This document shows positions 1-32,000 of a DNA stretch of 32,000 nt, piece by piece. Source of the stretch: Pyrodictium abyssi (lineage in GTDB: Archaea; Thermoproteota; Thermoprotei_A; Sulfolobales; Pyrodictiaceae). Every line of letters begins with the position of its first letter. Position 1 is the stretch's first letter. Made by a program: the position numbers and the translations under genes. The stretch spans positions 750,001 through 782,000 of the forward strand of contig NZ_AP028907.1 of the NCBI RefSeq assembly GCF_036323395.1, in the 5' to 3' direction. The notes beneath the pieces are model-generated. The model was not told where the DNA came from. It made no database searches and saw nothing but the letters and a program-made list of their open reading frames with translations.

Positions 1-1098
1 AGCGTCCACCACCTGTGCTATGAACTGCGCCACGTTGCCCTGCAGCAGGCCGCTAACACCGCCCACGCTGGCGTCAGCGAATATGCCGGTAGCTATCGCG
101 CCCCATAGACCCCCCATACCGTGGACCGCCCAGGCGTCAAGACTCTCGTCTAGCCCACGCGCTATGCGGAACAGCATAGCACCGTAGCACAGCAGGCCCG
201 CGACCGCTCCTATCACAACCGCTGCCCCAGCACCAACATAGCCTGCTGCTGGCGTTATCGCCACCAGGCCTGCTACAGCACCGCTAGCAAGGCCTAGCGA
301 GCCCGGCTTATCGCGCACCCAGCTGGCAACGAGCCAGGCGAGAGCGCCCGCTGAGGCCGCTATGTGCGTCACCAGTAGCGCGTTAGCAGCAGACGCGTCC
401 GCGGCGAGCGCGCTCCCCGCGTTGAACCCGAACCAGCCGAACCATAGCAGCGCAGTGCCTATGAGCGTTAGCGGGATGTTGTGCGGAGCCATGTTGTACT
501 CTCCGTAGCCTATCCTCTTGCCCACTACAAGCGCTAGCACGAGCGCGGCAAAGCCCGACGTTATGTGCACCACCGTGCCTCCCGCGAAGTCTAGGGGCGC
601 CGCGCCAAGCGCCTCATGTAGCCAGGTGTGGAGCCAGCCACCTCCCCATACCCAGTGGGCTACAGGGTCGTAGACCAGTGTTGTCCAGAGCAGGCCGAAG
701 ACCAGGAAAGCGCCCAGCTTCACCCTCTCGGCCAGCGCGCTCGTCAGTATAGCCAGGGTTATGGCGGCGAATGTCATCTGGAACGCGACAAACGCTAGGT
801 GTGGCAGGCCCTCGAGCCCCGGCGTTGGCTGGTCTACCGCTATACCGCGGAGCCCAGCGTACTCGAGGCCGCCCACAAACCCGCCTAACACGTTGCCTCC
901 AAAGCTGAGGCTATAGCCCACCAGCACCCACTGGAGGCTAACCAGCACCATAGAAACGAACGACAGAGATATCATGGACACTACGTTCTTCCTCCTCACC
1001 ATACCGCCGTAAAAGAACCCCAGGCCCATAGTCATCAGCACTACCATCGACGTAGCCGCCAGTATCCAGGCAGCGTCCCCCGAACTAAACCCAGGCAT
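1..1098 (-). CDS. amt: ammonium transporter, Amt family (C-terminal part runs off the window start)
   Basis: Own translation of the minus strand from ATG at 1098-1096 gives [38 protein letters not shown]... It contains the Amt hallmarks [17 protein letters not shown] and [13 protein letters not shown]. It is absent from the ORF track because there is no stop in the window. Confidence 0.9.
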
Positions 1099-1399
1099 AT
1101 CACACCCAACCGCGGCGCCCCAGGAGAGCCACGAACAGGGCTAAAACACTTGCCGGCAAGGAGACGGGTAGCCCACATGGGTTCTACAACAACACGAATG
1201 CAGGAAATACAACACCTCTACAGAATTACAGCCAACAGTCGCGAACACTCTAGAGGCTAGAGCCCCTGCGGAACCGTACAACAATCGAAGCCAGCTAGGT
1301 GTAGAAACAACCTAACCCAGAGAACAAGCAACAAGGGCCCCGCCGGGAGTGAGGGGAAGAATCGAGTTGAGGGTACGCAAGAGGATCATGAGAGGGGTG

Positions 1400-1433
1400 T
1401 GGCGCCGGGGGCGGGATTTGAACCCGCGCGGCC
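1400..1433. repeat. attL core (direct repeat, tRNA-Ser 3' end)
   Basis: TGGCGCCGGGGGCGGGATTTGAACCCGCGCGGCC is identical to 24044-24077. After a 5/7-nt divergent stretch, a further 20 nt (GGCCACCGGCTCTCCAGGCC) are also identical. Confidence 0.85.
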
Positions 1434-1490
1434 GGTGCGGCCACCGGCTCTCCAGGCCAGTGGCCCCCGGCGATGGTAGTATGCCCCGGC
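1400..1490 (-). pseudogene. tRNA-Ser-like remnant at attL (acceptor, anticodon GGA, variable and T arms recognisable; D arm absent)
   Basis: The reverse complement reads GCCGGGGCATACTACCATCGCCGGGGGCCACTGGCCTGGAGAGCCGGTGGCCGCACCGGCCGCGCGGGTTCAAATCCCGCCCCCGGCGCCA. No D-stem/loop (no GAGCGG-type loop) can be drawn. The variable arm differs from the intact copy by compensatory changes. Confidence 0.6.
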
Positions 1491-1523
1491 CCGGGCCTTG
1501 GGGCGGAGGCTTTCTAAGACAGA

Positions 1524-1540
1524 GTGTACACAGTGTACAC
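1524..1540. promoter_or_regulatory. tandem 8-bp palindromes GTGTACAC-A-GTGTACAC (candidate operator upstream of the AbrB-like gene)
   Basis: GTGTACAC occurs at 1524-1531 and 1533-1540. The pair lies just inside attL and directly 5' of the likely TTG start at 1554. Confidence 0.35.
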
Positions 1541-1721
1541 ACGGTGCCGGAGCTTGGGCCGCGGCCTACTCAAGGTCCAGAGGAAGCCCGCCGGCGAGCG
1601 CACCATACTCTACGTGCATCTACCCAAGGAGTGGGTAGACCGCCTAGGACTACGCGAGGGAGACTACGTGGAATGGGAGATCGACGGCCGGGGCCGGCTG
1701 GTCTTGAAGAAGCTGCGGTGA
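1524..1721 (+). CDS. AbrB/SpoVT-like swapped-hairpin DNA-binding protein (true start probably the in-frame TTG at 1554)
   Basis: The track ORF C-terminal part ILYVHLPKEWVDRLGLREGDYVEWEIDGRGRLVLKK fits the AbrB/MazE-type pattern: hydrophobic strand, P, LGL, GD, short strands. The first 10 codons overlap the palindromic operator-like repeat. Confidence 0.55.
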   Translation: MYTVYTRCRSLGRGLLKVQRKPAGERTILYVHLPKEWVDRLGLREGDYVEWEIDGRGRLVLKKLR

Positions 1722-1798
1722 GCTCACCCGCAGTGTATACCGAAAGTTTTCGGGTCTACGCGCGGGAAGGTGGACGTAGACTAGGTAGACCGGTCCAC

Positions 1799-2281
1799 CT
1801 AGTGGAGTAGCCGTGGCAGTATCTTGGCTATCTTCTCCCAGTCGCGTAGACTCATTACGGTTTCAACTCTGCTGCCTGGCCCCCAGATCGGCAGCTCCTC
1901 GGGGGTTATCTCGCGCAGCAGAGCGCCCGGCATGAGTAGGATCACGCGCGGATACACGGAGCCTATAGGCTCGTTTACGCGGTCTACCCCGGCTTCGAAA
2001 AGGGCCACGTAGATGGCTACGCGCCCGTCTACGAGCGCATAGCCGTAGGCCCCTTTCCGTCCGCACATAATACCCGCAGCCGGGGCCACATGCTCGGCTA
2101 TGCAGCACGCCAGGCGGTCTACATTGACCCTGTACTCGGAGGGCCTAAGCTCCAGCTCCTCTAGGACACCGTGCTCGACCAGGGACGGCAGCATCTTAGC
2201 CACTTTCCCCGGGATCGTAGGGACGCCCGGGACTCCGTCTAGGAGCCCTAGAAGCTCCCTCAGCTCCTCGACGCTGCACAC
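1799..2281 (-). CDS. hypothetical protein
   Basis: Track ORF of 160 aa with balanced composition. It lies downstream of, and on the same strand as, the integrase-like gene. Confidence 0.55.
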   Translation of the reverse strand: MCSVEELRELLGLLDGVPGVPTIPGKVAKMLPSLVEHGVLEELELRPSEYRVNVDRLACCIAEHVAPAAGIMCGRKGAYGYALVDGRVAIYVALFEAGVDRVNEPIGSVYPRVILLMPGALLREITPEELPIWGPGSRVETVMSLRDWEKIAKILPRLLH

Positions 2282-2289
2282 CCTCCACC

Positions 2290-2307
2290 ACCAGGCCGCG
2301 GCCTGGT
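2290..2307. repeat. 18-bp perfect palindrome ACCAGGCCGCGGCCTGGT (extended copy of the element-wide GGCCGCGGCC motif), intergenic
   Basis: Read directly from the sequence. It lies between the integrase-like ORF stop (2335) and the next ORF start (2281). Confidence 0.9.
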
Positions 2308-2334
2308 TTGGTTAGCTGGTGCACAGGCAAAGGT

Positions 2335-3351
2335 TCACTGCTCCTCTAACAGGAGGCTTCGAGGCGCTACGTTCTCCTCGAGCCAGCGGGCGAATCGGTG
2401 GTACTCCATTTTGACCAGGTCCTCTAGGCTGATGTAGTTCTCCTCGGTCGTCTTTGTCTTCACGGCGCTGGGGATCTGGATGAGCTCGGCGCCTGGGTCG
2501 TGGCCGCCTACGTGGGCCGCGGCCTGGGGTCCCAGCATCCTCGCTATATGGTGCAGAGAGAACTTCCGGATGTACTTCGGCGCGGGCGCTCCCTTGCCTG
2601 CCGCGTGTTTTGCTAGCTTGTCCCGGCGCGGCGGCCTGTAGCCCTGCTCCACGGCCTTGTTTACCGCCTCGTAGAGCCACCCCGGCATGTAGAAGCCGTA
2701 GACATGTTTATGGCTCTGCCTCTTGCTCTTCGACTGTATGCACCATCTGCGGAACAGCTCGTAGTCGGGCTCCGGGAGGGGGTCGCTTCCCCCGCCCTGT
2801 TCCTCGAGGAACCGCAGATAGTTCCTAAGCGCCAGGACGTGCCACTTATTCAGCTTCATGGTGTATAGGTCCTCTCTCCGAAGCGGCCAGCGGAACTTCC
2901 GGAGATACGATACGTACGTGCCGCAGGTCCTCTCCGGGTTCTTCTCCGGCCAGCCCGGGGGAGCCACTATGCGCAGACAGCCGCCGGCTATAGGCTCGGT
3001 TCGCACTGCTACGCTCCCCCAGTCCCCCAGCAGCCGCAGCACATGCTCCGGCCGGGCAGCCGTGTACAAGAGCACGTAGTAGACGAGGCGATAGCGGGGC
3101 CTAAGCCTGGGAAGACTGGTCCGCACCTGCTCCACCGGAGGGACGTAGCGGTCCTCCCCGCTCTCCGGCACACGCAACGCCTCCATCCTCCTCCACGCCT
3201 CGAGGCTTCCTCCCCAGGCCGCGGCCTGGGGCAGGGACTCGAGGACCACCGGGATCGCTGTACCGTCCTCGAGCACTATCGCGTACCTGCCGTCGGCGAG
3301 CTGGATGAGTCTGCCTAGTTTGGGCTTAGTCTCCAATATGAGCACCCACAT
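2335..3351 (-). CDS. int: tyrosine-recombinase-like integrase
   Basis: 338-aa track ORF near attL. The C-terminal region KYIRKFSLHHIARMLG...AHVGGHDPG...EENYISL resembles box II (R, H/G-H, catalytic Y) of archaeal integrases. TAARPEHVLRL is a possible box I Arg. Assignment is by motif only. Confidence 0.65.
   Translation of the reverse strand: MWVLILETKPKLGRLIQLADGRYAIVLEDGTAIPVVLESLPQAAAWGGSLEAWRRMEALRVPESGEDRYVPPVEQVRTSLPRLRPRYRLVYYVLLYTAARPEHVLRLLGDWGSVAVRTEPIAGGCLRIVAPPGWPEKNPERTCGTYVSYLRKFRWPLRREDLYTMKLNKWHVLALRNYLRFLEEQGGGSDPLPEPDYELFRRWCIQSKSKRQSHKHVYGFYMPGWLYEAVNKAVEQGYRPPRRDKLAKHAAGKGAPAPKYIRKFSLHHIARMLGPQAAAHVGGHDPGAELIQIPSAVKTKTTEENYISLEDLVKMEYHRFARWLEENVAPRSLLLEEQ
3212..3231. repeat. 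20-bp perfect palindrome CCCCAGGCCGCGGCCTGGGG inside the integrase-like ORF
   Basis: Read directly from the sequence. It encodes PQAAAWG on the minus strand. Confidence 0.9.
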
Positions 3352-3412
3352 GCTCCCCTATGGCTTGTGTCGCCTGTGGGTCTGGGGCGGGCTCAATGGT
3401 GTTTGAAAATAT

Positions 3413-4411
3413 CTAGCTTGGGGTTAGGCCGAGTTGCTCTAGCATGTCGCGTTTCACGTAGAGGGTTGCATTCTTGACTATGAGCTTGTACTTCTGGTTG
3501 TTCCATGGCCGGATCTCTATGTGTGGGAGAAGGCGCTTGACGAGGTAGAGTGCTGCTCCTAGTTGCTGTTTGAGGGTTGCGTGCTCGGCCGCGGCCTGGG
3601 GCCCTACGTGCAGGCGCTTAACGCGCGCCAGCACCGCCTTCCTCCTTGCTACTTCCTCTTCTATGTCCTCGGGCCGCGTGTAGGCCCGGATCAGCCACTT
3701 ACGCCTCTTCATCAGCGCTACGCCGGTGTACAGGCCGCGCAGTATCTGGCCCGGCTCGTCGCTGGTGACCATCGCCGATATCTCGTCCAGCGCCTGTAGC
3801 GCTGCTGAGCCGAGCATCCGGCCTATGACTCGTAGATCCGAGGGCTCGTCGGGGTAGTCCTTGAATATCTTGAGGACGCTGGTCCTACGCACGCTTATAT
3901 CGACGAGCGTGTACACCTGTGCCGTCCATACTATGTGTGTGTAGCCGGTGAAGCCTAGGTTCTCGAGCCGGTGGCGGACCATGACAAGCGCCTTCGTTTG
4001 CTCGACGTTCTCCTGGCTCATCGCCCGGCGCCCATGCATACCCTCCGCTGCTATGACGTCGTCCATGAAGATGTAGAGGTACCAGTAGTCCTGGAGCGGT
4101 AGATCGGCGACAGCATCCAGGACCACCTGCAGCGGCACCTCCTGCGCGTAGACGTACGCTATCCTATCGTCGTCGACCCCGTGGACGTCAAGCAGATACT
4201 GAACGGCCTCCCCGAGCTTCGCCTCGACGAACGACGTCTTGCCGAAACCCATTGGAGCTATAACCAGCGTCGAGCGGAGGAGCTTCGGCACCCTCCTCAC
4301 AGTCTCCGGCTTCGGTGCCACGTAGCGAAGGAACCGCCGCGTATCCCTCCCCGTCTCCTCGCGGACCTCGACACGAGGGATCTCGACGCCCGTGCTCAGC
4401 ACCGTATACAC
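3413..4411 (-). CDS. P-loop NTPase
   Basis: Walker A is APMGFGKTS and Walker B-like is LYIFMDDV, in a 332-aa track ORF. The subfamily cannot be resolved by eye. Confidence 0.7.
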   Translation of the reverse strand: MYTVLSTGVEIPRVEVREETGRDTRRFLRYVAPKPETVRRVPKLLRSTLVIAPMGFGKTSFVEAKLGEAVQYLLDVHGVDDDRIAYVYAQEVPLQVVLDAVADLPLQDYWYLYIFMDDVIAAEGMHGRRAMSQENVEQTKALVMVRHRLENLGFTGYTHIVWTAQVYTLVDISVRRTSVLKIFKDYPDEPSDLRVIGRMLGSAALQALDEISAMVTSDEPGQILRGLYTGVALMKRRKWLIRAYTRPEDIEEEVARRKAVLARVKRLHVGPQAAAEHATLKQQLGAALYLVKRLLPHIEIRPWNNQKYKLIVKNATLYVKRDMLEQLGLTPS

Positions 4412-4412
4412 C

Positions 4413-4784
4413 TCACTCTATAGAGATCGCTGATACCCTGACCAGGAGCCCCTCGAGGTACAATGCCTTGACGATCTGCTCTAGGGCCTGGTTCGCGTCG
4501 TTCCAGGCCGCGGCCAGGATCCCCTTCTCGTTCCCGCCCAGCTTCTCGAACAGCTTCGCTATGGAGTCGCCGAGCGACTCCGGTATAGTCGCCTTCTTTC
4601 CCACCACAGGCCTAGCGAGGTAGTAGAGCTGCCAGATGCAGCCAATGAACGCCTTGAGCCGGTCCCGGGCGGGCATCTTCGGATCTACTATCCAGAACCG
4701 TGTGCCTAGCTCGGCGCAGCGGTCAAGCTGCCGGTGCAGCACCATCAAGTAGTCCATACTCTCCTTGACTACGGACAGGCTCAT
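4413..4784 (-). CDS. hypothetical protein
   Basis: Track ORF of 123 aa. Its start overlaps the upstream stop by 1 nt (TAATG), which indicates operon coupling. Confidence 0.55.
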   Translation of the reverse strand: MSLSVVKESMDYLMVLHRQLDRCAELGTRFWIVDPKMPARDRLKAFIGCIWQLYYLARPVVGKKATIPESLGDSIAKLFEKLGGNEKGILAAAWNDANQALEQIVKALYLEGLLVRVSAISIE

Positions 4785-5155
4785 TAGAGTGCCACCTCGC
4801 CGACCTCGCTCTCCTCAGCCATCTTCTCCAGCTCGTCTATGGTCATCGGGATGCCCTTCTCGGCGGCGCAAGCCGCGGCCGCGTAGGCCAGCAGATGGCG
4901 GGCATACGGGCTCGGCTTCGGCGGGCGTATCTTAGCCTCCCAGTCTATCATGTCGAGTGCAGCTAGGCTCCCCACGACGCCCTCCGGGAGCAGCTCGGTC
5001 TCGAGTATGCGCTGCCCCTTCTCACAGCTAGTCGCCAGCATGAGCAGCGCAGCGTACTTCTCATCGACCCAGCCCCTGAAGTCCTCCAGCGTGACCTCCT
5101 TGCTCTTGCGGAATATCCGCAGCAGACTAGCACCACTAATGTACACCATGCTCAC
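4784..5155 (-). CDS. hypothetical protein (alternative ATG start at 5149)
   Basis: Track ORF of 123 aa. The junction with the upstream gene reads AGGAGGTGAGCATGG, i.e. stop TGA inside an SD-like GGAGGTGA. Confidence 0.55.
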   Translation of the reverse strand: MSMVYISGASLLRIFRKSKEVTLEDFRGWVDEKYAALLMLATSCEKGQRILETELLPEGVVGSLAALDMIDWEAKIRPPKPSPYARHLLAYAAAACAAEKGIPMTIDELEKMAEESEVGEVAL

Positions 5156-5547
5156 CTCCTAGCGCTCTCCACCTTGGCGATGGCTTCCTCAGCCAGCCTC
5201 TTCACGTCGACATACCTGGAGCCCACCTTCAGCCTCTGCGGGAGCTTCTTCCTAGCCTTCACGTAGGCCACCAGCCTCACAATCGCGTCCAGCACGGCCC
5301 CCGAGGCTCCATGCCTCTTGGCCAGGAATGGCACGAAGTCCACGCGCTGTACGAACAGCTCCTGCGTCATCCTTATCTTGCGGCATGTCCCCTGCTCGTA
5401 TGTCCATCCCCTACGTAGATCCCGGAGTATGAGCCTTAGGACGCCAGCAGCCTCGCGGAGAGTGTCTATGCCGGGGCGCCTAAGCCTGCGCACGTACACG
5501 CCCTCCCTTCTCGCGTAGCACGAGTCACGGCCCATGTAGACCGGCAC
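5152..5547 (-). CDS. hypothetical basic protein
   Basis: Track ORF of 131 aa with a GTG start 8 nt after the upstream stop. Same operon. Confidence 0.55.
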   Translation of the reverse strand: MPVYMGRDSCYARREGVYVRRLRRPGIDTLREAAGVLRLILRDLRRGWTYEQGTCRKIRMTQELFVQRVDFVPFLAKRHGASGAVLDAIVRLVAYVKARKKLPQRLKVGSRYVDVKRLAEEAIAKVESARR

Positions 5548-5554
5548 GGCCTCC

Positions 5555-6382
5555 TCACCTCCGGCCGCGGCCTGGGGCTACTAGGAGCAGCCCAAGGAGC
5601 GCGGCAGCCGCAGCACCCGCCAGCGCGTACTTGACGCGCTCATCGCTGAGGCTGATCTCCGCCTTCGGCGTCATCACCGTGATGGTATCCGAGGGCTTGG
5701 CGGGCGTCGGGTCGTCGGGCACCTCTACCCTGTTGTCCTCAAGCCATACAGAGAACTGTACACGGCGGGGGAGCTGGTCCTTCTCATCGCATGGGAGGTC
5801 CCACGTTATGGCTGCTGCTAGCTTCTTACCTTCGGGGAGCTTCTTTGCATCCACGACTAGGCAGCCTTGCCCGCTGCTTAGCGGTATGTAGCTGCCTAGC
5901 GGAAGGGCTGCGGCGAGGGGCACGACGCCGCCGTAGTATGCTACTGCGTCGTTGTAGACCGCTATGAAGAGGAACCGCTGTTCGGTCTGGGCGTGCTCGG
6001 ATGAGTCGTCGCTGGTTATCTTTGCGCATATCTTGAACGTCTTGAAGTATTTCTTTATCGTGCCGCTTTCTGGCGCAATTGGGACGTAGATGACTCGTAT
6101 CCCCTTAGATGAATAGATTGTTTTGCTTACTTGCAGCTCACCGTCTACACGGTATTCGTCTATGACATTGTACCTGCAGTCTGTCACCAGAATCTTGGAG
6201 CTCGTGTCCCACGTTATCTCGACCGTCCTCGCCGCTGCATGCAGGACTGCGGCTGGGAGGACTAGGAGGGCTAGGGCCGCGGCCAGGGCTAGTCTAGACT
6301 TGTGCACGGCTCGGCACCGGTCTAGGTGGGGGCGGCTTCTCGGTGTTAGCCCTGCTCCACGTGAGCACCCCATCGTTTCCAT
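5555..6382 (-). CDS. secreted, C-terminally anchored module protein (signal peptide, ectodomain, KYALAG anchor, GRGRR)
   Basis: Start trimmed to METMG (ATG 6382-6380; a GTG at 6307 is also possible), because the track start at 6565 would overlap the divergent gene. The N-terminal h-region is RLALAAALALLVLPAAVLHAAA. The C-terminus is TPKAEISLSDERVKYALAGAAAAALLGLLLVAPGRGRR. Confidence 0.65.
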   Translation of the reverse strand: METMGCSRGAGLTPRSRPHLDRCRAVHKSRLALAAALALLVLPAAVLHAAARTVEITWDTSSKILVTDCRYNVIDEYRVDGELQVSKTIYSSKGIRVIYVPIAPESGTIKKYFKTFKICAKITSDDSSEHAQTEQRFLFIAVYNDAVAYYGGVVPLAAALPLGSYIPLSSGQGCLVVDAKKLPEGKKLAAAITWDLPCDEKDQLPRRVQFSVWLEDNRVEVPDDPTPAKPSDTITVMTPKAEISLSDERVKYALAGAAAAALLGLLLVAPGRGRR

Positions 6383-6461
6383 GTTCTGCTCAAGGCCAGC
6401 AGGGCTAACACAACCCAGAGCGCAAGTATAGAAGCCGAAGAACCCCGGGACAGGTGATAGC

Positions 6462-8300
6462 ATGAATAGGCATAGACTCCTCCCGGCCCTAGGCCTACTA
6501 GCCCTACTCCTCATAGCAGGCATAGCGAGCGCGGAGCAGGAGATGCTGCGCGCCGACCTCGACAAGACGCTCTTCTTCTGGACGCAGAAGGACTACGTGA
6601 GGTTCTGTCGGGATAGAAGCGGTAACCCCAGCTACACAGACAAGGCAATATTGTTCGTGGACGATGAGCTGCCTGCTAGCAGGATAGCTAGCATTCAGCT
6701 GGACCTGCAGAACTACGTGCAGCGTTACGTGAAGGTGGACTTCGACCAGTACGCGGGGAACGAGTATCTCGTCATCCAGTCATCGTCGTACGACCTGGAT
6801 TGGGCTGACAAGTACAGCGGCATACCGCTGCTGGTCCACATAGTGACTGAGGACGGGGAGACGATCCGTGTGCCAGCGTTCATGGGGATGCCAGAGTTCA
6901 ACACTGCTGGCCACTGGTGGTACGGTTGGCGCGTTGGCGAGATTCAGCTAGTCGTCCACCTCCCCGTCGACCCGAGCAGGATAGCAGCGCTCGTAGTGTA
7001 TCCAGACGACAGGGAGGGCGTGGTAAACTCGAACGACTGTGTGGGCTACTGGCAGCTCATGGTGGGCTTCGCCCCCGAGGACGCCATAGTAAATCCGAAC
7101 GTCAACGTGACCGTGAAGCCAGACATCAAGGTGCAGGGCGATAGCAAGCCTGTGGTCATAACCCAGACCGTGAGAGAGGAGCACATGGCCGGCCGGGAGA
7201 ACCCCGGCGACGGCGACGCGAAGCTGAAGTACGCGCTGGCGGGCGCGGTCGGCGGCGCGATGCTCGTGGGGATAATACTGGTGGCTGTGAACGGCCGCGG
7301 CCGGAAGCACGCCATAGTCTTCCTAGCCCTAGGCGCGGCACTGGCACTGGCCGCCCATGCCCACGCCGCCACGATCGACGCCAGCAACGCCCAGGACCTC
7401 CAGCACCTCATAGTCTACTCCAACGCCACGATAACTATCAGCGCTAACGAGACCGGGATCGTAGTCAGCAATCAGGACAACGCTACCGCGCTGGTGGTCC
7501 TCAACCCGCTGTTCGGCTACGTGCTGCGGGGCCTGCACGGCGCGTACCCCGTGCTGGTGAACACCACGGACTACAGCGTGGTGCTCGTGATAGCGAACGA
7601 GACGAGCCTCGACGCCGTGGGGATGCGTAGGGGCGACGGGGCTGCGCTGGGCCTGCTGGTGCCGGCGAACAGCAGCGCTGTGGTCGAGAGCATAGACTAC
7701 GATGCGGATAGCAGCGGCGTGCCCGTCGGCGTCGAGGGGCTTAGCAGCATCAGCCCGCCGCCGGACTACAAGCTGGCCGGGGACAGGTCGGGTTCAGACA
7801 CAGAGCACTGGACGTGGACGATGCCGGTAAGCGGCACGCTATGGCTCGCGTTCAACCCCGGCGAGGGCAGGAAGAGCGACGGCAGCACCGACTACCCGTT
7901 CTTCGGCGAGATACGCTTCGTGGACCCCAACGGCCGCGGCCTGGGCTACATGTTCTGCCACGTCCACGAGTGCCAGCCGGGCAAGTACCAGATACTAACG
8001 TACGTCGCCGGCCCCGGCGAGGTAAAGTTCGACGTGTTCCGCGACAGCAGCGTAACAACCGTGACAATGGGCTGGAGGCTAGTCTGGGCCTACAAGGCCG
8101 ACTCGGGCGACAGCAATAGCCCGCCCGTAGATGGAGGCGGCGACGTGCAGCCGGCGCCGAATCCTAACCCGACGCAGACGGCGCAGCCGGACACCCCCAA
8201 GGCTGAGATCAACATGGACAGCGAGACGACCAAGTACGCGGTAGCCGGCGCCGCGGCCATAGTCTTCCTAGCCATAGTGGTGCTGGCTACGAGGAGGTGA
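6462..8300 (+). CDS. two-module surface protein or polyprotein (SP, ectodomain A, anchor-GRGRK, SP-like, sequon-rich ectodomain B, anchor-RR)
   Basis: 612-aa track ORF. The N-terminal signal peptide is LLPALGLLALLLIAGIASA. The internal junction is KLKYALAGAVGGAMLVGIILVAVNGRGRK-HAIVFLALGAALALAAHAHA-ATID. The C-terminus is TPKAEINMDSETTKYAVAGAAAIVFLAIVVLATRR. The second half has many N-X-S/T sequons. Confidence 0.75.
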   Translation: MNRHRLLPALGLLALLLIAGIASAEQEMLRADLDKTLFFWTQKDYVRFCRDRSGNPSYTDKAILFVDDELPASRIASIQLDLQNYVQRYVKVDFDQYAGNEYLVIQSSSYDLDWADKYSGIPLLVHIVTEDGETIRVPAFMGMPEFNTAGHWWYGWRVGEIQLVVHLPVDPSRIAALVVYPDDREGVVNSNDCVGYWQLMVGFAPEDAIVNPNVNVTVKPDIKVQGDSKPVVITQTVREEHMAGRENPGDGDAKLKYALAGAVGGAMLVGIILVAVNGRGRKHAIVFLALGAALALAAHAHAATIDASNAQDLQHLIVYSNATITISANETGIVVSNQDNATALVVLNPLFGYVLRGLHGAYPVLVNTTDYSVVLVIANETSLDAVGMRRGDGAALGLLVPANSSAVVESIDYDADSSGVPVGVEGLSSISPPPDYKLAGDRSGSDTEHWTWTMPVSGTLWLAFNPGEGRKSDGSTDYPFFGEIRFVDPNGRGLGYMFCHVHECQPGKYQILTYVAGPGEVKFDVFRDSSVTTVTMGWRLVWAYKADSGDSNSPPVDGGGDVQPAPNPNPTQTAQPDTPKAEINMDSETTKYAVAGAAAIVFLAIVVLATRR

Positions 8301-8307
8301 TAGTGCT

Positions 8308-8499
8308 ATGGGCGTGAGGGCTAGGCTGGGCGGGCTCGCCTCGGCGGCCGGGCCGCTGGCTCTGGTGCTCTTCATAGCGGGCCTAGGCGCGGTAGTGGCT
8401 GTCGCCATGAAGCCGGATCTGGCGAAGTACGCGGCATACGGAGTCGGCGTCATAGGAGCATTCGCCGGCTTCGTGCTCGCCGCAACCCGCCGGCGCTAG
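8308..8499 (+). CDS. small membrane protein, ectodomain-less minimal module
   Basis: 63 aa. An SP-like helix (PLALVLFIAGLGAVVAVA) is followed directly by AKYAAYGVGVIGAFAGFVLAATRRR. AGGAGGTGA lies 8 nt upstream of the ATG. Confidence 0.5.
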   Translation: MGVRARLGGLASAAGPLALVLFIAGLGAVVAVAMKPDLAKYAAYGVGVIGAFAGFVLAATRRR

Positions 8500-8547
8500 C
8501 CCGCACCCACTCTTTTTCCCGTCGACAGCCACTCCTGGGGTGAGACT

Positions 8548-10323
8548 ATGCGCTTCCCGGTGCTAGCCGTCGCTGTGTTCCTGGCACTATCGCTGGCCAC
8601 GGCAGCCCAGGCAGCCGAGATAGAGCCCTTGAAGGTGCTGTACGACAACAAGCTGGACAGGAGCGTAGTTGTCGTGGTCTACGCTAACCGGCAGTACGGC
8701 ACCGGCTGGTGGGTCAACGAGCACTACATCGTAACCGCCGCCCACGTAACAGACTACCAGGCCAATGTCCCGGTAACCATCCTCCACGGCGACTACGAGA
8801 GCAGCGGCTACGTGGTGGGGGTGGACAAGGAGCACGACATCGAGGTCATATACGTGGAGCGGCCAATGGCCAATGCAACAATCTTGCCATTGTGTGAACG
8901 TGTGGCCAAGGGCGAAGAAGTGCTGGTCATAGGGTACCCGTTCGAGCTGCTGCAGATACTAGGCGATCTGAGGGCTGCGAGCGCAAACCCGCGCGCGGCG
9001 TACGGCACGATAGCGTGGACCGGCACAGGCGAGAAGTGGTACCTCAGCGAGGTCCAGGCGACGACGGACGAGGGGAACTCTGGCGGGCCGGCAGTAGATC
9101 TCGACACGCACTGCAGCCTAGGGGCCATCACCTTCGCATTGAAGGGCGAGGCCGGCGTCCTATACTATATAACTAATGTATACAGCGTCCGCCGGCTCCT
9201 CGACAAGTACAACGTAACGTACACGGTCAAGCAGAACATGAAGCTGACGGACAGCGACGACTGGCCGTGGAACCAGCACGCCGACTCCAGCAGCCCTAGC
9301 ATCGACAGCGAGAAGCAGCTCTACGCGCTCGGCGGAGCAGCGCTGGCCGCCTCGATAATGGCGGTGCTGCTCGTAGCCTCCGGCCGCGGCCGGAGGGCGG
9401 CAGTTGTCGTCCTGGCCCTAGGCGTGGTTGCGCTAGCGCTGCCGGCCGCGCACGCTGATAGCGGCAATGTGAGCATAGCGGTGATTCCGCTCGCTGTGCG
9501 CGACTCCGGCTACGACCTCGTCCAGTGCCAGCACGTCAAGGTGTCTGTGAAGGCGAAGTACTATGATGGGCCGTTGTTCGGCTTGTTCCAGCCCGCCGAG
9601 GTCCACATAGGCCCCCTCACAGCGAGGATCGACACAGGGAACGCGTACCTGGGGCTCGCCGACCGGGTCTACGCGGTCGTCGAGCTGGACGGCGAGAAGG
9701 TGGCAGAGAAAGAGCTGACAAAGATATGGATAGGTGGGGGCAGCTACGACTTCGGCCTGGTCGTGGACTGCAGCTGGAGCGACGAGCTAAGCTGCAGCGT
9801 CTCGACGGATAAGGGTCTGGTCTGGAGCGGCACCATAAAGCCCAGCCCCTACGGCTACTACGACATATTCTGGGACTACGCAGACGAGCCCACCATAGAC
9901 AGCGAATGGATATGCGACACTGCTACCACCACAGTCACAGGTATAGAGCCAGCACCCGACCGGCCCACCAACCAAGACAACTACAAGAACCAGAACAACG
10001 AGGACGGTCTAGAGAAGTACATGCTCTACGGTGTTGGCGGGCTAGCAGCACTGAGCCTCCTCCTGGCCGCGGCCCGGGGCGGCAGCGTTGTCGTGGTAAG
10101 CGGTGGTGGCAAGAGAGGCATGGTGCAGCTCCTAGGCGTCATAGTGTTGGCCGCGGCCCTGGGAGGAGCCGCACTGGCGTGGAAGCTGCGAGGGCTCTTC
10201 GACGGCGGGGGCTCGGGCGACTCTAGCCTGTTGTTGGCTGGGATCGGGATCCTCGTGGCCATTGTTTTCCTCATGCTCCTGCTCGGTAGGAGATCACAGG
10301 TCATAGTAGTTGAGGGGAGGTGA
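8548..10323 (+). CDS. membrane-anchored trypsin-like (chymotrypsin-fold) serine protease fused to further anchored modules
   Basis: 591-aa track ORF with signal peptide VLAVAVFLALSLATAAQA. The catalytic-triad motifs are in canonical order: YIVTAAHV (His), HDIEVIYV (Asp), GNSGGP (Ser). The internal junction is EKQLYALGGAALAASIMAVLLVASGRGRR-AAVVVLALGVVALALPAAHA-DSGN. A third anchor is LEKYMLYGVGGLAALSLLLAAARGG. Confidence 0.8.
   Translation: MRFPVLAVAVFLALSLATAAQAAEIEPLKVLYDNKLDRSVVVVVYANRQYGTGWWVNEHYIVTAAHVTDYQANVPVTILHGDYESSGYVVGVDKEHDIEVIYVERPMANATILPLCERVAKGEEVLVIGYPFELLQILGDLRAASANPRAAYGTIAWTGTGEKWYLSEVQATTDEGNSGGPAVDLDTHCSLGAITFALKGEAGVLYYITNVYSVRRLLDKYNVTYTVKQNMKLTDSDDWPWNQHADSSSPSIDSEKQLYALGGAALAASIMAVLLVASGRGRRAAVVVLALGVVALALPAAHADSGNVSIAVIPLAVRDSGYDLVQCQHVKVSVKAKYYDGPLFGLFQPAEVHIGPLTARIDTGNAYLGLADRVYAVVELDGEKVAEKELTKIWIGGGSYDFGLVVDCSWSDELSCSVSTDKGLVWSGTIKPSPYGYYDIFWDYADEPTIDSEWICDTATTTVTGIEPAPDRPTNQDNYKNQNNEDGLEKYMLYGVGGLAALSLLLAAARGGSVVVVSGGGKRGMVQLLGVIVLAAALGGAALAWKLRGLFDGGGSGDSSLLLAGIGILVAIVFLMLLLGRRSQVIVVEGR
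9377..9396. repeat. 20-bp perfect palindrome CCTCCGGCCGCGGCCGGAGG at the module junction of the protease ORF
   Basis: Read directly from the sequence. It encodes SGRGRR. Confidence 0.9.
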
Positions 10324-10327
10324 GAGC

Positions 10328-10942
10328 ATGGAGCCCATGAGCCTGCTCGCGTACACGGGGAGCTTCGCGGCCCTGGCCGGGGGCATAGCGATAGTGTACT
10401 CCGTGCTCCGGGACCGGGGCTCCAGGCGGGAGCAGATGCTGCGCGAGCACCTGGCAGCCCTAGCCGGCAAGCTGGAGAAGTGCGAGCTGGAGAAGGAGAA
10501 GCAGGCGAGCGTCATAGCGGACCTGGAGCTTGAGAGGAAGAAGCTAGAGGCGCGGCTAGAGGAGGAGAGGAGGAGGCTACAGGCGGAGAAGGAGAAGGCT
10601 CTAGCTGAGCTGGAGCGAAGGCTGCGCCTAGAGTTCGCCAAGGAGCGCTCGAGGCTCCTCGAGGACTGCGAGAAGAGAGTAGAGCAGGTTGCGAGAGTGT
10701 CGAGATCAGCCGCTACACTCTTCGAGGCGGTGAAGAGCGGGAAGATAAGACTAGTCGCGGCAGAGAAGACGTGTGAGGGCATAATCATAGAGCCGGAGAG
10801 GATACTATGCAAGAGGAGCGACGGAACCCTGGAGGCAATATGGCCCGAAGAGTACAGCGTGGGAGAAGCGCTGGTGGTCGAGCCCTCCAGCCAGGCCTCG
10901 GGCCGCGGCCAGGCTAGGAAGTCCAAGGAGCAGGAGCAGTAA
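10328..10942 (+). CDS. N-terminally anchored coiled-coil protein
   Basis: Start set at the ATG following the GGTGAGAGCATG junction (the track TTG at 10310 is less likely). The TM helix is LLAYTGSFAALAGGIAIVYSVL. E/K/R/L heptad-like sequence follows (LEKCELEKEKQASVIADLELERKKLEARLEEERRRLQAEKEK). Confidence 0.6.
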   Translation: MEPMSLLAYTGSFAALAGGIAIVYSVLRDRGSRREQMLREHLAALAGKLEKCELEKEKQASVIADLELERKKLEARLEEERRRLQAEKEKALAELERRLRLEFAKERSRLLEDCEKRVEQVARVSRSAATLFEAVKSGKIRLVAAEKTCEGIIIEPERILCKRSDGTLEAIWPEEYSVGEALVVEPSSQASGRGQARKSKEQEQ

Positions 10943-10953
10943 GGGGAGGAGCG

Positions 10954-12153
10954 GTGGGCAGCGTCTACGACCTTTTCTTCATAGTCGAGGGCTTCTTTGT
11001 CGGCTTTATGGCGTTCTACTTCCTGGCGCGCCGGAACCCGGCGTATCTGCAGACGCTGCGGGATCATCTACGGTTCTTCCTTAGCCCCTATGGGCCGGAG
11101 ACGATGGTCGTTATCAAGCAGCTGGACAACACTGTGCGGATAGTCTACGACCCCAGGGTCTACAAGAGCAGGAACGGCGTGATAATAGAGGCTGATGACG
11201 CGCTGTTCTCCGCGAGGATGGATCCCCGGGACGGGATGCTGGTGGGGCTGGCCGACGCCCGGGGCCCTGTGGGGGTGCCGAGCCCGTATGGCTATGTGTG
11301 GAGGCTGCTGGTGGGCTGGACGCTGATCTGGGTCTTCGGCTGGATAGCGCTGGTAAACACGTTCATAGACTCGCTGCTGAAGGGCCAGACCCCGGGGCCG
11401 GTGGACTGGCTGGCGCTGCTGGCCTTCATCCTGCTGGTGTACACGCTGCTCGGCCAGGTGGTCCCGAAGCTCTACACGCCGACGATACGGCTGGCCGGCT
11501 ACGTAGAGAACGGCTACGACCCACCGTACCGTAAGCTCGCATCCAGCTGCAGCCCCTGGGACCCGACAAGCGTAGACGAGTGCGCGGAGGAGTACGGCGG
11601 CCAGATGATAGTAAAGGTTCCAGAGAGCGCGGTCGAGTACCTCGACGAGCTCAAGAAGGAGCACGGCACGTACACGCTGGCCGCGGCGATACTAGCGAGG
11701 CTCGACGAGGGCGTAAGACTGCGCAAGACCGTCTCGGAGCTAAAGAGGAGAATGTACGAGCAGACCGAGGCCGCGAAGAGCCTAGTAAGGATAGAGGGAT
11801 GGAGGTACTTCACCAGGCTCACGCTGCCCAAGGTGCTGTTCTGGCTGCTGCTGGTGGGGATCGGCTTCGGTCTAGGATACCTGTTCGGCAGCGACTGGGC
11901 GCTGAGCAGCCAGCCGCCGGCGTGGTACATGGCGGCTAACTCTACCGCCCAGGCCGCGGCCCAGCAGCAGGTCTACGTGCCCGTGAGCCCGGCGCAGCCC
12001 CCGACGCCGCCCACTGCCGGCCAGCCGCCTGTGCAGCCGGCCCAGCCACCCCCGCCGCCGTCCACGGTGACGGTCACGATCACTCCCGCTAAGCCCCCGA
12101 GCCCGCCGGCCACCGGCAACACGACGGTACAGCCAGCCGCGGCCCAGGGGTGA
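10954..12153 (+). CDS. polytopic membrane protein with Pro-rich C-terminal tail
   Basis: 399-aa track ORF with a GTG start after GGGGAGGAG. It has several hydrophobic helices. The tail is PAQPPTPPTAGQPPVQPAQPPPPPSTVTVTITPAKPPSPP. Confidence 0.6.
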   Translation: MGSVYDLFFIVEGFFVGFMAFYFLARRNPAYLQTLRDHLRFFLSPYGPETMVVIKQLDNTVRIVYDPRVYKSRNGVIIEADDALFSARMDPRDGMLVGLADARGPVGVPSPYGYVWRLLVGWTLIWVFGWIALVNTFIDSLLKGQTPGPVDWLALLAFILLVYTLLGQVVPKLYTPTIRLAGYVENGYDPPYRKLASSCSPWDPTSVDECAEEYGGQMIVKVPESAVEYLDELKKEHGTYTLAAAILARLDEGVRLRKTVSELKRRMYEQTEAAKSLVRIEGWRYFTRLTLPKVLFWLLLVGIGFGLGYLFGSDWALSSQPPAWYMAANSTAQAAAQQQVYVPVSPAQPPTPPTAGQPPVQPAQPPPPPSTVTVTITPAKPPSPPATGNTTVQPAAAQG

Positions 12154-12157
12154 GAGC

Positions 12158-12400
12158 ATGAGCCTAGCGGGCCTGAAGAGGATGGCGATAGTGGGCGGCG
12201 TCATACTGCTGCTCTTCGTGCACATGTTAATGGTGGTGGAGAACGCGATGATACTAGCGCTGCTGGACAGGCACGACTGGCTGGCGCTCGTAGAGATGGT
12301 GGCCCTGGCCCCGACGATAGCCATCTACATCGTGCTGCTCTACGAGGTGCTGCGAGACAAGGAGGAGAGGCGGCCGAAACTAACCCGTGTAGAATCCTAG
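12158..12400 (+). CDS. small membrane protein
   Basis: 80 aa with two hydrophobic helices. The start is in a GGTGAGAGCATG junction. Confidence 0.5.
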   Translation: MSLAGLKRMAIVGGVILLLFVHMLMVVENAMILALLDRHDWLALVEMVALAPTIAIYIVLLYEVLRDKEERRPKLTRVES

Positions 12401-12463
12401 ACGCCTATACCCTGCGCACATTTCTTGCATAAACACTTTCCGAAAGTAAACAAACGGGGTGGG

Positions 12464-12778
12464 ATGGGCTTGAGAGAGTACTGGAGGAAGGTGGAGGGGA
12501 TAAGCCCCATACAGCTTCTCCTAATAACAGTTATAGGCGGTCTAGTAGGCCTAGCCCTAGGCATTATTGTCGGTACGCTCCTGTTCGCACCGGAGGAGCA
12601 GTCTCAGCCGCACCCCCTAGCGTCGGATGCTGTGCCACCGAGCCCGGAGCTGCTAGCCACCGTGACTCCCGCTAAGATGCCGCCGCCCATTCCAAGGTAC
12701 ATCTGTCTCGGCTTCGGCAACGGGACGACGGTCTGCTACGTGGAGGGCCCCGGGATAATCCCCAACATTACGGGGTGA
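12464..12778 (+). CDS. small membrane protein (single TM, Pro-rich ectodomain)
   Basis: ATG at 12464 is preceded by GGGGTGGG; the track alternative start at 12425 is less likely. The TM helix is LLLITVIGGLVGLALGIIVGTLLF. TVTPAKMPPP echoes the TITPAKPPSPP of the previous large ORF. Confidence 0.5.
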   Translation: MGLREYWRKVEGISPIQLLLITVIGGLVGLALGIIVGTLLFAPEEQSQPHPLASDAVPPSPELLATVTPAKMPPPIPRYICLGFGNGTTVCYVEGPGIIPNITG

Positions 12779-12782
12779 GAGC

Positions 12783-12992
12783 ATGGGCAGGGACCACGCT
12801 GCGCTGGCTGGCCTAGGGGCAGCCATGGTAAGCGCTGCTACTATTATACAGATGTACATAGACTACCAGCAGTCGAACGCCGCCGGCCTGGAGAACGTGA
12901 GCCTCAAGCTGAAGATCCTGGTAACAGTCGCCTTCCTTCTCACCTTCACGGGCTTTGTCCTGGGCCTATCGGCGTCGGCGAGGAGGCGGTGA
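12783..12992 (+). CDS. small membrane protein
   Basis: 69 aa with two hydrophobic helices and a C-terminal RRR. The start is in a GGTGAGAGCATG junction. Confidence 0.5.
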   Translation: MGRDHAALAGLGAAMVSAATIIQMYIDYQQSNAAGLENVSLKLKILVTVAFLLTFTGFVLGLSASARRR

Positions 12993-12995
12993 GGG

Positions 12996-13439
12996 GTGGC
13001 GTGCAGGGTGCTTATAGATACTAGCCTGGCATGGGTGATGGCCAGGGGTCCCTCGTACCTGGCTGAAGCTCTTAGGGCGTTCTTTAGGAAGCTAGGGTCC
13101 AACGGGTGTAGCATACTCTACAGTGAGGCTGTCTATATAGACCTGCGCCACGAGAGGAGGGAGAAGAGAGAACAGATACTGTCGCAGCTCCGCTCCCTCG
13201 CCCAGCAGGCCCCAGTGGACATGAAGCTGTTGCTGATGCGGGTAGGCCGCTACGGGGCCACTGTGCGGAAGCTAGGCCTAGCCGACGTCCTAATAGCCCT
13301 CGCAGCGAGGGAGGTGGGCGCGGTGCTCGCAACCGGGGACTGGGGACAGGCCAGGTTCTACATCAACATAGCAGGTGCCGACCGGCCGCCAGTAATATAC
13401 ATCCCCGTGAAGCTGATAACAGAGGCGGAGAAGAGGTGA
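12996..13439 (+). CDS. PIN-domain protein (VapC-like nuclease)
   Basis: Acidic PIN positions are in order: VLIDTS, YSEAVYIDL, LADVLIALAAREVGAVLATGD. GTG start 3 nt after the upstream TGA. Confidence 0.55.
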   Translation: MACRVLIDTSLAWVMARGPSYLAEALRAFFRKLGSNGCSILYSEAVYIDLRHERREKREQILSQLRSLAQQAPVDMKLLLMRVGRYGATVRKLGLADVLIALAAREVGAVLATGDWGQARFYINIAGADRPPVIYIPVKLITEAEKR

Positions 13440-13445
13440 CCCCCT

Positions 13446-13646
13446 ATGCCGAGCGTCTGGCAGGAACTCGTGGCCCACGAGCTGCGGGAACGGAAGCTCA
13501 ACCTACGGCTCTTCGAGCTACTCCAGAAGGCCAGAGACCGGGAGAAAGCCGCCAAGATAATAGAGGACTACGCCTACGGGCGGATAAGCTACCGAGAAGC
13601 ACTGAGAAGGCTCAAAGCCCTAGCCGGAGACGGGGAGAGGGGGTAG
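13446..13646 (+). CDS. hypothetical small helical protein (possible partner of the PIN protein)
   Basis: 66-aa track ORF with its ATG 6 nt after the PIN stop. YAYGRISYREALRRL is faintly reminiscent of archaeal UPF0175-type antitoxins. This is a weak call. Confidence 0.4.
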   Translation: MPSVWQELVAHELRERKLNLRLFELLQKARDREKAAKIIEDYAYGRISYREALRRLKALAGDGERG

Positions 13647-13941
13647 GCCCTGCAGGCCGCGGCCTGGAGCTGGCTCCCCTGGGCTGTTTTCTCGCTGGGG
13701 ATGTTCCTGGTCTGGTCGATCGTCTTCTGGAAGACTGGCTCCTTCAGAAAGTCCACGATAGCGGCGCTGGTAACCGGGAAGTCCTTCGCCGTGGTATACA
13801 AACTAGCGGGCCTGGATAGAGTGGTATATACATTATATATTATACATAGGAGGACCGGCCTCGTCAAAGAGATACACGTTACTATGGTCGAGGTGCTGCT
13901 GCTCAGCTTCCTTGCGAGCCTCCTCGTCGCGTTGTATTGGC

Positions 13942-14160
13942 CTATCCTTTCGAGGTATGCTCCCCGTGAGCTGAGGAGCGCGATGGAGCCGGGATGACGA
14001 GGCCGGCGGCCACCACGAGGTTGTAGTTCTTACGGATCCCGCCCATTACCTGCGGCTTCTCTATATCCGCTAGCACTATGACCTGGAGTACACGGTTCCG
14101 GCCCGCCTTCCGGAGGAAGCGTATCGCCTCCTTCACGTCGGTGAAGAGGAGTATCTCCAC
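13942..14160 (-). CDS. hypothetical protein
   Basis: 72-aa track ORF at the distal end of the leftward gene block. No motif recognised. Confidence 0.3.
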   Translation of the reverse strand: MEILLFTDVKEAIRFLRKAGRNRVLQVIVLADIEKPQVMGGIRKNYNLVVAAGLVIPAPSRSSAHGEHTSKG

Positions 14161-14293
14161 CCTCTACGCCCCCTCTACTCCTGTGGGGAGGTATGCTTTC
14201 TTATGGTCTAGGCTCCACAGGAAGCAGGAGAAATGAAAGGATTAGTTTCGGGCTGGTCTCCTCTGGCTCCGGGCCGCGGCCCGCACCAGAGAG

Positions 14294-14461
14294 CTAGCCC
14301 CGAAGCACCCCCGCGGCCCACTCCCTCATCTCCTCAGCTATCCTCCGGGGGTCCTCCCCAGCCTCTAGACGTCTAGCCCAGAGCAGCAGCCTCAGCGTGA
14401 GCACAGCATAGGCATCGTAGTATCTCCTGCAGAGCCTCCTCCGGATCCTGTGGATCACCAT
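14294..14461 (-). CDS. hypothetical small protein (55 aa, below the track cutoff)
   Basis: Own translation gives MVIHRIRRRLCRRYYDAYAVLTLRLLLWARRLEAGEDPRRIAEEMREWAAGVLRG. A GGCCGCGGCC-centred imperfect hairpin follows 12 nt after the stop. Confidence 0.3.
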   Translation of the reverse strand: MVIHRIRRRLCRRYYDAYAVLTLRLLLWARRLEAGEDPRRIAEEMREWAAGVLRG

Positions 14462-14757
14462 GGCCTCTTAGCCTCACACCCTACTACTACACCATTACAG
14501 TACTCGGCCACAACCTCTGCTATCTCCGAGTTGTCCCCGATGTAGGCTCCCTGTGGTAGAGCCGCATCGGCTCGCCCCAGTAGAGAACCACCAGGATGTA
14601 GTCAGAGATGTCCAGCTCATCCTCCCAGCCCATCACTATCCTCCTCGCATTTCCCGATTGTCCGGCAGTACTCTAGGGGGTAGAGGAGGCCCATGCACAA
14701 CAGTCTTTAACCATCATAGCAGACCACTACCACATTCTCATCCATAGCATTCACCTC

Positions 14758-14961
14758 CTAGTCTTCCTCGAAGATGGCGTAGACGTGCTGGCGCAGAGCG
14801 TCGCCGTAGAGCACCCGGCGGCACCCCTCCTGGCAGTAGTACGTCGCCGTGACGTTGTCGTAGTCGCTGCCGTAGCGGCGATAGTAGCGCTCGGCGCAGT
14901 CCGCGACGCACCTCTCGACGAACACCCGCCACGGCGCAATAGGCCTAGCCATTGCGCTCAT
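14758..14961 (-). CDS. small Cys-rich protein
   Basis: 67 aa with the Cys pairs CVADC...CQEGC. It overlaps the upstream gene end, which indicates operon coupling. Confidence 0.5.
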   Translation of the reverse strand: MSAMARPIAPWRVFVERCVADCAERYYRRYGSDYDNVTATYYCQEGCRRVLYGDALRQHVYAIFEED

Positions 14962-15253
14962 CCTCCATGCATTCGTGGACTCTGCAGATCCTCTCCACGG
15001 TCTTCGCTATGGCTGCTAGGACTCCATGGAGCGCCTCCGCATCGTCTATCGTCGCCCGCAGGATGCGCATGTGTACCTCCCGCCCTCCCCAGTATGCCAC
15101 CATCTTCACGCCGTCCTCGATGACGATACCGTCGTACTCCCCGCCGTTGCTCAGCCTCAGCCTCGTCCTCGTGTAGCCGAGAGCCTCTAGCTCATCGACA
15201 CCAATGCCGTGCAATGACAGCGAGACCTCTATGACAGCCCTCACTCTAGCCAT
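14945..15253 (-). CDS. hypothetical protein
   Basis: 102-aa track ORF with balanced composition and overlapping start/stop with its neighbours. Confidence 0.5.
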   Translation of the reverse strand: MARVRAVIEVSLSLHGIGVDELEALGYTRTRLRLSNGGEYDGIVIEDGVKMVAYWGGREVHMRILRATIDDAEALHGVLAAIAKTVERICRVHECMEDERNG

Positions 15254-15584
15254 TGCTCTCGGCCTCTAGGGCTTCTCTGTTCATCTTCCGGATCCGGTCG
15301 AGCATCTTGACGGCGTGCTCTATGTACTCCAATAGCCTGTACTTGGGGGTCTTCCGGTCGACGAGGAGTAGCTGGATGACGTTGCCCAGCAGGTCGTCTG
15401 TGGCGCTTATGGTCCCGTAGAGCACCGCCAGCGTGTCCCGGTGGCCCCGTGGCAGCTCCTTGCAGTCTACTAGCCCCGCCGCCTCGAGCCTCGGCAGCAG
15501 CGCCTCGTCCCACAGCGGCGCAGCCACGACGACATGCCGCACGTACTCCCTATCCCAGCACCGCCAGAACCTCACCCCCTGCAT
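15246..15584 (-). CDS. hypothetical protein
   Basis: 112-aa track ORF in the same operon. Confidence 0.5.
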   Translation of the reverse strand: MQGVRFWRCWDREYVRHVVVAAPLWDEALLPRLEAAGLVDCKELPRGHRDTLAVLYGTISATDDLLGNVIQLLLVDRKTPKYRLLEYIEHAVKMLDRIRKMNREALEAESNG

Positions 15585-16069
15585 TTCTCGAGCACCTCCT
15601 CGAGGTTCGCTACCTCGTAGCAGCCTAGGCGGTGCCCGCTAGGGGTCTCCGGACACACGATGAGGCTGGCTCCGCGGCCCTCGAGCACCAGCCTGGTGAA
15701 CGCTGTCTCCGTGAACGGGTCCTCGGCCTCGGCGCGGCCACGCCTCAGCGCCTCGACCACGGCGCTGCACGGCGCGTAGACGGTGTCGTACATGCCCGGG
15801 AACTGGGGTAGCGGCTGGTACCGGAGCAGCACGAACCTATTGGTTGCCAGGTAGAGCCACACCCCGATCAGCTCGTAGACCCGCTCCCGCCTCTCCTCGG
15901 CCTCCCGCCTCCTGTAGCGCCGCCGCCTCCGCAGCCCGGCGATGATCTGCGTCACAATCCTCTTAGCCTCCTCCTCGGAGAGATAGAGGCGGACAACGAC
16001 GCCATTGACTTCCCAGAACCACAGCCTTACATCATCACCAGCAATACTAGCGTCAACAATCCTAGCCAA
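15572..16069 (-). CDS. hypothetical protein (C-terminal part of the 323-aa track ORF; start uncertain, TTG 16069 proposed)
   Basis: Only the part downstream of the stop at 16084 of the preceding gene has protein-like composition (ARIVDASIAGDDVRLWFWEVNGVVVRLYLSEEEAKRIV...). The upstream half is an R/A/P/G-rich alternative frame of the 16084-16557 gene. Confidence 0.45.
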   Translation of the reverse strand: MARIVDASIAGDDVRLWFWEVNGVVVRLYLSEEEAKRIVTQIIAGLRRRRRYRRREAEERRERVYELIGVWLYLATNRFVLLRYQPLPQFPGMYDTVYAPCSAVVEALRRGRAEAEDPFTETAFTRLVLEGRGASLIVCPETPSGHRLGCYEVANLEEVLEKCRG

Positions 16070-16083
16070 CCAACACCACCCCT

Positions 16084-16557
16084 CTAGGCCTCGATCTCTA
16101 GCTCTATCGCCTGGCCGCTGCTGGTTGGCTGGTGTACGGGGAGGAGGCCTCGGCGCTCGAGGAACTCTATGACTGCTTTGCGTATCACATCGCTGCGGTG
16201 CGGCCAGCCCAGGAGGACTCTGGCGTCGTCGATGCGCTGCAGCAGCCCCTCGCCGAGCTTCACCGTCACCACGCGGAGCGGGCCGCGGCCCGGAGCCGGG
16301 ACGGGCTCCCTCACGCCCACCGGGGGGCGGCGGAACACCGGCAGCGGCTCCTCGTCGACGAGGAGCCGGTAGACCCGGGTCCCGTCCCGCTCCAGCACGG
16401 CGAGCCCCCGCTCCGCCATCTCGGCCAGGAGCTGGCCGGCCCTCCAAGCCGGCAGCCCCATCAGCCGCGCCAACAGCCGCGCGTTGACGTACCGCAGCCC
16501 GAGACGCGCAAGCAGCCGCGCCAGCTCCTCCAGGCCCAGGCACACCCGGCTAGCCAT
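16084..16557 (-). CDS. transcription regulator, winged-helix N-domain plus ribbon-helix-helix C-domain
   Basis: The wHTH-like part is LARLMGLPAWRAGQLLAEMAERGLAVLERDGTRVYRL. The RHH (CopG/Arc-like) part is RVVTVKLGEGLLQRIDDARVLLGWPHRSDVIRKAVIEFLERRG. Confidence 0.6.
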   Translation of the reverse strand: MASRVCLGLEELARLLARLGLRYVNARLLARLMGLPAWRAGQLLAEMAERGLAVLERDGTRVYRLLVDEEPLPVFRRPPVGVREPVPAPGRGPLRVVTVKLGEGLLQRIDDARVLLGWPHRSDVIRKAVIEFLERRGLLPVHQPTSSGQAIELEIEA

Positions 16558-16837
16558 GCACCGCCACCTCCGGCCGCGGCCTGGAGAGTAGTATCGGCCG
16601 CTGTGCCTCCAGCTCCCGCTTGAGCAGCTCGATCCTCGCCGCGACCAGCTCCCGGTCAGCGACGGTGTCCACGTCGTCGAGCTGCGGCCTGCCTAGGCGG
16701 TGGCCGCAGCGGGGGCATAGGCCGCCGAACCACGACGCTATCTCTGAGGGCGTCGGCAGCCCGTAGCTGCTCTGCCCCATCCTCCAGTGCACGTACAGCA
16801 CATAGCCGCACTCCCTGCAGCGGTAGACGACTACCAT
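16550..16837 (-). CDS. zinc-ribbon protein
   Basis: Start trimmed to MVVVYRCRECGYVLYV...LCPRCGHRL (CxxC...CxxC). ATG at 16837 overlaps the upstream stop (ATGGTAG). The longer track N-terminus is an R/G/A-rich alternative frame. Confidence 0.5.
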   Translation of the reverse strand: MVVVYRCRECGYVLYVHWRMGQSSYGLPTPSEIASWFGGLCPRCGHRLGRPQLDDVDTVADRELVAARIELLKRELEAQRPILLSRPRPEVAVHG

Positions 16838-17058
16838 GCGCAGACCCCCTCCTCGGTCTCCCTTAGCACACCCTCGACGATCAGCTCGAAGACGAGCTTG
16901 CGGAGCCGCTTCTCGCCGACAGGCATCCCCATCCTCCGCAGCTCCCTGTGCAGCTCCCTCCGGGTCATGCAGCGGCGCTGCAGGATGCCGGTTATGGCCT
17001 TGATCAGCTCCTGGTCGCTGGGCGTGGGCACCAGCACCAGCAGAGGCTCGGCCTCCAC
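16831..17058 (-). CDS. small winged-helix DNA-binding protein
   Basis: 75 aa: ELIKAITGILQRRCMTRRELHRELRRMGMPVGEKRLRKLVFELIVEGVLRE. Confidence 0.5.
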   Translation of the reverse strand: MEAEPLLVLVPTPSDQELIKAITGILQRRCMTRRELHRELRRMGMPVGEKRLRKLVFELIVEGVLRETEEGVCAW

Positions 17059-17069
17059 TACGTCCCACC

Positions 17070-17339
17070 TCAGCTAGGTCCCACCCAGTCGCTCGGCAGG
17101 CGGACGACGCGCACGCCGTTCCCGTTGCCTATGCTGCGCCACTGCCGGAGAAGCCCGGCAGCCATGACCGACTCGCAGCGCCTCGTGCCGAACAGCTCCT
17201 CCTGCACCAGCCTCTTGACAGCCTCCCTCACAGCGTCGCTCCTATGCTTGAACACCCCGCGCCTCACAAGCTCGTCGAGAGCCTCAGCAAGCATCCCCGG
17301 GATCTTGACGACCACCAGCGTACCGCTCACCACGGTCAC
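17070..17339 (-). CDS. ribbon-helix-helix (CopG-like) protein (start uncertain; GTG candidates at 17339, 17333 or 17330)
   Basis: TLVVVKIPGMLAEALDELVRRGVFKHRSDAVREAVKRLVQEEL shows the strand-helix-helix pattern. The N-terminal half of the 176-aa track ORF overlaps the 17336-17590 gene and looks spurious. Confidence 0.55.
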   Translation of the reverse strand: MTVVSGTLVVVKIPGMLAEALDELVRRGVFKHRSDAVREAVKRLVQEELFGTRRCESVMAAGLLRQWRSIGNGNGVRVVRLPSDWVGPS

Positions 17340-17590
17340 CCCCTGCCTAGGTACTCGAGGATGCTCTTCGTGGACGGTGTGATGGCCCTGGGCTTGTACC
17401 GGTAGCACTTGCCCGTGTAGTAGGTCACCGGCCTCCCGTAGGCCGTGCACCATCCTAGGACGCTGTGGCCGACGCGCTCGCCACGCTCTTGGCGCCACTG
17501 GAGCCACTTCTCCGCCTTGATGATCTGCTCCTCGGAGAGCTGGCTCGCCGGGACGAAGTATTCGCACTTCCTGCAGTCCGCCAGCACCAT
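17336..17590 (-). CDS. small Cys-rich (zinc-finger-like) protein
   Basis: 84 aa with CRKCEYF...GWCTAYG...GKCYRYK. Confidence 0.5.
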   Translation of the reverse strand: MVLADCRKCEYFVPASQLSEEQIIKAEKWLQWRQERGERVGHSVLGWCTAYGRPVTYYTGKCYRYKPRAITPSTKSILEYLGRG

Positions 17591-17601
17591 GGCGGCTCAC
17601 C

Positions 17602-17889
17602 CTAGTCGTAGTAGATGACGCCCTCCTCCCGCGCCATGATGCTGTAGACTAGGCGCTCGCTGGCGCCCTCCGGCATGTGCAGGATCTTCTTGCTCCTGCC
17701 CCGGCGGCCGGCGACTACGCGGACCACGGCGTACTTGGCCTTGTTTACGCAGATCTCCCTCGGCTGCTCCTCGCCCTGTATGGTATCCTTCACGATGCCC
17801 GCCGACACGTCCACGATGTAGTATACCGTGCCGCCGCAGCCGCGCCTACCCACACACTCGTTCTCAAAGCAGAAGTACCTATCACCCAT
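17602..17889 (-). CDS. hypothetical protein
   Basis: 95-aa track ORF with balanced composition, in the same operon. Confidence 0.45.
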   Translation of the reverse strand: MGDRYFCFENECVGRRGCGGTVYYIVDVSAGIVKDTIQGEEQPREICVNKAKYAVVRVVAGRRGRSKKILHMPEGASERLVYSIMAREEGVIYYD

Positions 17890-17905
17890 GGCTGCGCCGC
17901 CCCCT

Positions 17906-18178
17906 CTAGCCTAGGACTAGCTGCCGGGCCGGCTCCTCGTGGCGCATGTGCGGCTCCAGGGCCTCGACGCGGCAGTCCTTGGCGCCGCGGGACTGCAGGA
18001 AGTTCTCGAACGCCGCCGCCACCTCCCGGCAGCTCCGCTCCACCCGGGGCAGCCAGCCCCAGACCACGTCCTCGAGGGCGAAGGCCTCGGCGAGGCTCCG
18101 GACCACGGCAGAGCGCAGGCAGCAGCCGCTGACCCGGAGCCGGCAGCCGGCGACCTCGACCACGATCATGGCTGCCAC
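17906..18178 (-). CDS. hypothetical protein
   Basis: 90-aa track ORF. The competing overlapping ORFs are R/P/G-rich. Confidence 0.4.
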   Translation of the reverse strand: MAAMIVVEVAGCRLRVSGCCLRSAVVRSLAEAFALEDVVWGWLPRVERSCREVAAAFENFLQSRGAKDCRVEALEPHMRHEEPARQLVLG

Positions 18179-18348
18179 CTCTTGATCTCATCTACGATTT
18201 CGCGCCCAATCCTCTCCATTAGCTCCGTTAGCTTCTCGACCGCGACCGTCTCGTCCTCCATGACCCAGACGTCGTCCCTCAGCACCACTACATGCGCTTC
18301 GCCTTCGTAGATCTCGATCTCGATTTCATACTTCACCAAGTGAACCAC
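18166..18348 (-). CDS. hypothetical acidic protein
   Basis: 60-aa track ORF: MVHLVKYEIEIEIYEGEAHVVVLRDD... Confidence 0.4.
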   Translation of the reverse strand: MVHLVKYEIEIEIYEGEAHVVVLRDDVWVMEDETVAVEKLTELMERIGREIVDEIKRWQP

Positions 18349-18350
18349 CC

Positions 18351-18899
18351 CTAGGCCGTCGCCTTGGCGGTCTTTGGTGGGAGTGCGCTGGGCAGCTCGG
18401 GGAACCAGTCCTTCATGCGCTGCTCCGCCGCCTTGGCCGCCTCCATTAGCAGCTCCATCGCCTTCTTGCCGAAGTCGCCCAGCTCTATGCCGGCCACATG
18501 CTCCTCGAGCATGTCGCGGACCTCGTCTAGGGCTAGGAGCAGCTCGGGGTCGCCGACCACCGTGAGGTGCCTGCGGATCTCCGCCAGCAGGGCCGCGGCC
18601 GGCGCCAGGCCTAGCCTCTGGTCGCCCCCGTTCACCCAGAGCAGCGTCTCCAGCCGCAGCACGACCCGCTCGAGAGCGTACCTGGCTGCCAGGAGGGCCT
18701 TACACCACCTTCGTAGCTCGGCTATCTCCGCCGCGATGCCCGCCATACGGATGCTGTCGCGCTCCTCGAACGCCTCCATGTAGCGGTCGAACAGCACCTC
18801 ATCCCGATGCTGGATCCTTTCCACTATGCTGTCTATCCTGTTGATCTGGACGCGTAGCCTGTAGATAGCCATGGCTAGACTACGACCAGCCGGCACCAC
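18351..18899 (-). CDS. ESCRT-III (CdvB/Snf7)-like protein (alternative ATG start at 18872)
   Basis: The layout matches what I recall of archaeal CdvB proteins. There is an N-terminal helical hairpin: YRLRVQINRIDSIVERIQHRDEVLFDRYMEAFEERDSIRMAGIAAEIAELRRWCKALLAARYALERVVLRLETL. This is followed by ...DPELLLALDEVRDMLEE... and LLMEAAKAAEQRMKDWFPELP. This is a motif-level call made without an HMM search. Confidence 0.6.
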   Translation of the reverse strand: MVPAGRSLAMAIYRLRVQINRIDSIVERIQHRDEVLFDRYMEAFEERDSIRMAGIAAEIAELRRWCKALLAARYALERVVLRLETLLWVNGGDQRLGLAPAAALLAEIRRHLTVVGDPELLLALDEVRDMLEEHVAGIELGDFGKKAMELLMEAAKAAEQRMKDWFPELPSALPPKTAKATA

Positions 18900-18901
18900 G
18901 C

Positions 18902-19150
18902 CTAGGCCACCTCCTCCTCCTTGCCGTCGTCACCCTCGTCGTCCTCGGAGACCCGCACCGCGAGCACGATGTCGTAGACGCCGCTGCCCAGCCTCACGCC
19001 GCGCCACGCCATACTGGTCTCGGCCGCGTCCAGCCTCAGAAGCAGGGCCACCAGAGCCTCCGCGACCTCCCGCACCGTAGCATCCACGCCATCCCGCCTA
19101 CCGGACTCCTCGGGCCGCGGCCACACCTTCACGAAGTCGCGAGCCTCCAT
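18902..19150 (-). CDS. hypothetical protein with acidic tail
   Basis: 82-aa track ORF ending SEDDEGDDGKEEEVA. Confidence 0.45.
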   Translation of the reverse strand: MEARDFVKVWPRPEESGRRDGVDATVREVAEALVALLLRLDAAETSMAWRGVRLGSGVYDIVLAVRVSEDDEGDDGKEEEVA

Positions 19151-19181
19151 CGCCTATCACCCCGCCACAGCCACAGGAACA

Positions 19182-19601
19182 TCACCTCTCCCTGGTCATC
19201 CTCCTGGTCATTGCGCGTAGCTTCTTGCGAAGCTCGCGGATCTCCCGCAGGTTCTGCTCTATCCGCGCGTCTGCAACCACTATCCTAAGGTGGCGGGCGC
19301 ACTCGCGGAGCCTCCCGGTGAACATGCGGGGTACGCCGTCCTCCTCGAGCCTGCCGGCTAGCCGCTCCAGCCTAGCCGCCAGCTCCTCGTACTCCGCCGG
19401 ACGGGCAGACTCCACCTCGCGGCGCAGCCTGCGCAGAACCCCCGCATACTCGGGGCCCATGTCGCGCTCAAGCCTAGCCAGAGTATCCAGGACGTACACG
19501 ACACGCCAACCCCGAGCCACACCAACCACCCCCGACACGCCTGGGCTTCCCTCGGGGCCCCCGGGGCCGGGGCCCCAGGGACGCGTTGTTTCTAGAAACA
19601 T
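19182..19601 (-). CDS. coiled-coil protein, first gene of the leftward operon (start uncertain)
   Basis: 139-aa track ORF. The annotated ATG lies inside the operator palindrome, so a downstream GTG start or a leaderless mRNA are both possible. The C-terminal part is helical and charged (LRRLRREVESARPAEYEELAARLERLAGRLEE...). Confidence 0.45.
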   Translation of the reverse strand: MFLETTRPWGPGPGGPEGSPGVSGVVGVARGWRVVYVLDTLARLERDMGPEYAGVLRRLRREVESARPAEYEELAARLERLAGRLEEDGVPRMFTGRLRECARHLRIVVADARIEQNLREIRELRKKLRAMTRRMTRER

Positions 19602-19623
19602 ATTTATGTGTTTCTAGAAACAT
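19587..19623. promoter_or_regulatory. bidirectional promoter/operator: two copies of the 14-bp palindrome TGTTTCTAGAAACA flanking an AT-rich TATA-like box
   Basis: TGTTTCTAGAAACAT occurs at 19587-19601 and 19609-19623, 22 bp centre to centre, with ATTTATG between them. The region lies between the divergent gene starts at 19601 (minus) and 19645 (plus). Confidence 0.55.
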
Positions 19624-19644
19624 CCCGGGAGTGGGTGCCTGGGT

Positions 19645-20661
19645 GTGCGGAGGTTCCGTGTCGAGCTGCCGGAGGGCTGCATGTTTGAGGCGACCGGGGT
19701 TGTTTGCAATGATCCTAGGGCCGCCGAGTCCTTCGTGAGGAGCGCACTGTGGGCCGCGGGGCTCGCGGGGATTGATGCCGAGCTTTGCTCTGGCCGCGGC
19801 CGTGACGTGCCGGAGGCCGCCCTAGACCCAGAGCTGGCCAAGCGGATCCTGGAGAAGGTGGCCCATCTCGAGGACGAGAACGCCAAGCTGAGAGCAGAAC
19901 TAGAGACCTGGCGCGAGGTCGGGAGCAAGGTTCTCTCCAGGATCGAGGAGGCCTTGAGGGAGACGGAACTCGCAGAGGAGGCGGGGGAGCTGGCCCGGGA
20001 GCTGGCGCGGCTCCGAGAGGCCTTGGCCCGCGCCCTCTCCTCCCTGGCCGCGGCCGGGGAGGAGATAGAGAAGTGGCGCAGCGCCTGGCTCTGCTACTAC
20101 GTGACACCGCACGAGGAGCCCCTGGCGTTCAAGAGAGAGTACCCGGATGGGCTGCCGAGGCTCGCCAGGGAGAGGCACAAGGAGCTTGCCCGGAGGGTGA
20201 AGGTTCTCCGGGAGCGCTGGTACCGGGAGCTGTGGGGGCTTCCCCTTGTACGCCTCGGCAAGGTCTACATAGCGTTTAGCGAGGCCGCGGCCCGGAGCTT
20301 CATCCGCAAATACGGCGAGATCTTCGAGCCGATAGTCAAGCAGCTCCGCGGCCTGGGCTACAGGACACAGGCAGCCTGCGAGTGTATACCGATACGCATG
20401 CTCCCCGAGCAGGCAGTAGAGTTCCTCCGGAAGGAGATCGAGGAGACTAGGAGGGAGCTGGCGCTCGCGGAGGCGAAGGTGCTAGAGCATAAGGCCGCGG
20501 CCAGAGGAAGCGCGCTACAACACCAGCTCGACAAGATACGCCGGTTGAGGAAGAGGCTCCAGCAGCTCGAGAGCCTGCTACGCCAGCTACAGCGCAGCCA
20601 GCCCAGCGGGGCCCGAAAGCTTCCGGTACTGGCCGCGGCCAGGGGTGAACCGAGGGCTTAA
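19645..20661 (+). CDS. large coiled-coil protein
   Basis: 338-aa track ORF with a GTG start and long E/A/R/L-rich helices. It carries five exact GGCCGCGGCC copies in-frame. Confidence 0.6.
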   Translation: MRRFRVELPEGCMFEATGVVCNDPRAAESFVRSALWAAGLAGIDAELCSGRGRDVPEAALDPELAKRILEKVAHLEDENAKLRAELETWREVGSKVLSRIEEALRETELAEEAGELARELARLREALARALSSLAAAGEEIEKWRSAWLCYYVTPHEEPLAFKREYPDGLPRLARERHKELARRVKVLRERWYRELWGLPLVRLGKVYIAFSEAAARSFIRKYGEIFEPIVKQLRGLGYRTQAACECIPIRMLPEQAVEFLRKEIEETRRELALAEAKVLEHKAAARGSALQHQLDKIRRLRKRLQQLESLLRQLQRSQPSGARKLPVLAAARGEPRA

Positions 20662-20694
20662 GAAGTAATCCCTGTCAGGAGATAGGATGGGGCC

Positions 20695-20877
20695 ATGCCG
20701 GGGCGGGTGTTCGAGTATAGCACGGGGGAGCCTCTGGATCCCAAGCGGCTACTGGAGATGGTGGATGCTGGCATAAGCCCGAGCGCTGTCGAGGCGCTGA
20801 CCGAGACGATGGAGGTGCTGGACTACCTGGCCGAGGCCGAGAACCTCCGCATCTGGATCCGGGTTGAGAAGCAATGA
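20695..20877 (+). CDS. hypothetical small protein
   Basis: 60-aa track ORF whose stop overlaps the next start (ATGA). Confidence 0.4.
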   Translation: MPGRVFEYSTGEPLDPKRLLEMVDAGISPSAVEALTETMEVLDYLAEAENLRIWIRVEKQ

Positions 20878-21503
20878 CATACGACCGGCAGGAGAAGAAG
20901 AGCAAAGCGCTACAGGCGCAGAACCAGGTCCACGTAACCATAGCCAGGCTTCTCCGCCACACCAAGGAGAGAGTGTACCCGCTGCTCCGGTACCAGTTCC
21001 ATAGGACGGACGATGAGCGCGTAGGAGTCTGGACGGTGGATCTCCCGGACGGGAAGAACATTACGCTGGCCACGTACGCGACGACTGAGGCGTCTAGGCC
21101 GCTCACATGGCGGCGTATAGTGCAGAAGCTGAAGAGGATGCGTAAGCATGTAGCCAAGCACGCCCCGCCGGGGGCCGACGTCTTCCTCTTCATTCTACGG
21201 GCCGAGGAGGGGGTCCGCGCTACTCTCCCGGCCTACCGTAGGCTTGCAGAGGAGCACATCAAGATAGTCTCGCCGGGCGAGGTAGTCGAGATCCTAGTAG
21301 AATACATACTGAAGCGCGTCAAGGGCTTTGTTAGGAAGGCTAAGGAGAAGAGATTCGTATACTTCGGGGATGTAGCCGACCTAATACGCGTACTCTTCCT
21401 GGTCCTCGCCGCGCTAGCCCCTCCCAGTGTGCTTAACCATGCTTCCCTATGCCGCGAAGTCGCCTCCGTGACGCAGTCCAGGCGCGTCTCACTACCCTGT
21501 TGA
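20874..21503 (+). CDS. hypothetical protein
   Basis: 209-aa track ORF with balanced, lysine-containing composition. Confidence 0.55.
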   Translation: MTYDRQEKKSKALQAQNQVHVTIARLLRHTKERVYPLLRYQFHRTDDERVGVWTVDLPDGKNITLATYATTEASRPLTWRRIVQKLKRMRKHVAKHAPPGADVFLFILRAEEGVRATLPAYRRLAEEHIKIVSPGEVVEILVEYILKRVKGFVRKAKEKRFVYFGDVADLIRVLFLVLAALAPPSVLNHASLCREVASVTQSRRVSLPC

Positions 21504-21688
21504 TCATCCCGGTTCTAGACGCAGCCGGGAGTATGCACCCACTCCTGCTCATTTTCAATTCTTATACCAGGCCGCGGCCCGGTCTCCTTAACAGCCAGCC
21601 TAACGTATTCTCTAGCAAACTATAGGATTCACTGCAGCCGAAGACTTCTGGCTCAGGCCGCGGCCAGAGGCTATATCTAGCCTCTAGT

Positions 21689-21708
21689 CCCCAGGCCGCG
21701 GCCTGGGG
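21689..21708. repeat. 20-bp perfect palindrome CCCCAGGCCGCGGCCTGGGG (identical to 3212-3231), intergenic
   Basis: Read directly from the sequence. Confidence 0.9.
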
Positions 21709-22233
21709 CGGGTGGTTGCAGCACCCACACCTTCGCATGCTCTGAAGGCAGACTATGACAGGTTCGCATTACGGCAGGGTAAACTGATACACGTAGGTTC
21801 AACCAGACCAGAACCTATGCAGTATACGACCCAGCAGTTAGCCCCGGGCCCTTCTGGATTCGAATGAAAGCTGAGCCTCATCGCCTGCCTGCAGGCTAAT
21901 CAGCAGCTCGGAGTCCATCGATCCTATAGAATATAATTATAGAATTTTCTTTCTCTCATAAGCATCTTAGTATGTAGCATTGCGCTGGAGATGTTCTTTC
22001 CCGGGATTCTTTCCCGGCAGCTCCTCTTCCCGCCTCTTCTGCCTGGGCCGCGGCCCGGAGGCGTGGTTGTGAAGAGGTATTACAGCCATATAGGGCTGTG
22101 TGGCGTATGCGGCTACAGGGGGTGAACGGGACGTGGCGGTTGCGGAGGCTTCTGGGCCACAGGCCCTTGCTAGGAGCCTGGCTGAGGCGCTGGACCGGGC
22201 GCTGCCCTGGAGAGAGCCCAGGAGTACTTCGAG

Positions 22234-22647
22234 GTGCTGAGAACCTACCTCGAGAGGAGCGTAGCACTACTAGCCGAGGACTATAAGAAGTATGCCCGGA
22301 TATACTGGGAGACGTTACCCGACTACGTGAAAGCACTAGCCGAGGGCGTCTACCTCTACATATCGAGAACCGCCCTAGACAGTAAGGCTCCCTTTGTCGT
22401 AGAGTATGACGTGCTAAGGGAGTTCATTGAAATGGCTGCTGAGGGCAAGTACTCCAGGCCCAGGGATATACACAGCATAATCAAGAGAAGAATCAGCGAT
22501 CTTGTCCGCCCAGACTCCTACGGCAGAACCCTTGAAGAGATAGGCATAGCGGTTACAGTGGACTCCGGGGGCAAGATAAAGATAAGCGTGGAACCAGATG
22601 TGCTGCTCCGCTTTATGAACAATGTGGACCTCGGCGATATAGGCTAG
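22234..22647 (+). CDS. hypothetical protein
   Basis: 137-aa track ORF with a GTG start and visibly lower GC than its neighbours. No motif recognised. Confidence 0.5.
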   Translation: MLRTYLERSVALLAEDYKKYARIYWETLPDYVKALAEGVYLYISRTALDSKAPFVVEYDVLREFIEMAAEGKYSRPRDIHSIIKRRISDLVRPDSYGRTLEEIGIAVTVDSGGKIKISVEPDVLLRFMNNVDLGDIG

Positions 22648-22703
22648 GTGCTGCTCACGTTTCCCTCCGAAGATGTCGCTCTCCCATGTTCTGCTGCCTG
22701 AAT

Positions 22704-22741
22704 GCGACCTGCATGCGACTCTATAGCGACCGAAAGGCGAC
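22704..22741 (+). repeat. iteron array, four GCGAC(C/T) units spaced exactly 11 bp apart
   Basis: GCGAC occurs at 22704, 22715, 22726 and 22737. 22704-22720 is the exact reverse complement of 22967-22983. Confidence 0.7.
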
Positions 22742-22934
22742 CTAGGAATTGAACATGATTTGTAGGCTGCGAGGGAATGATTCAGCACCTTCAGAGCGGA
22801 ATTCCCGCGCGACCTGTCCCCCTGTACAGACTCTCTCCCGCGCGGGGACCCACACAGACCCGTCTGGAGCGAATTCCATCCCATACTACAGATTACATGA
22901 AAGCTATTCTCTCCGAAGGTGTAGAATCTGATGA

Positions 22935-22983
22935 GTCGCTATCAGGTCGCTATGAGGTCGCGTTTCAGTCGCATGCAGGTCGC
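22935..22983 (-). repeat. iteron array in inverted orientation, five (A/G)GTCGC units spaced exactly 11 bp apart
   Basis: GTCGC occurs at 22935, 22946, 22957, 22968 and 22979. Confidence 0.7.
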
Positions 22984-23015
22984 GCTTATATAGGGGTGGT
23001 TCGCAACCCGAGTCA

Positions 23016-23288
23016 ATGCTCAAGGAGGATGTGTCCGACATAGCCCCGGGCCGCGGCCTGGGCGCTGGCCGCGAAGCTCTTAACAGGAGACGTGGGCATA
23101 TCTCCTGTGGGGAGCGTTGGTCTAGGATCGCCGAGGACCAGCAGGGGTTGTGGCCTGTGTGGCTGCGTGTAGTGGTTCTCGGGGAGGCGGTGGTCTCCGC
23201 GTACTTCGCGGGGATAAGCGCGGCCCTGGCCGCGGCCGCGCTGCTGCTCCCACCGCTGCTCATCTGCCGCATCCCCTCGAAGCGGTAG
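23016..23288 (+). CDS. possible small membrane protein (start uncertain)
   Basis: Only the C-terminal half of the track ORF is protein-like and hydrophobic (VVVLGEAVVSAYFAGISAALAAAALLLPPLLI). Confidence 0.25.
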   Translation: MLKEDVSDIAPGRGLGAGREALNRRRGHISCGERWSRIAEDQQGLWPVWLRVVVLGEAVVSAYFAGISAALAAAALLLPPLLICRIPSKR

Positions 23289-23309
23289 GCACAGGAAGGG
23301 TGGTGGCTC

Positions 23310-23528
23310 TTGCCCCGGGCGAGGCTGGCCGTGGTGGTTGGGATTGCGGCTCCGCTGGTGCTCGCCTATCTCGCCGGCGTGGCCGCGATGGAGGCGGCGG
23401 AGGCTGTACTCGGCGGCGATGTGCTGGGCGCAGCTGTGGCAGCCGTCGCCGAGGCGGTGCTGGCCTGTGCGGCCGCCCTCGCACAGGCCAGGCACGCTCT
23501 AGATCCGTCTGCCCCCGGTAGACGCTAG
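23310..23528 (+). CDS. possible small membrane protein
   Basis: 72-aa track ORF with a TTG start and Ala/Val/Leu-rich helices. It converges on, and overlaps by 30 nt, the minus-strand gene 23499-23717. Confidence 0.3.
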   Translation: MPRARLAVVVGIAAPLVLAYLAGVAAMEAAEAVLGGDVLGAAVAAVAEAVLACAAALAQARHALDPSAPGRR

Positions 23529-23717
23529 AACGGCTATAGCTACAAGGATGGGTATTGCGCCGGCACCAGCTATGGCGAGCTTCACGAGCCTCGGATCATG
23601 CGGCCCGCTCAGCGCGACGAGCAGAACAAACACAAGGAATAGCGCAACAGCGGCAAAGACGCCGGCAAACCTACTGAGCCGCCGCAGCAACCTAGCCCCC
23701 CGAAACCAGAGCAGCAT
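23499..23717 (-). CDS. small two-TM membrane protein
   Basis: 72 aa with helices FAGVFAAVALFLVFVLLVAL and AIAGAGAIPILVAIAVLA. It lies directly downstream of the AbrB-like gene. Confidence 0.5.
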   Translation of the reverse strand: MLLWFRGARLLRRLSRFAGVFAAVALFLVFVLLVALSGPHDPRLVKLAIAGAGAIPILVAIAVLASTGGRRI

Positions 23718-23719
23718 GC

Positions 23720-24007
23720 CTAGGCCGGAGCAGCCGCCGGCGCAGCAGCTTTCTTCCTCGGCCTTAGTACCAGGACCTTCTCGCCGCCACGCCTCTCGAC
23801 ACGCAGCTCAAACTCTATATCATCATCTGGGGTTACGCCTAGTTCCTCTAGCGCTCTAACGGGTATGTGCATTAGAGGATAGTAGTAGCGTTTCCTTCCG
23901 CGCTTAACCGTCCTCCAGCTCGCCTTTACCAGCATTACTTCTCCCTGTGTGTCTCTCTGCCGGGTGTTCTGCTTTGAGGCTTGTGCCATGGCCGCGGCCT
24001 GTGCCAA
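23720..24007 (-). CDS. AbrB/SpoVT-like DNA-binding protein
   Basis: YYYPLMHIPVRALEELGVTPDDDIEFELRVERRGGEKVLVLRP fits the swapped-hairpin pattern. The first codons, ATGGCACAGGCCGCGGCCATGGCA, contain the palindrome. The gene lies 37 bp inside attR. Confidence 0.55.
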   Translation of the reverse strand: MAQAAAMAQASKQNTRQRDTQGEVMLVKASWRTVKRGRKRYYYPLMHIPVRALEELGVTPDDDIEFELRVERRGGEKVLVLRPRKKAAAPAAAPA

Positions 24008-24043
24008 ACCGTATCACCGGTGCGCGGTGGGTGGGGCGGGTTG

Positions 24044-24077
24044 TGGCGCCGGGGGCGGGATTTGAACCCGCGCGGCC
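24044..24077. repeat. attR core (direct repeat)
   Basis: Identical to 1400-1433. Confidence 0.85.
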
Positions 24078-24133
24078 CGGCTGGGGCCACCGGCTCTCCA
24101 GGCCGGCCCCTTGGTCCGCTCGGGCACCCCGGC
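24044..24133 (-). tRNA. tRNA-Ser (anticodon GGA), class II, CCA encoded
   Basis: The reverse complement reads GCCGGGGTGCCCGAGCGGACCAAGGGGCCGGCCTGGAGAGCCGGTGGCCCCAGCCGGGCCGCGCGGGTTCAAATCCCGCCCCCGGCGCCA. The acceptor stem is GCCGGGG/CCCCGGC. The anticodon stem is CCGGC/GCCGG with loop CUGGAGA. The long variable arm is GGCCC-CAGCC-GGGCC. The T arm is GCGGG-TTCAAAT-CCCGC and the discriminator is G. Confidence 0.9.
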
Positions 24134-24206
24134 GCCCAGGGGCTCCCCGGTTCACGGGTGGCTCTAGGGGCGGGGGAGGGTTATTGGTTTTCCCCGGTGG
24201 AGTCCC

Positions 24207-24827
24207 TCATGCTTTCCTGGCGTAGAGTATTGTATAGCCTTTCTTCCTGAGGGCTACCCGTGCGTCTCCGAAGGCTTCCTTCATGAGGTCTAGTGCACGG
24301 TTGGCCCCCTTCCTCATGACTAGCTGCAACGTGCCGCCGGGGGCTATGTGCTGTGGCGCGCGGCGTATTATCTCCTCTATGGTGGCCATTCCGGCTGCTA
24401 GCGGCGGGTTGGAGAGGATTGCGTCGAATACCCTGCCCTCTACTGGCTCGTAGAGGTTTCCGTGGAGTACGGTGACCCGGTCCTCTACCCGGTTGTGCCG
24501 GGCGTTGAGCTTTGCTAGCTCTACCGCGCGGGGATTTACATCTACCATTACTACGCGTAGCCTGGGGTACGCCTTGGCCAGGGTTATGCCTATGGCTCCG
24601 TAGCCGCAGCCGAGGTCGAGGACTGTGCCCTGTTCCGGCACCTCTGCGTGCTCTATGAGCAGCCTGGTGCCAGTGTCTACCTCTCTGGGGGAGAAGACGT
24701 CGCTGGATACGTAGAACTCTACCGTTACTCCGCGTAGGTGGTCGCTTATCAGCCTCCGTGGGCCGCGGCGGCTCCGGGGCCGGTAGTAGTGGCTGGGGGT
24801 CAACGCTTCTTCTCCCGCTGCTTCCAC
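24207..24827 (-). CDS. class I SAM-dependent methyltransferase (small MTS/RsmC-like domain)
   Basis: Motif I is VLDLGCGYGAIG and motif IV is SNPPLAAG. The start may be later, because 28 nt overlap the cbf5 end. Confidence 0.75.
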   Translation of the reverse strand: MEAAGEEALTPSHYYRPRSRRGPRRLISDHLRGVTVEFYVSSDVFSPREVDTGTRLLIEHAEVPEQGTVLDLGCGYGAIGITLAKAYPRLRVVMVDVNPRAVELAKLNARHNRVEDRVTVLHGNLYEPVEGRVFDAILSNPPLAAGMATIEEIIRRAPQHIAPGGTLQLVMRKGANRALDLMKEAFGDARVALRKKGYTILYARKA

Positions 24828-25846
24828 GCCTTGGGGTAGACCCCGGGCTTCATTATCACGCGGCGTATCTTCACAGCGATACCGCGCTTGGCTTTGGCCA
24901 TCTCCTCGCTGCTCATCTGGGCGACGCCTACTGCTACTAGCTCGCCCTTGAGGGTGAAGAGTGCTACTAGGTCGCCGCGCTGTATACCTTCGTGTAGCCT
25001 CACTATGCCCGGTACTGCTAGGTTCGCTCCGTGGGCTATCGCGTCTACTGCTGTGTCGCGTATCACTATCTTGGGTAGGTGGCTCACTGCGTACTCGATG
25101 GGCTTGATGTACTTTCTCAGTAGGTCTTCTTTGCCCTCGTTGCGCCAGCGGTAGAGCGCCTCGCTTAGGTCCTGTAGGCGTACGAGCCCGTGCTGTTCGC
25201 GGAACGGGCCGCTCTTGGTGCGACGTAGCTCTCTCATGTGGGCGCCGACACCGAGTATGAGGCCGACGTCGTGACAGAGTTTCCTCATGTAGGTGCCTGC
25301 CTCGCAGAAGACACGCATCAGGGCGTAGCGGCCGTTGTACTCAAGGAGTTCTATCTCGTAGATCTTCTTTGTTCTTAGGCTCCTCTTGACGCTGCTGCGG
25401 AGCGGCGGCCTCTGGTAGATCTCCCCCACGAACATCTCTAGCGCCCGGCGTAGGTCCTGCTCAGGCACGGGATGATGGAGCTGCATTACACACGTGTACT
25501 CCTTGCCGGTGTGGACTACTAGGCCTATGACCTTTGTAGCCTCCTCGAGGGCTACCGGGAGTACGCCAGTCACCTTCGGGTCTAGCGTGCCGCCGTGCCC
25601 AGCCTTGGAGAGGCCGAACATCCGCTTAACCCAGGCTACTACCTCGTGGCTCGTGGGCCCCGGCGGCTTGTCGAGCGCCACGACGCCGAGCTTTATGTGC
25701 TGCTCTATGGGCCTCTCCCAGGGCGGCGTGCCGTAGTCGGGGCTCGTCTCCTCGTCTAGCCGTACTATCCACTTCCTCTCTACGCCGGCGAACCGGTCAA
25801 GCTTCTCTATGAACTCTAGGCCCTGCCGGGTTAGGCTGCTCGACAT
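24800..25846 (-). CDS. cbf5: H/ACA RNP pseudouridine synthase Cbf5 (TruB family)
   Basis: The TruB catalytic motif is HGGTLDPKVTGVLPV. A C-terminal PUA-like region is present (KIVIRDTAVDAIAHGANLAVPGI). The position next to L14e and cmk is conserved. Confidence 0.9.
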   Translation of the reverse strand: MSSSLTRQGLEFIEKLDRFAGVERKWIVRLDEETSPDYGTPPWERPIEQHIKLGVVALDKPPGPTSHEVVAWVKRMFGLSKAGHGGTLDPKVTGVLPVALEEATKVIGLVVHTGKEYTCVMQLHHPVPEQDLRRALEMFVGEIYQRPPLRSSVKRSLRTKKIYEIELLEYNGRYALMRVFCEAGTYMRKLCHDVGLILGVGAHMRELRRTKSGPFREQHGLVRLQDLSEALYRWRNEGKEDLLRKYIKPIEYAVSHLPKIVIRDTAVDAIAHGANLAVPGIVRLHEGIQRGDLVALFTLKGELVAVGVAQMSSEEMAKAKRGIAVKIRRVIMKPGVYPKAWKQREKKR

Positions 25847-26093
25847 AGCTTGTGTGCCCTCCCTCTGCCGCTATGGCCTATAGCCTGCTAGCCCCCTATA
25901 ACCCCGCAGTACAAGCACTACGGCCTACCCGACCCCTGCCGGGGACACACCGGCCGAGGGGACGCGTAGAAGGCAGCCTGCAGCACGGGAACGTAGCTTA
26001 CATGGATACTCGGCCAGCGAGGAGCCGGCTGGGAAGACGGCTGCCCCGAGCAGAGGAGGAGAGGGGCAGCGCGCACGCGGGGAAAGAACGGCG

Positions 26094-26390
26094 TTACAGT
26101 AGGCCAGGCTTTAGCTCTACGCGTACACGCTCCTTCATGAAGTCTAGTAGGCCTGCCTCCTCTAGCGCCTTCTTTACCTCCTCGTCGCTGGCGCCGGGCT
26201 CGATGTTTATCTTCTCCGGGAGCACCTCGATGTGGTTTATGTTGGCGCGTCTCCTCTTGACGCCGGACACGTCCTTGGGGCCGGTTATCACGACGAAGTT
26301 ATCGTCTATTATCTCTACTATAACGCACTTCCTGCCTGCCTCGCGGCCACGGAGCTTTACGCAGAGACGGCCTACCTCTATCGCGGGCAT
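26094..26390 (-). CDS. rpl14e: 50S ribosomal protein L14e
   Basis: [39 protein letters not shown]. Start trimmed to the ATG at 26390. Confidence 0.85.
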
Positions 26391-26444
26391 CGCTTCCCTA
26401 CCCCCAGCTCTAGGGGCCACCAGTGGCTGAGCTTCATTTAAGCC

Positions 26445-27041
26445 TTACCGGCTGCATGCTTCGAGCCTAAACCCCTTCTTAGCGAGCAGCCTGCACGTAT
26501 ACGTCTTTATCACTGCGTATGCCTCCTCGACGCTCAGCGGCTCGGTGTCAAGCACCAGGTTGAATATCTGTAGGTTGTTGACGTCTATCCCGTAGTAGTC
26601 TAGGAAGCGGCGCCAGTGCATGTACTCCCTCGCCACTGTCTCGCGGTAGACGTCGGCTAGGGGGCGGTTCTCGCGCATAGCTATCCGCTTTATCCGCACC
26701 TCGAGGGGCGCTGTCACGTATATCCTCACGTCGGCTACTCCGCCGAGCACCCATGCTACGAGATGGCCCTCCAGCACTACCCCGCCGCGGCACCCTATCT
26801 CTAGCGTCCTAGAGTCTATCTCGAGGTCTATGCTCGGATCCTCTGCTGCTATCCGGTTGAGCTCCTCTATGCTGACTCCCTGCTCGCGCGCAACCTCCCG
26901 GAATATCATGCCGGCAGAGTAGTACTGGAGCCCTAGGTCCTCGGCTAGCCGGCGAGCGTACGTCGTCTTACCGCTACCCGGAGGCCCGCTAACAGCTATT
27001 GTAGGGCCCTTCTTACCGCCACTGCATCTCCTTGCGATCAA
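26445..27041 (-). CDS. cmk: cytidylate kinase, archaeal type
   Basis: The P-loop is IAVSGPPGSGKTTYARRLAEDLGL. The size is ~190 aa. The position between L34e and L14e is conserved. Confidence 0.85.
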   Translation of the reverse strand: MIARRCSGGKKGPTIAVSGPPGSGKTTYARRLAEDLGLQYYSAGMIFREVAREQGVSIEELNRIAAEDPSIDLEIDSRTLEIGCRGGVVLEGHLVAWVLGGVADVRIYVTAPLEVRIKRIAMRENRPLADVYRETVAREYMHWRRFLDYYGIDVNNLQIFNLVLDTEPLSVEEAYAVIKTYTCRLLAKKGFRLEACSR

Positions 27042-27309
27042 GCACCCGCCGCCTCCATGCCGCTAGACCGGGCTCTGCGAGTAATAATAGGTTGTAATTG
27101 GGTGGCCCCGGGCCCACAGGAGACGAGACGCCAGATAGACCATGAGGCCAGCACGGCTACGCGGGGTACCGGGCCAAAGGGCCGCCGAAGGCGTAGGAGG
27201 GTTCCGTAGAGGGCCTAGAAGGGCTCTCGGCCGGAGCTGCGCGGCGTGGAGACGCCGCAAGAAGGGGAGGAGGCCAGCGCAGAGGGTCTCCCTGGGAGCT
27301 TTTTGCTGG

Positions 27310-27606
27310 CTACTGCTTAGCCTGTAGCTGCTGGAGCACCTGGCTCCTTATCGTCTTCTTGAGCAGCTTGGTGAGACAGCTTGGGCACAGCACGCCGCCG
27401 TACATGCGCTCTGGGCGCTTAGCAGTCTTGGGCAGCTTCCGCAGCTCTATCGGGCGTAGCCTGGGCACACCGTTGAGCGGCTGGCCGCACACGGCGCACT
27501 TGGCTGGGCCTGGCCTCCGTTTCTCATAGTGTATCCGCGTCTCCCCGCCGGGTGTGCGGACGTAGACCCTCCTTAGGGAACGGCTCCTGTACCTGGGCCT
27601 GGGCAC
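27310..27606 (-). CDS. rpl34e: 50S ribosomal protein L34e
   Basis: [47 protein letters not shown]. Confidence 0.9.
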
Positions 27607-27649
27607 GCTTCTACACCCCGCGCTATAGCTCCACCCGGGGCTAGCCGCT

Positions 27650-28129
27650 CTACCGCCGGGCTTTCTTAAGCATTAGTATCCCTATGAGGTCGTACTGTAT
27701 CATGGGCAGGGACACGAGGAAGGCTAGCGCCGCCACGAGGCTTGACACAGTCACGCATCCGCCCCCGCCCGGCGACAGAGTGAGCCCCGGGATACAGCAG
27801 AGGGATGGGAACACCACGGGCCGCAGAGTAAAGACCACCACCGCGCCAAGGTAGACAGGGGTCAGCAGGGCGAGGCGGAGCATCGCGTACCTACGCACGC
27901 TTCTCTGCAGCAACGCTATACGCGAGTAGAGCTTGCCTGCGCGCCGCTTGACACGCTTATCGCCAGTGTCCCCTACCCGGCGGTACTCGTGTACAAGCTG
28001 TTCTAGCTCAGCCCGAGCCTCCAGATACGATGCGTCAACCATCCGGTGGAAGAGATACTCGGCAACAAGGACGCCCATCAACGCCAGTGCAACCACGTAG
28101 ACCTCGTAGACAAGCATGCCGGCAGCCAT
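27650..28129 (-). CDS. DUF106/Oxa1-EMC3-like integral membrane protein (by position and topology)
   Basis: 159 aa: a TM helix, a charged helical hairpin ([41 protein letters not shown]), then two or three more TM helices. Its slot between adk and L34e is the usual place for this family in archaeal spc clusters. Confidence 0.5.
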
Positions 28130-28289
28130 ACCGCCTGCACCGCGCCAGCCTAGAAGAGGGCCTGGGCCAGCAGAACACTGTTACGCAACAGACTAGGGAG
28201 CCCCGGGAACCAGCACCGTGTACTCCAGCTGCAGCACTGCAGGACTCTGACAGGGCGCGTGCCTAGGGAAAAACGACAGGGGCTCTAGC

Positions 28290-28907
28290 CTAGCGTAGCT
28301 TCGCTGCGAGCTCTACTATCTTCTGAGCAGCTATACCGGGGTCGCCCTCCACGTTCTCGACGATATAGACGCTTGCTGCTACACGCACAGCGCTAGCCAT
28401 AGCAGCTATACGGGCCATCTCTATTAGGAGCTTTATAGCCTCCACGTTGCCTATATCGCTCCTCACTCGGCCCTTGTCACGCTGCTGCCTCGCGAGGATG
28501 ACCTCGGGCGCCGCCTCGACCAGGACAATCGAGTCGGGGCGGAGTTCCTTCACGACGTTCTCAGGTAGGCCGGGCCAGTAGCCGGTAGAGGTCTTGATGA
28601 CGGCATGGGTGTCTACGAATAGGAAGCCCTGCTCAGACAGCTTCTGCTCGGCGTCGCGGCGTATACTCTCGGCCGCCATCTCCTGGAGCTCGAGCTGCTT
28701 ACGGAGCGGGAGGTGCCTCATCTCGTCACGGTGCCTGACGAGACCCTGCTCCGACGCCACGCGGAACATGTAGTCGCCGAAGTTGACTACTAGCATCTCC
28801 TCGCCTTTCTCCTTCATTATCTCGACGACCTTGCCGAGTACTGTCGTCTTTCCTACGCCCGGCACACCTGTTACTATCACCGTTACGAAGGGGTTACGCA
28901 GCACCAC
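28290..28907 (-). CDS. adkA: adenylate kinase, archaeal type
   Basis: VIVTGVPGVGKTTVLGKV P-loop, ~200 aa, directly downstream of secY. Confidence 0.9.
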   Translation of the reverse strand: MVLRNPFVTVIVTGVPGVGKTTVLGKVVEIMKEKGEEMLVVNFGDYMFRVASEQGLVRHRDEMRHLPLRKQLELQEMAAESIRRDAEQKLSEQGFLFVDTHAVIKTSTGYWPGLPENVVKELRPDSIVLVEAAPEVILARQQRDKGRVRSDIGNVEAIKLLIEMARIAAMASAVRVAASVYIVENVEGDPGIAAQKIVELAAKLR

Positions 28908-29069
28908 GACCCATCTACCCCCACCATGCAGACCGCTGCTATGCTCCCCGGGAGGCCCATGCAGACACAGACTAGAGCCCGTATTCCGTGTGCAAAATTA
29001 TGCAGGGAAGTGGGCCACCCTAGGCCCACACGAGGCCCAGACCCGCAGGTGTTTAAAAAGTTAGACTGC

Positions 29070-30473
29070 CTAGCTGCCTATTAGCCTCTGCAGCATCGGG
29101 TACATCTCTAGCGTCCTCTCATACGCCAGTGTCTGGTAGAAGTTATACACTATACCTACCAGCAGCACTAGACCGGAGCCCGTACCGTAGGCGCCGAATA
29201 TGTCGGCGAGCACAGCCATAGCCGCCACGAGCAGCGAGCTTATCACTGTCAGCGGGTAGATGTACCTCGCCAGAATCCTCTCTAGCAGCTTGACGTTCCT
29301 ACGCAGACCCGGCAGCTCCATGCCGGACCTTACCAGGTTCTCTGCCTGGTGCCTAGGGCTGAGACCAGCTATCTCGACCCAGATGAATCCGAAGAAGAGG
29401 CCCAGTATGAGCCACGATACGGCGAATACTAGCGTACGCAGCGGGTCTGCAGCCGCGTCGAGGAGGCCTCTAGGCGGCCTTACATAGTGGTATAGCACCT
29501 CTAGGCCTCTTGCCACTGGACTGTCTGGCCCGGTTATGCCCGCTACCATCTGGTAGAACACAGCGATGTCTGAGACCACTATGCCAACGAACAGTATAGG
29601 TATGTTGGTCACGTAGATGAAGTTTAGCGGAATCCTAGTCTTTATACTGCCATAGCGCGGGCTAGTGACAGGTATGTAGACCCTCATTAGCTGGAAGTAT
29701 ATAAGTATCATCACTATAGCTATCGTGGCTATGAAGCCTACGAAGTCCGGTAGACCGTGGCGGAGAAACGCAAAGTCACCGGTCTTGATCACGTGGGCTA
29801 GCCAGCCGTAGTACTCTACCGGATTGTCGCTAACCTTTATTGGGCCCGCCAAGTGCCATGCGAATCCTTTGAGCACATTCGCTACTATGAAGAGGCTTAG
29901 AGCCGAGCCTATGCCCCAGCCGTTACGCACTAGCTCGTCAAACCATAGCAGTATGAGAGTGGCTACTACAAGCTGTATGACTACCAAGATCTTTATACTA
30001 GCTCCAACAGGGCAGCCGCCACCACCTAGCGCTGTTGCCCAGAACTGACAGCCCGCCGCATAGGCCGCTGCCTCGAGGAACGCGAACACTAGAGCCAAGG
30101 TACGCTGGGCGCCCATAAACACCTTACGATCACGGGGCCTAGTTAGATCCATCTCTATCAAGCCACCGCCCACAAGCACCTCAAGCACTATACCAGCTGT
30201 CACTATAGGGCCTATACCGAGCGTCATAAGCGAGCCGAGATTCATACCCAGTATCAGCGAGGCGAGAGCCTGTGACTGTTGCTGCTGGTACCCTAGCACG
30301 CCATATAGGGGTATTTCGCTCATAATTAGGTATAGTAGCACCACTATACCGGTCCATGCTAGCCTCGTTGGGAGAGGCGGGCGCCGGGCAGGTCTTTCCA
30401 CCGCCGGGATATACCGCGAAACCGAGGCGAGAGCCTCCAGTACACCCATTGCTGGCGTCGCCCCCAGGCCCAA
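29070..30473 (-). CDS. secY: preprotein translocase subunit SecY
   Basis: 467-aa polytopic membrane protein between L15 and adk. SecY-like segments are present (GIGPIVTAGIVLEVL, YVTNIPILFV). The start may be the ATG at 30449. Confidence 0.9.
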   Translation of the reverse strand: MGLGATPAMGVLEALASVSRYIPAVERPARRPPLPTRLAWTGIVVLLYLIMSEIPLYGVLGYQQQQSQALASLILGMNLGSLMTLGIGPIVTAGIVLEVLVGGGLIEMDLTRPRDRKVFMGAQRTLALVFAFLEAAAYAAGCQFWATALGGGGCPVGASIKILVVIQLVVATLILLWFDELVRNGWGIGSALSLFIVANVLKGFAWHLAGPIKVSDNPVEYYGWLAHVIKTGDFAFLRHGLPDFVGFIATIAIVMILIYFQLMRVYIPVTSPRYGSIKTRIPLNFIYVTNIPILFVGIVVSDIAVFYQMVAGITGPDSPVARGLEVLYHYVRPPRGLLDAAADPLRTLVFAVSWLILGLFFGFIWVEIAGLSPRHQAENLVRSGMELPGLRRNVKLLERILARYIYPLTVISSLLVAAMAVLADIFGAYGTGSGLVLLVGIVYNFYQTLAYERTLEMYPMLQRLIGS

Positions 30474-30776
30474 AGCCAGCTCTCGCCCAGCTTTAAAGAG
30501 CCACCGGCCAGCTCTGTAGCCGGCTAGCCGTCATCGCCGACCTACCGATCTCTAAAGGTGTATGACCAGCAACCATCATAGACTATATAGTCACTTCAGG
30601 ATAGCTGCTGGAGCCACGGGGAGACAGCAGAAACAATGACCCGTAGAGGATCAGTAACAACCCCCTACACGAGGTTAGGACGGAAAAGACCGGAACAGCC
30701 CCGTAGTCAGAACATTAAAGCTGTACGAGCTAGGGCTACACTGACGGTTATGAGCCGGGGTTCAAAATACTGTGAC

Positions 30777-31235
30777 TCAGTCTTCTTCGCTACTGAGTAC
30801 TACTACTTCGCCGCCGGCCTCCTTTATCTTGCGTATAGCGGATTCGCTGGCAGCCGGTACTATCACCTTCACTGGCTTCGATATGCGGCCGCGGCCTAGC
30901 AGCTTGTTGTAGCCCAGGCTAGCCAGGTTTACCACTATCTTACCGCCTTCTTCGCTAGCCTTGCCCTCGCGCACCCACGTGTCCAGCTTCTCTGCTAGTT
31001 CACCCACGTTTATCTCGTTCACCTTTACCTCGTAGGTTAGCGGTCTGTTGAAGCCATGTTTGCCGAACCAGGTGGGAGCGTACTTTACTACCCATGTCCA
31101 CATGTGTTTGTGCATGCCAGCTGCGCCGAAGCCTCCGCGGCTACCGCTGCCACGGTGCTGGCCTATACGGCCCCAGCCCATTGTCCTAGTGCGGCCGCGT
31201 AGACGCCTACTCTTTTTCCTGCGACGGACGACCAC
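30777..31235 (-). CDS. rpl15: 50S ribosomal protein L15 (uL15)
   Basis: RRKKSRRLRGRTRTMGWGRIGQHRGSGSRGGFGAAGMHKH. Confidence 0.9.
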   Translation of the reverse strand: MVVRRRKKSRRLRGRTRTMGWGRIGQHRGSGSRGGFGAAGMHKHMWTWVVKYAPTWFGKHGFNRPLTYEVKVNEINVGELAEKLDTWVREGKASEEGGKIVVNLASLGYNKLLGRGRISKPVKVIVPAASESAIRKIKEAGGEVVVLSSEED

Positions 31236-31284
31236 TACTCAACACCCGGAGGCTATCCCGCTTCCTAGCCCGGGGATGCAGGTG

Positions 31285-31869
31285 TTAGAGCATTCTCTTT
31301 ATAAGCTCGTTTATGCCAGCACCCCGGTAGCCTAGCTCGCCGCCAGCACCGTATGGCTTCTTTATGCTGCCCTTGAAGCCCCCGCGCGGCGGGTGTAGCC
31401 TAAACACCGGCTTTATTATCCATATCTTGTTCTTCTTGTCGTAGAGCTTGTGCAGCATTATCTCTCCCTTTAGCAGCTTGTCGGCCAGCTCCTCTATGCC
31501 GCCCTGCAGTCCTAGCTTCTCGCGGACATACTCGTCTGTCAGTGGCTTGTTGCCGGCGACACGGCCACGGCGGCGTAGGAGCTCTATCAGTGTCCCGCGG
31601 TCTATCTCGCCCCAGGTTACCCAGTCCTTGACCTTGTGTATCATCCTGTCTATGCCGGGGAGCGTTGAGGGGTACAGTACTAGGTGGAATTTGCGGTGCA
31701 GCCTTAGCAGCGACAGTGTGTACTCTACGTCGGGGTGTACATCTACCCTGCCACGTATCCTGATGATCGCGTAGAGCTTTACCTGGCCCACCGGAGCTGC
31801 CTTCTGCTCCGCCGTCGCGACTGCCATTTCTTCATCCACCTCTACGCGTGAAGATAACTGAGGGATCAC
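31285..31869 (-). CDS. rpl30: 50S ribosomal protein L30 (uL30) (alternative ATG start at 31827)
   Basis: [36 protein letters not shown], located upstream of L15. Confidence 0.9.
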
Positions 31870-31943
31870 CGCCTACCAGGCTTATCCGGGGAGGGGTCGC
31901 CGGGATGGATGCATAGATGGGGTTAAACACAAGTGTACGTAGG

Positions 31944-32000
31944 TTAGCCCTGGGCGGCCTGCACCCAGTCGATGGGTGTCACGAACTTGTAGGTCTGCTT
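31944..32000 (-). CDS. rps5: 30S ribosomal protein S5 (uS5), C-terminal end only
   Basis: Own translation of the minus strand gives ...KQTYKFVTPIDWVQAAQG-stop (TAA at 31946-31944). This is the expected gene upstream of L30. Confidence 0.55.
   Translation of the reverse strand, partial: KQTYKFVTPIDWVQAAQG

What the first reader, a model, noticed from the sequence alone, without database searches (positions are those of the whole stretch)
1557..23999. Hyper-iterated element-specific palindrome GGCCGCGGCC (at least 33 copies; often extended to 14-20 bp perfect palindromes)
By manual scan, exact GGCCGCGGCC starts at 1557, 2294, 2515, 3217, 3587, 4506, 5563, 6275, 7293, 7932, 9382, 10065, 10149, 10901, 11952, 13655, 14272, 16281, 16572, 18591, 19113, 19792, 20046, 20283, 20493, 20631, 21570, 21656, 21694, 22046, 23049, 23228 and 23990. 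That is roughly one copy per 0.7 kb. Several 9/10 near-copies also exist. The ~9.5 kb of host flank has a single copy (30887, in rpl15). As a rough estimate, with p(G)=p(C) near 0.3 a given all-G/C 10-mer is expected about 6e-6 times per position, or about 0.1 copies in the element. Copies fall in all three codon phases: G-R-G as in NGRGRK/SGRGRR/PGRGP, A-A-A as in PQAAAWG/SLAAAGE, and P-R-P as in WPRPEE/SRPRPE. They occur on genes of both strands and in intergenic DNA, so the constraint acts on the DNA, not on a peptide motif. Flanks are biased towards CCCCA...TGGGG or CCTCC...GGAGG. This gives 18-20 bp perfect palindromes at 2290-2307, 3212-3231, 9377-9396 and 21689-21708. The first and last copies lie within ~160 bp and ~55 bp of the att repeats. 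The motif stacks a SacII-type core (CCGCGG) between two GGCC sites and often two CCWGG sites. This resembles the genome-wide HIP1 palindrome of cyanobacteria or uptake/packaging signal sequences, but it is confined to a mobile element. Possible roles are a recognition site for an element-encoded DNA-binding, condensing or packaging protein; a cruciform or recombination hotspot for module shuffling; or a methylation or self-marking site.
Basis: seen in the sequence. Interest (0 to 1): 0.9.

Follow-up and report, generated by a model that had tools for sequence, protein, structure and literature searches.

The report
Hyper-iterated GC palindrome in archaeal provirus
[quoted passage not shown] Its viral relatives and its host flank lack this excess, which points to an unidentified protein that reads the site all along the element.

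Summary
GGCCGCGGCC occurs 34 times in the window: 33 inside the tRNA-Ser-integrated element (1.46 per kb) and 1 in 9.3 kb of host flank. Dinucleotide shuffles give 0.28, and synonymous-codon shuffles give 1.3 against 22 observed inside genes. The constraint acts on DNA, because copies lie in three codon phases, on both strands and in non-coding stretches. Copies arose by substitution, not insertion. Only about 4 decayed copies exist above background. The full site is CC-N-GGCCGCGGCC-N-GG. Position ±1 is free and the two flanks do not covary, which argues for a two-fold symmetric protein reader and against a hairpin or cruciform. Spacing tends to be more even than random. The host is Pyrodictium abyssi. 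Six related elements, including one at 64% GC, have 0 or 1 copy, so this is a lineage-specific trait. The element encodes no recognisable methyltransferase. The same extended motif is also hyper-iterated (0.5-1.1 per kb) in unrelated phage-like contigs at about 61% GC, and their relatives also lack it. The closest analogues are cyanobacterial HIP1 and the 17-bp dyad repeats of Cluster O mycobacteriophages. The function is unproven, and the whole host chromosome could not be examined.

The parts
1394..1458 (.). attL: displaced copy of the 3' part of tRNA-Ser
   Evidence: Direct repeats D6 and D10 with 24038-24104
24038..24104 (.). attR, inside the tRNA-Ser(GGA) gene 24044-24133(-)
1557..1566 (.). 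motif copy 1; in the AbrB/MazE-like gene 1524-1721(+), Gly-Arg-Gly phase
2294..2303 (.). copy 2; intergenic, followed on the minus strand by GGTGGTGGAGG and the GTG start of 1799-2281(-); 18-bp palindrome 2290-2307
2515..2524 (.). copy 3; integrase gene 2335-3351(-), Pro-Gln-Ala-Ala-Ala
3217..3226 (.). copy 4; integrase gene, Pro-Gln-Ala-Ala-Ala; 20-bp palindrome 3212-3231
3587..3596 (.). copy 5; P-loop ATPase gene 3413-4411(-), in the variable C-terminal linker (GPQAAAEH against GPDDYMEY in the closest homologue, same length)
4506..4515 (.). copy 6; gene 4413-4784(-), GILAAAWN where the L176 homologue has GMLVAVWN (substitution, no indel)
5563..5572 (.). copy 7; followed on the minus strand by GGAGGTGAGGAGG and the GTG start of 5152-5547(-)
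6275..6284 (.). copy 8; ORF 5555-6565(-) (uncertain gene call), Ala-Ala-Ala phase
7293..7302 (.). copy 9; gene 6462-8300(+), Gly-Arg-Gly; part of a 47-nt segment repeated at 9381-9427
7932..7941 (.). copy 10; gene 6462-8300(+), Gly-Arg-Gly
9382..9391 (.). copy 11; C-terminal extension of the trypsin-like protease gene 8548-10323(+), Gly-Arg-Gly; 20-bp palindrome 9377-9396
10065..10074 (.). copy 12; protease C-terminal extension, Ala-Ala-Ala
10149..10158 (.). copy 13; protease C-terminal extension, Ala-Ala-Ala
10901..10910 (.). copy 14; gene 10310-10942(+), Gly-Arg-Gly, near the 3' end
11952..11961 (.). copy 15; gene 10954-12153(+), Ala-Ala-Ala
13655..13664 (.). copy 16; outside my gene set, 9 nt after the stop of 13446-13646(+)
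14272..14281 (.). copy 17; outside my gene set, between 13942-14160(-) and 14294-14461(-)
16281..16290 (.). copy 18; gene 16084-16557(-), which looks winged-helix-like by eye only (Pfam and PHROGs found nothing); Gly-Arg-Gly
16572..16581 (.). copy 19; followed on the minus strand by GGAGGTGG and the ATG of 16084-16557(-)
18591..18600 (.). copy 20; CdvB/ESCRT-III-like gene 18351-18899(-), Ala-Ala-Ala
19113..19122 (.). copy 21; gene 18902-19150(-), the only Pro-Arg-Pro phase copy inside my gene set
19792..19801 (.). copy 22; gene 19645-20661(+), Gly-Arg-Gly
20046..20055 (.). copy 23; gene 19645-20661(+), Ala-Ala-Ala
20283..20292 (.). copy 24; gene 19645-20661(+), Ala-Ala-Ala
20493..20502 (.). 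copy 25; gene 19645-20661(+), Ala-Ala-Ala
20631..20640 (.). copy 26; gene 19645-20661(+), Ala-Ala-Ala, 30 nt before the stop
21570..21579 (.). copy 27; ORF-poor, lower-GC stretch 21.5-23.0 kb
21656..21665 (.). copy 28; ORF-poor stretch
21694..21703 (.). copy 29; ORF-poor stretch; 20-bp palindrome 21689-21708
22046..22055 (.). copy 30; ORF-poor stretch, upstream of ORF 22234-22647(+)
23049..23058 (.). copy 31; region 23013-23495 with uncertain coding on either strand
23228..23237 (.). copy 32; same region
23990..23999 (.). copy 33; directly abuts the ATG of the second, weakly AbrB/MazE-like gene 23720-23989(-), 39 nt from attR

Best explanation
GGCCGCGGCC, in full CC-N-GGCCGCGGCC-N-GG, is a dispersed recognition site read as duplex DNA by a two-fold symmetric (dimeric) sequence-specific protein that acts on this element. 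The copies were created by point substitutions wherever the encoded protein tolerates Ala-Ala-Ala or Gly-Arg-Gly, and in non-coding DNA, and they are kept perfect by selection. They cover the whole element at roughly even intervals of about 0.7 kb. I therefore infer a distance-dependent, element-wide function, such as marking, coating, silencing or condensing the element's DNA, rather than control of individual promoters. This resembles the stoperators and the Cluster O dyad repeats of mycobacteriophages. Shown: the DNA-level constraint, the symmetry with a free ±1 position, origin by substitution, the scarcity of decayed copies, the restriction to the element compared with its flank and its relatives, and a trend towards even spacing.
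For: Enrichment of 100-fold or more survives dinucleotide, synonymous-codon and codon-permutation controls. There are 33 perfect copies against 8 one-mismatch copies, where the background expectation is 3.6-4.4. Half-site flanks: G at +2 in 48 of 66 and at +3 in 40 of 66 half-sites. Position +1 is unconstrained, and there is no left-right covariation beyond the marginal frequencies. Homologues have the same length at motif positions: GPQAAAEH against GPDDYMEY, and LAAAW against LVAVW. In the element 33 of 42 CCGCGG sites are full motifs, against 1 of 8 in the flank. Related elements have few or none: AGV1 0 in 18.2 kb; L176 0 in 12.3 kb; L178 (64% GC) 0 in the element part; L177 1 in 5 kb; L325 and L326 0. 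Spacing has a coefficient of variation of 0.75 against 0.97 for random placement (P about 0.05), and the other motif-rich contigs show the same tendency. Four copies lie 0-15 nt upstream of start codons, one of them abutting the ATG of an AbrB-like gene. In Cluster O phages, invariant dyad repeats (34 copies, 3 one-off variants, about one third inside genes) are likewise attributed to a dimeric DNA-binding protein (PMC4351075).
Against: No binding protein has been identified. Two thirds of the copies lie inside genes, which is costly for simple operators. The same extended motif is hyper-iterated in unrelated phage-like contigs that share no detectable protein with this element. That argues against a reader peculiar to this element, unless it reflects convergence found because I searched for this very sequence. 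The relatives of the element have no equivalent repeat, so the function is not essential to the virus family. The spacing result is only marginally significant for the window alone.
Confidence: 0.4

Rival explanations
1. This is a HIP-type palindrome linked to DNA modification. A methyltransferase, or a restriction-modification-like enzyme, recognises an inner site such as CCGCGG, GCCGCGGC or GGCC. A modification-dependent repair or selection process then creates and maintains the full decamer about once per kb, as Elhai proposed for cyanobacterial HIP1.
For: The density of about 1 per kb, the occurrence in all frames and in non-coding DNA, and the origin by substitution match HIP1 (PMC4390886). 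Four of the 8 one-off variants differ at the first or last base, as reported for HIP1. The motif nests restriction-type palindromes. The same extended motif recurs in unrelated phage-like contigs. One of these regions (L305) encodes a C5 cytosine methyltransferase. In L322 the one-off variants are mostly C-to-T changes at two positions, as expected if those cytosines are methylated. Even spacing fits a distance-limited, site-dependent process.
Against: Pfam, NCBIfam, PHROGs and PADLOC scans of the element's ORFs found no methyltransferase or endonuclease. If the enzyme is the host's, the host flank should show the same bias, but only 1 of its 8 CCGCGG sites is extended. From general knowledge, Crenarchaeota lack MutS/MutL-type methyl-directed repair. 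The HIP1 mechanism itself is unproven.
Confidence: 0.25
2. This is a genome signature of the host, or of a former long-term host. The decamer would be abundant across the whole chromosome. The element merely shares it, and the flank sampled here (conserved ribosomal and SecY genes) is unusually poor in it.
For: Only 9.3 kb of flank could be examined, and it consists mostly of highly conserved genes. That flank still holds one copy, where about 0.08 is expected from its share of the window shuffle mean. The element's codon usage matches the flank (r = 0.89).
Against: If the densities were equal, about 13 copies would be expected in the flank, and 1 was seen. The flank's ratio of extended to plain CCGCGG sites equals that of an unrelated 64%-GC Desulfurococcales contig, L178, with 1 full motif among 23 CCGCGG sites. 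The scan of JGI metagenomes for the 20-mer returned only 22 stretches. None was from a vent archaeon and none indicated a genome with hundreds of sites.
Confidence: 0.12
3. The motif acts as a DNA structure (cruciform or hairpin) or as a recombination hotspot that promotes shuffling of modules between elements.
For: Four copies are perfect palindromes of 18-20 bp. In the L312/L322 comparison two motif copies lie at or in indel regions.
Against: Position ±1 breaks the palindrome in 23 of 33 copies, and flank complementarity equals the expectation from the marginal frequencies. A 10-bp core cannot extrude stably. From general knowledge, hyperthermophile DNA is relaxed or positively supercoiled by reverse gyrase, which disfavours cruciforms. 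Cluster O repeats were also not associated with rearrangements (PMC4351075).
Confidence: 0.05
4. The copies are scars or insertions of a tiny mobile palindromic element (REP- or MITE-like), or a by-product of Ala/Gly/Arg codon bias or poly-alanine tracts.
For: The decamer equals 1.7 units of GGCCGC. Tandem (GCGGCC)n tracts do produce it in some high-GC viral contigs.
Against: Homologues show no added length at motif positions. Copies are single, not tandem. Synonymous-codon shuffles give 1.3 copies against 22 observed. A related element at 64% GC has none.
Confidence: 0.02

Closest known systems
HIP1 (GCGATCGC) and alternate highly iterated palindromes of cyanobacteria (Elhai 2015, PMC4390886)
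   Same: A short GC-rich perfect palindrome at about one copy per kb, about 100-fold over expectation. It occurs in genes in several frames and between genes. It spreads by nucleotide substitution. One-off variants are biased to the outer bases.
   Different: HIP1 is a trait of the whole chromosome and is tied to orphan methyltransferases. Here the density is confined, as far as could be tested, to a 22.6-kb integrated element of an archaeon with no recognisable methyltransferase. The motif is a pure G/C decamer with CC-N / N-GG flanks.
17-bp dyad-symmetric repeats of Cluster O mycobacteriophages (TGTTCGGNNNCCGAACA; PMC4351075)
   Same: More than 30 invariant copies spread through one mobile genome, with very few one-off variants. 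Part of them lie inside genes. They have no orientation and are not tied to promoters. Their function is unknown and a dimeric binding protein is presumed.
   Different: The Cluster O repeats are conserved across all related phages and are mostly intergenic, at about 0.5 per kb. Here the relatives lack the motif, two thirds of the copies are inside genes, the density is 1.5 per kb, and the host is an archaeon.
Stoperators of Cluster A mycobacteriophages (as discussed in PMC4351075, and from general knowledge)
   Same: About 25-35 copies of one short site across a temperate element. The site is bound by the element's own repressor to silence the whole prophage.
   Different: Stoperators are asymmetric, oriented with transcription, and located in short intergenic gaps. 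The motif here is a palindrome and mostly intragenic.
Domain-marking palindromes read by dimeric proteins, such as matS/MatP, SlmA-binding sites, Noc-binding sites and KorB operators of plasmid RK2 (general knowledge)
   Same: Dispersed palindromic sites, in genes or between them, that label one DNA domain or replicon for a dimeric protein.
   Different: Those have far fewer copies per kb. Their reader proteins are known. No ParB/KorB-like gene was found in this element.

Membership tests
Highly iterated palindromes (HIP1 type) | Short perfect palindrome at about 1 per kb, far above expectation | tested here: met
   1.46 per kb; 33 observed against 0.1-0.3 expected
Highly iterated palindromes (HIP1 type) | Present in coding DNA (several frames) and in non-coding DNA, arising by substitution | tested here: met
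Highly iterated palindromes (HIP1 type) | Distributed over the whole host chromosome | tested here: inconclusive
   The 9.3-kb flank has 1 copy against about 13 expected at the element's density.
Highly iterated palindromes (HIP1 type) | A cognate DNA methyltransferase that recognises an inner site | tested here: not met
   None found in the element by Pfam, NCBIfam, PHROGs or PADLOC. Host enzymes could not be examined.
Highly iterated palindromes (HIP1 type) | One-off variants biased to the first and last base | tested here: inconclusive
   4 of 8 variants, against 20% expected; my own estimate gives P about 0.06
Cluster O-type phage dyad repeats | More than 30 invariant dyad-symmetric copies spread over one mobile genome | tested here: met
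Cluster O-type phage dyad repeats | Repeat conserved among related genomes | tested here: not met
   Relatives AGV1, L176, L177, L178, L325 and L326 have 0 or 1 copy and no alternative iterated word
Stoperators (Cluster A mycobacteriophages) | Asymmetric site oriented with transcription, in short intergenic gaps, bound by the prophage repressor | tested here: not met
   The site is a palindrome and 22 of 33 copies lie inside genes. Binding cannot be tested with these tools.
REP / MITE-like mobile palindromes | Extra DNA relative to homologues; extragenic location | tested here: not met
   Same-length alignments at motif positions; mostly intragenic
DNA uptake sequences (DUS/USS) | Non-palindromic 9-12-mer spread over the host genome of a competent species | tested here: not met
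   The motif is a palindrome and rare in the host flank
parS / KorB-type centromere or operator sites | ParB/KorB-family reader encoded nearby; few copies | tested here: not met
   No ParB-like domain found; 33 copies

The most novel reading that the evidence does not exclude
Hyper-iterated palindromes restricted to mobile elements may form a class of their own. The same 16-bp site, CC-N-GGCCGCGGCC-N-GG, has been driven to about one copy per kb independently in two mobile elements. One is an archaeal provirus that lives near 100 °C. The other is an unrelated phage-like element, probably bacterial. The close relatives of both lack the site. This would point to a portable, still unidentified reader or enzyme that mobile elements use to mark their own DNA.
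Probability: 0.3. Interest if true: 0.85.

Novelty: new variant of a known kind. Interest (0 to 1): 0.7.

Why it matters
Highly iterated palindromes have been an open problem since HIP1 was described in cyanobacteria, and their mechanism is still unknown. A case confined to a 22.6-kb integrated element is much easier to test. It offers only about 40 candidate genes, a neighbouring host flank as an internal control, and relatives without the motif. The reader protein or modifying enzyme could be found with a few binding or methylome experiments. It would also be, to my knowledge and in the searches made here, the first such repeat described for an archaeal virus-like element. The unrelated phage-like contigs with the same extended site suggest the phenomenon is wider among mobile elements than recognised.

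Tried and rejected
2. Exact-protein look-ups for the host SecY, the host Cbf5 and the P. abyssi ATPase record found nothing, so no further host DNA could be fetched.
3. The viral-contig scan with the 16-mer gave 54 single chance hits. L011 has 5 copies but no flank consensus and no homology.
4. The paired-motif scan of viral contigs returned tandem (GCGGCC)n tracts or long protein repeats, which are a different phenomenon. L220, from a 2.24-Mb contig, is unrelated to the window.
5. A literature search for the decamer string found only primers and cloning sites. Searches on highly iterated palindromes in archaea found nothing relevant.
6. Rfam found only the tRNA.
7. A PDB sequence search with the ATPase family gave only weak P-loop matches. 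The PDB search with the L305 methyltransferase did not reveal its specificity.
8. The insertion/MITE model was rejected from the alignments.
9. The codon-bias model was rejected from the shuffles.
10. The hairpin model was rejected from the flank covariation test.
11. An association with gene ends (9 of 22 genic copies in the last fifth of the gene) or with start codons (4 copies) is only suggestive.

Full report
**1. Observation**

Dinucleotide-preserving shuffles of the window give a mean of 0.28 and a maximum of 2. The copies lie inside a 22.6-kb segment. This segment is bounded by a direct repeat of the 3' part of a tRNA-Ser(GGA) gene (1394-1458 and 24038-24104; tRNA at 24044-24133, minus strand). 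The segment is 62.5% G+C and the 9.3 kb of flank is 59.4%. With the perfect copies deleted, the background predicts 0.09-0.19 perfect copies and 3.6-4.4 one-mismatch copies. The observed numbers are 33 and 8.

**2. Not a coding artefact**

I called genes from ORFs and their position-specific G+C. These calls are mine and approximate.
- Twenty-two copies lie in 35 putative genes: 12 read Ala-Ala-Ala, 9 read Gly-Arg-Gly and 1 reads Pro-Arg-Pro. The other 11 lie outside this gene set.
- Shuffling synonymous codons while keeping every protein gives 1.34 copies on average (maximum 6 in 2000 trials). Permuting codons gives 0.28.
- The tripeptides themselves are inflated by the motif: Ala-Ala-Ala occurs 25 times against 7 expected, and Gly-Arg-Gly 10 times against 2.9.
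- The shortage of the Pro-Arg-Pro phase shows that protein tolerance filters where a copy can persist.

**3. Anatomy of the site**

Pooling the 66 outward half-flanks gives N at +1, G at +2 (48 of 66), G at +3 (40 of 66) and a weaker G at +4. The full site is therefore CC-N-GGCCGCGGCC-N-GG.
- Left-right complementarity at ±1 to ±6 is no higher than the independent half-site frequencies predict.
- Position ±1 is complementary in 10 of 33 copies, against 8.6 expected.
- This is the signature of a symmetric sequence read twice, not of selection for base pairing.
- In the element 33 of 42 CCGCGG sites are embedded in the full decamer. In the flank 1 of 8 is.
- Four of the 8 one-mismatch variants differ at the first or last base.

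**4. How copies arise**

At motif positions the homologues have the same length.
- The ATPase reads GPQAAAEH where its closest relative reads GPDDYMEY.
- Gene 4413-4784 reads GILAAAWN where the L176 homologue reads GMLVAVWN.
- The three copies in the protease gene lie in a C-terminal extension that the homologues lack.

Copies are thus made by substitution in tolerant positions, not by insertion of a cassette.

**5. Position and spacing**

Spacing has a coefficient of variation of 0.75, against 0.97 for random placement (P about 0.05). Four copies lie 0-15 nt upstream of minus-strand start codons. In three of them a GGAGGTG-like purine run lies in between, and the fourth abuts the ATG of a weakly AbrB/MazE-like gene (Pfam E = 0.039). 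Nine of the 22 genic copies lie in the last fifth of their gene. These positional trends are only suggestive.

**6. Host and relatives**

The element's ATPase and integrase are 100% identical to Pyrodictium abyssi proteins on a 2,224,219-bp contig. The ATPase, the trypsin-like protease and two small genes link the element to Aeropyrum globular virus 1 (AGV1) (bioRxiv 10.1101/2021.04.21.440749). Motif counts in the relatives are as follows:

| Relative | Sequence examined | G+C | Copies |
|---|---|---|---|
| AGV1 | 18.2 kb | 56% | 0 |
| L176 | 12.3 kb | 44% | 0 |
| L178, element part | about 10 kb | 64% | 0 |
| L178, host part | about 8.8 kb | 64% | 1 |
| L177 (63% identical ATPase) | 5 kb | 54% | 1 |
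| L325, L326 (related integrases) | 21 kb each | 49% and 54% | 0 |

None of the relatives examined for this (AGV1, L176, L177, L178, L325 and L326) has another hyper-iterated word. The trait is therefore specific to this lineage and is not explained by G+C content. The element's codon usage matches the host flank (r = 0.89), so the element is not a recent arrival from a very different host.

**7. Candidate readers**

Profile searches of the element's ORFs found the following:
- an integrase;
- a P-loop ATPase;
- a trypsin-like protease;
- a PIN-domain protein (weak match, below Pfam's curated cut-off);
- two AbrB/MazE-like proteins, one at each end of the element (the second is a weak match);
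- a CdvB/ESCRT-III-like protein (E = 6e-32, below the curated cut-off).

They found no methyltransferase, restriction enzyme or ParB-like protein.

**8. The same site elsewhere**

A scan of JGI metagenomes for the 20-mer CCCCAGGCCGCGGCCTGGGG returned 22 stretches. One series of samples contains contigs at about 61% G+C with many copies of the decamer: L312 has 8 in 7.4 kb, L305 has 6 in 13 kb and L315 has 5 in 2.6 kb.

L322 was fetched by protein homology to L312, not by the motif.
- It has 13 copies in 15.6 kb, against 0.13 expected.
- It shows the same N-G-G flank, with G at +2 in 16 of 26 and at +3 in 17 of 26 half-sites.
- Its spacing is also under-dispersed.

These contigs share no detectable protein with the archaeal element. 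Their SNF2 helicase family sits in phage-type genomes with DNA polymerase A, RecT and ArdC genes. Two such relatives, at 59-60% identity, have no copy.

Between L312 and L322 copies are gained or lost by one or two substitutions, while the flanks of conserved copies diverge. L305 encodes a C5 cytosine methyltransferase, but it is not shown to lie on the same replicon. In L322 the one-off variants are mostly C-to-T changes at two cytosine positions.

I searched for this particular sequence, so finding a second carrier is not in itself surprising. The shared flank structure is notable.

**9. Interpretation**

The data establish a DNA-level, two-fold symmetric, substitution-born and strongly maintained site. 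It covers one mobile element and is rare in its flank and in its relatives.
- **Best reading (0.4):** a dispersed recognition site for a dimeric protein acting on the element. It would have an element-wide, distance-dependent role such as marking, coating, silencing or condensation. This resembles the dyad repeats of Cluster O mycobacteriophages and stoperators (PMC4351075).
- **Main rival (0.25):** a HIP-type, modification-linked process (PMC4390886). It fits the density, the substitution dynamics, the outer-base bias and the recurrence in unrelated replicons. It lacks a methyltransferase in the element and a matching bias in the host flank.
- **Host-wide signature (0.12):** this cannot be excluded without the chromosome.
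- **Structural, insertional and codon-bias explanations:** these were tested and are not supported.

**10. Limits**

The key control, motif density along the whole P. abyssi chromosome, is therefore missing. Gene calls are approximate. The spacing and positional statistics are marginal. No experiment bears on binding or methylation.

Noticed in passing
window 22697-22743 and 22933-22983: Two inverted arrays of 4-5 short iterons, GCGAC(C) and (G)GTCGC, spaced about 11 nt apart. They flank a core of about 190 nt in the ORF-poor, lower-GC part of the element. This looks like a replication origin or operator and is distinct from the GGCCGCGGCC motif.
   Followed up: partly
window 18351-18899 (-): The element encodes a 182-aa CdvB/ESCRT-III-like protein. 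NCBIfam CdvB1/B2 matches at E = 6e-32, below the curated cut-off. An ESCRT-III paralogue encoded by a virus-like element could bear on budding or on manipulation of host cell division.
   Followed up: no
window 1524-1721 (+) and 23720-23989 (-): Two AbrB/MazE-like small genes sit at the two ends of the integrated element (the second is a weak match, E = 0.039). In the excised circle they would be divergently transcribed across attP. Integration separates them.
   Followed up: partly
L312, L315, L305, L303, L321, L318 (JGI Ga0302xxx contigs) and L322 (ENA ERZ25039472 contig_23986): Unrelated phage-like contigs at about 61% G+C carry the same decamer at 0.5-1.1 per kb with the same N-G-G flanks. 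Relatives L323 and L324 have none. L305 encodes a C5 cytosine methyltransferase and a Fic protein.
   Followed up: partly
window 1434-24037 (whole element): By a Markov estimate the element strongly avoids CAGCTG (5 observed, 18 expected), GAGCTC (4, 16.5) and CACGTG (1, 9). The host flank does not. This is a pattern typical of restriction avoidance.
   Followed up: no
window 7292-7338 and 9381-9427 (also 8256-8277): A 47-nt segment, 79% identical, is repeated in the two large adjacent genes. It consists of the motif followed by a hydrophobic stretch (GRGRKHAIVFLALG and GRGRRAAVVVLALG). This suggests a duplicated membrane-anchor module.
   Followed up: no
window 8548-10323 (+): The trypsin-like protease is 591 aa, against 248-262 aa in all relatives. 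The extra C-terminal 340 aa hold three motif copies and several hydrophobic segments.
   Followed up: no
window 12996-13439 (+): A PIN-domain (VapC-like) protein is encoded in the middle of the element (Pfam E = 3.7e-4, below the curated cut-off). A possible small partner ORF lies next to it.
   Followed up: no

Follow-up and report, generated by a model that had tools for sequence, protein, structure and literature searches.

Signal peptide-anchor modules, stand-alone and apparently fused, in an AGV1-like provirus of Pyrodictium abyssi

In the hyperthermophilic archaeon Pyrodictium abyssi, two long ORFs, B (6462-8300) and D (8548-10323), can be read with good support from sequence comparison as genes that became joined in frame and kept their signal peptides, the counterparts in related viruses being independent genes. 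The ORFs lie in a 32,000-nt stretch of the genome, called the window here. The region studied probably encodes the envelope proteins of a 22.6-kb provirus that sits at a tRNA-Ser gene and is related to Aeropyrum globular virus 1 (AGV1). The building block of the region is probably a type-I membrane protein: behind a Sec signal peptide come a beta-rich ectodomain, often glycosylated, a stalk of Pro and Thr, the TM anchor, and finally a short tail of basic residues. I assign a joint probability of about 0.62 to this explanation as a whole.

The provirus and its kinship with AGV1

The provirus is bounded by a 40-nt att direct repeat (1394-1433 = 24038-24077, 98% identity), which extends to 1458/24104 at 82% identity.

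1394-1458, no strand: attL, the left provirus border; incomplete copy of the 3′ part of tRNA-Ser
24038-24133, minus strand: attR, overlapping tRNA-Ser(GGA) at 24044-24133; right provirus border

A host Amt transporter gene (1-1098, Pfam E = 4.6e-108) lies to the left of attL, and housekeeping genes (methyltransferase, Cbf5, cmk, adk, and SecY) lie to the right of attR. Integration at a tRNA gene is also known from the temperate virus AGV1 (NC_036595). The two elements share core genes: the provirus ATPase and protease are 49% and 36% identical to their AGV1 counterparts (the latter being gp04), and homologues of gp31 and gp11 are also present. The gene order is the same as well, with a divergently transcribed, minus-strand P-loop ATPase block followed by a plus-strand module, a two-TM protein, the protease, a coiled-coil protein, and a multi-TM protein. 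The AGV1 genes gp01-gp09 encode the same type of unit (signal peptide, ectodomain, TM anchor, and basic tail), a membrane-anchored trypsin-like protease, and small two-TM proteins alongside. In AGV1, however, each unit is its own gene (gp01, gp03, gp04, gp08, and gp27), as are the two-TM proteins gp02 and gp09. Furthermore, its ectodomains except the protease have no BLAST similarity to the Pyrodictium ectodomains, and its host genus and integrase are different.

ORF B sits at the position equivalent to that of gp01, the AGV1 major virion protein. No window module gave a tblastn match to gp01 (E ≤ 0.01), while a gp01 homologue was found in the relative L034 (family F12). Since B has no BLAST similarity to gp01, it is by its position and architecture that B may be a virion component. 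The Edman-determined N-terminus of the AGV1 major virion protein is an internal sequence of ORF1_309. Thus, this stand-alone module is N-terminally processed in vivo, an indirect indication that such modules are cleaved.

Stand-alone and fused modules in the window

All of the anchors and both internal junctions listed in the initial annotation of this DNA were found as described. The TM anchors of the units begin with (K/D)(Y/W)xxxGxG, and small two-TM hairpin proteins accompany the units. In line with the predicted topology, the ectodomains have 10 N-glycosylation sequons in 1134 residues, compared with one in 1714 residues of cytoplasmic proteins, and the number of cysteines is even in each ectodomain. 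Two genes of the region are not fused.

5555-6382, minus strand: gene A (PABY_08110), a stand-alone module; NCBI start GTG 6307, 250 aa
about 6307-6230, minus strand: signal peptide of A (...LPAAVLHAAA/RTVEI, the slash marking the predicted site)
6229-5633, minus strand: ectodomain of A
5632-5558, minus strand: stalk, KYALAG anchor, and GRGRR of A
8308-8499, plus strand: gene C (PABY_08130), encoding a two-TM hairpin protein of 63 aa; corresponds to AGV1 gp02/gp09 and to the C-terminal tail fused to D

The GTG of gene A is preceded by a Shine-Dalgarno-like GGTG motif, and its orthologue in L003 (7432-8214, family F4) is also a stand-alone gene. A and B2 have in common a 57-residue stalk and anchor (42% identity). 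It had been pointed out that GRGR starts with Gly 278 in B and with Gly 279 in D, and that A is about 275 residues long; the two positions are right, but the match is not robust because gene A is annotated as 250 aa from GTG 6307.

ORF B encodes 612 aa, with two ectodomains; between them lie a TM anchor, a basic loop, and a segment that resembles a signal peptide and ends in AHA.

6462-6533, plus strand: N-terminal signal peptide of B (MNRHR...IAGIASA/EQ), with a GGTGA Shine-Dalgarno motif upstream
6534-7226, plus strand: B1 ectodomain, family F2; 68% identical to P0007
7227-7307, plus strand: B1 stop-transfer anchor KYALAG...VNG and cytoplasmic basic loop GRGRK; palindrome at 7293-7302
7308-7367, plus strand: B2 internal signal peptide (HAIVFLALGAALALAAHAHA); predicted signal-peptidase site A302/A303, nt 7367/7368
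7368-8231, plus strand: B2 ectodomain and Pro/Thr-rich stalk, family F1; fast-evolving, with six N-glycosylation sequons
8232-8300, plus strand: B2 anchor KYAVAG...LATRR and stop codon; a 21/22-nt repeat is shared with the B2 signal peptide

An AlphaFold model of B2 predicts two beta-rich domains (pLDDT 66), which match only the generic beta-sandwich. ORF D encodes 591 aa, namely a protease, D2, and a two-TM tail, and its ectodomains are likewise linked by a TM anchor, a basic loop, and an AHA-ending, signal-peptide-like segment.

8548-8613, plus strand: N-terminal signal peptide of D (MRFPV...ATAAQA/AEIEP)
8614-9312, plus strand: D1 ectodomain, a trypsin-like serine protease, family F0 (Pfam Trypsin_2, E = 2.4e-15)
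9313-9396, plus strand: D1 anchor KQLYALGG...VASG and basic loop GRGRR; palindrome at 9382-9391
9397-9456, plus strand: D2 internal signal peptide (AAVVVLALGVVALALPAAHA); predicted cleavage A303/D304
9457-10011, plus strand: D2 ectodomain, fast-evolving (21-31% identity to orthologues, versus 55-74% for the protease)
10012-10323, plus strand: D2 anchor EKYMLYG...AAARGG (10012-10083) and fused two-TM tail (TM 10117-10179 and TM 10222-10287)

With the Trypsin_2 match, the D1 ectodomain is no longer anonymous. Its catalytic His, Asp, and Ser are invariant (H44, D75, and S156 in alignment A1). The two-TM tail is equivalent to a separate C-like gene.

Fusion and fission among relatives

It had been suggested to inspect homologous loci for modules that occur as separate genes, in other orders, or in other numbers, and all three kinds of variation were found. 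In metagenomic relatives, six ectodomain families were seen both as stand-alone genes, with an N-terminal signal peptide and a C-terminal anchor, and as internal modules. The protease family F0 stands alone in AGV1, L023, L025, L026, and L034, is the first module in D, P0002, P0003, and P0004, and is the third module in P0005. The B2 family F1 stands alone in L222, L223, and L224 and is fused in the window, L003, and L005, and the B1 family F2 is represented by a stand-alone gene of 277 aa, P0007, with its own signal peptide and anchor. Families F8, F9, and F10 likewise exist in both states. The F10 module, which in L222 and L223 has a gene of its own and an N-terminal signal peptide, is D2-like by a BLAST match with D2 in the L003 orthologue of D; the D2 of the window itself clustered with nothing. 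The order is B2-B1 in L222, L223, and L224 and B1-B2 in the Pyrodictium provirus. Modules fused to a two-TM tail are frequent in the family (the tail of D, L034, L022, L028, and L030). Fusion with retained signal peptides is well supported because the six families occur both ways, module order and number vary, and the signal peptides of B2 align with an invariant Ala at position -1.

Neighboring units in this family are packed 1-8 nt apart and have probably been fused in frame repeatedly, B arising from B1 and B2, and D from the protease, D2, and the two-TM tail. After such a fusion, the cytoplasmic basic tail of one unit would double as the n-region of the next signal peptide, and thus the membrane topology would be unchanged.

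Internal signal peptides and their probable cleavage

Because none of the fused parts has lost its export signal or its membrane anchor, the signal peptidase of the host probably separates the products. The Sec translocon would insert each fused protein by alternating stop-transfer and re-initiation, and the signal peptidase I of the host would cut behind the retained A-x-A, at A302/A303 in B and A303/D304 in D. The downstream ectodomain would be freed as a separate anchored protein, while in the upstream product the used signal peptide would stay on as another TM helix.

The AHA-ending internal segments had been described as signal-peptide-like, and this description was borne out by homology. 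In alignment A2, the internal segments preceding B2 align in register with signal peptides that precede this mature domain N-terminally in stand-alone homologues, and the Ala at -1 is invariant in all eight sequences. The alignment contains three internal and five stand-alone segments (four N-terminal and one behind an extra 27-aa segment), the stand-alone genes including P0009, P0010, P0011, and L222 orf1. Similarly, the signal peptide ahead of the protease domain is N-terminal in D and internal in P0005. The three regions of a signal peptide are recognizable: GRGRK-H and GRGRR directly precede the hydrophobic core in the window, the core has about 15 residues, and (P)AAHA or HAHA follows. 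In the orthologues, the n-region contains RR, KRR, GRK, RQR, or YRH, and a single K only in the 619-aa ORF of L003. The distance from the last basic residue to the site is 20 residues internally and 19-20 residues in the N-terminal signal peptides of the same ORFs. As judged by eye, 10 of the 11 internal segments preceding an ectodomain end with [A/V]-x-A before a polar start, a triplet that is common in Ala-rich helices. The site at the D junction is present in the orthologues P0002 (AHA), P0003 (ASA), and P0004 (AVA). An internal translation start is not indicated, because the GGTGA motif borne by the true starts is absent at both junctions.

Alternatively, the fusions may be real but uncleaved, yielding polytopic proteins in which a TM hairpin joins two ectodomains and the A-x-A is an ancestral leftover or a composition effect. 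I consider this the less likely outcome, although it has a substantial share of the probability. The fusions of a module with a two-TM tail, which need no cleavage, are common in the family, and the 784-aa fusion ORF in L022 has no clear cleavage site. A-x-A arises easily in Ala-rich helices, and A-x-A-like triplets also end several first helices of two-TM units (AVA/M in C and ALA/W in D), while the stretch of about 15 hydrophobic residues plus the c-region, a span of about 20 residues, is long enough for a plain TM helix. On the other hand, the Ala at -1 is among only six invariant columns of the B2 proteins, fused and unfused, which are 30-57% identical. Members of the D lineage retain the site even where overall identity has dropped to about 43%, and a helix-breaking Pro or His lies 4-9 residues ahead of the site in most junctions. 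These features argue for the cleavage of the fused products.

Shared DNA at the module ends

The two junctions are 79% identical over 47 nt (7292-7338 versus 9381-9427), in line with the similarity noticed initially. As also noticed, GGCCGCGGCC is present at 7293 and 9382 and GCCCTAGGC at 7326 and 9415, with a spacing of 33 nt both times, and AAGTACGCGCTGGCGGG is a 17/17 match between the anchor of A and the B1 anchor (7227-7243). The sharing of GCCATAGTCTTCCTAGCC was located 2-3 nt off; it is real and belongs to the 21/22-nt repeat (7311-7332 versus 8256-8277). GCCCTAGGC is not clearly enriched (five copies versus 1.66 expected, a number reached in 4 of 100 shuffles) and encodes A-L-G of signal peptides, including the N-terminal one of B at 6486. 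Apart from such short identities of anchors and signal peptides, the only repeat around the cassettes is the provirus-wide palindrome described below. In L223, a perfect 55-nt identity joins the stalk/anchor parts of two module genes that are otherwise unalignable, which shows that DNA is exchanged between module ends.

Are the borders active, palindrome-tagged recombination handles, with a dedicated mechanism that shuffles, fuses, or deletes ectodomain cassettes and so varies the surface or the host range? The differences in module order and number, the 55-nt identity, the direct repeat that brackets B2, the 17 nt identical between A and B1, and the much faster evolution of second ectodomains than of first ones all speak for it. 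However, the palindrome occurs throughout the provirus, in three frames and at nine intergenic sites, with only 3 of the 34 copies at borders, and it is absent from relatives with fusions or a swapped order. Outside the palindrome codons, the nucleotide identity of the junctions is, by my reading, about that predicted by the shared residues. No invertase, shufflon-type repeat set, or reverse transcriptase was recognized among the provirus ORFs scanned, where the provirus integrase was the only recombinase, and the observed differences are between distant elements, not variants of one element. A dedicated mechanism is thus improbable. What stands of the proposal is that modules have been shuffled, fused, and split at their borders over evolutionary time; the palindrome as their handle does not.

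A provirus-wide palindrome

The most surprising result was the distribution of the 10-base palindrome GGCCGCGGCC, which had been taken for a tag of the module borders. The window has 34 copies versus 0.28 expected.

1557-23999, no strand: 33 copies of GGCCGCGGCC in the provirus; GRGR-encoding at anchors and junctions at 5563, 7293, and 9382

A single copy lies in the 9.3 kb of host flank, compared with 33 in the 22.6-kb provirus. By position, 15 copies are in the AAA frame, nine in the GRG frame, and one in the PRP frame, and nine are outside the called genes. Gene A contains copies at 5563 (GRG) and 6275 (AAA), and the D2 end region contains copies at 10065 and 10149 (AAA). The provirus genes have 24 copies versus 1.95 expected from synonymous-codon shuffling, while one-mismatch variants number only 10. 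The palindrome encodes 8 of the 9 GRG and 17 of the 27 AAA tripeptides, and at none of 12 sites is the tripeptide kept in orthologues, except for L005 at the B junction. GRGRR is found at the joints because this provirus-wide palindrome encodes it; GRGR(R/K) is what GGCCGCGGCC codes for when read in frame 0 within a Gly- and Arg-tolerant loop, and is not a module design. A role as a border tag is not compatible with this distribution.

In exceeding expectation by far in several frames and in non-coding DNA, GGCCGCGGCC resembles HIP1 (GCGATCGC) of cyanobacteria, also a short GC-rich palindrome with about one copy per kb in several coding frames and intergenic DNA. HIP1 is genome-wide. GGCCGCGGCC differs in being 10 nt long and in lying in an archaeal provirus, where it is at least 10 times denser than in the 9.3 kb of host flank sampled. 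AGV1 has no copy of it. GGCCGCGGCC could be a DNA tag for packaging, for discrimination between viral and host DNA, or for recombination; no methyltransferase linked to it was recognized in the provirus.

Comparison with known systems

The initial annotation also likened the KYALAG motif, the TM helix, and the Arg cluster to a sortase-type C-terminal signal (PGF-CTERM/archaeosortase), to be removed and replaced by a lipid anchor, and the tripartite layout beside a Pro/Thr-rich stalk is indeed similar, but this is very improbable given that the NCBIfam sorting-signal models gave no match to A, B, C, or D (E ≤ 0.05), that the motif is K-Y-A-L-A-G instead of PGF and varies in the family (W or Y, GxG) in the manner of a helix-packing or interface motif, that half of the anchors are internal with another module after them (B1 and D1, two TM helices also lying beyond the D2 anchor), and that archaeosortases have been described mainly in Euryarchaeota.

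The envelope precursors of flaviviruses (prM-E), bunyaviruses (Gn-Gc), and alphaviruses (p62-6K-E1) are cut by host signal peptidase. As in the Pyrodictium ORFs, stop-transfer anchors and internal signal peptides alternate in one ORF, and the products are single-pass envelope proteins, as those of the provirus would be after the predicted cleavage. Archaea use Sec61/Sec11-type machinery of the sort found in the ER. There is no sequence or fold relationship, however; the Pyrodictium element is an archaeal dsDNA provirus, and its fusions are recent and variable, relatives keeping separate genes. It is tempting, but still rather doubtful, to picture an enveloped archaeal virus with Sec-inserted envelope polyproteins cut by signal peptidase and with a virus-specific 10-bp palindrome (about 1.5 copies per kb) selected strongly enough to rewrite proteins into AAA and GRG. 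If true, this would be a prokaryotic counterpart of the glycoprotein precursors of animal viruses, caught arising by gene fusion.

A prokaryotic membrane polyprotein of this kind is the FbcH cytochrome b-c1 precursor of Bradyrhizobium, in which signal peptidase cleaves at an internal signal peptide and two membrane proteins result. In contrast to the provirus ORFs, FbcH is a bacterial, cellular respiratory protein and is neither modular nor variable.

Provirus and envelope genes

The window begins with a host ammonium-transporter gene and ends with housekeeping genes (methyltransferase, Cbf5, cmk, adk and SecY). It was found that a 40-nt direct repeat (1394-1433 and 24038-24077, 98% identity) overlaps the 3' end of tRNA-Ser(GGA). 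Thus, the DNA of about 22.6 kb between the repeats is an integrated element. Its genes carry the tags PABY_08110-08370. A blastn search of positions 5000-12000 against phage records gave no match; the relationship with Aeropyrum globular virus 1 (AGV1) was recognised through published work and tblastn. The provirus is akin to AGV1, with which it shares gene order, a P-loop ATPase (49% identity), a protease (36%) and two more genes. The AGV1 preprint reports Pyrodictium sp. homologues of three AGV1 genes, encoding a trypsin-like peptidase, a nuclease and an ATP-binding protein. The envelope block of the provirus consists of the following ORFs.

5555-6382, minus strand: A, a single module (PABY_08110, 250 aa in the NCBI annotation)
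6462-8300: B, ectodomain modules B1 and B2 (PABY_08120, 612 aa)
8308-8499: C, a small unit with two transmembrane (TM) helices (PABY_08130)
8548-10323: D, ectodomain modules D1 and D2 (PABY_08140)

In AGV1, the units made of a signal peptide, an ectodomain, a TM anchor and a basic tail are separate genes (gp01, gp03, the protease gp04, gp08 and gp27), and the small two-TM proteins gp02 and gp09 come after some of them. The single major virion protein of AGV1 is gp01, whose N-terminus determined by Edman degradation is an internal sequence of ORF1_309; thus, gp01 is processed in vivo. Tris-acetate has served to induce AGV1.

All anchors listed in the initial annotation and both internal junctions, where an anchor in B or D runs into a second signal-peptide-like segment, were present as described. 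The description of D1 simply as a variable ectodomain needs correction: it belongs to the trypsin-like serine proteases, and its catalytic triad is invariant. In a protein search, ORF D was 100% identical to a P. abyssi protein annotated as a serine protease. N-glycosylation sequons number 10 in the 1134 ectodomain residues of the window and 1 in the 1714 predicted cytoplasmic residues of the element, and the cysteine count is even in every window ectodomain. AlphaFold modelled full-length B poorly (pLDDT 51); for B2 alone, confidence was moderate (pLDDT 66) and the model was beta-rich. These features are compatible with extracellular ectodomains. In Foldseek searches with the models, all matches were generic (beta-sandwich, carbohydrate-binding-module or tail-fibre-like, TM-score 0.3 or less), and no fold was assigned.

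Fusion and fission of modules in relatives

Relatives were collected by protein searches and metagenome scans, and their ectodomains were clustered by BLAST into families. In these homologous loci, the modules described in the initial annotation occur as separate genes, in other orders and in other numbers. Six ectodomain families were found both as a stand-alone gene and as an internal module.

Table. Ectodomain families found in both states (L, loci of relatives; P, related proteins)
Family; stand-alone gene; fused module
F0 (protease); AGV1, L023, L025, L026, L034; module 1 in D, P0002, P0003 and P0004, module 3 in P0005
F1 (B2); L222, L223, L224; module 2 in the window, L003 and L005
F2 (B1); P0007 (277 aa); module 1 in the window and L003
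F8, F9; L033; within the 519-aa and 702-aa ORFs of L001
F10 (D2-like); L222; module 2 of the L003 orthologue of D

The order is B2-B1 in L222, L223 and L224, in contrast to B1-B2 in the window. The two-TM unit is likewise a separate gene in some cases (C, AGV1 gp02, L023, L030) and fused onto the module before it in others (D, L034, L022, L028). Since separate module genes are spaced by only 1-8 nt, a slight change of boundary suffices for fusion. A sequencing or frameshift artefact was rejected because the fused layout is also present in independent assemblies (P0002-P0006, L001 and L003) and NCBI annotates B and D at full length.

The D2 of the window joined no family in the BLAST clustering. 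Its identity to the orthologous second ectodomains of P0002-P0004 is 21-31%, compared with 55-74% for the protease; the corresponding values are 30-55% for B2 and 68-71% for B1. By these comparisons, the second ectodomains diverge much faster than the first, which fits a role in host interaction. The fast-evolving B2 and D2 are candidate host-recognition proteins of an almost unstudied virus group.

Internal segments resembling signal peptides

Are the internal segments of B and D signal peptides? In an alignment of the B2 family, the signal peptides of five proteins encoded by stand-alone genes are in register with three internal segments (in window B, P0006 and the 619-aa ORF of L003). The Ala at position -1 is invariant and is immediately followed by the mature start A-T/S-I-x-A-S-N; position -3 is occupied by A, V or G. 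One aligned protein, P0008, has an extra N-terminal stretch before the signal peptide, probably due to an over-extended start. The protease domain begins at a similar distance past the AQA of the N-terminal signal peptide in D and past the internal AHA in P0005. Among D orthologues, AHA, ASA or AVA is kept at the internal site down to about 43% overall identity. The n-region of the internal segments is basic, their core spans about 15 residues, and a Pro often stands 4-9 residues ahead of the site. Taken together, these observations show a signal-peptide ancestry of the segments, with the cleavage motif retained.

The initial annotation had proposed that B and D are membrane polyproteins cut by signal peptidase after AHA. 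This reading explains the data best, its cleavage step being a prediction; I put the probability that the internal sites are cut at roughly 60%. By analogy with the precursors of flaviviruses and alphaviruses, the spent signal peptide would then remain on the upstream product and form its second TM helix. Caution is needed because an A-x-A end need not mean cleavage: A-x-A is common in Ala-rich helices and also ends some first helices of two-TM units, and a 784-aa fusion ORF in L022 has no clear site. Internal translation starts were rejected: a GGTGA-type motif lies ahead of genuine gene starts, and at the two junctions no start codon comes with one. The sole candidate is a weak GGTG 3 nt ahead of GTG 7287. 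A Tat signal was considered for the RR before the hydrophobic core and was dismissed since the RR sits inside the protein and orthologues do not keep it. The element's own protease was rejected as the enzyme that cuts the GRGRR loops: it is extracellular, whereas they are cytoplasmic, and, by reading the sequence, it has Thr at the position of trypsin Asp189.

Signal-peptidase-processed envelope polyproteins are textbook knowledge in eukaryotic RNA viruses. A full-text literature search found no paper on a signal-peptidase-processed polyprotein in an archaeal virus. Here, one set of related viruses holds the intermediates, with the same modules as separate genes and in two-module and three-module fusions. 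The series shows how such precursors can arise, as fusion of a cytoplasmic tail to an n-region keeps the topology. The fusions are also substrates for studies of crenarchaeal signal peptidase specificity.

A provirus-wide palindrome

The measurements reported for the two junctions hold: over 47 nt their identity is 79%, GRGR begins with Gly278 in B and Gly279 in D, and the 10-nt palindrome GGCCGCGGCC encoding GRGR lies 33 nt from the short motif GCCCTAGGC in both. Gene A had been said to agree in length with the 278/279 positions; its probable start is GTG 6307, giving 250 aa, and thus the agreement is not robust. GCCCTAGGC is not significantly enriched and encodes A-L-G of signal peptides, including the N-terminal one of B.

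The window contains 34 copies of GGCCGCGGCC, compared with 0.28 expected. Only 10 one-mismatch variants were found, and thus the motif is sharply defined. All but one of the copies (33, spanning 1557-23999) lie between the att sites; the 9.3 kb of host flank has a single copy (at 30887), where 13.6 would be expected at equal density (Poisson P (≤1) ~2e-5). In called genes, the palindrome is read as AAA (15 copies), GRG (9) or PRP (1), and nine copies lie outside called genes. Synonymous-codon shuffling gave 1.95 expected copies in provirus genes, compared with 24 observed. Of the 27 AAA tripeptides in provirus proteins, 17 are encoded by the palindrome, where codon usage predicts 1.5; for GRG tripeptides, the count is 8 of 9. 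At the 12 sites having orthologues, the tripeptide is not conserved, except in L005 at the B junction, which also has the palindrome. No copies were found in AGV1 and the related loci other than L005. GGCCGCGGCC was gained via amino-acid changes. From the counts, the reading frames and the lack of conservation, GRGR(R/K) is a coding shadow of a provirus-wide DNA motif and not a border tag.

This bears on a second proposal, that palindrome-tagged module borders act as recombination handles for shuffling ectodomains. It survives in a weak sense, as modularity over evolutionary time; the palindrome fails as a border tag because it is provirus-wide and because relatives lacking it still show fusions and order changes. 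The case is a caution that a "conserved protein motif" such as GRGRR can be a by-product of selection at the DNA level. The palindrome, spread through the provirus, is a lead of its own and the more surprising result.

The 16-mer CCAGGCCGCGGCCTGG, searched against genome contigs, hit only unrelated high-GC bacteria among the matches listed. A scan of viral contigs for two palindromes 60-90 nt apart gave unrelated contigs, none with proteins in common with the provirus. Three such unrelated IMG/VR contigs (L279, L336, L286) have scattered GGCCGCGGCC at 0.6-1.4 per kb, in a sample chosen for two nearby copies and therefore not fair. Four copies (21570, 21656, 21694 and 22046) lie in the non-coding stretch 21503-22234, which may serve the provirus in regulation or as an origin.

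Recombination at module ends and anchors

The 17-nt and 21/22-nt identities noted between module ends are both real. The latter is an in-frame direct repeat around B2 (7311-7332 and 8256-8277, 945 nt apart), encoding AIVFLA in the signal peptide and in the anchor of B2; the anchor of the L005 orthologue lacks it. A and B2 have a common stalk/anchor with 42% amino-acid identity. In L223, the module genes 78-899 (-) and 1045-2013 (+) are divergently transcribed and share 55 nt of 100% identity between their stalk/anchor coding regions, and they are unalignable elsewhere; this sequence pattern suggests that the module ends underwent gene conversion recently. Thus, an element occasionally homogenises its module ends. 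The analysis found no sign of dedicated switching.

The anchor motif (K/D)(Y/W)xxxGxG is present throughout the family. The likeness of the anchors to a sortase-type C-terminal sorting signal was rejected, as no NCBIfam sorting-signal model matched. The motif looks like a membrane-interface and helix-packing motif.

Other genes of the provirus

An ESCRT-III-like (CdvB1/B2) gene (18351-18899, minus strand, PABY_08370) matches NCBIfam NF041005 with E = 6.3e-32, under the curated cut-off. A virus-borne membrane-scission protein of this kind would fit budding of an enveloped globular virus. A PIN-domain ORF lies at 12996-13439 on the plus strand (Pfam E = 3.7e-4). In 15500-19600, G+C rises to 0.66-0.69, and a series of short minus-strand ORFs in shifting frames has third-position G+C of 0.85-0.93; these ORFs may be numerous small genes or decayed, frameshifted ones.

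Follow-up and report, generated by a model that had tools for sequence, protein, structure and literature searches.

Why would an element integrated in the chromosome of Pyrodictium abyssi encode an ESCRT-III subunit, and what could such a protein accomplish with no Vps4 or CdvA of its own? Archaeal viruses exploit or repress the host ESCRT/Cdv machinery (STSV2 budding, STIV, and the viral aCcr1 repressors), and the viral proteins that directly touch this machinery are largely unidentified, as stated for budding by a 2024 review. A provirus-encoded ESCRT-III would be a direct molecular handle on this virus-Cdv interface, and in our literature searches we came upon no description of an ESCRT-III gene in any archaeal virus or mobile element.

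An integrated virus-like element related to AGV1

The window (i.e., the whole stretch of 32,000 nucleotides of P. abyssi DNA that was analysed) harbors an insert of ~22.6 kb, bounded by a repeat of the 3' part of a tRNA-Ser gene (36 bp exact, about 61-63 bp imperfect) and carrying an integrase and genes akin to those of AGV1 (Aeropyrum globular virus 1).

1398..1458, no strand assigned: attL, partial 3' copy of tRNA-Ser(GGA), identical over 36 bp and diverged from there on through the anticodon arm
2335..3351, minus strand: integrase, tyrosine recombinase of archaeal viral type (phrog_5127, E=3.9e-16; Pfam Phage_integr_3, E=1e-3, below the cut-off)
3413..4411, minus strand: P-loop ATP-binding protein, 49% identity to AGV1 ORF28_309
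8548..10323, plus strand: secreted trypsin-like peptidase, 35% identity to AGV1 ORF4_262
24042..24104, no strand assigned: attR, within the intact tRNA-Ser(GGA) gene (24044-24133, minus strand)

The insert also has a 10-mer signature of its own, with 33 copies within and a single one in the flanks. Beside the same tRNA, two MAG loci (L027 and L064) are syntenic with the right flank and contain no element DNA, while the far side of the tRNA differs; when reference genomes were scanned with the att core, the 3' half of the tRNA was conserved across Thermoproteota among the matches listed. The initial annotation had placed the ESCRT-III gene in a mobile element, and the tRNA-Ser repeats, the integrase and the AGV1-like genes bear this out: the insert is an integrated virus-like element in a tRNA-Ser gene of P. 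abyssi, related to AGV1. Four genes are shared with that virus, i.e., the ATPase (49%), the adjacent small gene (4413-4784, syntenic with AGV1 together with the ATPase gene), the trypsin-like peptidase and one further ORF, and in both the ATPase gene has the integrase gene as its neighbour. AGV1, which is temperate and spherical, is the closest relative of the element. Unlike the element, it has no CdvB-like gene and lacks the GGCCGCGGCC motif, its integrase is not detectably similar to that of the element, and no homologue of its major virion protein was detected in the window. PHROGs gave no capsid match among the element genes.

The cdvB-like gene encodes a CdvB1/B2-class ESCRT-III subunit

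18351..18899, minus strand: element-encoded, N-terminally truncated CdvB1/B2-class ESCRT-III gene, 182 aa
18908..18914, minus strand: putative Shine-Dalgarno-like GGAGGTG, read from the sequence, within the 3'-terminal part of the upstream gene

The open reading frame encodes 182 aa from a GTG at 18899 or 173 aa from an ATG at 18872, alternatives that match the size of 173-182 aa given at first. We prefer the GTG because GGAGGTG lies 8 nt upstream of it and the stop codon of the neighbouring gene 2 nt upstream, and a longer N-terminus is ruled out by an in-frame stop 11 codons before the GTG. We considered and rejected an overlooked N-terminal exon and a fusion to the upstream ORF by frameshift, given this in-frame stop, the differing frames, and an upstream protein unlike CdvB N-termini. 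GC content at codon positions 1/2/3 (0.71/0.41/0.85), along with the NCBIfam and PDB matches, establishes it as a real gene; an identical protein is present in the database, annotated as 'hypothetical protein [Pyrodictium abyssi]'. All motifs quoted earlier are found in the translation (ALERVVLRLETL at residues 75-86, DPELLLALDEV at 117-127, and LMEAAKAAEQRMKDWFPELP at 151-170), and so is the reported copy of GGCCGCGGCC inside the gene, at 18591.

The proposal of an ESCRT-III (CdvB/Snf7)-like protein was decisively confirmed by NCBIfam, PDB sequence search and fold search alike. The NCBIfam CdvB1/B2 model (NF041005) matched with 110.7 bits (E=6.3e-32) over profile positions 36-206 of 212. The models for CdvB and CdvB3 gave 66.4 and 24.7 bits, the latter far from its cut-off of 170 and aligned from the start of the core (model length 164 positions). 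The PDB search agreed, with CdvB2 9s97 at E=2.9e-25 (query residue 6 pairs with CdvB2 residue 35) and CdvB at E=1.5e-13. Thus, the ESCRT-III homology of the supposed CdvB-type protein stands, while its class, according to the NCBIfam bits, is CdvB1/B2 and not CdvB proper. The equivalog cut-off of NF041005 (350 bits) was reached neither by the element protein nor by the host CdvB1/B2 (255.9 bits); as the latter is the host's own copy, this cut-off is too strict for Pyrodictiaceae, and the element protein, scoring far below the host copy, is not an equivalog. The Pfam Snf7 search (PF03357) suggested as a check returned no match even at E<=10, and turned out to be uninformative since genuine proteins also fall under its cut-off of 27.3 bits (host CdvB1/B2, 20.5; S. 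tokodaii CdvB2, 20.9). A PHROGs search with the element protein gave no match.

The AF2 model (pLDDT 84.5) has five helices (a1 4-45, a2 49-88, a3 94-112, a4 118-137, a5 143-165), and Foldseek placed CdvB2 filament subunits on top (E about 3e-7, TM 0.67-0.70), followed by CdvB, CHMP3 and IST1. The proposed structural comparison therefore returned a five-helix ESCRT-III fold, and in place of the missing profile match and foreign fold that were to speak against the assignment we found an NCBIfam CdvB1/B2 match and an ESCRT-III fold. After a5, a disordered C-terminal tail carries FPELP (residues 166-170), which aligns with FPELP/FPSLP of cellular proteins, and the chain ends 12 residues past this motif, with no structured domain after a5 in the model. 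CdvB1/B2 proteins are published as Snf7 plus MIM2 (core PhiPxPhiP) with no winged helix, and CdvB3 as Snf7-only (PMC8970359, Frohn et al. 2022). FPELP fits the MIM2 core, and Vps4 binding is predicted from it; the (broken) winged-helix domain of CdvB proper, which binds the CdvA E3B peptide, is absent. Of the two C-terminal modules that the initial annotation wished to see sought, then, one has a candidate and the other is lacking. Altogether, the element gene encodes a CdvB1/B2-class ESCRT-III subunit with a five-helix polymerisation core and PhiPxLP.

A family of short proteins that lost the N-terminal membrane anchor

The N-terminus of the element protein is equivalent to residue ~30 of Sulfolobus CdvB2, and the amph1 + amph2 segment, i.e., the ~30-35 N-terminal residues of cellular CdvB1/B2, is missing. 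Amphipathic helices of this segment mediate membrane binding (amph1, joined in CdvB2 by amph2). All 16 aligned cellular CdvB1/B2 proteins have this segment ('MARVEDFAKAW...GVIEKIKNTI'), and the two amphipathic windows of the host CdvB1/B2 (residues 1-14 and 21-35) have no counterpart in the element protein. Five rare metagenomic proteins, recovered among ~15 billion proteins, are truncated alike and form with it a short family of six; in the same alignment, every one of these starts at amph3, the start of helix a1, which indicates that the truncation is real and common to the whole family. This truncation went unremarked in the initial annotation and is the most telling feature of the protein. 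Liposome binding is abolished in vitro in S. acidocaldarius CdvB2-delta27 and CdvB-delta15, in which amph1/2 are deleted (PMC12818579); the loss of membrane binding on N-terminal truncation has been shown only in vitro and for Sulfolobus proteins (PMC12818579). The retained amph3 might lend some residual membrane affinity within a polymer.

Mutual identity among the six short proteins is 33-57%. Nearly all positions kept in at least five of them belong to the universally conserved core, and P167, L169, P170 and S171 (the MIM2 core) are kept as well; [FL]PxLP is conserved in all six, while LRLET, intact in the element protein, is degraded in some members. This joint conservation of the ESCRT-III core and the MIM2 core, as seen in the alignment, is best read as selection on interaction surfaces.

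The element protein is 44% identical to the host full-length CdvB1/B2 (BES82303.1), while cellular CdvB1/B2 orthologues within Pyrodictiaceae are 60-70% identical. No orthologue above 50% identity was found in an exhaustive cluster-representative search and a word-index search (the latter, with query P0059, recovered CdvB1/B2 of P. occultum, P. delaneyi, Hyperthermus, Pyrolobus, and Pyrofollis); the closest proteins, both short and cellular, lie at 44-50%. There was no tblastn match to the element protein in 50,697 phage and archaeal-virus records, and no relatives emerged from IMG/VR scans with three different alignments (A2, A4, A5) and with the AGV1-like ATPase, or from JGI metagenome contigs scanned with alignments A4 and A5. 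A phylogeny had been suggested to separate recent capture from an old lineage; a neighbour-joining tree (with numpy bootstrap) places the element protein beside the Pyrodictiaceae B1/B2 clade with a node support of only 46%.

Four of the five related loci are on contigs shorter than 3.2 kb without a viral hallmark gene. In the relative L001, the short cdvB is two genes from an integrase-like ORF, a call that combines a reading of the sequence with weak, sub-threshold similarity (E=0.016 to Pfam SAM-like, and E=2e-4 in BLASTP against the integrase of the window), and RHH genes lie downstream of the short cdvB in L001 and L124. Four family loci have a small ORF directly upstream of the short cdvB, with no significant homology among these ORFs.

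Operon context and absence of Vps4 and CdvA

The cdvB-like gene is part of a minus-strand operon of small genes.

16084..18348, minus strand: downstream genes, small ORFans of 60, 90, 95, 84, and 75 aa, then a 157-aa protein
18902..19150, minus strand: ORFan of 82 aa directly upstream of the cdvB-like gene, with a 2-nt gap
19182..19601, minus strand: first gene of the operon, coiled-coil ORFan of up to 139 aa
19587..19622, no strand assigned: divergent promoter region, two identical palindromic 14-mers (TGTTTCTAGAAACA) around a TATA-like ATAAATA

The TGTTTCTAGAAACA pair is unique in the window (expected 0.01), and the two 14-mers are a putative operator pair, read from the sequence, for both the cdvB-like operon and a divergent gene for a 338-aa coiled-coil protein. 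The true start of the 139-aa ORFan may be downstream of this operator. Residues 93-139 of the 157-aa protein resemble the RHH proteins near the short cdvB genes in L001 and L124.

The element had been described as lacking both Vps4 and CdvA, and this was corroborated: Pfam detected no MIT, Vps4_C or PRC domain in essentially all plausible ORFs of at least 100 aa (some short ones were unscanned), nor did PDB searches with the integrase-like ORF, the AGV1-like ATPase and three operon neighbours. The AGV1-like ATPase, source of the only AAA signal among these ORFs, was rejected as a Vps4, this signal being sub-threshold (E=0.031) with no MIT/Vps4_C and no PDB Vps4 match, and the 338-aa coiled-coil protein and the 139-aa and 82-aa ORFs were rejected as CdvA for want of PRC/CdvA similarity. 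The host CdvB1/B2 gene likewise stands alone, unlinked to cdvA or vps4, and a missing neighbouring vps4 or cdvA is therefore normal for the CdvB1/B2 class; the unusual point is the location in a mobile element, not the absent partners. As an ESCRT-III homologue in an element with neither Vps4 nor CdvA, the protein must act through the host Cdv machinery, as was first supposed and as its identity now supports; budding, division control and vesicle formation, the roles named at first, are candidates for what it would do there.

A possible anchor-less subunit in the host Cdv polymer

We tentatively postulate, as possible but somewhat short of probable, that an anchor-less subunit co-assembles with host CdvB1/B2, engages Vps4, and most likely blocks or delays cytokinesis. 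Alone, the element protein would have no means to bind the membrane or CdvA. Upon de-repression of the operon, it would co-polymerise through its conserved core with the full-length CdvB1/B2 that P. abyssi itself encodes (BES82303.1), while its MIM2 would engage host Vps4. The anchor-less subunits would lower the membrane avidity of the constriction polymer and possibly also compete for Vps4; the most likely outcome would be that the late, CdvB1/B2-dependent steps of cytokinesis are blocked or delayed, leaving the cell as an enlarged undivided factory during replication of the element. Sulfolobus viruses cause a similar division arrest at the level of transcription. Whether the effect would be inhibition or re-targeting to budding is the least certain step.

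Partial ESCRT-III paralogues (delta-wH, delta-MIM2) are dominant-negative and stop division in S. islandicus (PMC11796394), and the cell cycle is also a target of viral RHH aCcr1 homologues (PMC9976892). Against the mechanism, the element and host proteins share 44% identity, so that the surfaces for co-polymerisation may have diverged, and the literature search found no in vivo dominant-negative effect reported for an N-terminal (amph1/2) CdvB truncation. Moreover, over-expression of full-length CdvB1/B2 in S. islandicus leads to more vesicle budding with cell size unchanged, thus an extra B1/B2-like subunit could promote budding and not division inhibition. CdvB3 (ESCRT-III-3) is a short cellular paralogue of Sulfolobales that has been tied to STSV2 bud formation (review PMC10791045), so shortness need not mean inhibition.

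The main alternative is an egress or budding factor, which we consider somewhat unlikely. Here, a membrane or adaptor protein of the element would replace the lost helices and recruit the protein to sites of virion or vesicle budding, where it would nucleate host CdvB1/B2 and Vps4 and cut the bud necks of an enveloped, AGV1-like spherical virion or of DNA-carrying vesicles. The kinship with a temperate spherical virus that has a structural protein among its ORFs with predicted transmembrane motifs is consistent with this, as are the enrichment of CdvB1/B2 in Sulfolobus vesicles, the 2-2.5-fold increase in vesicle output upon their over-expression with no need for CdvA, and the dependence of STSV2 budding on one of the ESCRT-III paralogues of its host (reviewed in PMC10791045). 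Within the short family no motif is better conserved than the MIM2 core, the small ORF just upstream in four family loci could be the adaptor, and herpesviruses provide precedents in pUL51 (ESCRT-III-fold mimic) and pUL71 (MIM2-like VPS4A recruitment). However, no adaptor was recognised, the small upstream ORFs have no significant mutual similarity, and the element protein carries no extra domain for targeting; AGV1 itself forms virions and lacks a CdvB-like gene, and interference with division accounts more easily for a selected loss of the anchor throughout the family.

Exclusion genes are common in proviruses, and low-level expression in a lysogen might hamper the ESCRT-dependent assembly or egress of superinfecting or otherwise competing elements while host division continues. 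The reported reliance of archaeal viruses on host ESCRT for egress and the decoy-like features of the protein (core and MIM2 kept, anchor lost) would suit such a role, but we judge it improbable: the gene is in a long operon whose paired palindromic operator overlaps the TATA-like box, so that the operon looks repressed in lysogeny rather than constitutive, and a dose sufficient against a competitor should harm host cytokinesis too.

Equally improbable is a neutral passenger, i.e., a captured fragment of host CdvB1/B2 in decay, whose truncation would be an accident of capture. Very high divergence with long branches, extreme rarity (six members among the ~15 billion proteins) and the erosion of LRLET in some members fit decay, while the intact ORF with its strong coding signature and Shine-Dalgarno-like motif and the confident AF2 model do not; furthermore, six members at 33-57% mutual identity share the N-terminal boundary, the universal core residues and PhiPxLPS, which argues for long-term purifying selection. 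Finally, crenarchaea do have several dispersed CdvB paralogues (PMC8970359) and host CdvB1/B2 is also stand-alone, but a plain cellular paralogue of the host (one more CdvB, specific to the lineage, in a variable part of the chromosome outside any mobile element) is highly improbable given that the gene is well within an att-bounded insert that has an integrase, AGV1-like genes and its own 10-mer signature, and that the cluster-representative and word-index searches found no orthologue above 50% identity.

Significance for virus-host interplay in hyperthermophiles

The broadest reading of these data, which we hold to be rather unlikely, is that this is the first ESCRT-III of an archaeal virus or provirus and that it founds a small family of captured, anchor-stripped CdvB1/B2 proteins by which elements of hyperthermophilic Thermoproteota control host Cdv/Vps4 scission. 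In its strongest version, a re-targeting subunit together with an element adaptor would shift Vps4-driven scission from the division ring to bud necks, which, if true, would be an archaeal counterpart to herpesvirus pUL51/pUL71 and to the late-domain hijacking of eukaryotic viruses. The natural truncation, kept in several lineages, almost equals the 2026 truncation that abolishes membrane binding of CdvB paralogues, and makes it possible to see directly how a subunit with no anchor affects a composite ESCRT-III polymer in vivo, be it by capping, weakened membrane coupling, or Vps4 titration. The protein is also an archaeal case of viruses copying ESCRT components, for which earlier only structural mimicry in herpesviruses was available, and shows that genes for cell division pass between hyperthermophilic hosts and mobile elements.

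Comparison with known ESCRT-III systems

The closest likeness is to cellular CdvB1/CdvB2 (ESCRT-III-1/-2; P. abyssi BES82303.1, S. acidocaldarius CdvB2 PDB 9s97-9s99), which share with the element protein the Snf7 core with its universal residues, FPELP, the lack of a winged helix, and a gene unlinked to cdvA/vps4. They differ in having the amph1/amph2 segment of ~30-35 residues, which cellular proteins need for membrane binding, and an a4-a5 linker longer by about 10 residues, whereas the element protein is encoded on an integrated virus-like element. Its boundary is nearly equal to those of the engineered CdvB2-delta27, CdvB-delta15 and CdvB1-delta19 (PMC12818579), with amph3 and the ESCRT-III core intact; in contrast to these constructs it is a natural, evolutionarily conserved variant. 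CdvB3 of Sulfolobales is likewise a short, minimal ESCRT-III paralogue, and non-essential, but it is chromosomal and Snf7-only with no MIM2, whereas the element protein keeps the MIM2 core and has only weak affinity to CdvB3 (24.7 bits vs 110.7 for CdvB1/B2).

The mode of action proposed here is that of the dominant-negative S. islandicus constructs (delta-wH ESCRT-III, delta-MIM2 ESCRT-III-1/-2; PMC11796394), partial subunits that keep the core and poison division; what these constructs are missing are C-terminal modules, whereas in the element protein the N-terminal module is gone and MIM2 is retained. Among eukaryotic viruses, herpesvirus pUL51 and HCMV pUL71 are virus-encoded imitations of ESCRT-III or of a Vps4-binding motif that exploit host scission. 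Those proteins are structural mimics with no recognisable sequence homology and serve envelopment, whereas the archaeal protein shows clear homology and was captured from a host lineage.

Genomic context of the cdvB-like gene

The sole tRNA in the window, tRNA-Ser(GGA) at 24044-24133 (-), has its 3' part duplicated in direct orientation at 1398-1458 (36 bp exact, imperfect onward through the anticodon arm), and the ca. 22.6 kb between the repeats carries ORFan genes for the most part. On the cbf5 side of this tRNA, synteny is kept at the same tRNA in Pyrodictiaceae MAGs; the far side differs among the available relatives, and a clean empty attB site was not seen there. The features are as follows.

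Left host flank, continuing beyond the window edge: ammonium transporter
2335-3351, minus strand: integrase adjoining attL (phrog_5127, E=3.9e-16)
3413-4411, minus strand: P-loop protein sharing 49% identity (E=5e-62) with the "ATP-binding protein" encoded by Aeropyrum globular virus 1 (AGV1)
6462-12992, plus strand: block encoding two large secreted proteins of 612 aa and 591 aa (the latter with a trypsin-like domain), then membrane proteins of 210, 399, 80, 117 and 69 aa
12996-13439, plus strand: PIN-domain protein (Pfam E=3.7e-4, just under the cut-off)
18351-18899, minus strand: cdvB-like gene
Right host flank: cbf5, cmk, ribosomal protein genes, adk and secY

Three further genes, including the trypsin-like peptidase, are AGV1-like, and the ATPase and an adjacent small gene lie in the same order as in AGV1, adjoining the integrase. 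AGV1 is a temperate virus whose virions are 60-nm spheres and whose genome measures 18.2 kb; its authors had already pointed to Pyrodictium homologues of these genes. By these genes, the element is AGV1-related; a counterpart of the AGV1 major virion protein was not detectable in the window, nor was similarity to it within the plus-strand block, a candidate structural or envelope module. The PIN-domain protein may act as the toxin in a toxin-antitoxin module. The att repeats, integrase and AGV1-like genes of the insert bear out the initial annotation in placing the cdvB-like gene on a mobile element; that it is an ordinary host paralogue is less likely. As also claimed there, nothing like Vps4 or CdvA turned up in the element in Pfam scans of essentially all plausible ORFs of 100 aa or more and PDB searches of selected ones, and since the host's own full-length CdvB1/B2 gene is likewise unlinked to cdvA and vps4, this lack of partner genes is not unusual in this class.

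Between 1557 and 23990, the element holds 33 copies of the palindromic 10-mer GGCCGCGGCC, in coding and intergenic DNA at spacings of 38-2019 bp, whereas the ca. 9.3 kb of host flanks has a single one (30887); the expectation for the whole window is 0.28, and the copy reported within the cdvB-like gene is indeed present at 18591. The 10-mer was not found in AGV1 or on the contigs of other short cdvB genes. It has the look of a signature specific to this element, one that might serve in binding, packaging, partition or modification. Separately, BLASTP pairs residues 133-192 of the integrase with 72-134 of an integrase-like ORF (177-1256) on metagenomic contig L001, and 49-108 with 135-197, i.e., in swapped order; the similarity is weak (E=2e-4 and 9e-3) and could reflect domain permutation or chance.

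The cdvB-like ORF is intact, spans 182 codons from a GTG start or 173 from an internal ATG, and contains all the peptide motifs quoted at first. The GTG is preferred as the probable true start because a GGAGGTG motif precedes it by 8 nt and the stop of the neighbouring upstream gene by 2 nt, and a longer N-terminus is excluded by an in-frame stop 11 codons 5' of the start. Codon-position GC (0.71/0.41/0.85) is typical for genes of this 63% GC DNA, the chromosome of a hyperthermophile, and a 100% identical protein is already in the database as "hypothetical protein [Pyrodictium abyssi]".

Class and fold of the element protein

The proposed ESCRT-III/CdvB-like identity is confirmed by profile, sequence and structure comparisons. 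Against the curated NCBIfam profile "cell division protein CdvB1/B2" the protein scores 110.7 bits (E=6.3e-32), compared with 66 bits for CdvB and 25 bits for CdvB3. A Pfam Snf7 search of the protein gave no match, yet this null is uninformative because two genuine members, the host CdvB1/B2 and Sulfolobus tokodaii CdvB2, also score under the cut-off. With phmmer against the PDB, the protein hit CdvB2 of S. acidocaldarius (9s97, E=2.9e-25) and CdvB of S. islandicus (9s9j, E=1.5e-13), in end-to-end alignments. An AlphaFold2 model built from 29 homologues (pLDDT 84.5) consists of five helices and a disordered tail after them, and Foldseek matched it first to CdvB2 filament subunits (E ~3e-7, TM 0.67-0.70), then to CdvB, CHMP3 and IST1, in keeping with the ESCRT-III fold anticipated earlier.

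In the scheme of Frohn et al., CdvB combines Snf7, MIM2 and a winged helix, CdvB1/2 has Snf7 and MIM2, and CdvB3 Snf7 only, the MIM2 core being PhiPxPhiP (PMC8970359). Of the two C-terminal features that the initial annotation proposed to look for, the MIM2 core is present (FPELP, ending 12 residues short of the stop) and the winged helix absent, and under this scheme the protein is of the CdvB1/2 class. Because it lacks the N-terminal amphipathic helices and falls short of the equivalog score, we filed it as a variant of the CdvB1/B2 kind, descended from CdvB1/B2 and probably similar to them in its working, and not as an orthologue.

Loss of the N-terminal anchor

All alignments of the element protein begin ca. 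30-35 residues into cellular CdvB1/B2 proteins: its residue 6 pairs with CdvB2 residue 35 in the PDB alignment, residue 7 with position 36 of 212 in the NCBIfam profile, and residue 3 with residue 38 of the host CdvB1/B2. When aligned together with the short metagenomic proteins and 16 cellular CdvB1/B2 (Pyrodictiaceae, other Desulfurococcales, Fervidicoccales and Sulfolobales), it lacks the stretches "M(A)RVEDFAKxW" and "(G)VIEKIKNTI" common to all 16, which a hydrophobic-moment scan marks as amphipathic windows in the host CdvB1/B2. The 2026 structural study behind 9s97 named such helices amph1 and amph2, and the deletions CdvB2-delta27, CdvB-delta15 and CdvB1-delta19 abolished or drastically reduced liposome binding while leaving amph3, with which helix a1 begins, intact (PMC12818579). 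The CdvB layout "along its whole length" in the initial annotation stands for the core; the absence of amph1 and amph2 was overlooked there.

Relatives and origin

A word-index search with the element protein found no match above 38% identity; an exhaustive HMMER search of 1.84 billion cluster representatives returned 305 matches, the nearest full-length relatives being cellular Pyrodictium/Pyrodictiaceae CdvB1/B2 (43-50% identity). Identity to the host CdvB1/B2 (BES82303.1 / WP_420917908.1) is 44%, whereas cellular orthologues share 60-70% within Pyrodictiaceae and ca. 50% between Pyrodictiaceae and Sulfolobales; the element copy is thus far more diverged than its phylogenetic neighbourhood predicts.

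Five metagenomic proteins of 152-183 aa (P0058, P0060, P0067, P0147 and P0374), all from short contigs, share its N-terminal boundary and group with it by neighbour-joining at 78-85% (500 bootstraps). The tree puts this short group next to the cellular Pyrodictiaceae clade with a support of only 46%, a placement that may be owed to long-branch or compositional attraction; with a short-family profile, Pyrodictiaceae CdvB1/B2 rank next after the short proteins. The P0060 gene is two genes away from an integrase-like ORF of 359 aa, and it and P0147 are each followed by an RHH gene. A small upstream ORF abuts the start in the P0060, P0147 and P0374 loci (four loci with the window), which fixes the short N-terminus there. 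Positions kept in at least five of the six short proteins are almost exclusively universal core residues and P167, L169, P170 and S171 of the MIM2 core, a pattern that argues for purifying selection on the polymerisation and Vps4-binding surfaces and not for a decaying fragment. The simplest history would be that a CdvB1/B2 gene was taken up from a Pyrodictiaceae-like host, lost its anchor and then evolved fast on mobile elements.

In four of the five available contexts, small ORFs of 63 to 91 aa lie 2-7 nt from the short cdvB start.

Window: 18902-19150, minus strand
Contig L001: 1609-1884
Contig L125: 662-886
Contig L124: 1-192

The four are not significantly similar in sequence. A hydrophobic strand and then an acidic tail form the end of three of them, and all four could represent a positionally conserved partner. 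On L124, a 272-aa ORF (705-1523) after the short cdvB resembles, by eye, tRNA-guanine transglycosylase/DpdA-like DNA-modification enzymes of viruses.

Operon structure and possible regulation

A series of closely spaced minus-strand genes (ca. 19601 to ca. 14758) has the cdvB-like gene in third place, and a 43-bp divergent intergenic region upstream separates the series from a 338-aa coiled-coil gene.

Upstream, minus strand: 139-aa coiled-coil ORFan, then 82-aa ORFan
Downstream, minus strand: ORFans of 60, 90, 95, 84 and 75 aa
16084-16557, minus strand: 157-aa protein, residues 93-139 resembling RHH proteins

Two identical palindromic 14-mers, TGTTTCTAGAAACA, lie in the divergent region at 19587-19622, their starts 22 bp apart, on either side of a TATA-like ATAAATA, and TGTTTCTAGAAACA occurs nowhere else in the window. 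The arrangement suggests a TATA box within an operator pair, i.e., a repressible promoter, and the two copies are probably operators for an element repressor. RHH (CopG-type) genes also lie downstream of short cdvB on L001 (2865-3080) and L124 (1529-1702), and their products resemble residues 93-139 of the 157-aa protein (E=5e-7 and 4e-5). In Sulfolobales and their viruses, cdv genes come under the control of aCcr1-type RHH regulators.

Possible roles and comparison with known systems

The element protein has an ESCRT-III core and a MIM2 core motif, without an N-terminal anchor, winged helix or partner genes in the element, and the host carries a full-length paralogue; it would thus be able to act only via host polymers and Vps4. 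We tentatively favour interference, at somewhat short of an even chance: anchor-less subunits would enter assemblies of host CdvB1/B2 and/or tie up Vps4, and late cytokinesis would thereby be blocked or delayed while the element replicates. This reading draws on the amph1/amph2 dependence of membrane binding, on partial ESCRT-III paralogues that are dominant-negative in S. islandicus and yield enlarged polyploid cells (PMC11796394), and on division arrest imposed through other means by Sulfolobus viruses (PMC9976892, PMC10791045).

The main rival, a positive role in virion or vesicle budding, we consider less likely, though it has several points in its favour: CdvB1/B2 are the vesicle-budding paralogues, whose over-expression increases vesiculation with cell size unchanged; according to a review, STSV2 does not form buds when escrt-III-3 is deleted (PMC10791045); the curated CdvB3 model is itself short (164 positions); and herpesviruses encode an ESCRT-III-fold mimic together with a MIM2-like VPS4 recruiter. 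Such a role would, however, require an adaptor in place of the lost anchor. Superinfection exclusion by the protein is less likely than either, as is a neutral passenger, against which the shared conservation of core and MIM2 core among the short proteins speaks.

Interference remains our preferred interpretation, and the initial observation is upheld, its interpretation supported and sharpened. For archaea, full-text searches returned nothing beyond hijacking of host ESCRT and transcriptional regulators of viruses, and for herpesviruses only structural mimics of ESCRT, and two recent archaeal provirus and virome surveys mention neither ESCRT, CdvB nor Snf7; an archaeal mobile-element-encoded ESCRT-III appears unreported in this non-exhaustive literature. 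Unlike the element, AGV1 has no CdvB-like gene. Compared with cellular CdvB1/B2, the linker before a5 is ca. 10 residues shorter, and compared with the engineered CdvB2-delta27 the protein amounts to a naturally occurring delta-29 CdvB2 that keeps amph3, core and MIM2 motif, i.e., a natural variant whose function we infer and which offers directly testable hypotheses.

Follow-up and report, generated by a model that had tools for sequence, protein, structure and literature searches.

What is the function of a 280-bp stretch of Pyrodictium abyssi DNA in which a 6-base motif, repeated at exactly 11 bp, forms two mirror-image rows that face each other across a core? The unit occupies positions 22704-22983 of the window, by which we mean the whole stretch of 32,000 nucleotides that was analysed. 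A first-pass annotation had proposed it as a candidate origin or protein-loading site. The iteron positions, inverted arrangement and 11-bp intervals given there were all confirmed in the sequence, as were the exact inverted repeats formed by the outer 17 nt (22704-22720 and 22967-22983) and an additional GTCGC at 22675. The features of the locus are listed in the table.

Read toward the core, all nine iterons are GCGACY, and a degenerate fifth unit (GCTGC at 22693) extends the left arm. Two spacer types, CTGATA and TGAAAG, alternate to give a 22-bp super-period. The pentamer GCGAC alone was not enriched in the window (94 found, 102 expected). The phased pair GCGAC-N6-GCGAC was present seven times against an expectation of 0.15, with all seven copies inside the unit. 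Likewise, the longest pentamer run at a 9-13 bp period (five copies) fell at the unit, compared with three or fewer in 200 dinucleotide shuffles, and no comparable iteron run was found elsewhere in the 32-kb window. Both P. abyssi arms share one 11-bp lattice, with inner iterons 198 bp apart. As the inner iterons of a homologous unit (L134, described below) are 203 bp apart, the helical phase between arms is not conserved, and a common lattice, absent in L134, was dropped as a conserved feature.

Table. Features at and around the 280-bp unit, in window coordinates.
Feature	Position	Strand	Remarks
137-aa protein ORF	22207-22647	+	Called start GTG at 22234; homology from 22207; orphan P0028 C-terminal domain
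Partial duplicate, TTCCCTCCGAAGATGT + GTCGC	22661-22679		Copy of the sequence preceding the right arm; 14/16 identical to 22907-22922
Left arm	22693-22741	+	GCGACY at 22704, 22715, 22726 and 22737; 11-bp steps; core-facing
Core, 193 bp	22742-22934		Conserved blocks, lower-GC shoulders, GC-rich centre
Right arm	22935-22983	-	GTCGC at 22935, 22946, 22957, 22968 and 22979; five GCGACY; 11-bp steps; core-facing
TATA-box-like CTTATATAG	22985-22993	+	Abuts outermost right iteron (1-bp gap); P. abyssi-specific
Two small hydrophobic ORFs	23016-23528 (23016-23288, 23310-23528)	+	Downstream of TATA-like box; gene status uncertain

Judged by its ATPase and gene order, the surrounding element is an integrated P. 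abyssi virus related to Aeropyrum globular virus 1 (AGV1), which is the only cultured relative of the provirus. The provirus is inserted in tRNA-Ser (window ~1394-24077), where att repeats are found. Its ATPase (3413-4411) is 49% identical to that of AGV1, and its modules follow the order integrase, ATPase, and a divergent block with a trypsin-like protease. The same gene order was found in AGV1 and in four further loci (L124, L125, L130 and L132). Among the other products of the provirus are an RHH protein (17070-17600) and a SpoVT/AbrB protein (23720-24007). AGV1 is circular, has no genes in common with Globuloviridae, and yielded no recognisable origin boxes to its authors (bioRxiv 10.1101/2021.04.21.440749). 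A reading in which the unit joins the two inverted terminal repeats of a linear globulovirus genome was dropped on the first two of these grounds and because the core is only weakly palindromic. Integrase arm sites were likewise dropped, as the unit lies ~1 kb from the att core. A periodic-pentamer scan of the readable parts of AGV1 and eight AGV1-like contigs, most of them cut, found no comparable arrays. AGV1 and the AGV1-like contigs carry other repeat-rich non-coding regions. The P-loop ATPase at 3413-4411, first choice of the first-pass annotation as the partner of the unit, is a poor candidate, being conserved in AGV1-like viruses, in the readable parts of which no unit was found.

The comparison points instead to the 137-aa protein (22234-22647), which had also been named as a partner and whose ORF ends 56 bp upstream of the unit. 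When 1.84 billion representative proteins were searched with phmmer, it matched only itself and residues 626-753 of P0028, a 759-aa P-loop protein encoded by elements that carry an integrase in other archaeal metagenome-assembled genomes (MAGs). Alignment by tblastn placed P0028 residues 615-753 on window positions 22207-22629 at 49% identity. The rest of P0028 had no tblastn match in the window, such that the N-terminal 614 residues are missing. Homology continues past the called start up to an in-frame stop, located eight codons upstream of 22207. A match between a 338-aa ORF and P0028 residues 562-613 (E = 0.15) was treated as noise. The protein library searched by phmmer contained no full-length P0028 homologue from P. 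abyssi, which makes origin firing unlikely in this organism. An exact look-up of the 137-aa protein matched no contig, and locus searches with a 209-aa protein, the ATPase, an ATPase alignment and a P0028 alignment gave no confirmed relatives.

P0028 itself matched no family in Pfam, NCBIfam, PHROG, PADLOC or PDB, the best match being BrxL_ATPase at E 0.12. It contains the motifs NVGKST, ALQIEG and PIILTGN, separated by ~44 and ~43 residues, and our reading of this spacing suggests an initiator or helicase. We regard P0028, whose P-loop ATPase is central, as the type example of a family of mobile-element proteins that has not been described before. An AlphaFold model of P0028, built from a three-sequence alignment, gave pLDDT values of 73-89 for residues 648-754, arranged in the order helix-helix-helix-beta-hairpin. 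Foldseek returned no significant match for the model; its compact matches were winged-helix proteins at E 0.4 or worse. Modelled from its sequence alone, the 137-aa protein gave no usable structure (pLDDT 47). The C-terminal domain of P0028 and the 137-aa protein probably adopt a winged-helix-like fold, as predicted from the P0028 model, and the 137-aa protein is a candidate iteron-binding protein.

A homologous unit lies behind the same domain in other archaeal elements, starting 66-69 bp after the stop of the P0028 gene (L134-136) or the P0029 gene (L137). Across the three genomes, the unit begins 56-69 bp after a homologous stop codon. The homologous units have 3-5 iterons per arm at exact 11-bp spacing and a ~195-bp core with collinear conserved blocks. 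All 15 of the iteron intervals in the three genomes are exactly 11 bp; these are the only three versions of the unit that were found, one of them truncated where its contig ends. Information content is ~2 bits at iteron positions 1, 2, 4 and 5 and ~1 bit at positions 3 and 6, compared with 0.14-0.58 bits in the spacers. Symmetry between arms follows the same division. Pentamers match at 20 of 20 and 15 of 15 positions, and spacers at 8-13 of 24 and 7 of 18.

The third position includes a natural variant, with all six L134 arm iterons reading GCTAC where P. abyssi and L137 read GCGAC. L134 and L137 are otherwise close, with adjacent coding DNA that is 95% identical and proteins that differ at 13 amino acids in the last 430 residues, 4 of which fall within residues 687-739 of the C-terminal domain. 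However, the counterpart of a solitary internal GCGACCTGT in L134 is still GCGAC, so the arm-wide G-to-T change could reflect homogenisation of the array and not a change in binding specificity.

The domain and the unit are the only part that the P. abyssi element has in common with the P0028 loci. The L134 element consists of an integrase, an HTH regulator, a 58-aa protein (AbrB-like in our reading), P0028, and the unit, followed by 400 bp at 35% GC; P0028 is its only large enzyme. Neither the element nor the unit matched phage records by megablast or blastn, and the right-arm and left-arm patterns had no match in IMG/VR. In JGI metagenomes, the right-arm pattern matched one bacterial coding sequence three times and no homologue. 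The generic pattern of four GCGAC-N6 repeats recovered more than 120 unrelated tandem-repeat loci from IMG/VR, a subset of which were marine-phage-like contigs with inverted arrays of different iterons.

Conservation extends into the core. Global alignment of the P. abyssi and L134 cores gave z ~5.4, with none of 1000 shuffles scoring as well, and nine collinear 7-mers were common to both (0.38 expected). Blocks common to the homologue are GAATTGAACAT (22746-22756), GGAATTC(C) (22798-22805), CGCGACCTGT (22808-22817), GAATTCC (22871-22877) and TCTGATGA (22927-22934), and the solitary GCGACCTGT lies at 22809-22817. The GGAATTC/GAATTCC pair, which includes both half-sites noted in the first pass (GGAATTCC and GAATTCC), is centred on the dyad axis. 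The central palindrome reported there, CCCGCGCGGG, is also present, but at 22837-22846, one base to the left of the position given. The shoulders (22740-22769 and 22870-22929) have a GC content of 0.37-0.47, compared with 0.63-0.73 at the core centre, and the shoulders beside the L134 arms fall to 0.30-0.33. Thus both cores combine a nested dyad with lower-GC shoulders. At 52% GC overall, the P. abyssi core is not a classic unwinding element.

The unit is non-coding. ORFs overlapping it do not show the distribution of GC over codon positions that marks real genes in the window, and their exact sequences are absent from a protein collection that includes the annotated neighbour genes, which upholds the earlier judgement that they are spurious. 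No conserved peptide was found in the unit by tblastx. Beyond the right arm, the centre of CTTATATAG lies ~27 nt upstream of an ATG at 23016, which we take, from the general promoter rule, to be the distance expected for a leaderless archaeal mRNA. No TATA-like box is present at the corresponding place in the right flank of L134. The two ORFs downstream of CTTATATAG, which this promoter would serve, have plausible codon-position GC, and their exact sequences are not in the protein collection.

Taken together, our data suggest that the unit is a cis-acting docking, loading or origin-type site of the P0028 family, present in P. abyssi as a relic or an operator. We assign this reading a probability of about 45%. 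A docking site for the P0028-type domain is the most likely role because the unit follows the same domain in two other archaeal elements. In addition, with information confined to GC(G/T)ACY and not the spacers, an RNA stem or a MITE is a poorer fit than repeated binding of a protein. Indirect support for a role of the C-terminal domain as the binder comes from its co-inheritance with the site, from the winged-helix-like model, and from the amino-acid changes that cluster in it where the iteron differs. The C-terminal domain would bind one GC(G/T)ACY iteron per 11 bp, building a phased protein array on each arm. With the arms inverted, two oppositely oriented arrays would bracket the core, whose lower-GC shoulders and central palindrome may receive the ATPase part. 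Most likely this would start replication, the unit being an iteron-type origin that directly follows the gene of its initiator. The AGV1-like provirus of P. abyssi would have taken in no more than the DNA-binding domain and the site. There, the module could not be fired by a resident full-length protein and would be a recent relic or a repressor-operator pair, the latter suggested by the contact between the outermost right iteron and the TATA box. Hence the original proposal of a protein-loading site or origin is strengthened by the co-travelling domain, the 15/15 phasing and the 6-nt information; origin function stays a prediction from sequence.

Several known systems share parts of this architecture. 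In iteron-type plasmid origins (F RepE, R6K pi, pPS10 RepA), iterons of 19-22 bp lie next to the rep gene. As in these origins, the phased repeats of the unit adjoin the gene of their presumed binder, here in three genomes, and evolve in concert, and their alternating spacers give a 22-bp super-period. Stretches of lower GC lie alongside, within a P. abyssi core that is 52% GC overall. In contrast, the specific part of the unit is 6 nt per 11 bp, its arms are inverted around a conserved 195-bp core, and P0028 is a 759-aa P-loop ATPase without Rep_3-type similarity from an archaeal, hyperthermophilic host. At archaeal oriC, inverted ORBs surround an unwinding element and are bound by the winged helix of Orc1/Cdc6. 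The unit similarly has inverted elements flanking a lower-GC region and an adjacent ATPase gene with a predicted winged-helix-like C-terminus, but its iterons are short and phased where ORBs are boxes of 20-35 bp. The ORB pattern TTCCAGTGGAAAC, allowing up to three mismatches, was found five times in the window (3.8 expected) and not at all in 22648-23015. Neighbouring ORFs and P0028 had no orc1/cdc6 match in Pfam, and P0028 matched no AAA+ family. The polyomavirus core origin contains inverted sets of GAGGC pentanucleotides, to which a ring helicase binds through its origin-binding domain. Pentanucleotides, inverted sets, dyad symmetry and a central palindrome recur in the unit, a symmetry which would imply loading of two opposed complexes. 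However, the unit spans 280 bp compared with 64 bp, copy number and spacing differ, and there is no sequence homology or detectable protein homology.

A precedent is offered by pRN1 of Sulfolobus, whose replicase ORF904 has primase-polymerase and helicase domains, unlike P0028, which had no family match in any library searched (Pfam, PHROG, PDB). In pRN1, the replicase gene orf904 is followed directly on its 3' side by the origin, a stem-loop (PMC4234260, PMC3869888), and specific binding of ORF904 to this origin was not detected (PMC4234260). Both pRN1 and the P0028-type elements are crenarchaeal mobile elements that place a long inverted repeat immediately downstream of the gene for a large P-loop protein, with an architecture that is kept as the sequence diverges. 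The pRN1 stem-loop is continuous over 100 nt and has no phased iterons. The arms of the unit could pair over 45 nt at 71-80%, enclosing ~195 nt, with spacers that are not complementary.

One alternative is that in P. abyssi the unit is a functionless relic, a truncated gene and site imported so recently that decay has not begun. We consider this doubtful. In its favour, in addition to the missing N-terminal 614 residues, the homology that runs past the called start to an in-frame stop, and the lack of a full-length P. abyssi homologue in the library, the patch differs in composition (GC 0.51-0.56 compared with 0.62-0.65; third-codon-position GC 0.64 compared with ~0.80) and is devoid of the GGCCGCGGCC motif, which is scattered over the remainder of the element. 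On the other hand, all nine iterons and the outer 17-nt inverted repeat are perfect, the ORF is intact across the whole domain, and the end of the imported fragment coincides exactly with that of the unit. All of these features would also be expected if a domain-plus-site pair had been retained for function. Another alternative, which we judge unlikely, is a purely transcriptional operator with no role in replication, at which a repressor (the 137-aa protein, or an RHH or AbrB-like protein) would control an adjacent promoter, with looping between the arms. The right iteron that ends 1 bp before a good TATA box, itself ~27 nt upstream of the ATG, is consistent with such an operator, as are a TATA-like AATATAAAAG after the left arm in L134 and L137 and the RHH and SpoVT/AbrB proteins encoded by the element. 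There is also a precedent in the archaeal virus SSV1, whose RHH repressor F55 binds tandem ATAGATAG repeats at early promoters (PMC5569661). As in that temperate archaeal virus, the unit places short tandem repeats by BRE/TATA elements, with the P. abyssi right arm abutting a TATA-like box. F55 sites, however, have two repeats each and are spread over several promoters, compared with 4-5 repeats per arm, a single locus and a conserved core in the unit. Moreover, the two lineages have their TATA-like boxes on opposite sides, neither box being conserved, L134 has no gene beyond the right arm, the promoter region of the P0028 operon has no GCTAC array, and an operator would not need the conserved 195-bp core.

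The remaining alternatives assign the unit to other kinds of DNA or RNA element. A partition centromere, in which an adaptor on the iterons couples an episome to a segregation ATPase, is improbable. In plasmid R1 parC, two sets of five 11-bp iterons flank a promoter, with one ParR dimer bound per iteron (PMC2241845). The unit is close to this in copy number and period, having two clusters of about five 11-bp iterons with a promoter-like element beside them. Yet the parC repeats are all direct with a 39-bp spacer, compared with inverted arms and a conserved spacer of 193-198 bp, and they work with ParR (ribbon-helix-helix) and the actin-like ParM. No parR (RHH), parM or other partition NTPase gene lies beside the unit in the window, L134 or L137, nor does a ParA or TubZ-like gene adjoin it in the three genomes, and the ATPase of the element itself belongs to the AGV1-like viruses, in whose readable parts no unit was found. 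Some DNA pumps carry a C-terminal recognition domain, as in FtsK-gamma with KOPS and Streptomyces TraB with clt repeats, and in TraB/clt a C-terminal winged helix reads short repeats just behind its own gene. By analogy, the unit might be where a DNA translocase or packaging motor is loaded or recognises its DNA, with P0028 as the pump. The placement of repeats behind the P0028 gene is reminiscent of TraB/clt, no family match fixes the class of the P0028 ATPase, and unrelated marine phage contigs have inverted 11-bp iteron arrays beside a gene read as the small terminase. We nevertheless find this reading quite improbable, as directional motors use repeats in one orientation, the unit is dyad-symmetric, and neither capsid nor conjugation genes were seen in the 7 kb read of the L134 element. 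A structured non-coding RNA or 3'-UTR structure, with ends paired through the arms, had been raised in the first-pass annotation and now appears very improbable. Both strands fold far better than shuffles (z -5.0 and -4.5), the L134 left-arm G-to-T change is matched by a right-arm C-to-A that scores as compensatory, and the core has conserved blocks. But Rfam 15 gave no match (to E = 10 for the window unit and E = 1 for L134), pairing is conserved in the pentamers and not the spacers, and RNAalifold gave only short, weak helices in the core. A stem would not explain why the same pentamer recurs at exactly 11 nt, and a transcript from the TATA-like box inside the left arm of L134 and L137 would lack that arm. 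A C/D-box RNA was dropped, as TCTGATGA is present without a matching box arrangement. The least probable reading, to which we give very little weight, is a MITE or pair of transposon ends with multiple transposase-binding sites; the MITE had been named earlier as an alternative. Its length of ~280 bp and its terminal inverted repeats, built of sub-terminal repeats, are as such an element would have. However, the unit is single-copy in the window and in each compared locus, its flanks show no target-site duplication (...CCTGAAT / GCTTATA... in the window, CATAGT / TATGTA in L134), and its place after the homologous stop codon is fixed in three genomes. The terminal-repeat pattern, searched in species-representative genomes that evidently exclude P. 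abyssi, was absent from the archaeal ones and gave only two chance bacterial matches.

In a further, decidedly unlikely scenario, the provirus captured only the DNA-binding domain and cognate site from the replication module of a foreign element and turns the pair against that element or exploits it, with an incompatibility or exclusion device or a satellite-like origin fired by a helper as the result. In the former case, P0028-type elements entering the cell would find their iterons covered by the orphan domain and so could not replicate. As a satellite-like origin, the site would fire only in the presence of a full-length helper element.

Hardly anything is known of how replication begins, at which origins and with which initiators, in the viruses and integrated plasmids that hyperthermophilic Crenarchaeota carry. 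The unit offers a concrete pair, a 6-nt iteron and a small domain, and also points to a new family of 759-aa ATPases. The natural variation between GCGAC and GCTAC, accompanied by few amino-acid changes, could reveal how iteron specificity evolves. To our knowledge, genetic tools are lacking at present for Pyrodictiaceae and Desulfurococcales, and shuttle vectors for both could be developed from the unit should it prove to be an origin.

The 280-bp unit at 22704-22983 carries two inverted arms of iterons, all nine of which read GCGACY, around a core. GCGAC by itself was not enriched in the window (94 observed; 102 expected). The spaced form GCGAC-N6-GCGAC occurred seven times, always inside the unit (0.15 expected). 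Pentamer runs at a 9-13-bp period reached four and five in the window, while no pentamer gave a run of four or more in 200 dinucleotide shuffles. The phased arrays proposed in the first-pass annotation are confirmed at the same positions, far above shuffles. Its exact 17-nt terminal inverted repeats, an extra GTCGC at 22675, and the half-sites GGAATTCC (22798) and GAATTCC (22871) were likewise recovered. The 10-bp palindrome CCCGCGCGGG is present at 22837-22846, one base from where it had been placed. ORFs called over the unit, already regarded as spurious, did not show the distribution of GC over codon positions that genuine Pyrodictium abyssi genes have (~0.63/0.42/0.80), and their exact sequences were absent from a protein collection containing the annotated neighbours.

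The left arm begins 56 bp after a 137-aa ORF (22234-22647). Among 1.84 billion representative proteins, its only distant relative was the segment 626-753 of P0028, a 759-aa P-loop protein. By tblastn, P0028 residues 615-753 matched window 22207-22629 at 49% identity, beginning ahead of the called GTG start, right after an in-frame stop codon. Because homology is confined to these residues and the remainder of P0028 had no match in the window, sequence comparison identifies the ORF as an orphan C-terminal domain of the P0028 type.

P0028 is encoded in an integrase-bearing element from archaeal MAGs (locus L134), following an integrase, an HTH regulator, and a 58-aa protein that we take, by its sequence, to be AbrB-like. 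It contains a Walker A motif (NVGKST), ALQIEG after ~44 residues, and PIILTGN after a further ~43, a spacing presumably characteristic of SF3- and AAA+-type ring ATPases. The only library hint was BrxL_ATPase (E = 0.12); all other family and structure library searches with P0028 were empty. The AlphaFold model of residues 648-754 (pLDDT 73-89) shows three helices followed by a beta-hairpin. Its compact Foldseek matches, none significant, were winged-helix proteins (the Cdt1 C-terminal domain, ArsR-family regulators, and STIV F93). A relative at locus L137, P0029, is 79% identical to P0028. The pair (L134 2201-4480; L137 937-3219) is mosaic, with ~60% identity over the N-terminal 330 aa and 97% over the C-terminal 430 aa (coding DNA, 60% and 95%), which points to recombination inside the gene.

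A homologous unit starts 66 bp after the P0028 stop codon. Core alignment between P. abyssi and L134 gave z ~5.4, equalled by none of 1000 shuffles, and the cores have nine collinear 7-mers in common (0.38 expected). In both, the dyad axis is the centre of the GGAATTC/GAATTCC pair, lower-GC shoulders lie beside the arms, and the core holds a central palindrome, of differing sequence. At L137, conserved GAATTGAATATAAAAG follows the left arm before the contig ends. The L134 and L137 arms differ in copy number (3 vs 5) and in pentamer. By tblastx, domain and unit were the only common part of the P. abyssi and L134 elements. Separately, L134 has TAGTC/CTAGTCTAG repeats at 1900-1930, in the common promoter region of the HTH regulator and the 58-aa protein/P0028 operon; these are a candidate separate operator, unrelated to the GCTAC iterons.

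Coordinates and composition of the unit, its relatives, and the surrounding provirus
Feature	Position	Strand	Details
Left-arm iterons	22704, 22715, 22726, 22737	+	GCGAC
Right-arm iterons	22935, 22946, 22957, 22968, 22979	-	complement GTCGC
TATA-like box	22985-22993		abuts outermost right-arm iterons; centre ~27 nt upstream of ATG 23016
Core blocks, P. abyssi and L134			GAATTGAAYAT, GGAATTC, CGCGACCTGT, GAATTCC, TCTGATG
L134 unit	4547, 4558, 4569; 4772, 4783, 4794		GCTAC; 198-nt core; GTAGC
L137 left arm			GCGAC, GCGAA, GCGAC, GCGAC, GCGAC; 11-bp spacing; behind P0029 gene
Integrase	2335-3351		intact; inside provirus
att sites	1394-1458 and 24038-24133		direct repeats; tRNA-Ser(GGA) 3' part duplicated
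tRNA-Ser(GGA)	24044-24133	-	

Information over 20 iterons is concentrated in GC(G/T)ACY, with spacers at 0.14-0.58 bits per position. Each of the 15 intervals measures exactly 11 bp, and between arms the pentamers are perfectly symmetrical, the spacers only 33-54%. Both features would be explained if a protein bound repeatedly, with one module at every helical turn. An RNA or single-stranded DNA stem would constrain the spacers as well and would not need identical pentamers at each turn, which argues for protein binding. Although adjacent coding DNA differs by 5% between L134 and L137, all six L134 arm iterons have T at position 3. The last 430 residues of P0028 and P0029 differ at 13 positions, four of them within residues 687-739. 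From this pentamer change, these differences, and the winged-helix-like model, we infer that the P0028-type C-terminal domain reads the iterons. Alternatively, the arm-wide change may reflect array homogenisation instead of altered binding specificity, since the solitary internal GCGACCTGT in L134 is still GCGAC.

About 1 kb separates the unit, which sits in a lower-GC patch, from the right att site. The att direct repeats bound a 22.6-kb integrated element and include a 40-nt repeat (1394-1433 and 24038-24077; 98% identical) copying the 3' part of tRNA-Ser(GGA). We assign this element as an AGV1-like provirus, because its P-loop ATPase (3413-4411) shares 49% identity with that of Aeropyrum globular virus 1 (AGV1) and its modules follow an order, from integrase through ATPase to a divergent block including a trypsin-like protease, that recurs in AGV1 and several MAG/metagenome contigs. 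The study describing AGV1 recovered no origin recognition boxes and proposed an origin, from GC skew, at the inverted repeat separating ORF1 and ORF34 (bioRxiv 10.1101/2021.04.21.440749). Each of the AGV1-like genomes contains a non-coding region rich in repeats, whose motifs are particular to the lineage. L130 (10100-10900) and L131 (3050-3800) carry five or more GTTAC-N8-GTAAC palindromes as well as TCTCTAAAAAGAGA and CAGAGTCAGAGTCTG; AGV1 (L123, 8790-8945) carries four TGTTAACA and, after its RHH gene, a 16-bp tandem repeat.

Other features of the provirus were recorded. The window contains 34 copies of the 10-bp palindrome GGCCGCGGCC, often in the longer form CCAGGCCGCGGCCTGG (0.28 copies expected). 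All but one site (30887) lie in the provirus (1557-23999; ~1 per 680 bp), in all three reading frames and non-coding DNA, with none in the patch 22207-22990. The palindrome was absent from AGV1 and, among the other AGV1-like loci, found only in L125 and L127, once each. Packaging/condensation signal, methylation target, and recombination signal are candidate roles. A 37-nt imperfect palindrome with two ATGTTTCTAGAAACAT at 19567-19642 fills a divergent intergenic region (19182-19601, minus; 19645-20661, plus) and is likely an operator or bidirectional promoter region. No convincing ORF lies in the lower-GC stretch 21504-22233 (~730 bp). It includes three GGCCGCGGCC sites, is AT-rich at 21920-21960 (CTATAGAATATAATTATAGAATTTTC), and may contain a promoter or unannotated RNA. 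The ORF at 12996-13439 matches the PIN domain only weakly (E = 4e-4, which falls short of the Pfam cut-off) and may form a toxin-antitoxin pair with small ORFs just upstream.

Several other identities were weighed for the unit. A structured RNA fits less well: both strands fold well (z -5.0 and -4.5), but there was no Rfam match and the core consensus structure is weak. A MITE is opposed by the single copy in the window and compared loci, the lack of a target-site duplication at the unit flanks, and its constant position behind the end of the same gene. A centromere, a translocase or packaging site, and a pure operator are less likely readings, as each fits fewer features. Plasmid R1 parC has similar arm geometry, with five 11-bp iterons in each of its two sets (PMC2241845), but differs in orientation, spacer, and partner genes. 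Inverted 11-bp iteron arrays also occur in marine-phage-like IMG/VR contigs (L011, L017, L025, L026, L066, L084, L107; 38-42% GC), with the same geometry but unrelated sequence. In these contigs, as at L026 2095-2235, four GGGGGTCGCAA are followed after ~60 bp by four or five TGCGACCCCCT, and the arrays point outwards. The ORFs flanking the phage-contig arrays are presumably a PD-(D/E)XK-like nuclease and a small terminase.

An iteron-type origin is the best fit, because the gene of a large ATPase with a predicted C-terminal DNA-reading domain is followed directly by inverted arrays of phased putative recognition sites around a dyad core whose shoulders would melt easily, and, in L134, by an extra 400 bp at 35% GC. 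The closest experimental crenarchaeal precedent is pRN1, whose origin lies directly 3' of orf904 (PMC4234260, PMC3869888). No full-length P0028 homologue was found in the protein library for P. abyssi SPECIFICALLY, and the unit patch has a foreign base composition. The P. abyssi copy would be a recent relic, or else domain and site would have been re-used together. Re-use is suggested by the TATA-like box abutting the right arm, an arrangement not conserved in L134. The origin or protein-loading site originally proposed is partly supported by the three-genome comparison, which points to a conserved, putative protein-docking site tied to one specific domain and most probably of origin type. Elements of this kind are essentially uncharacterised in this group of organisms.
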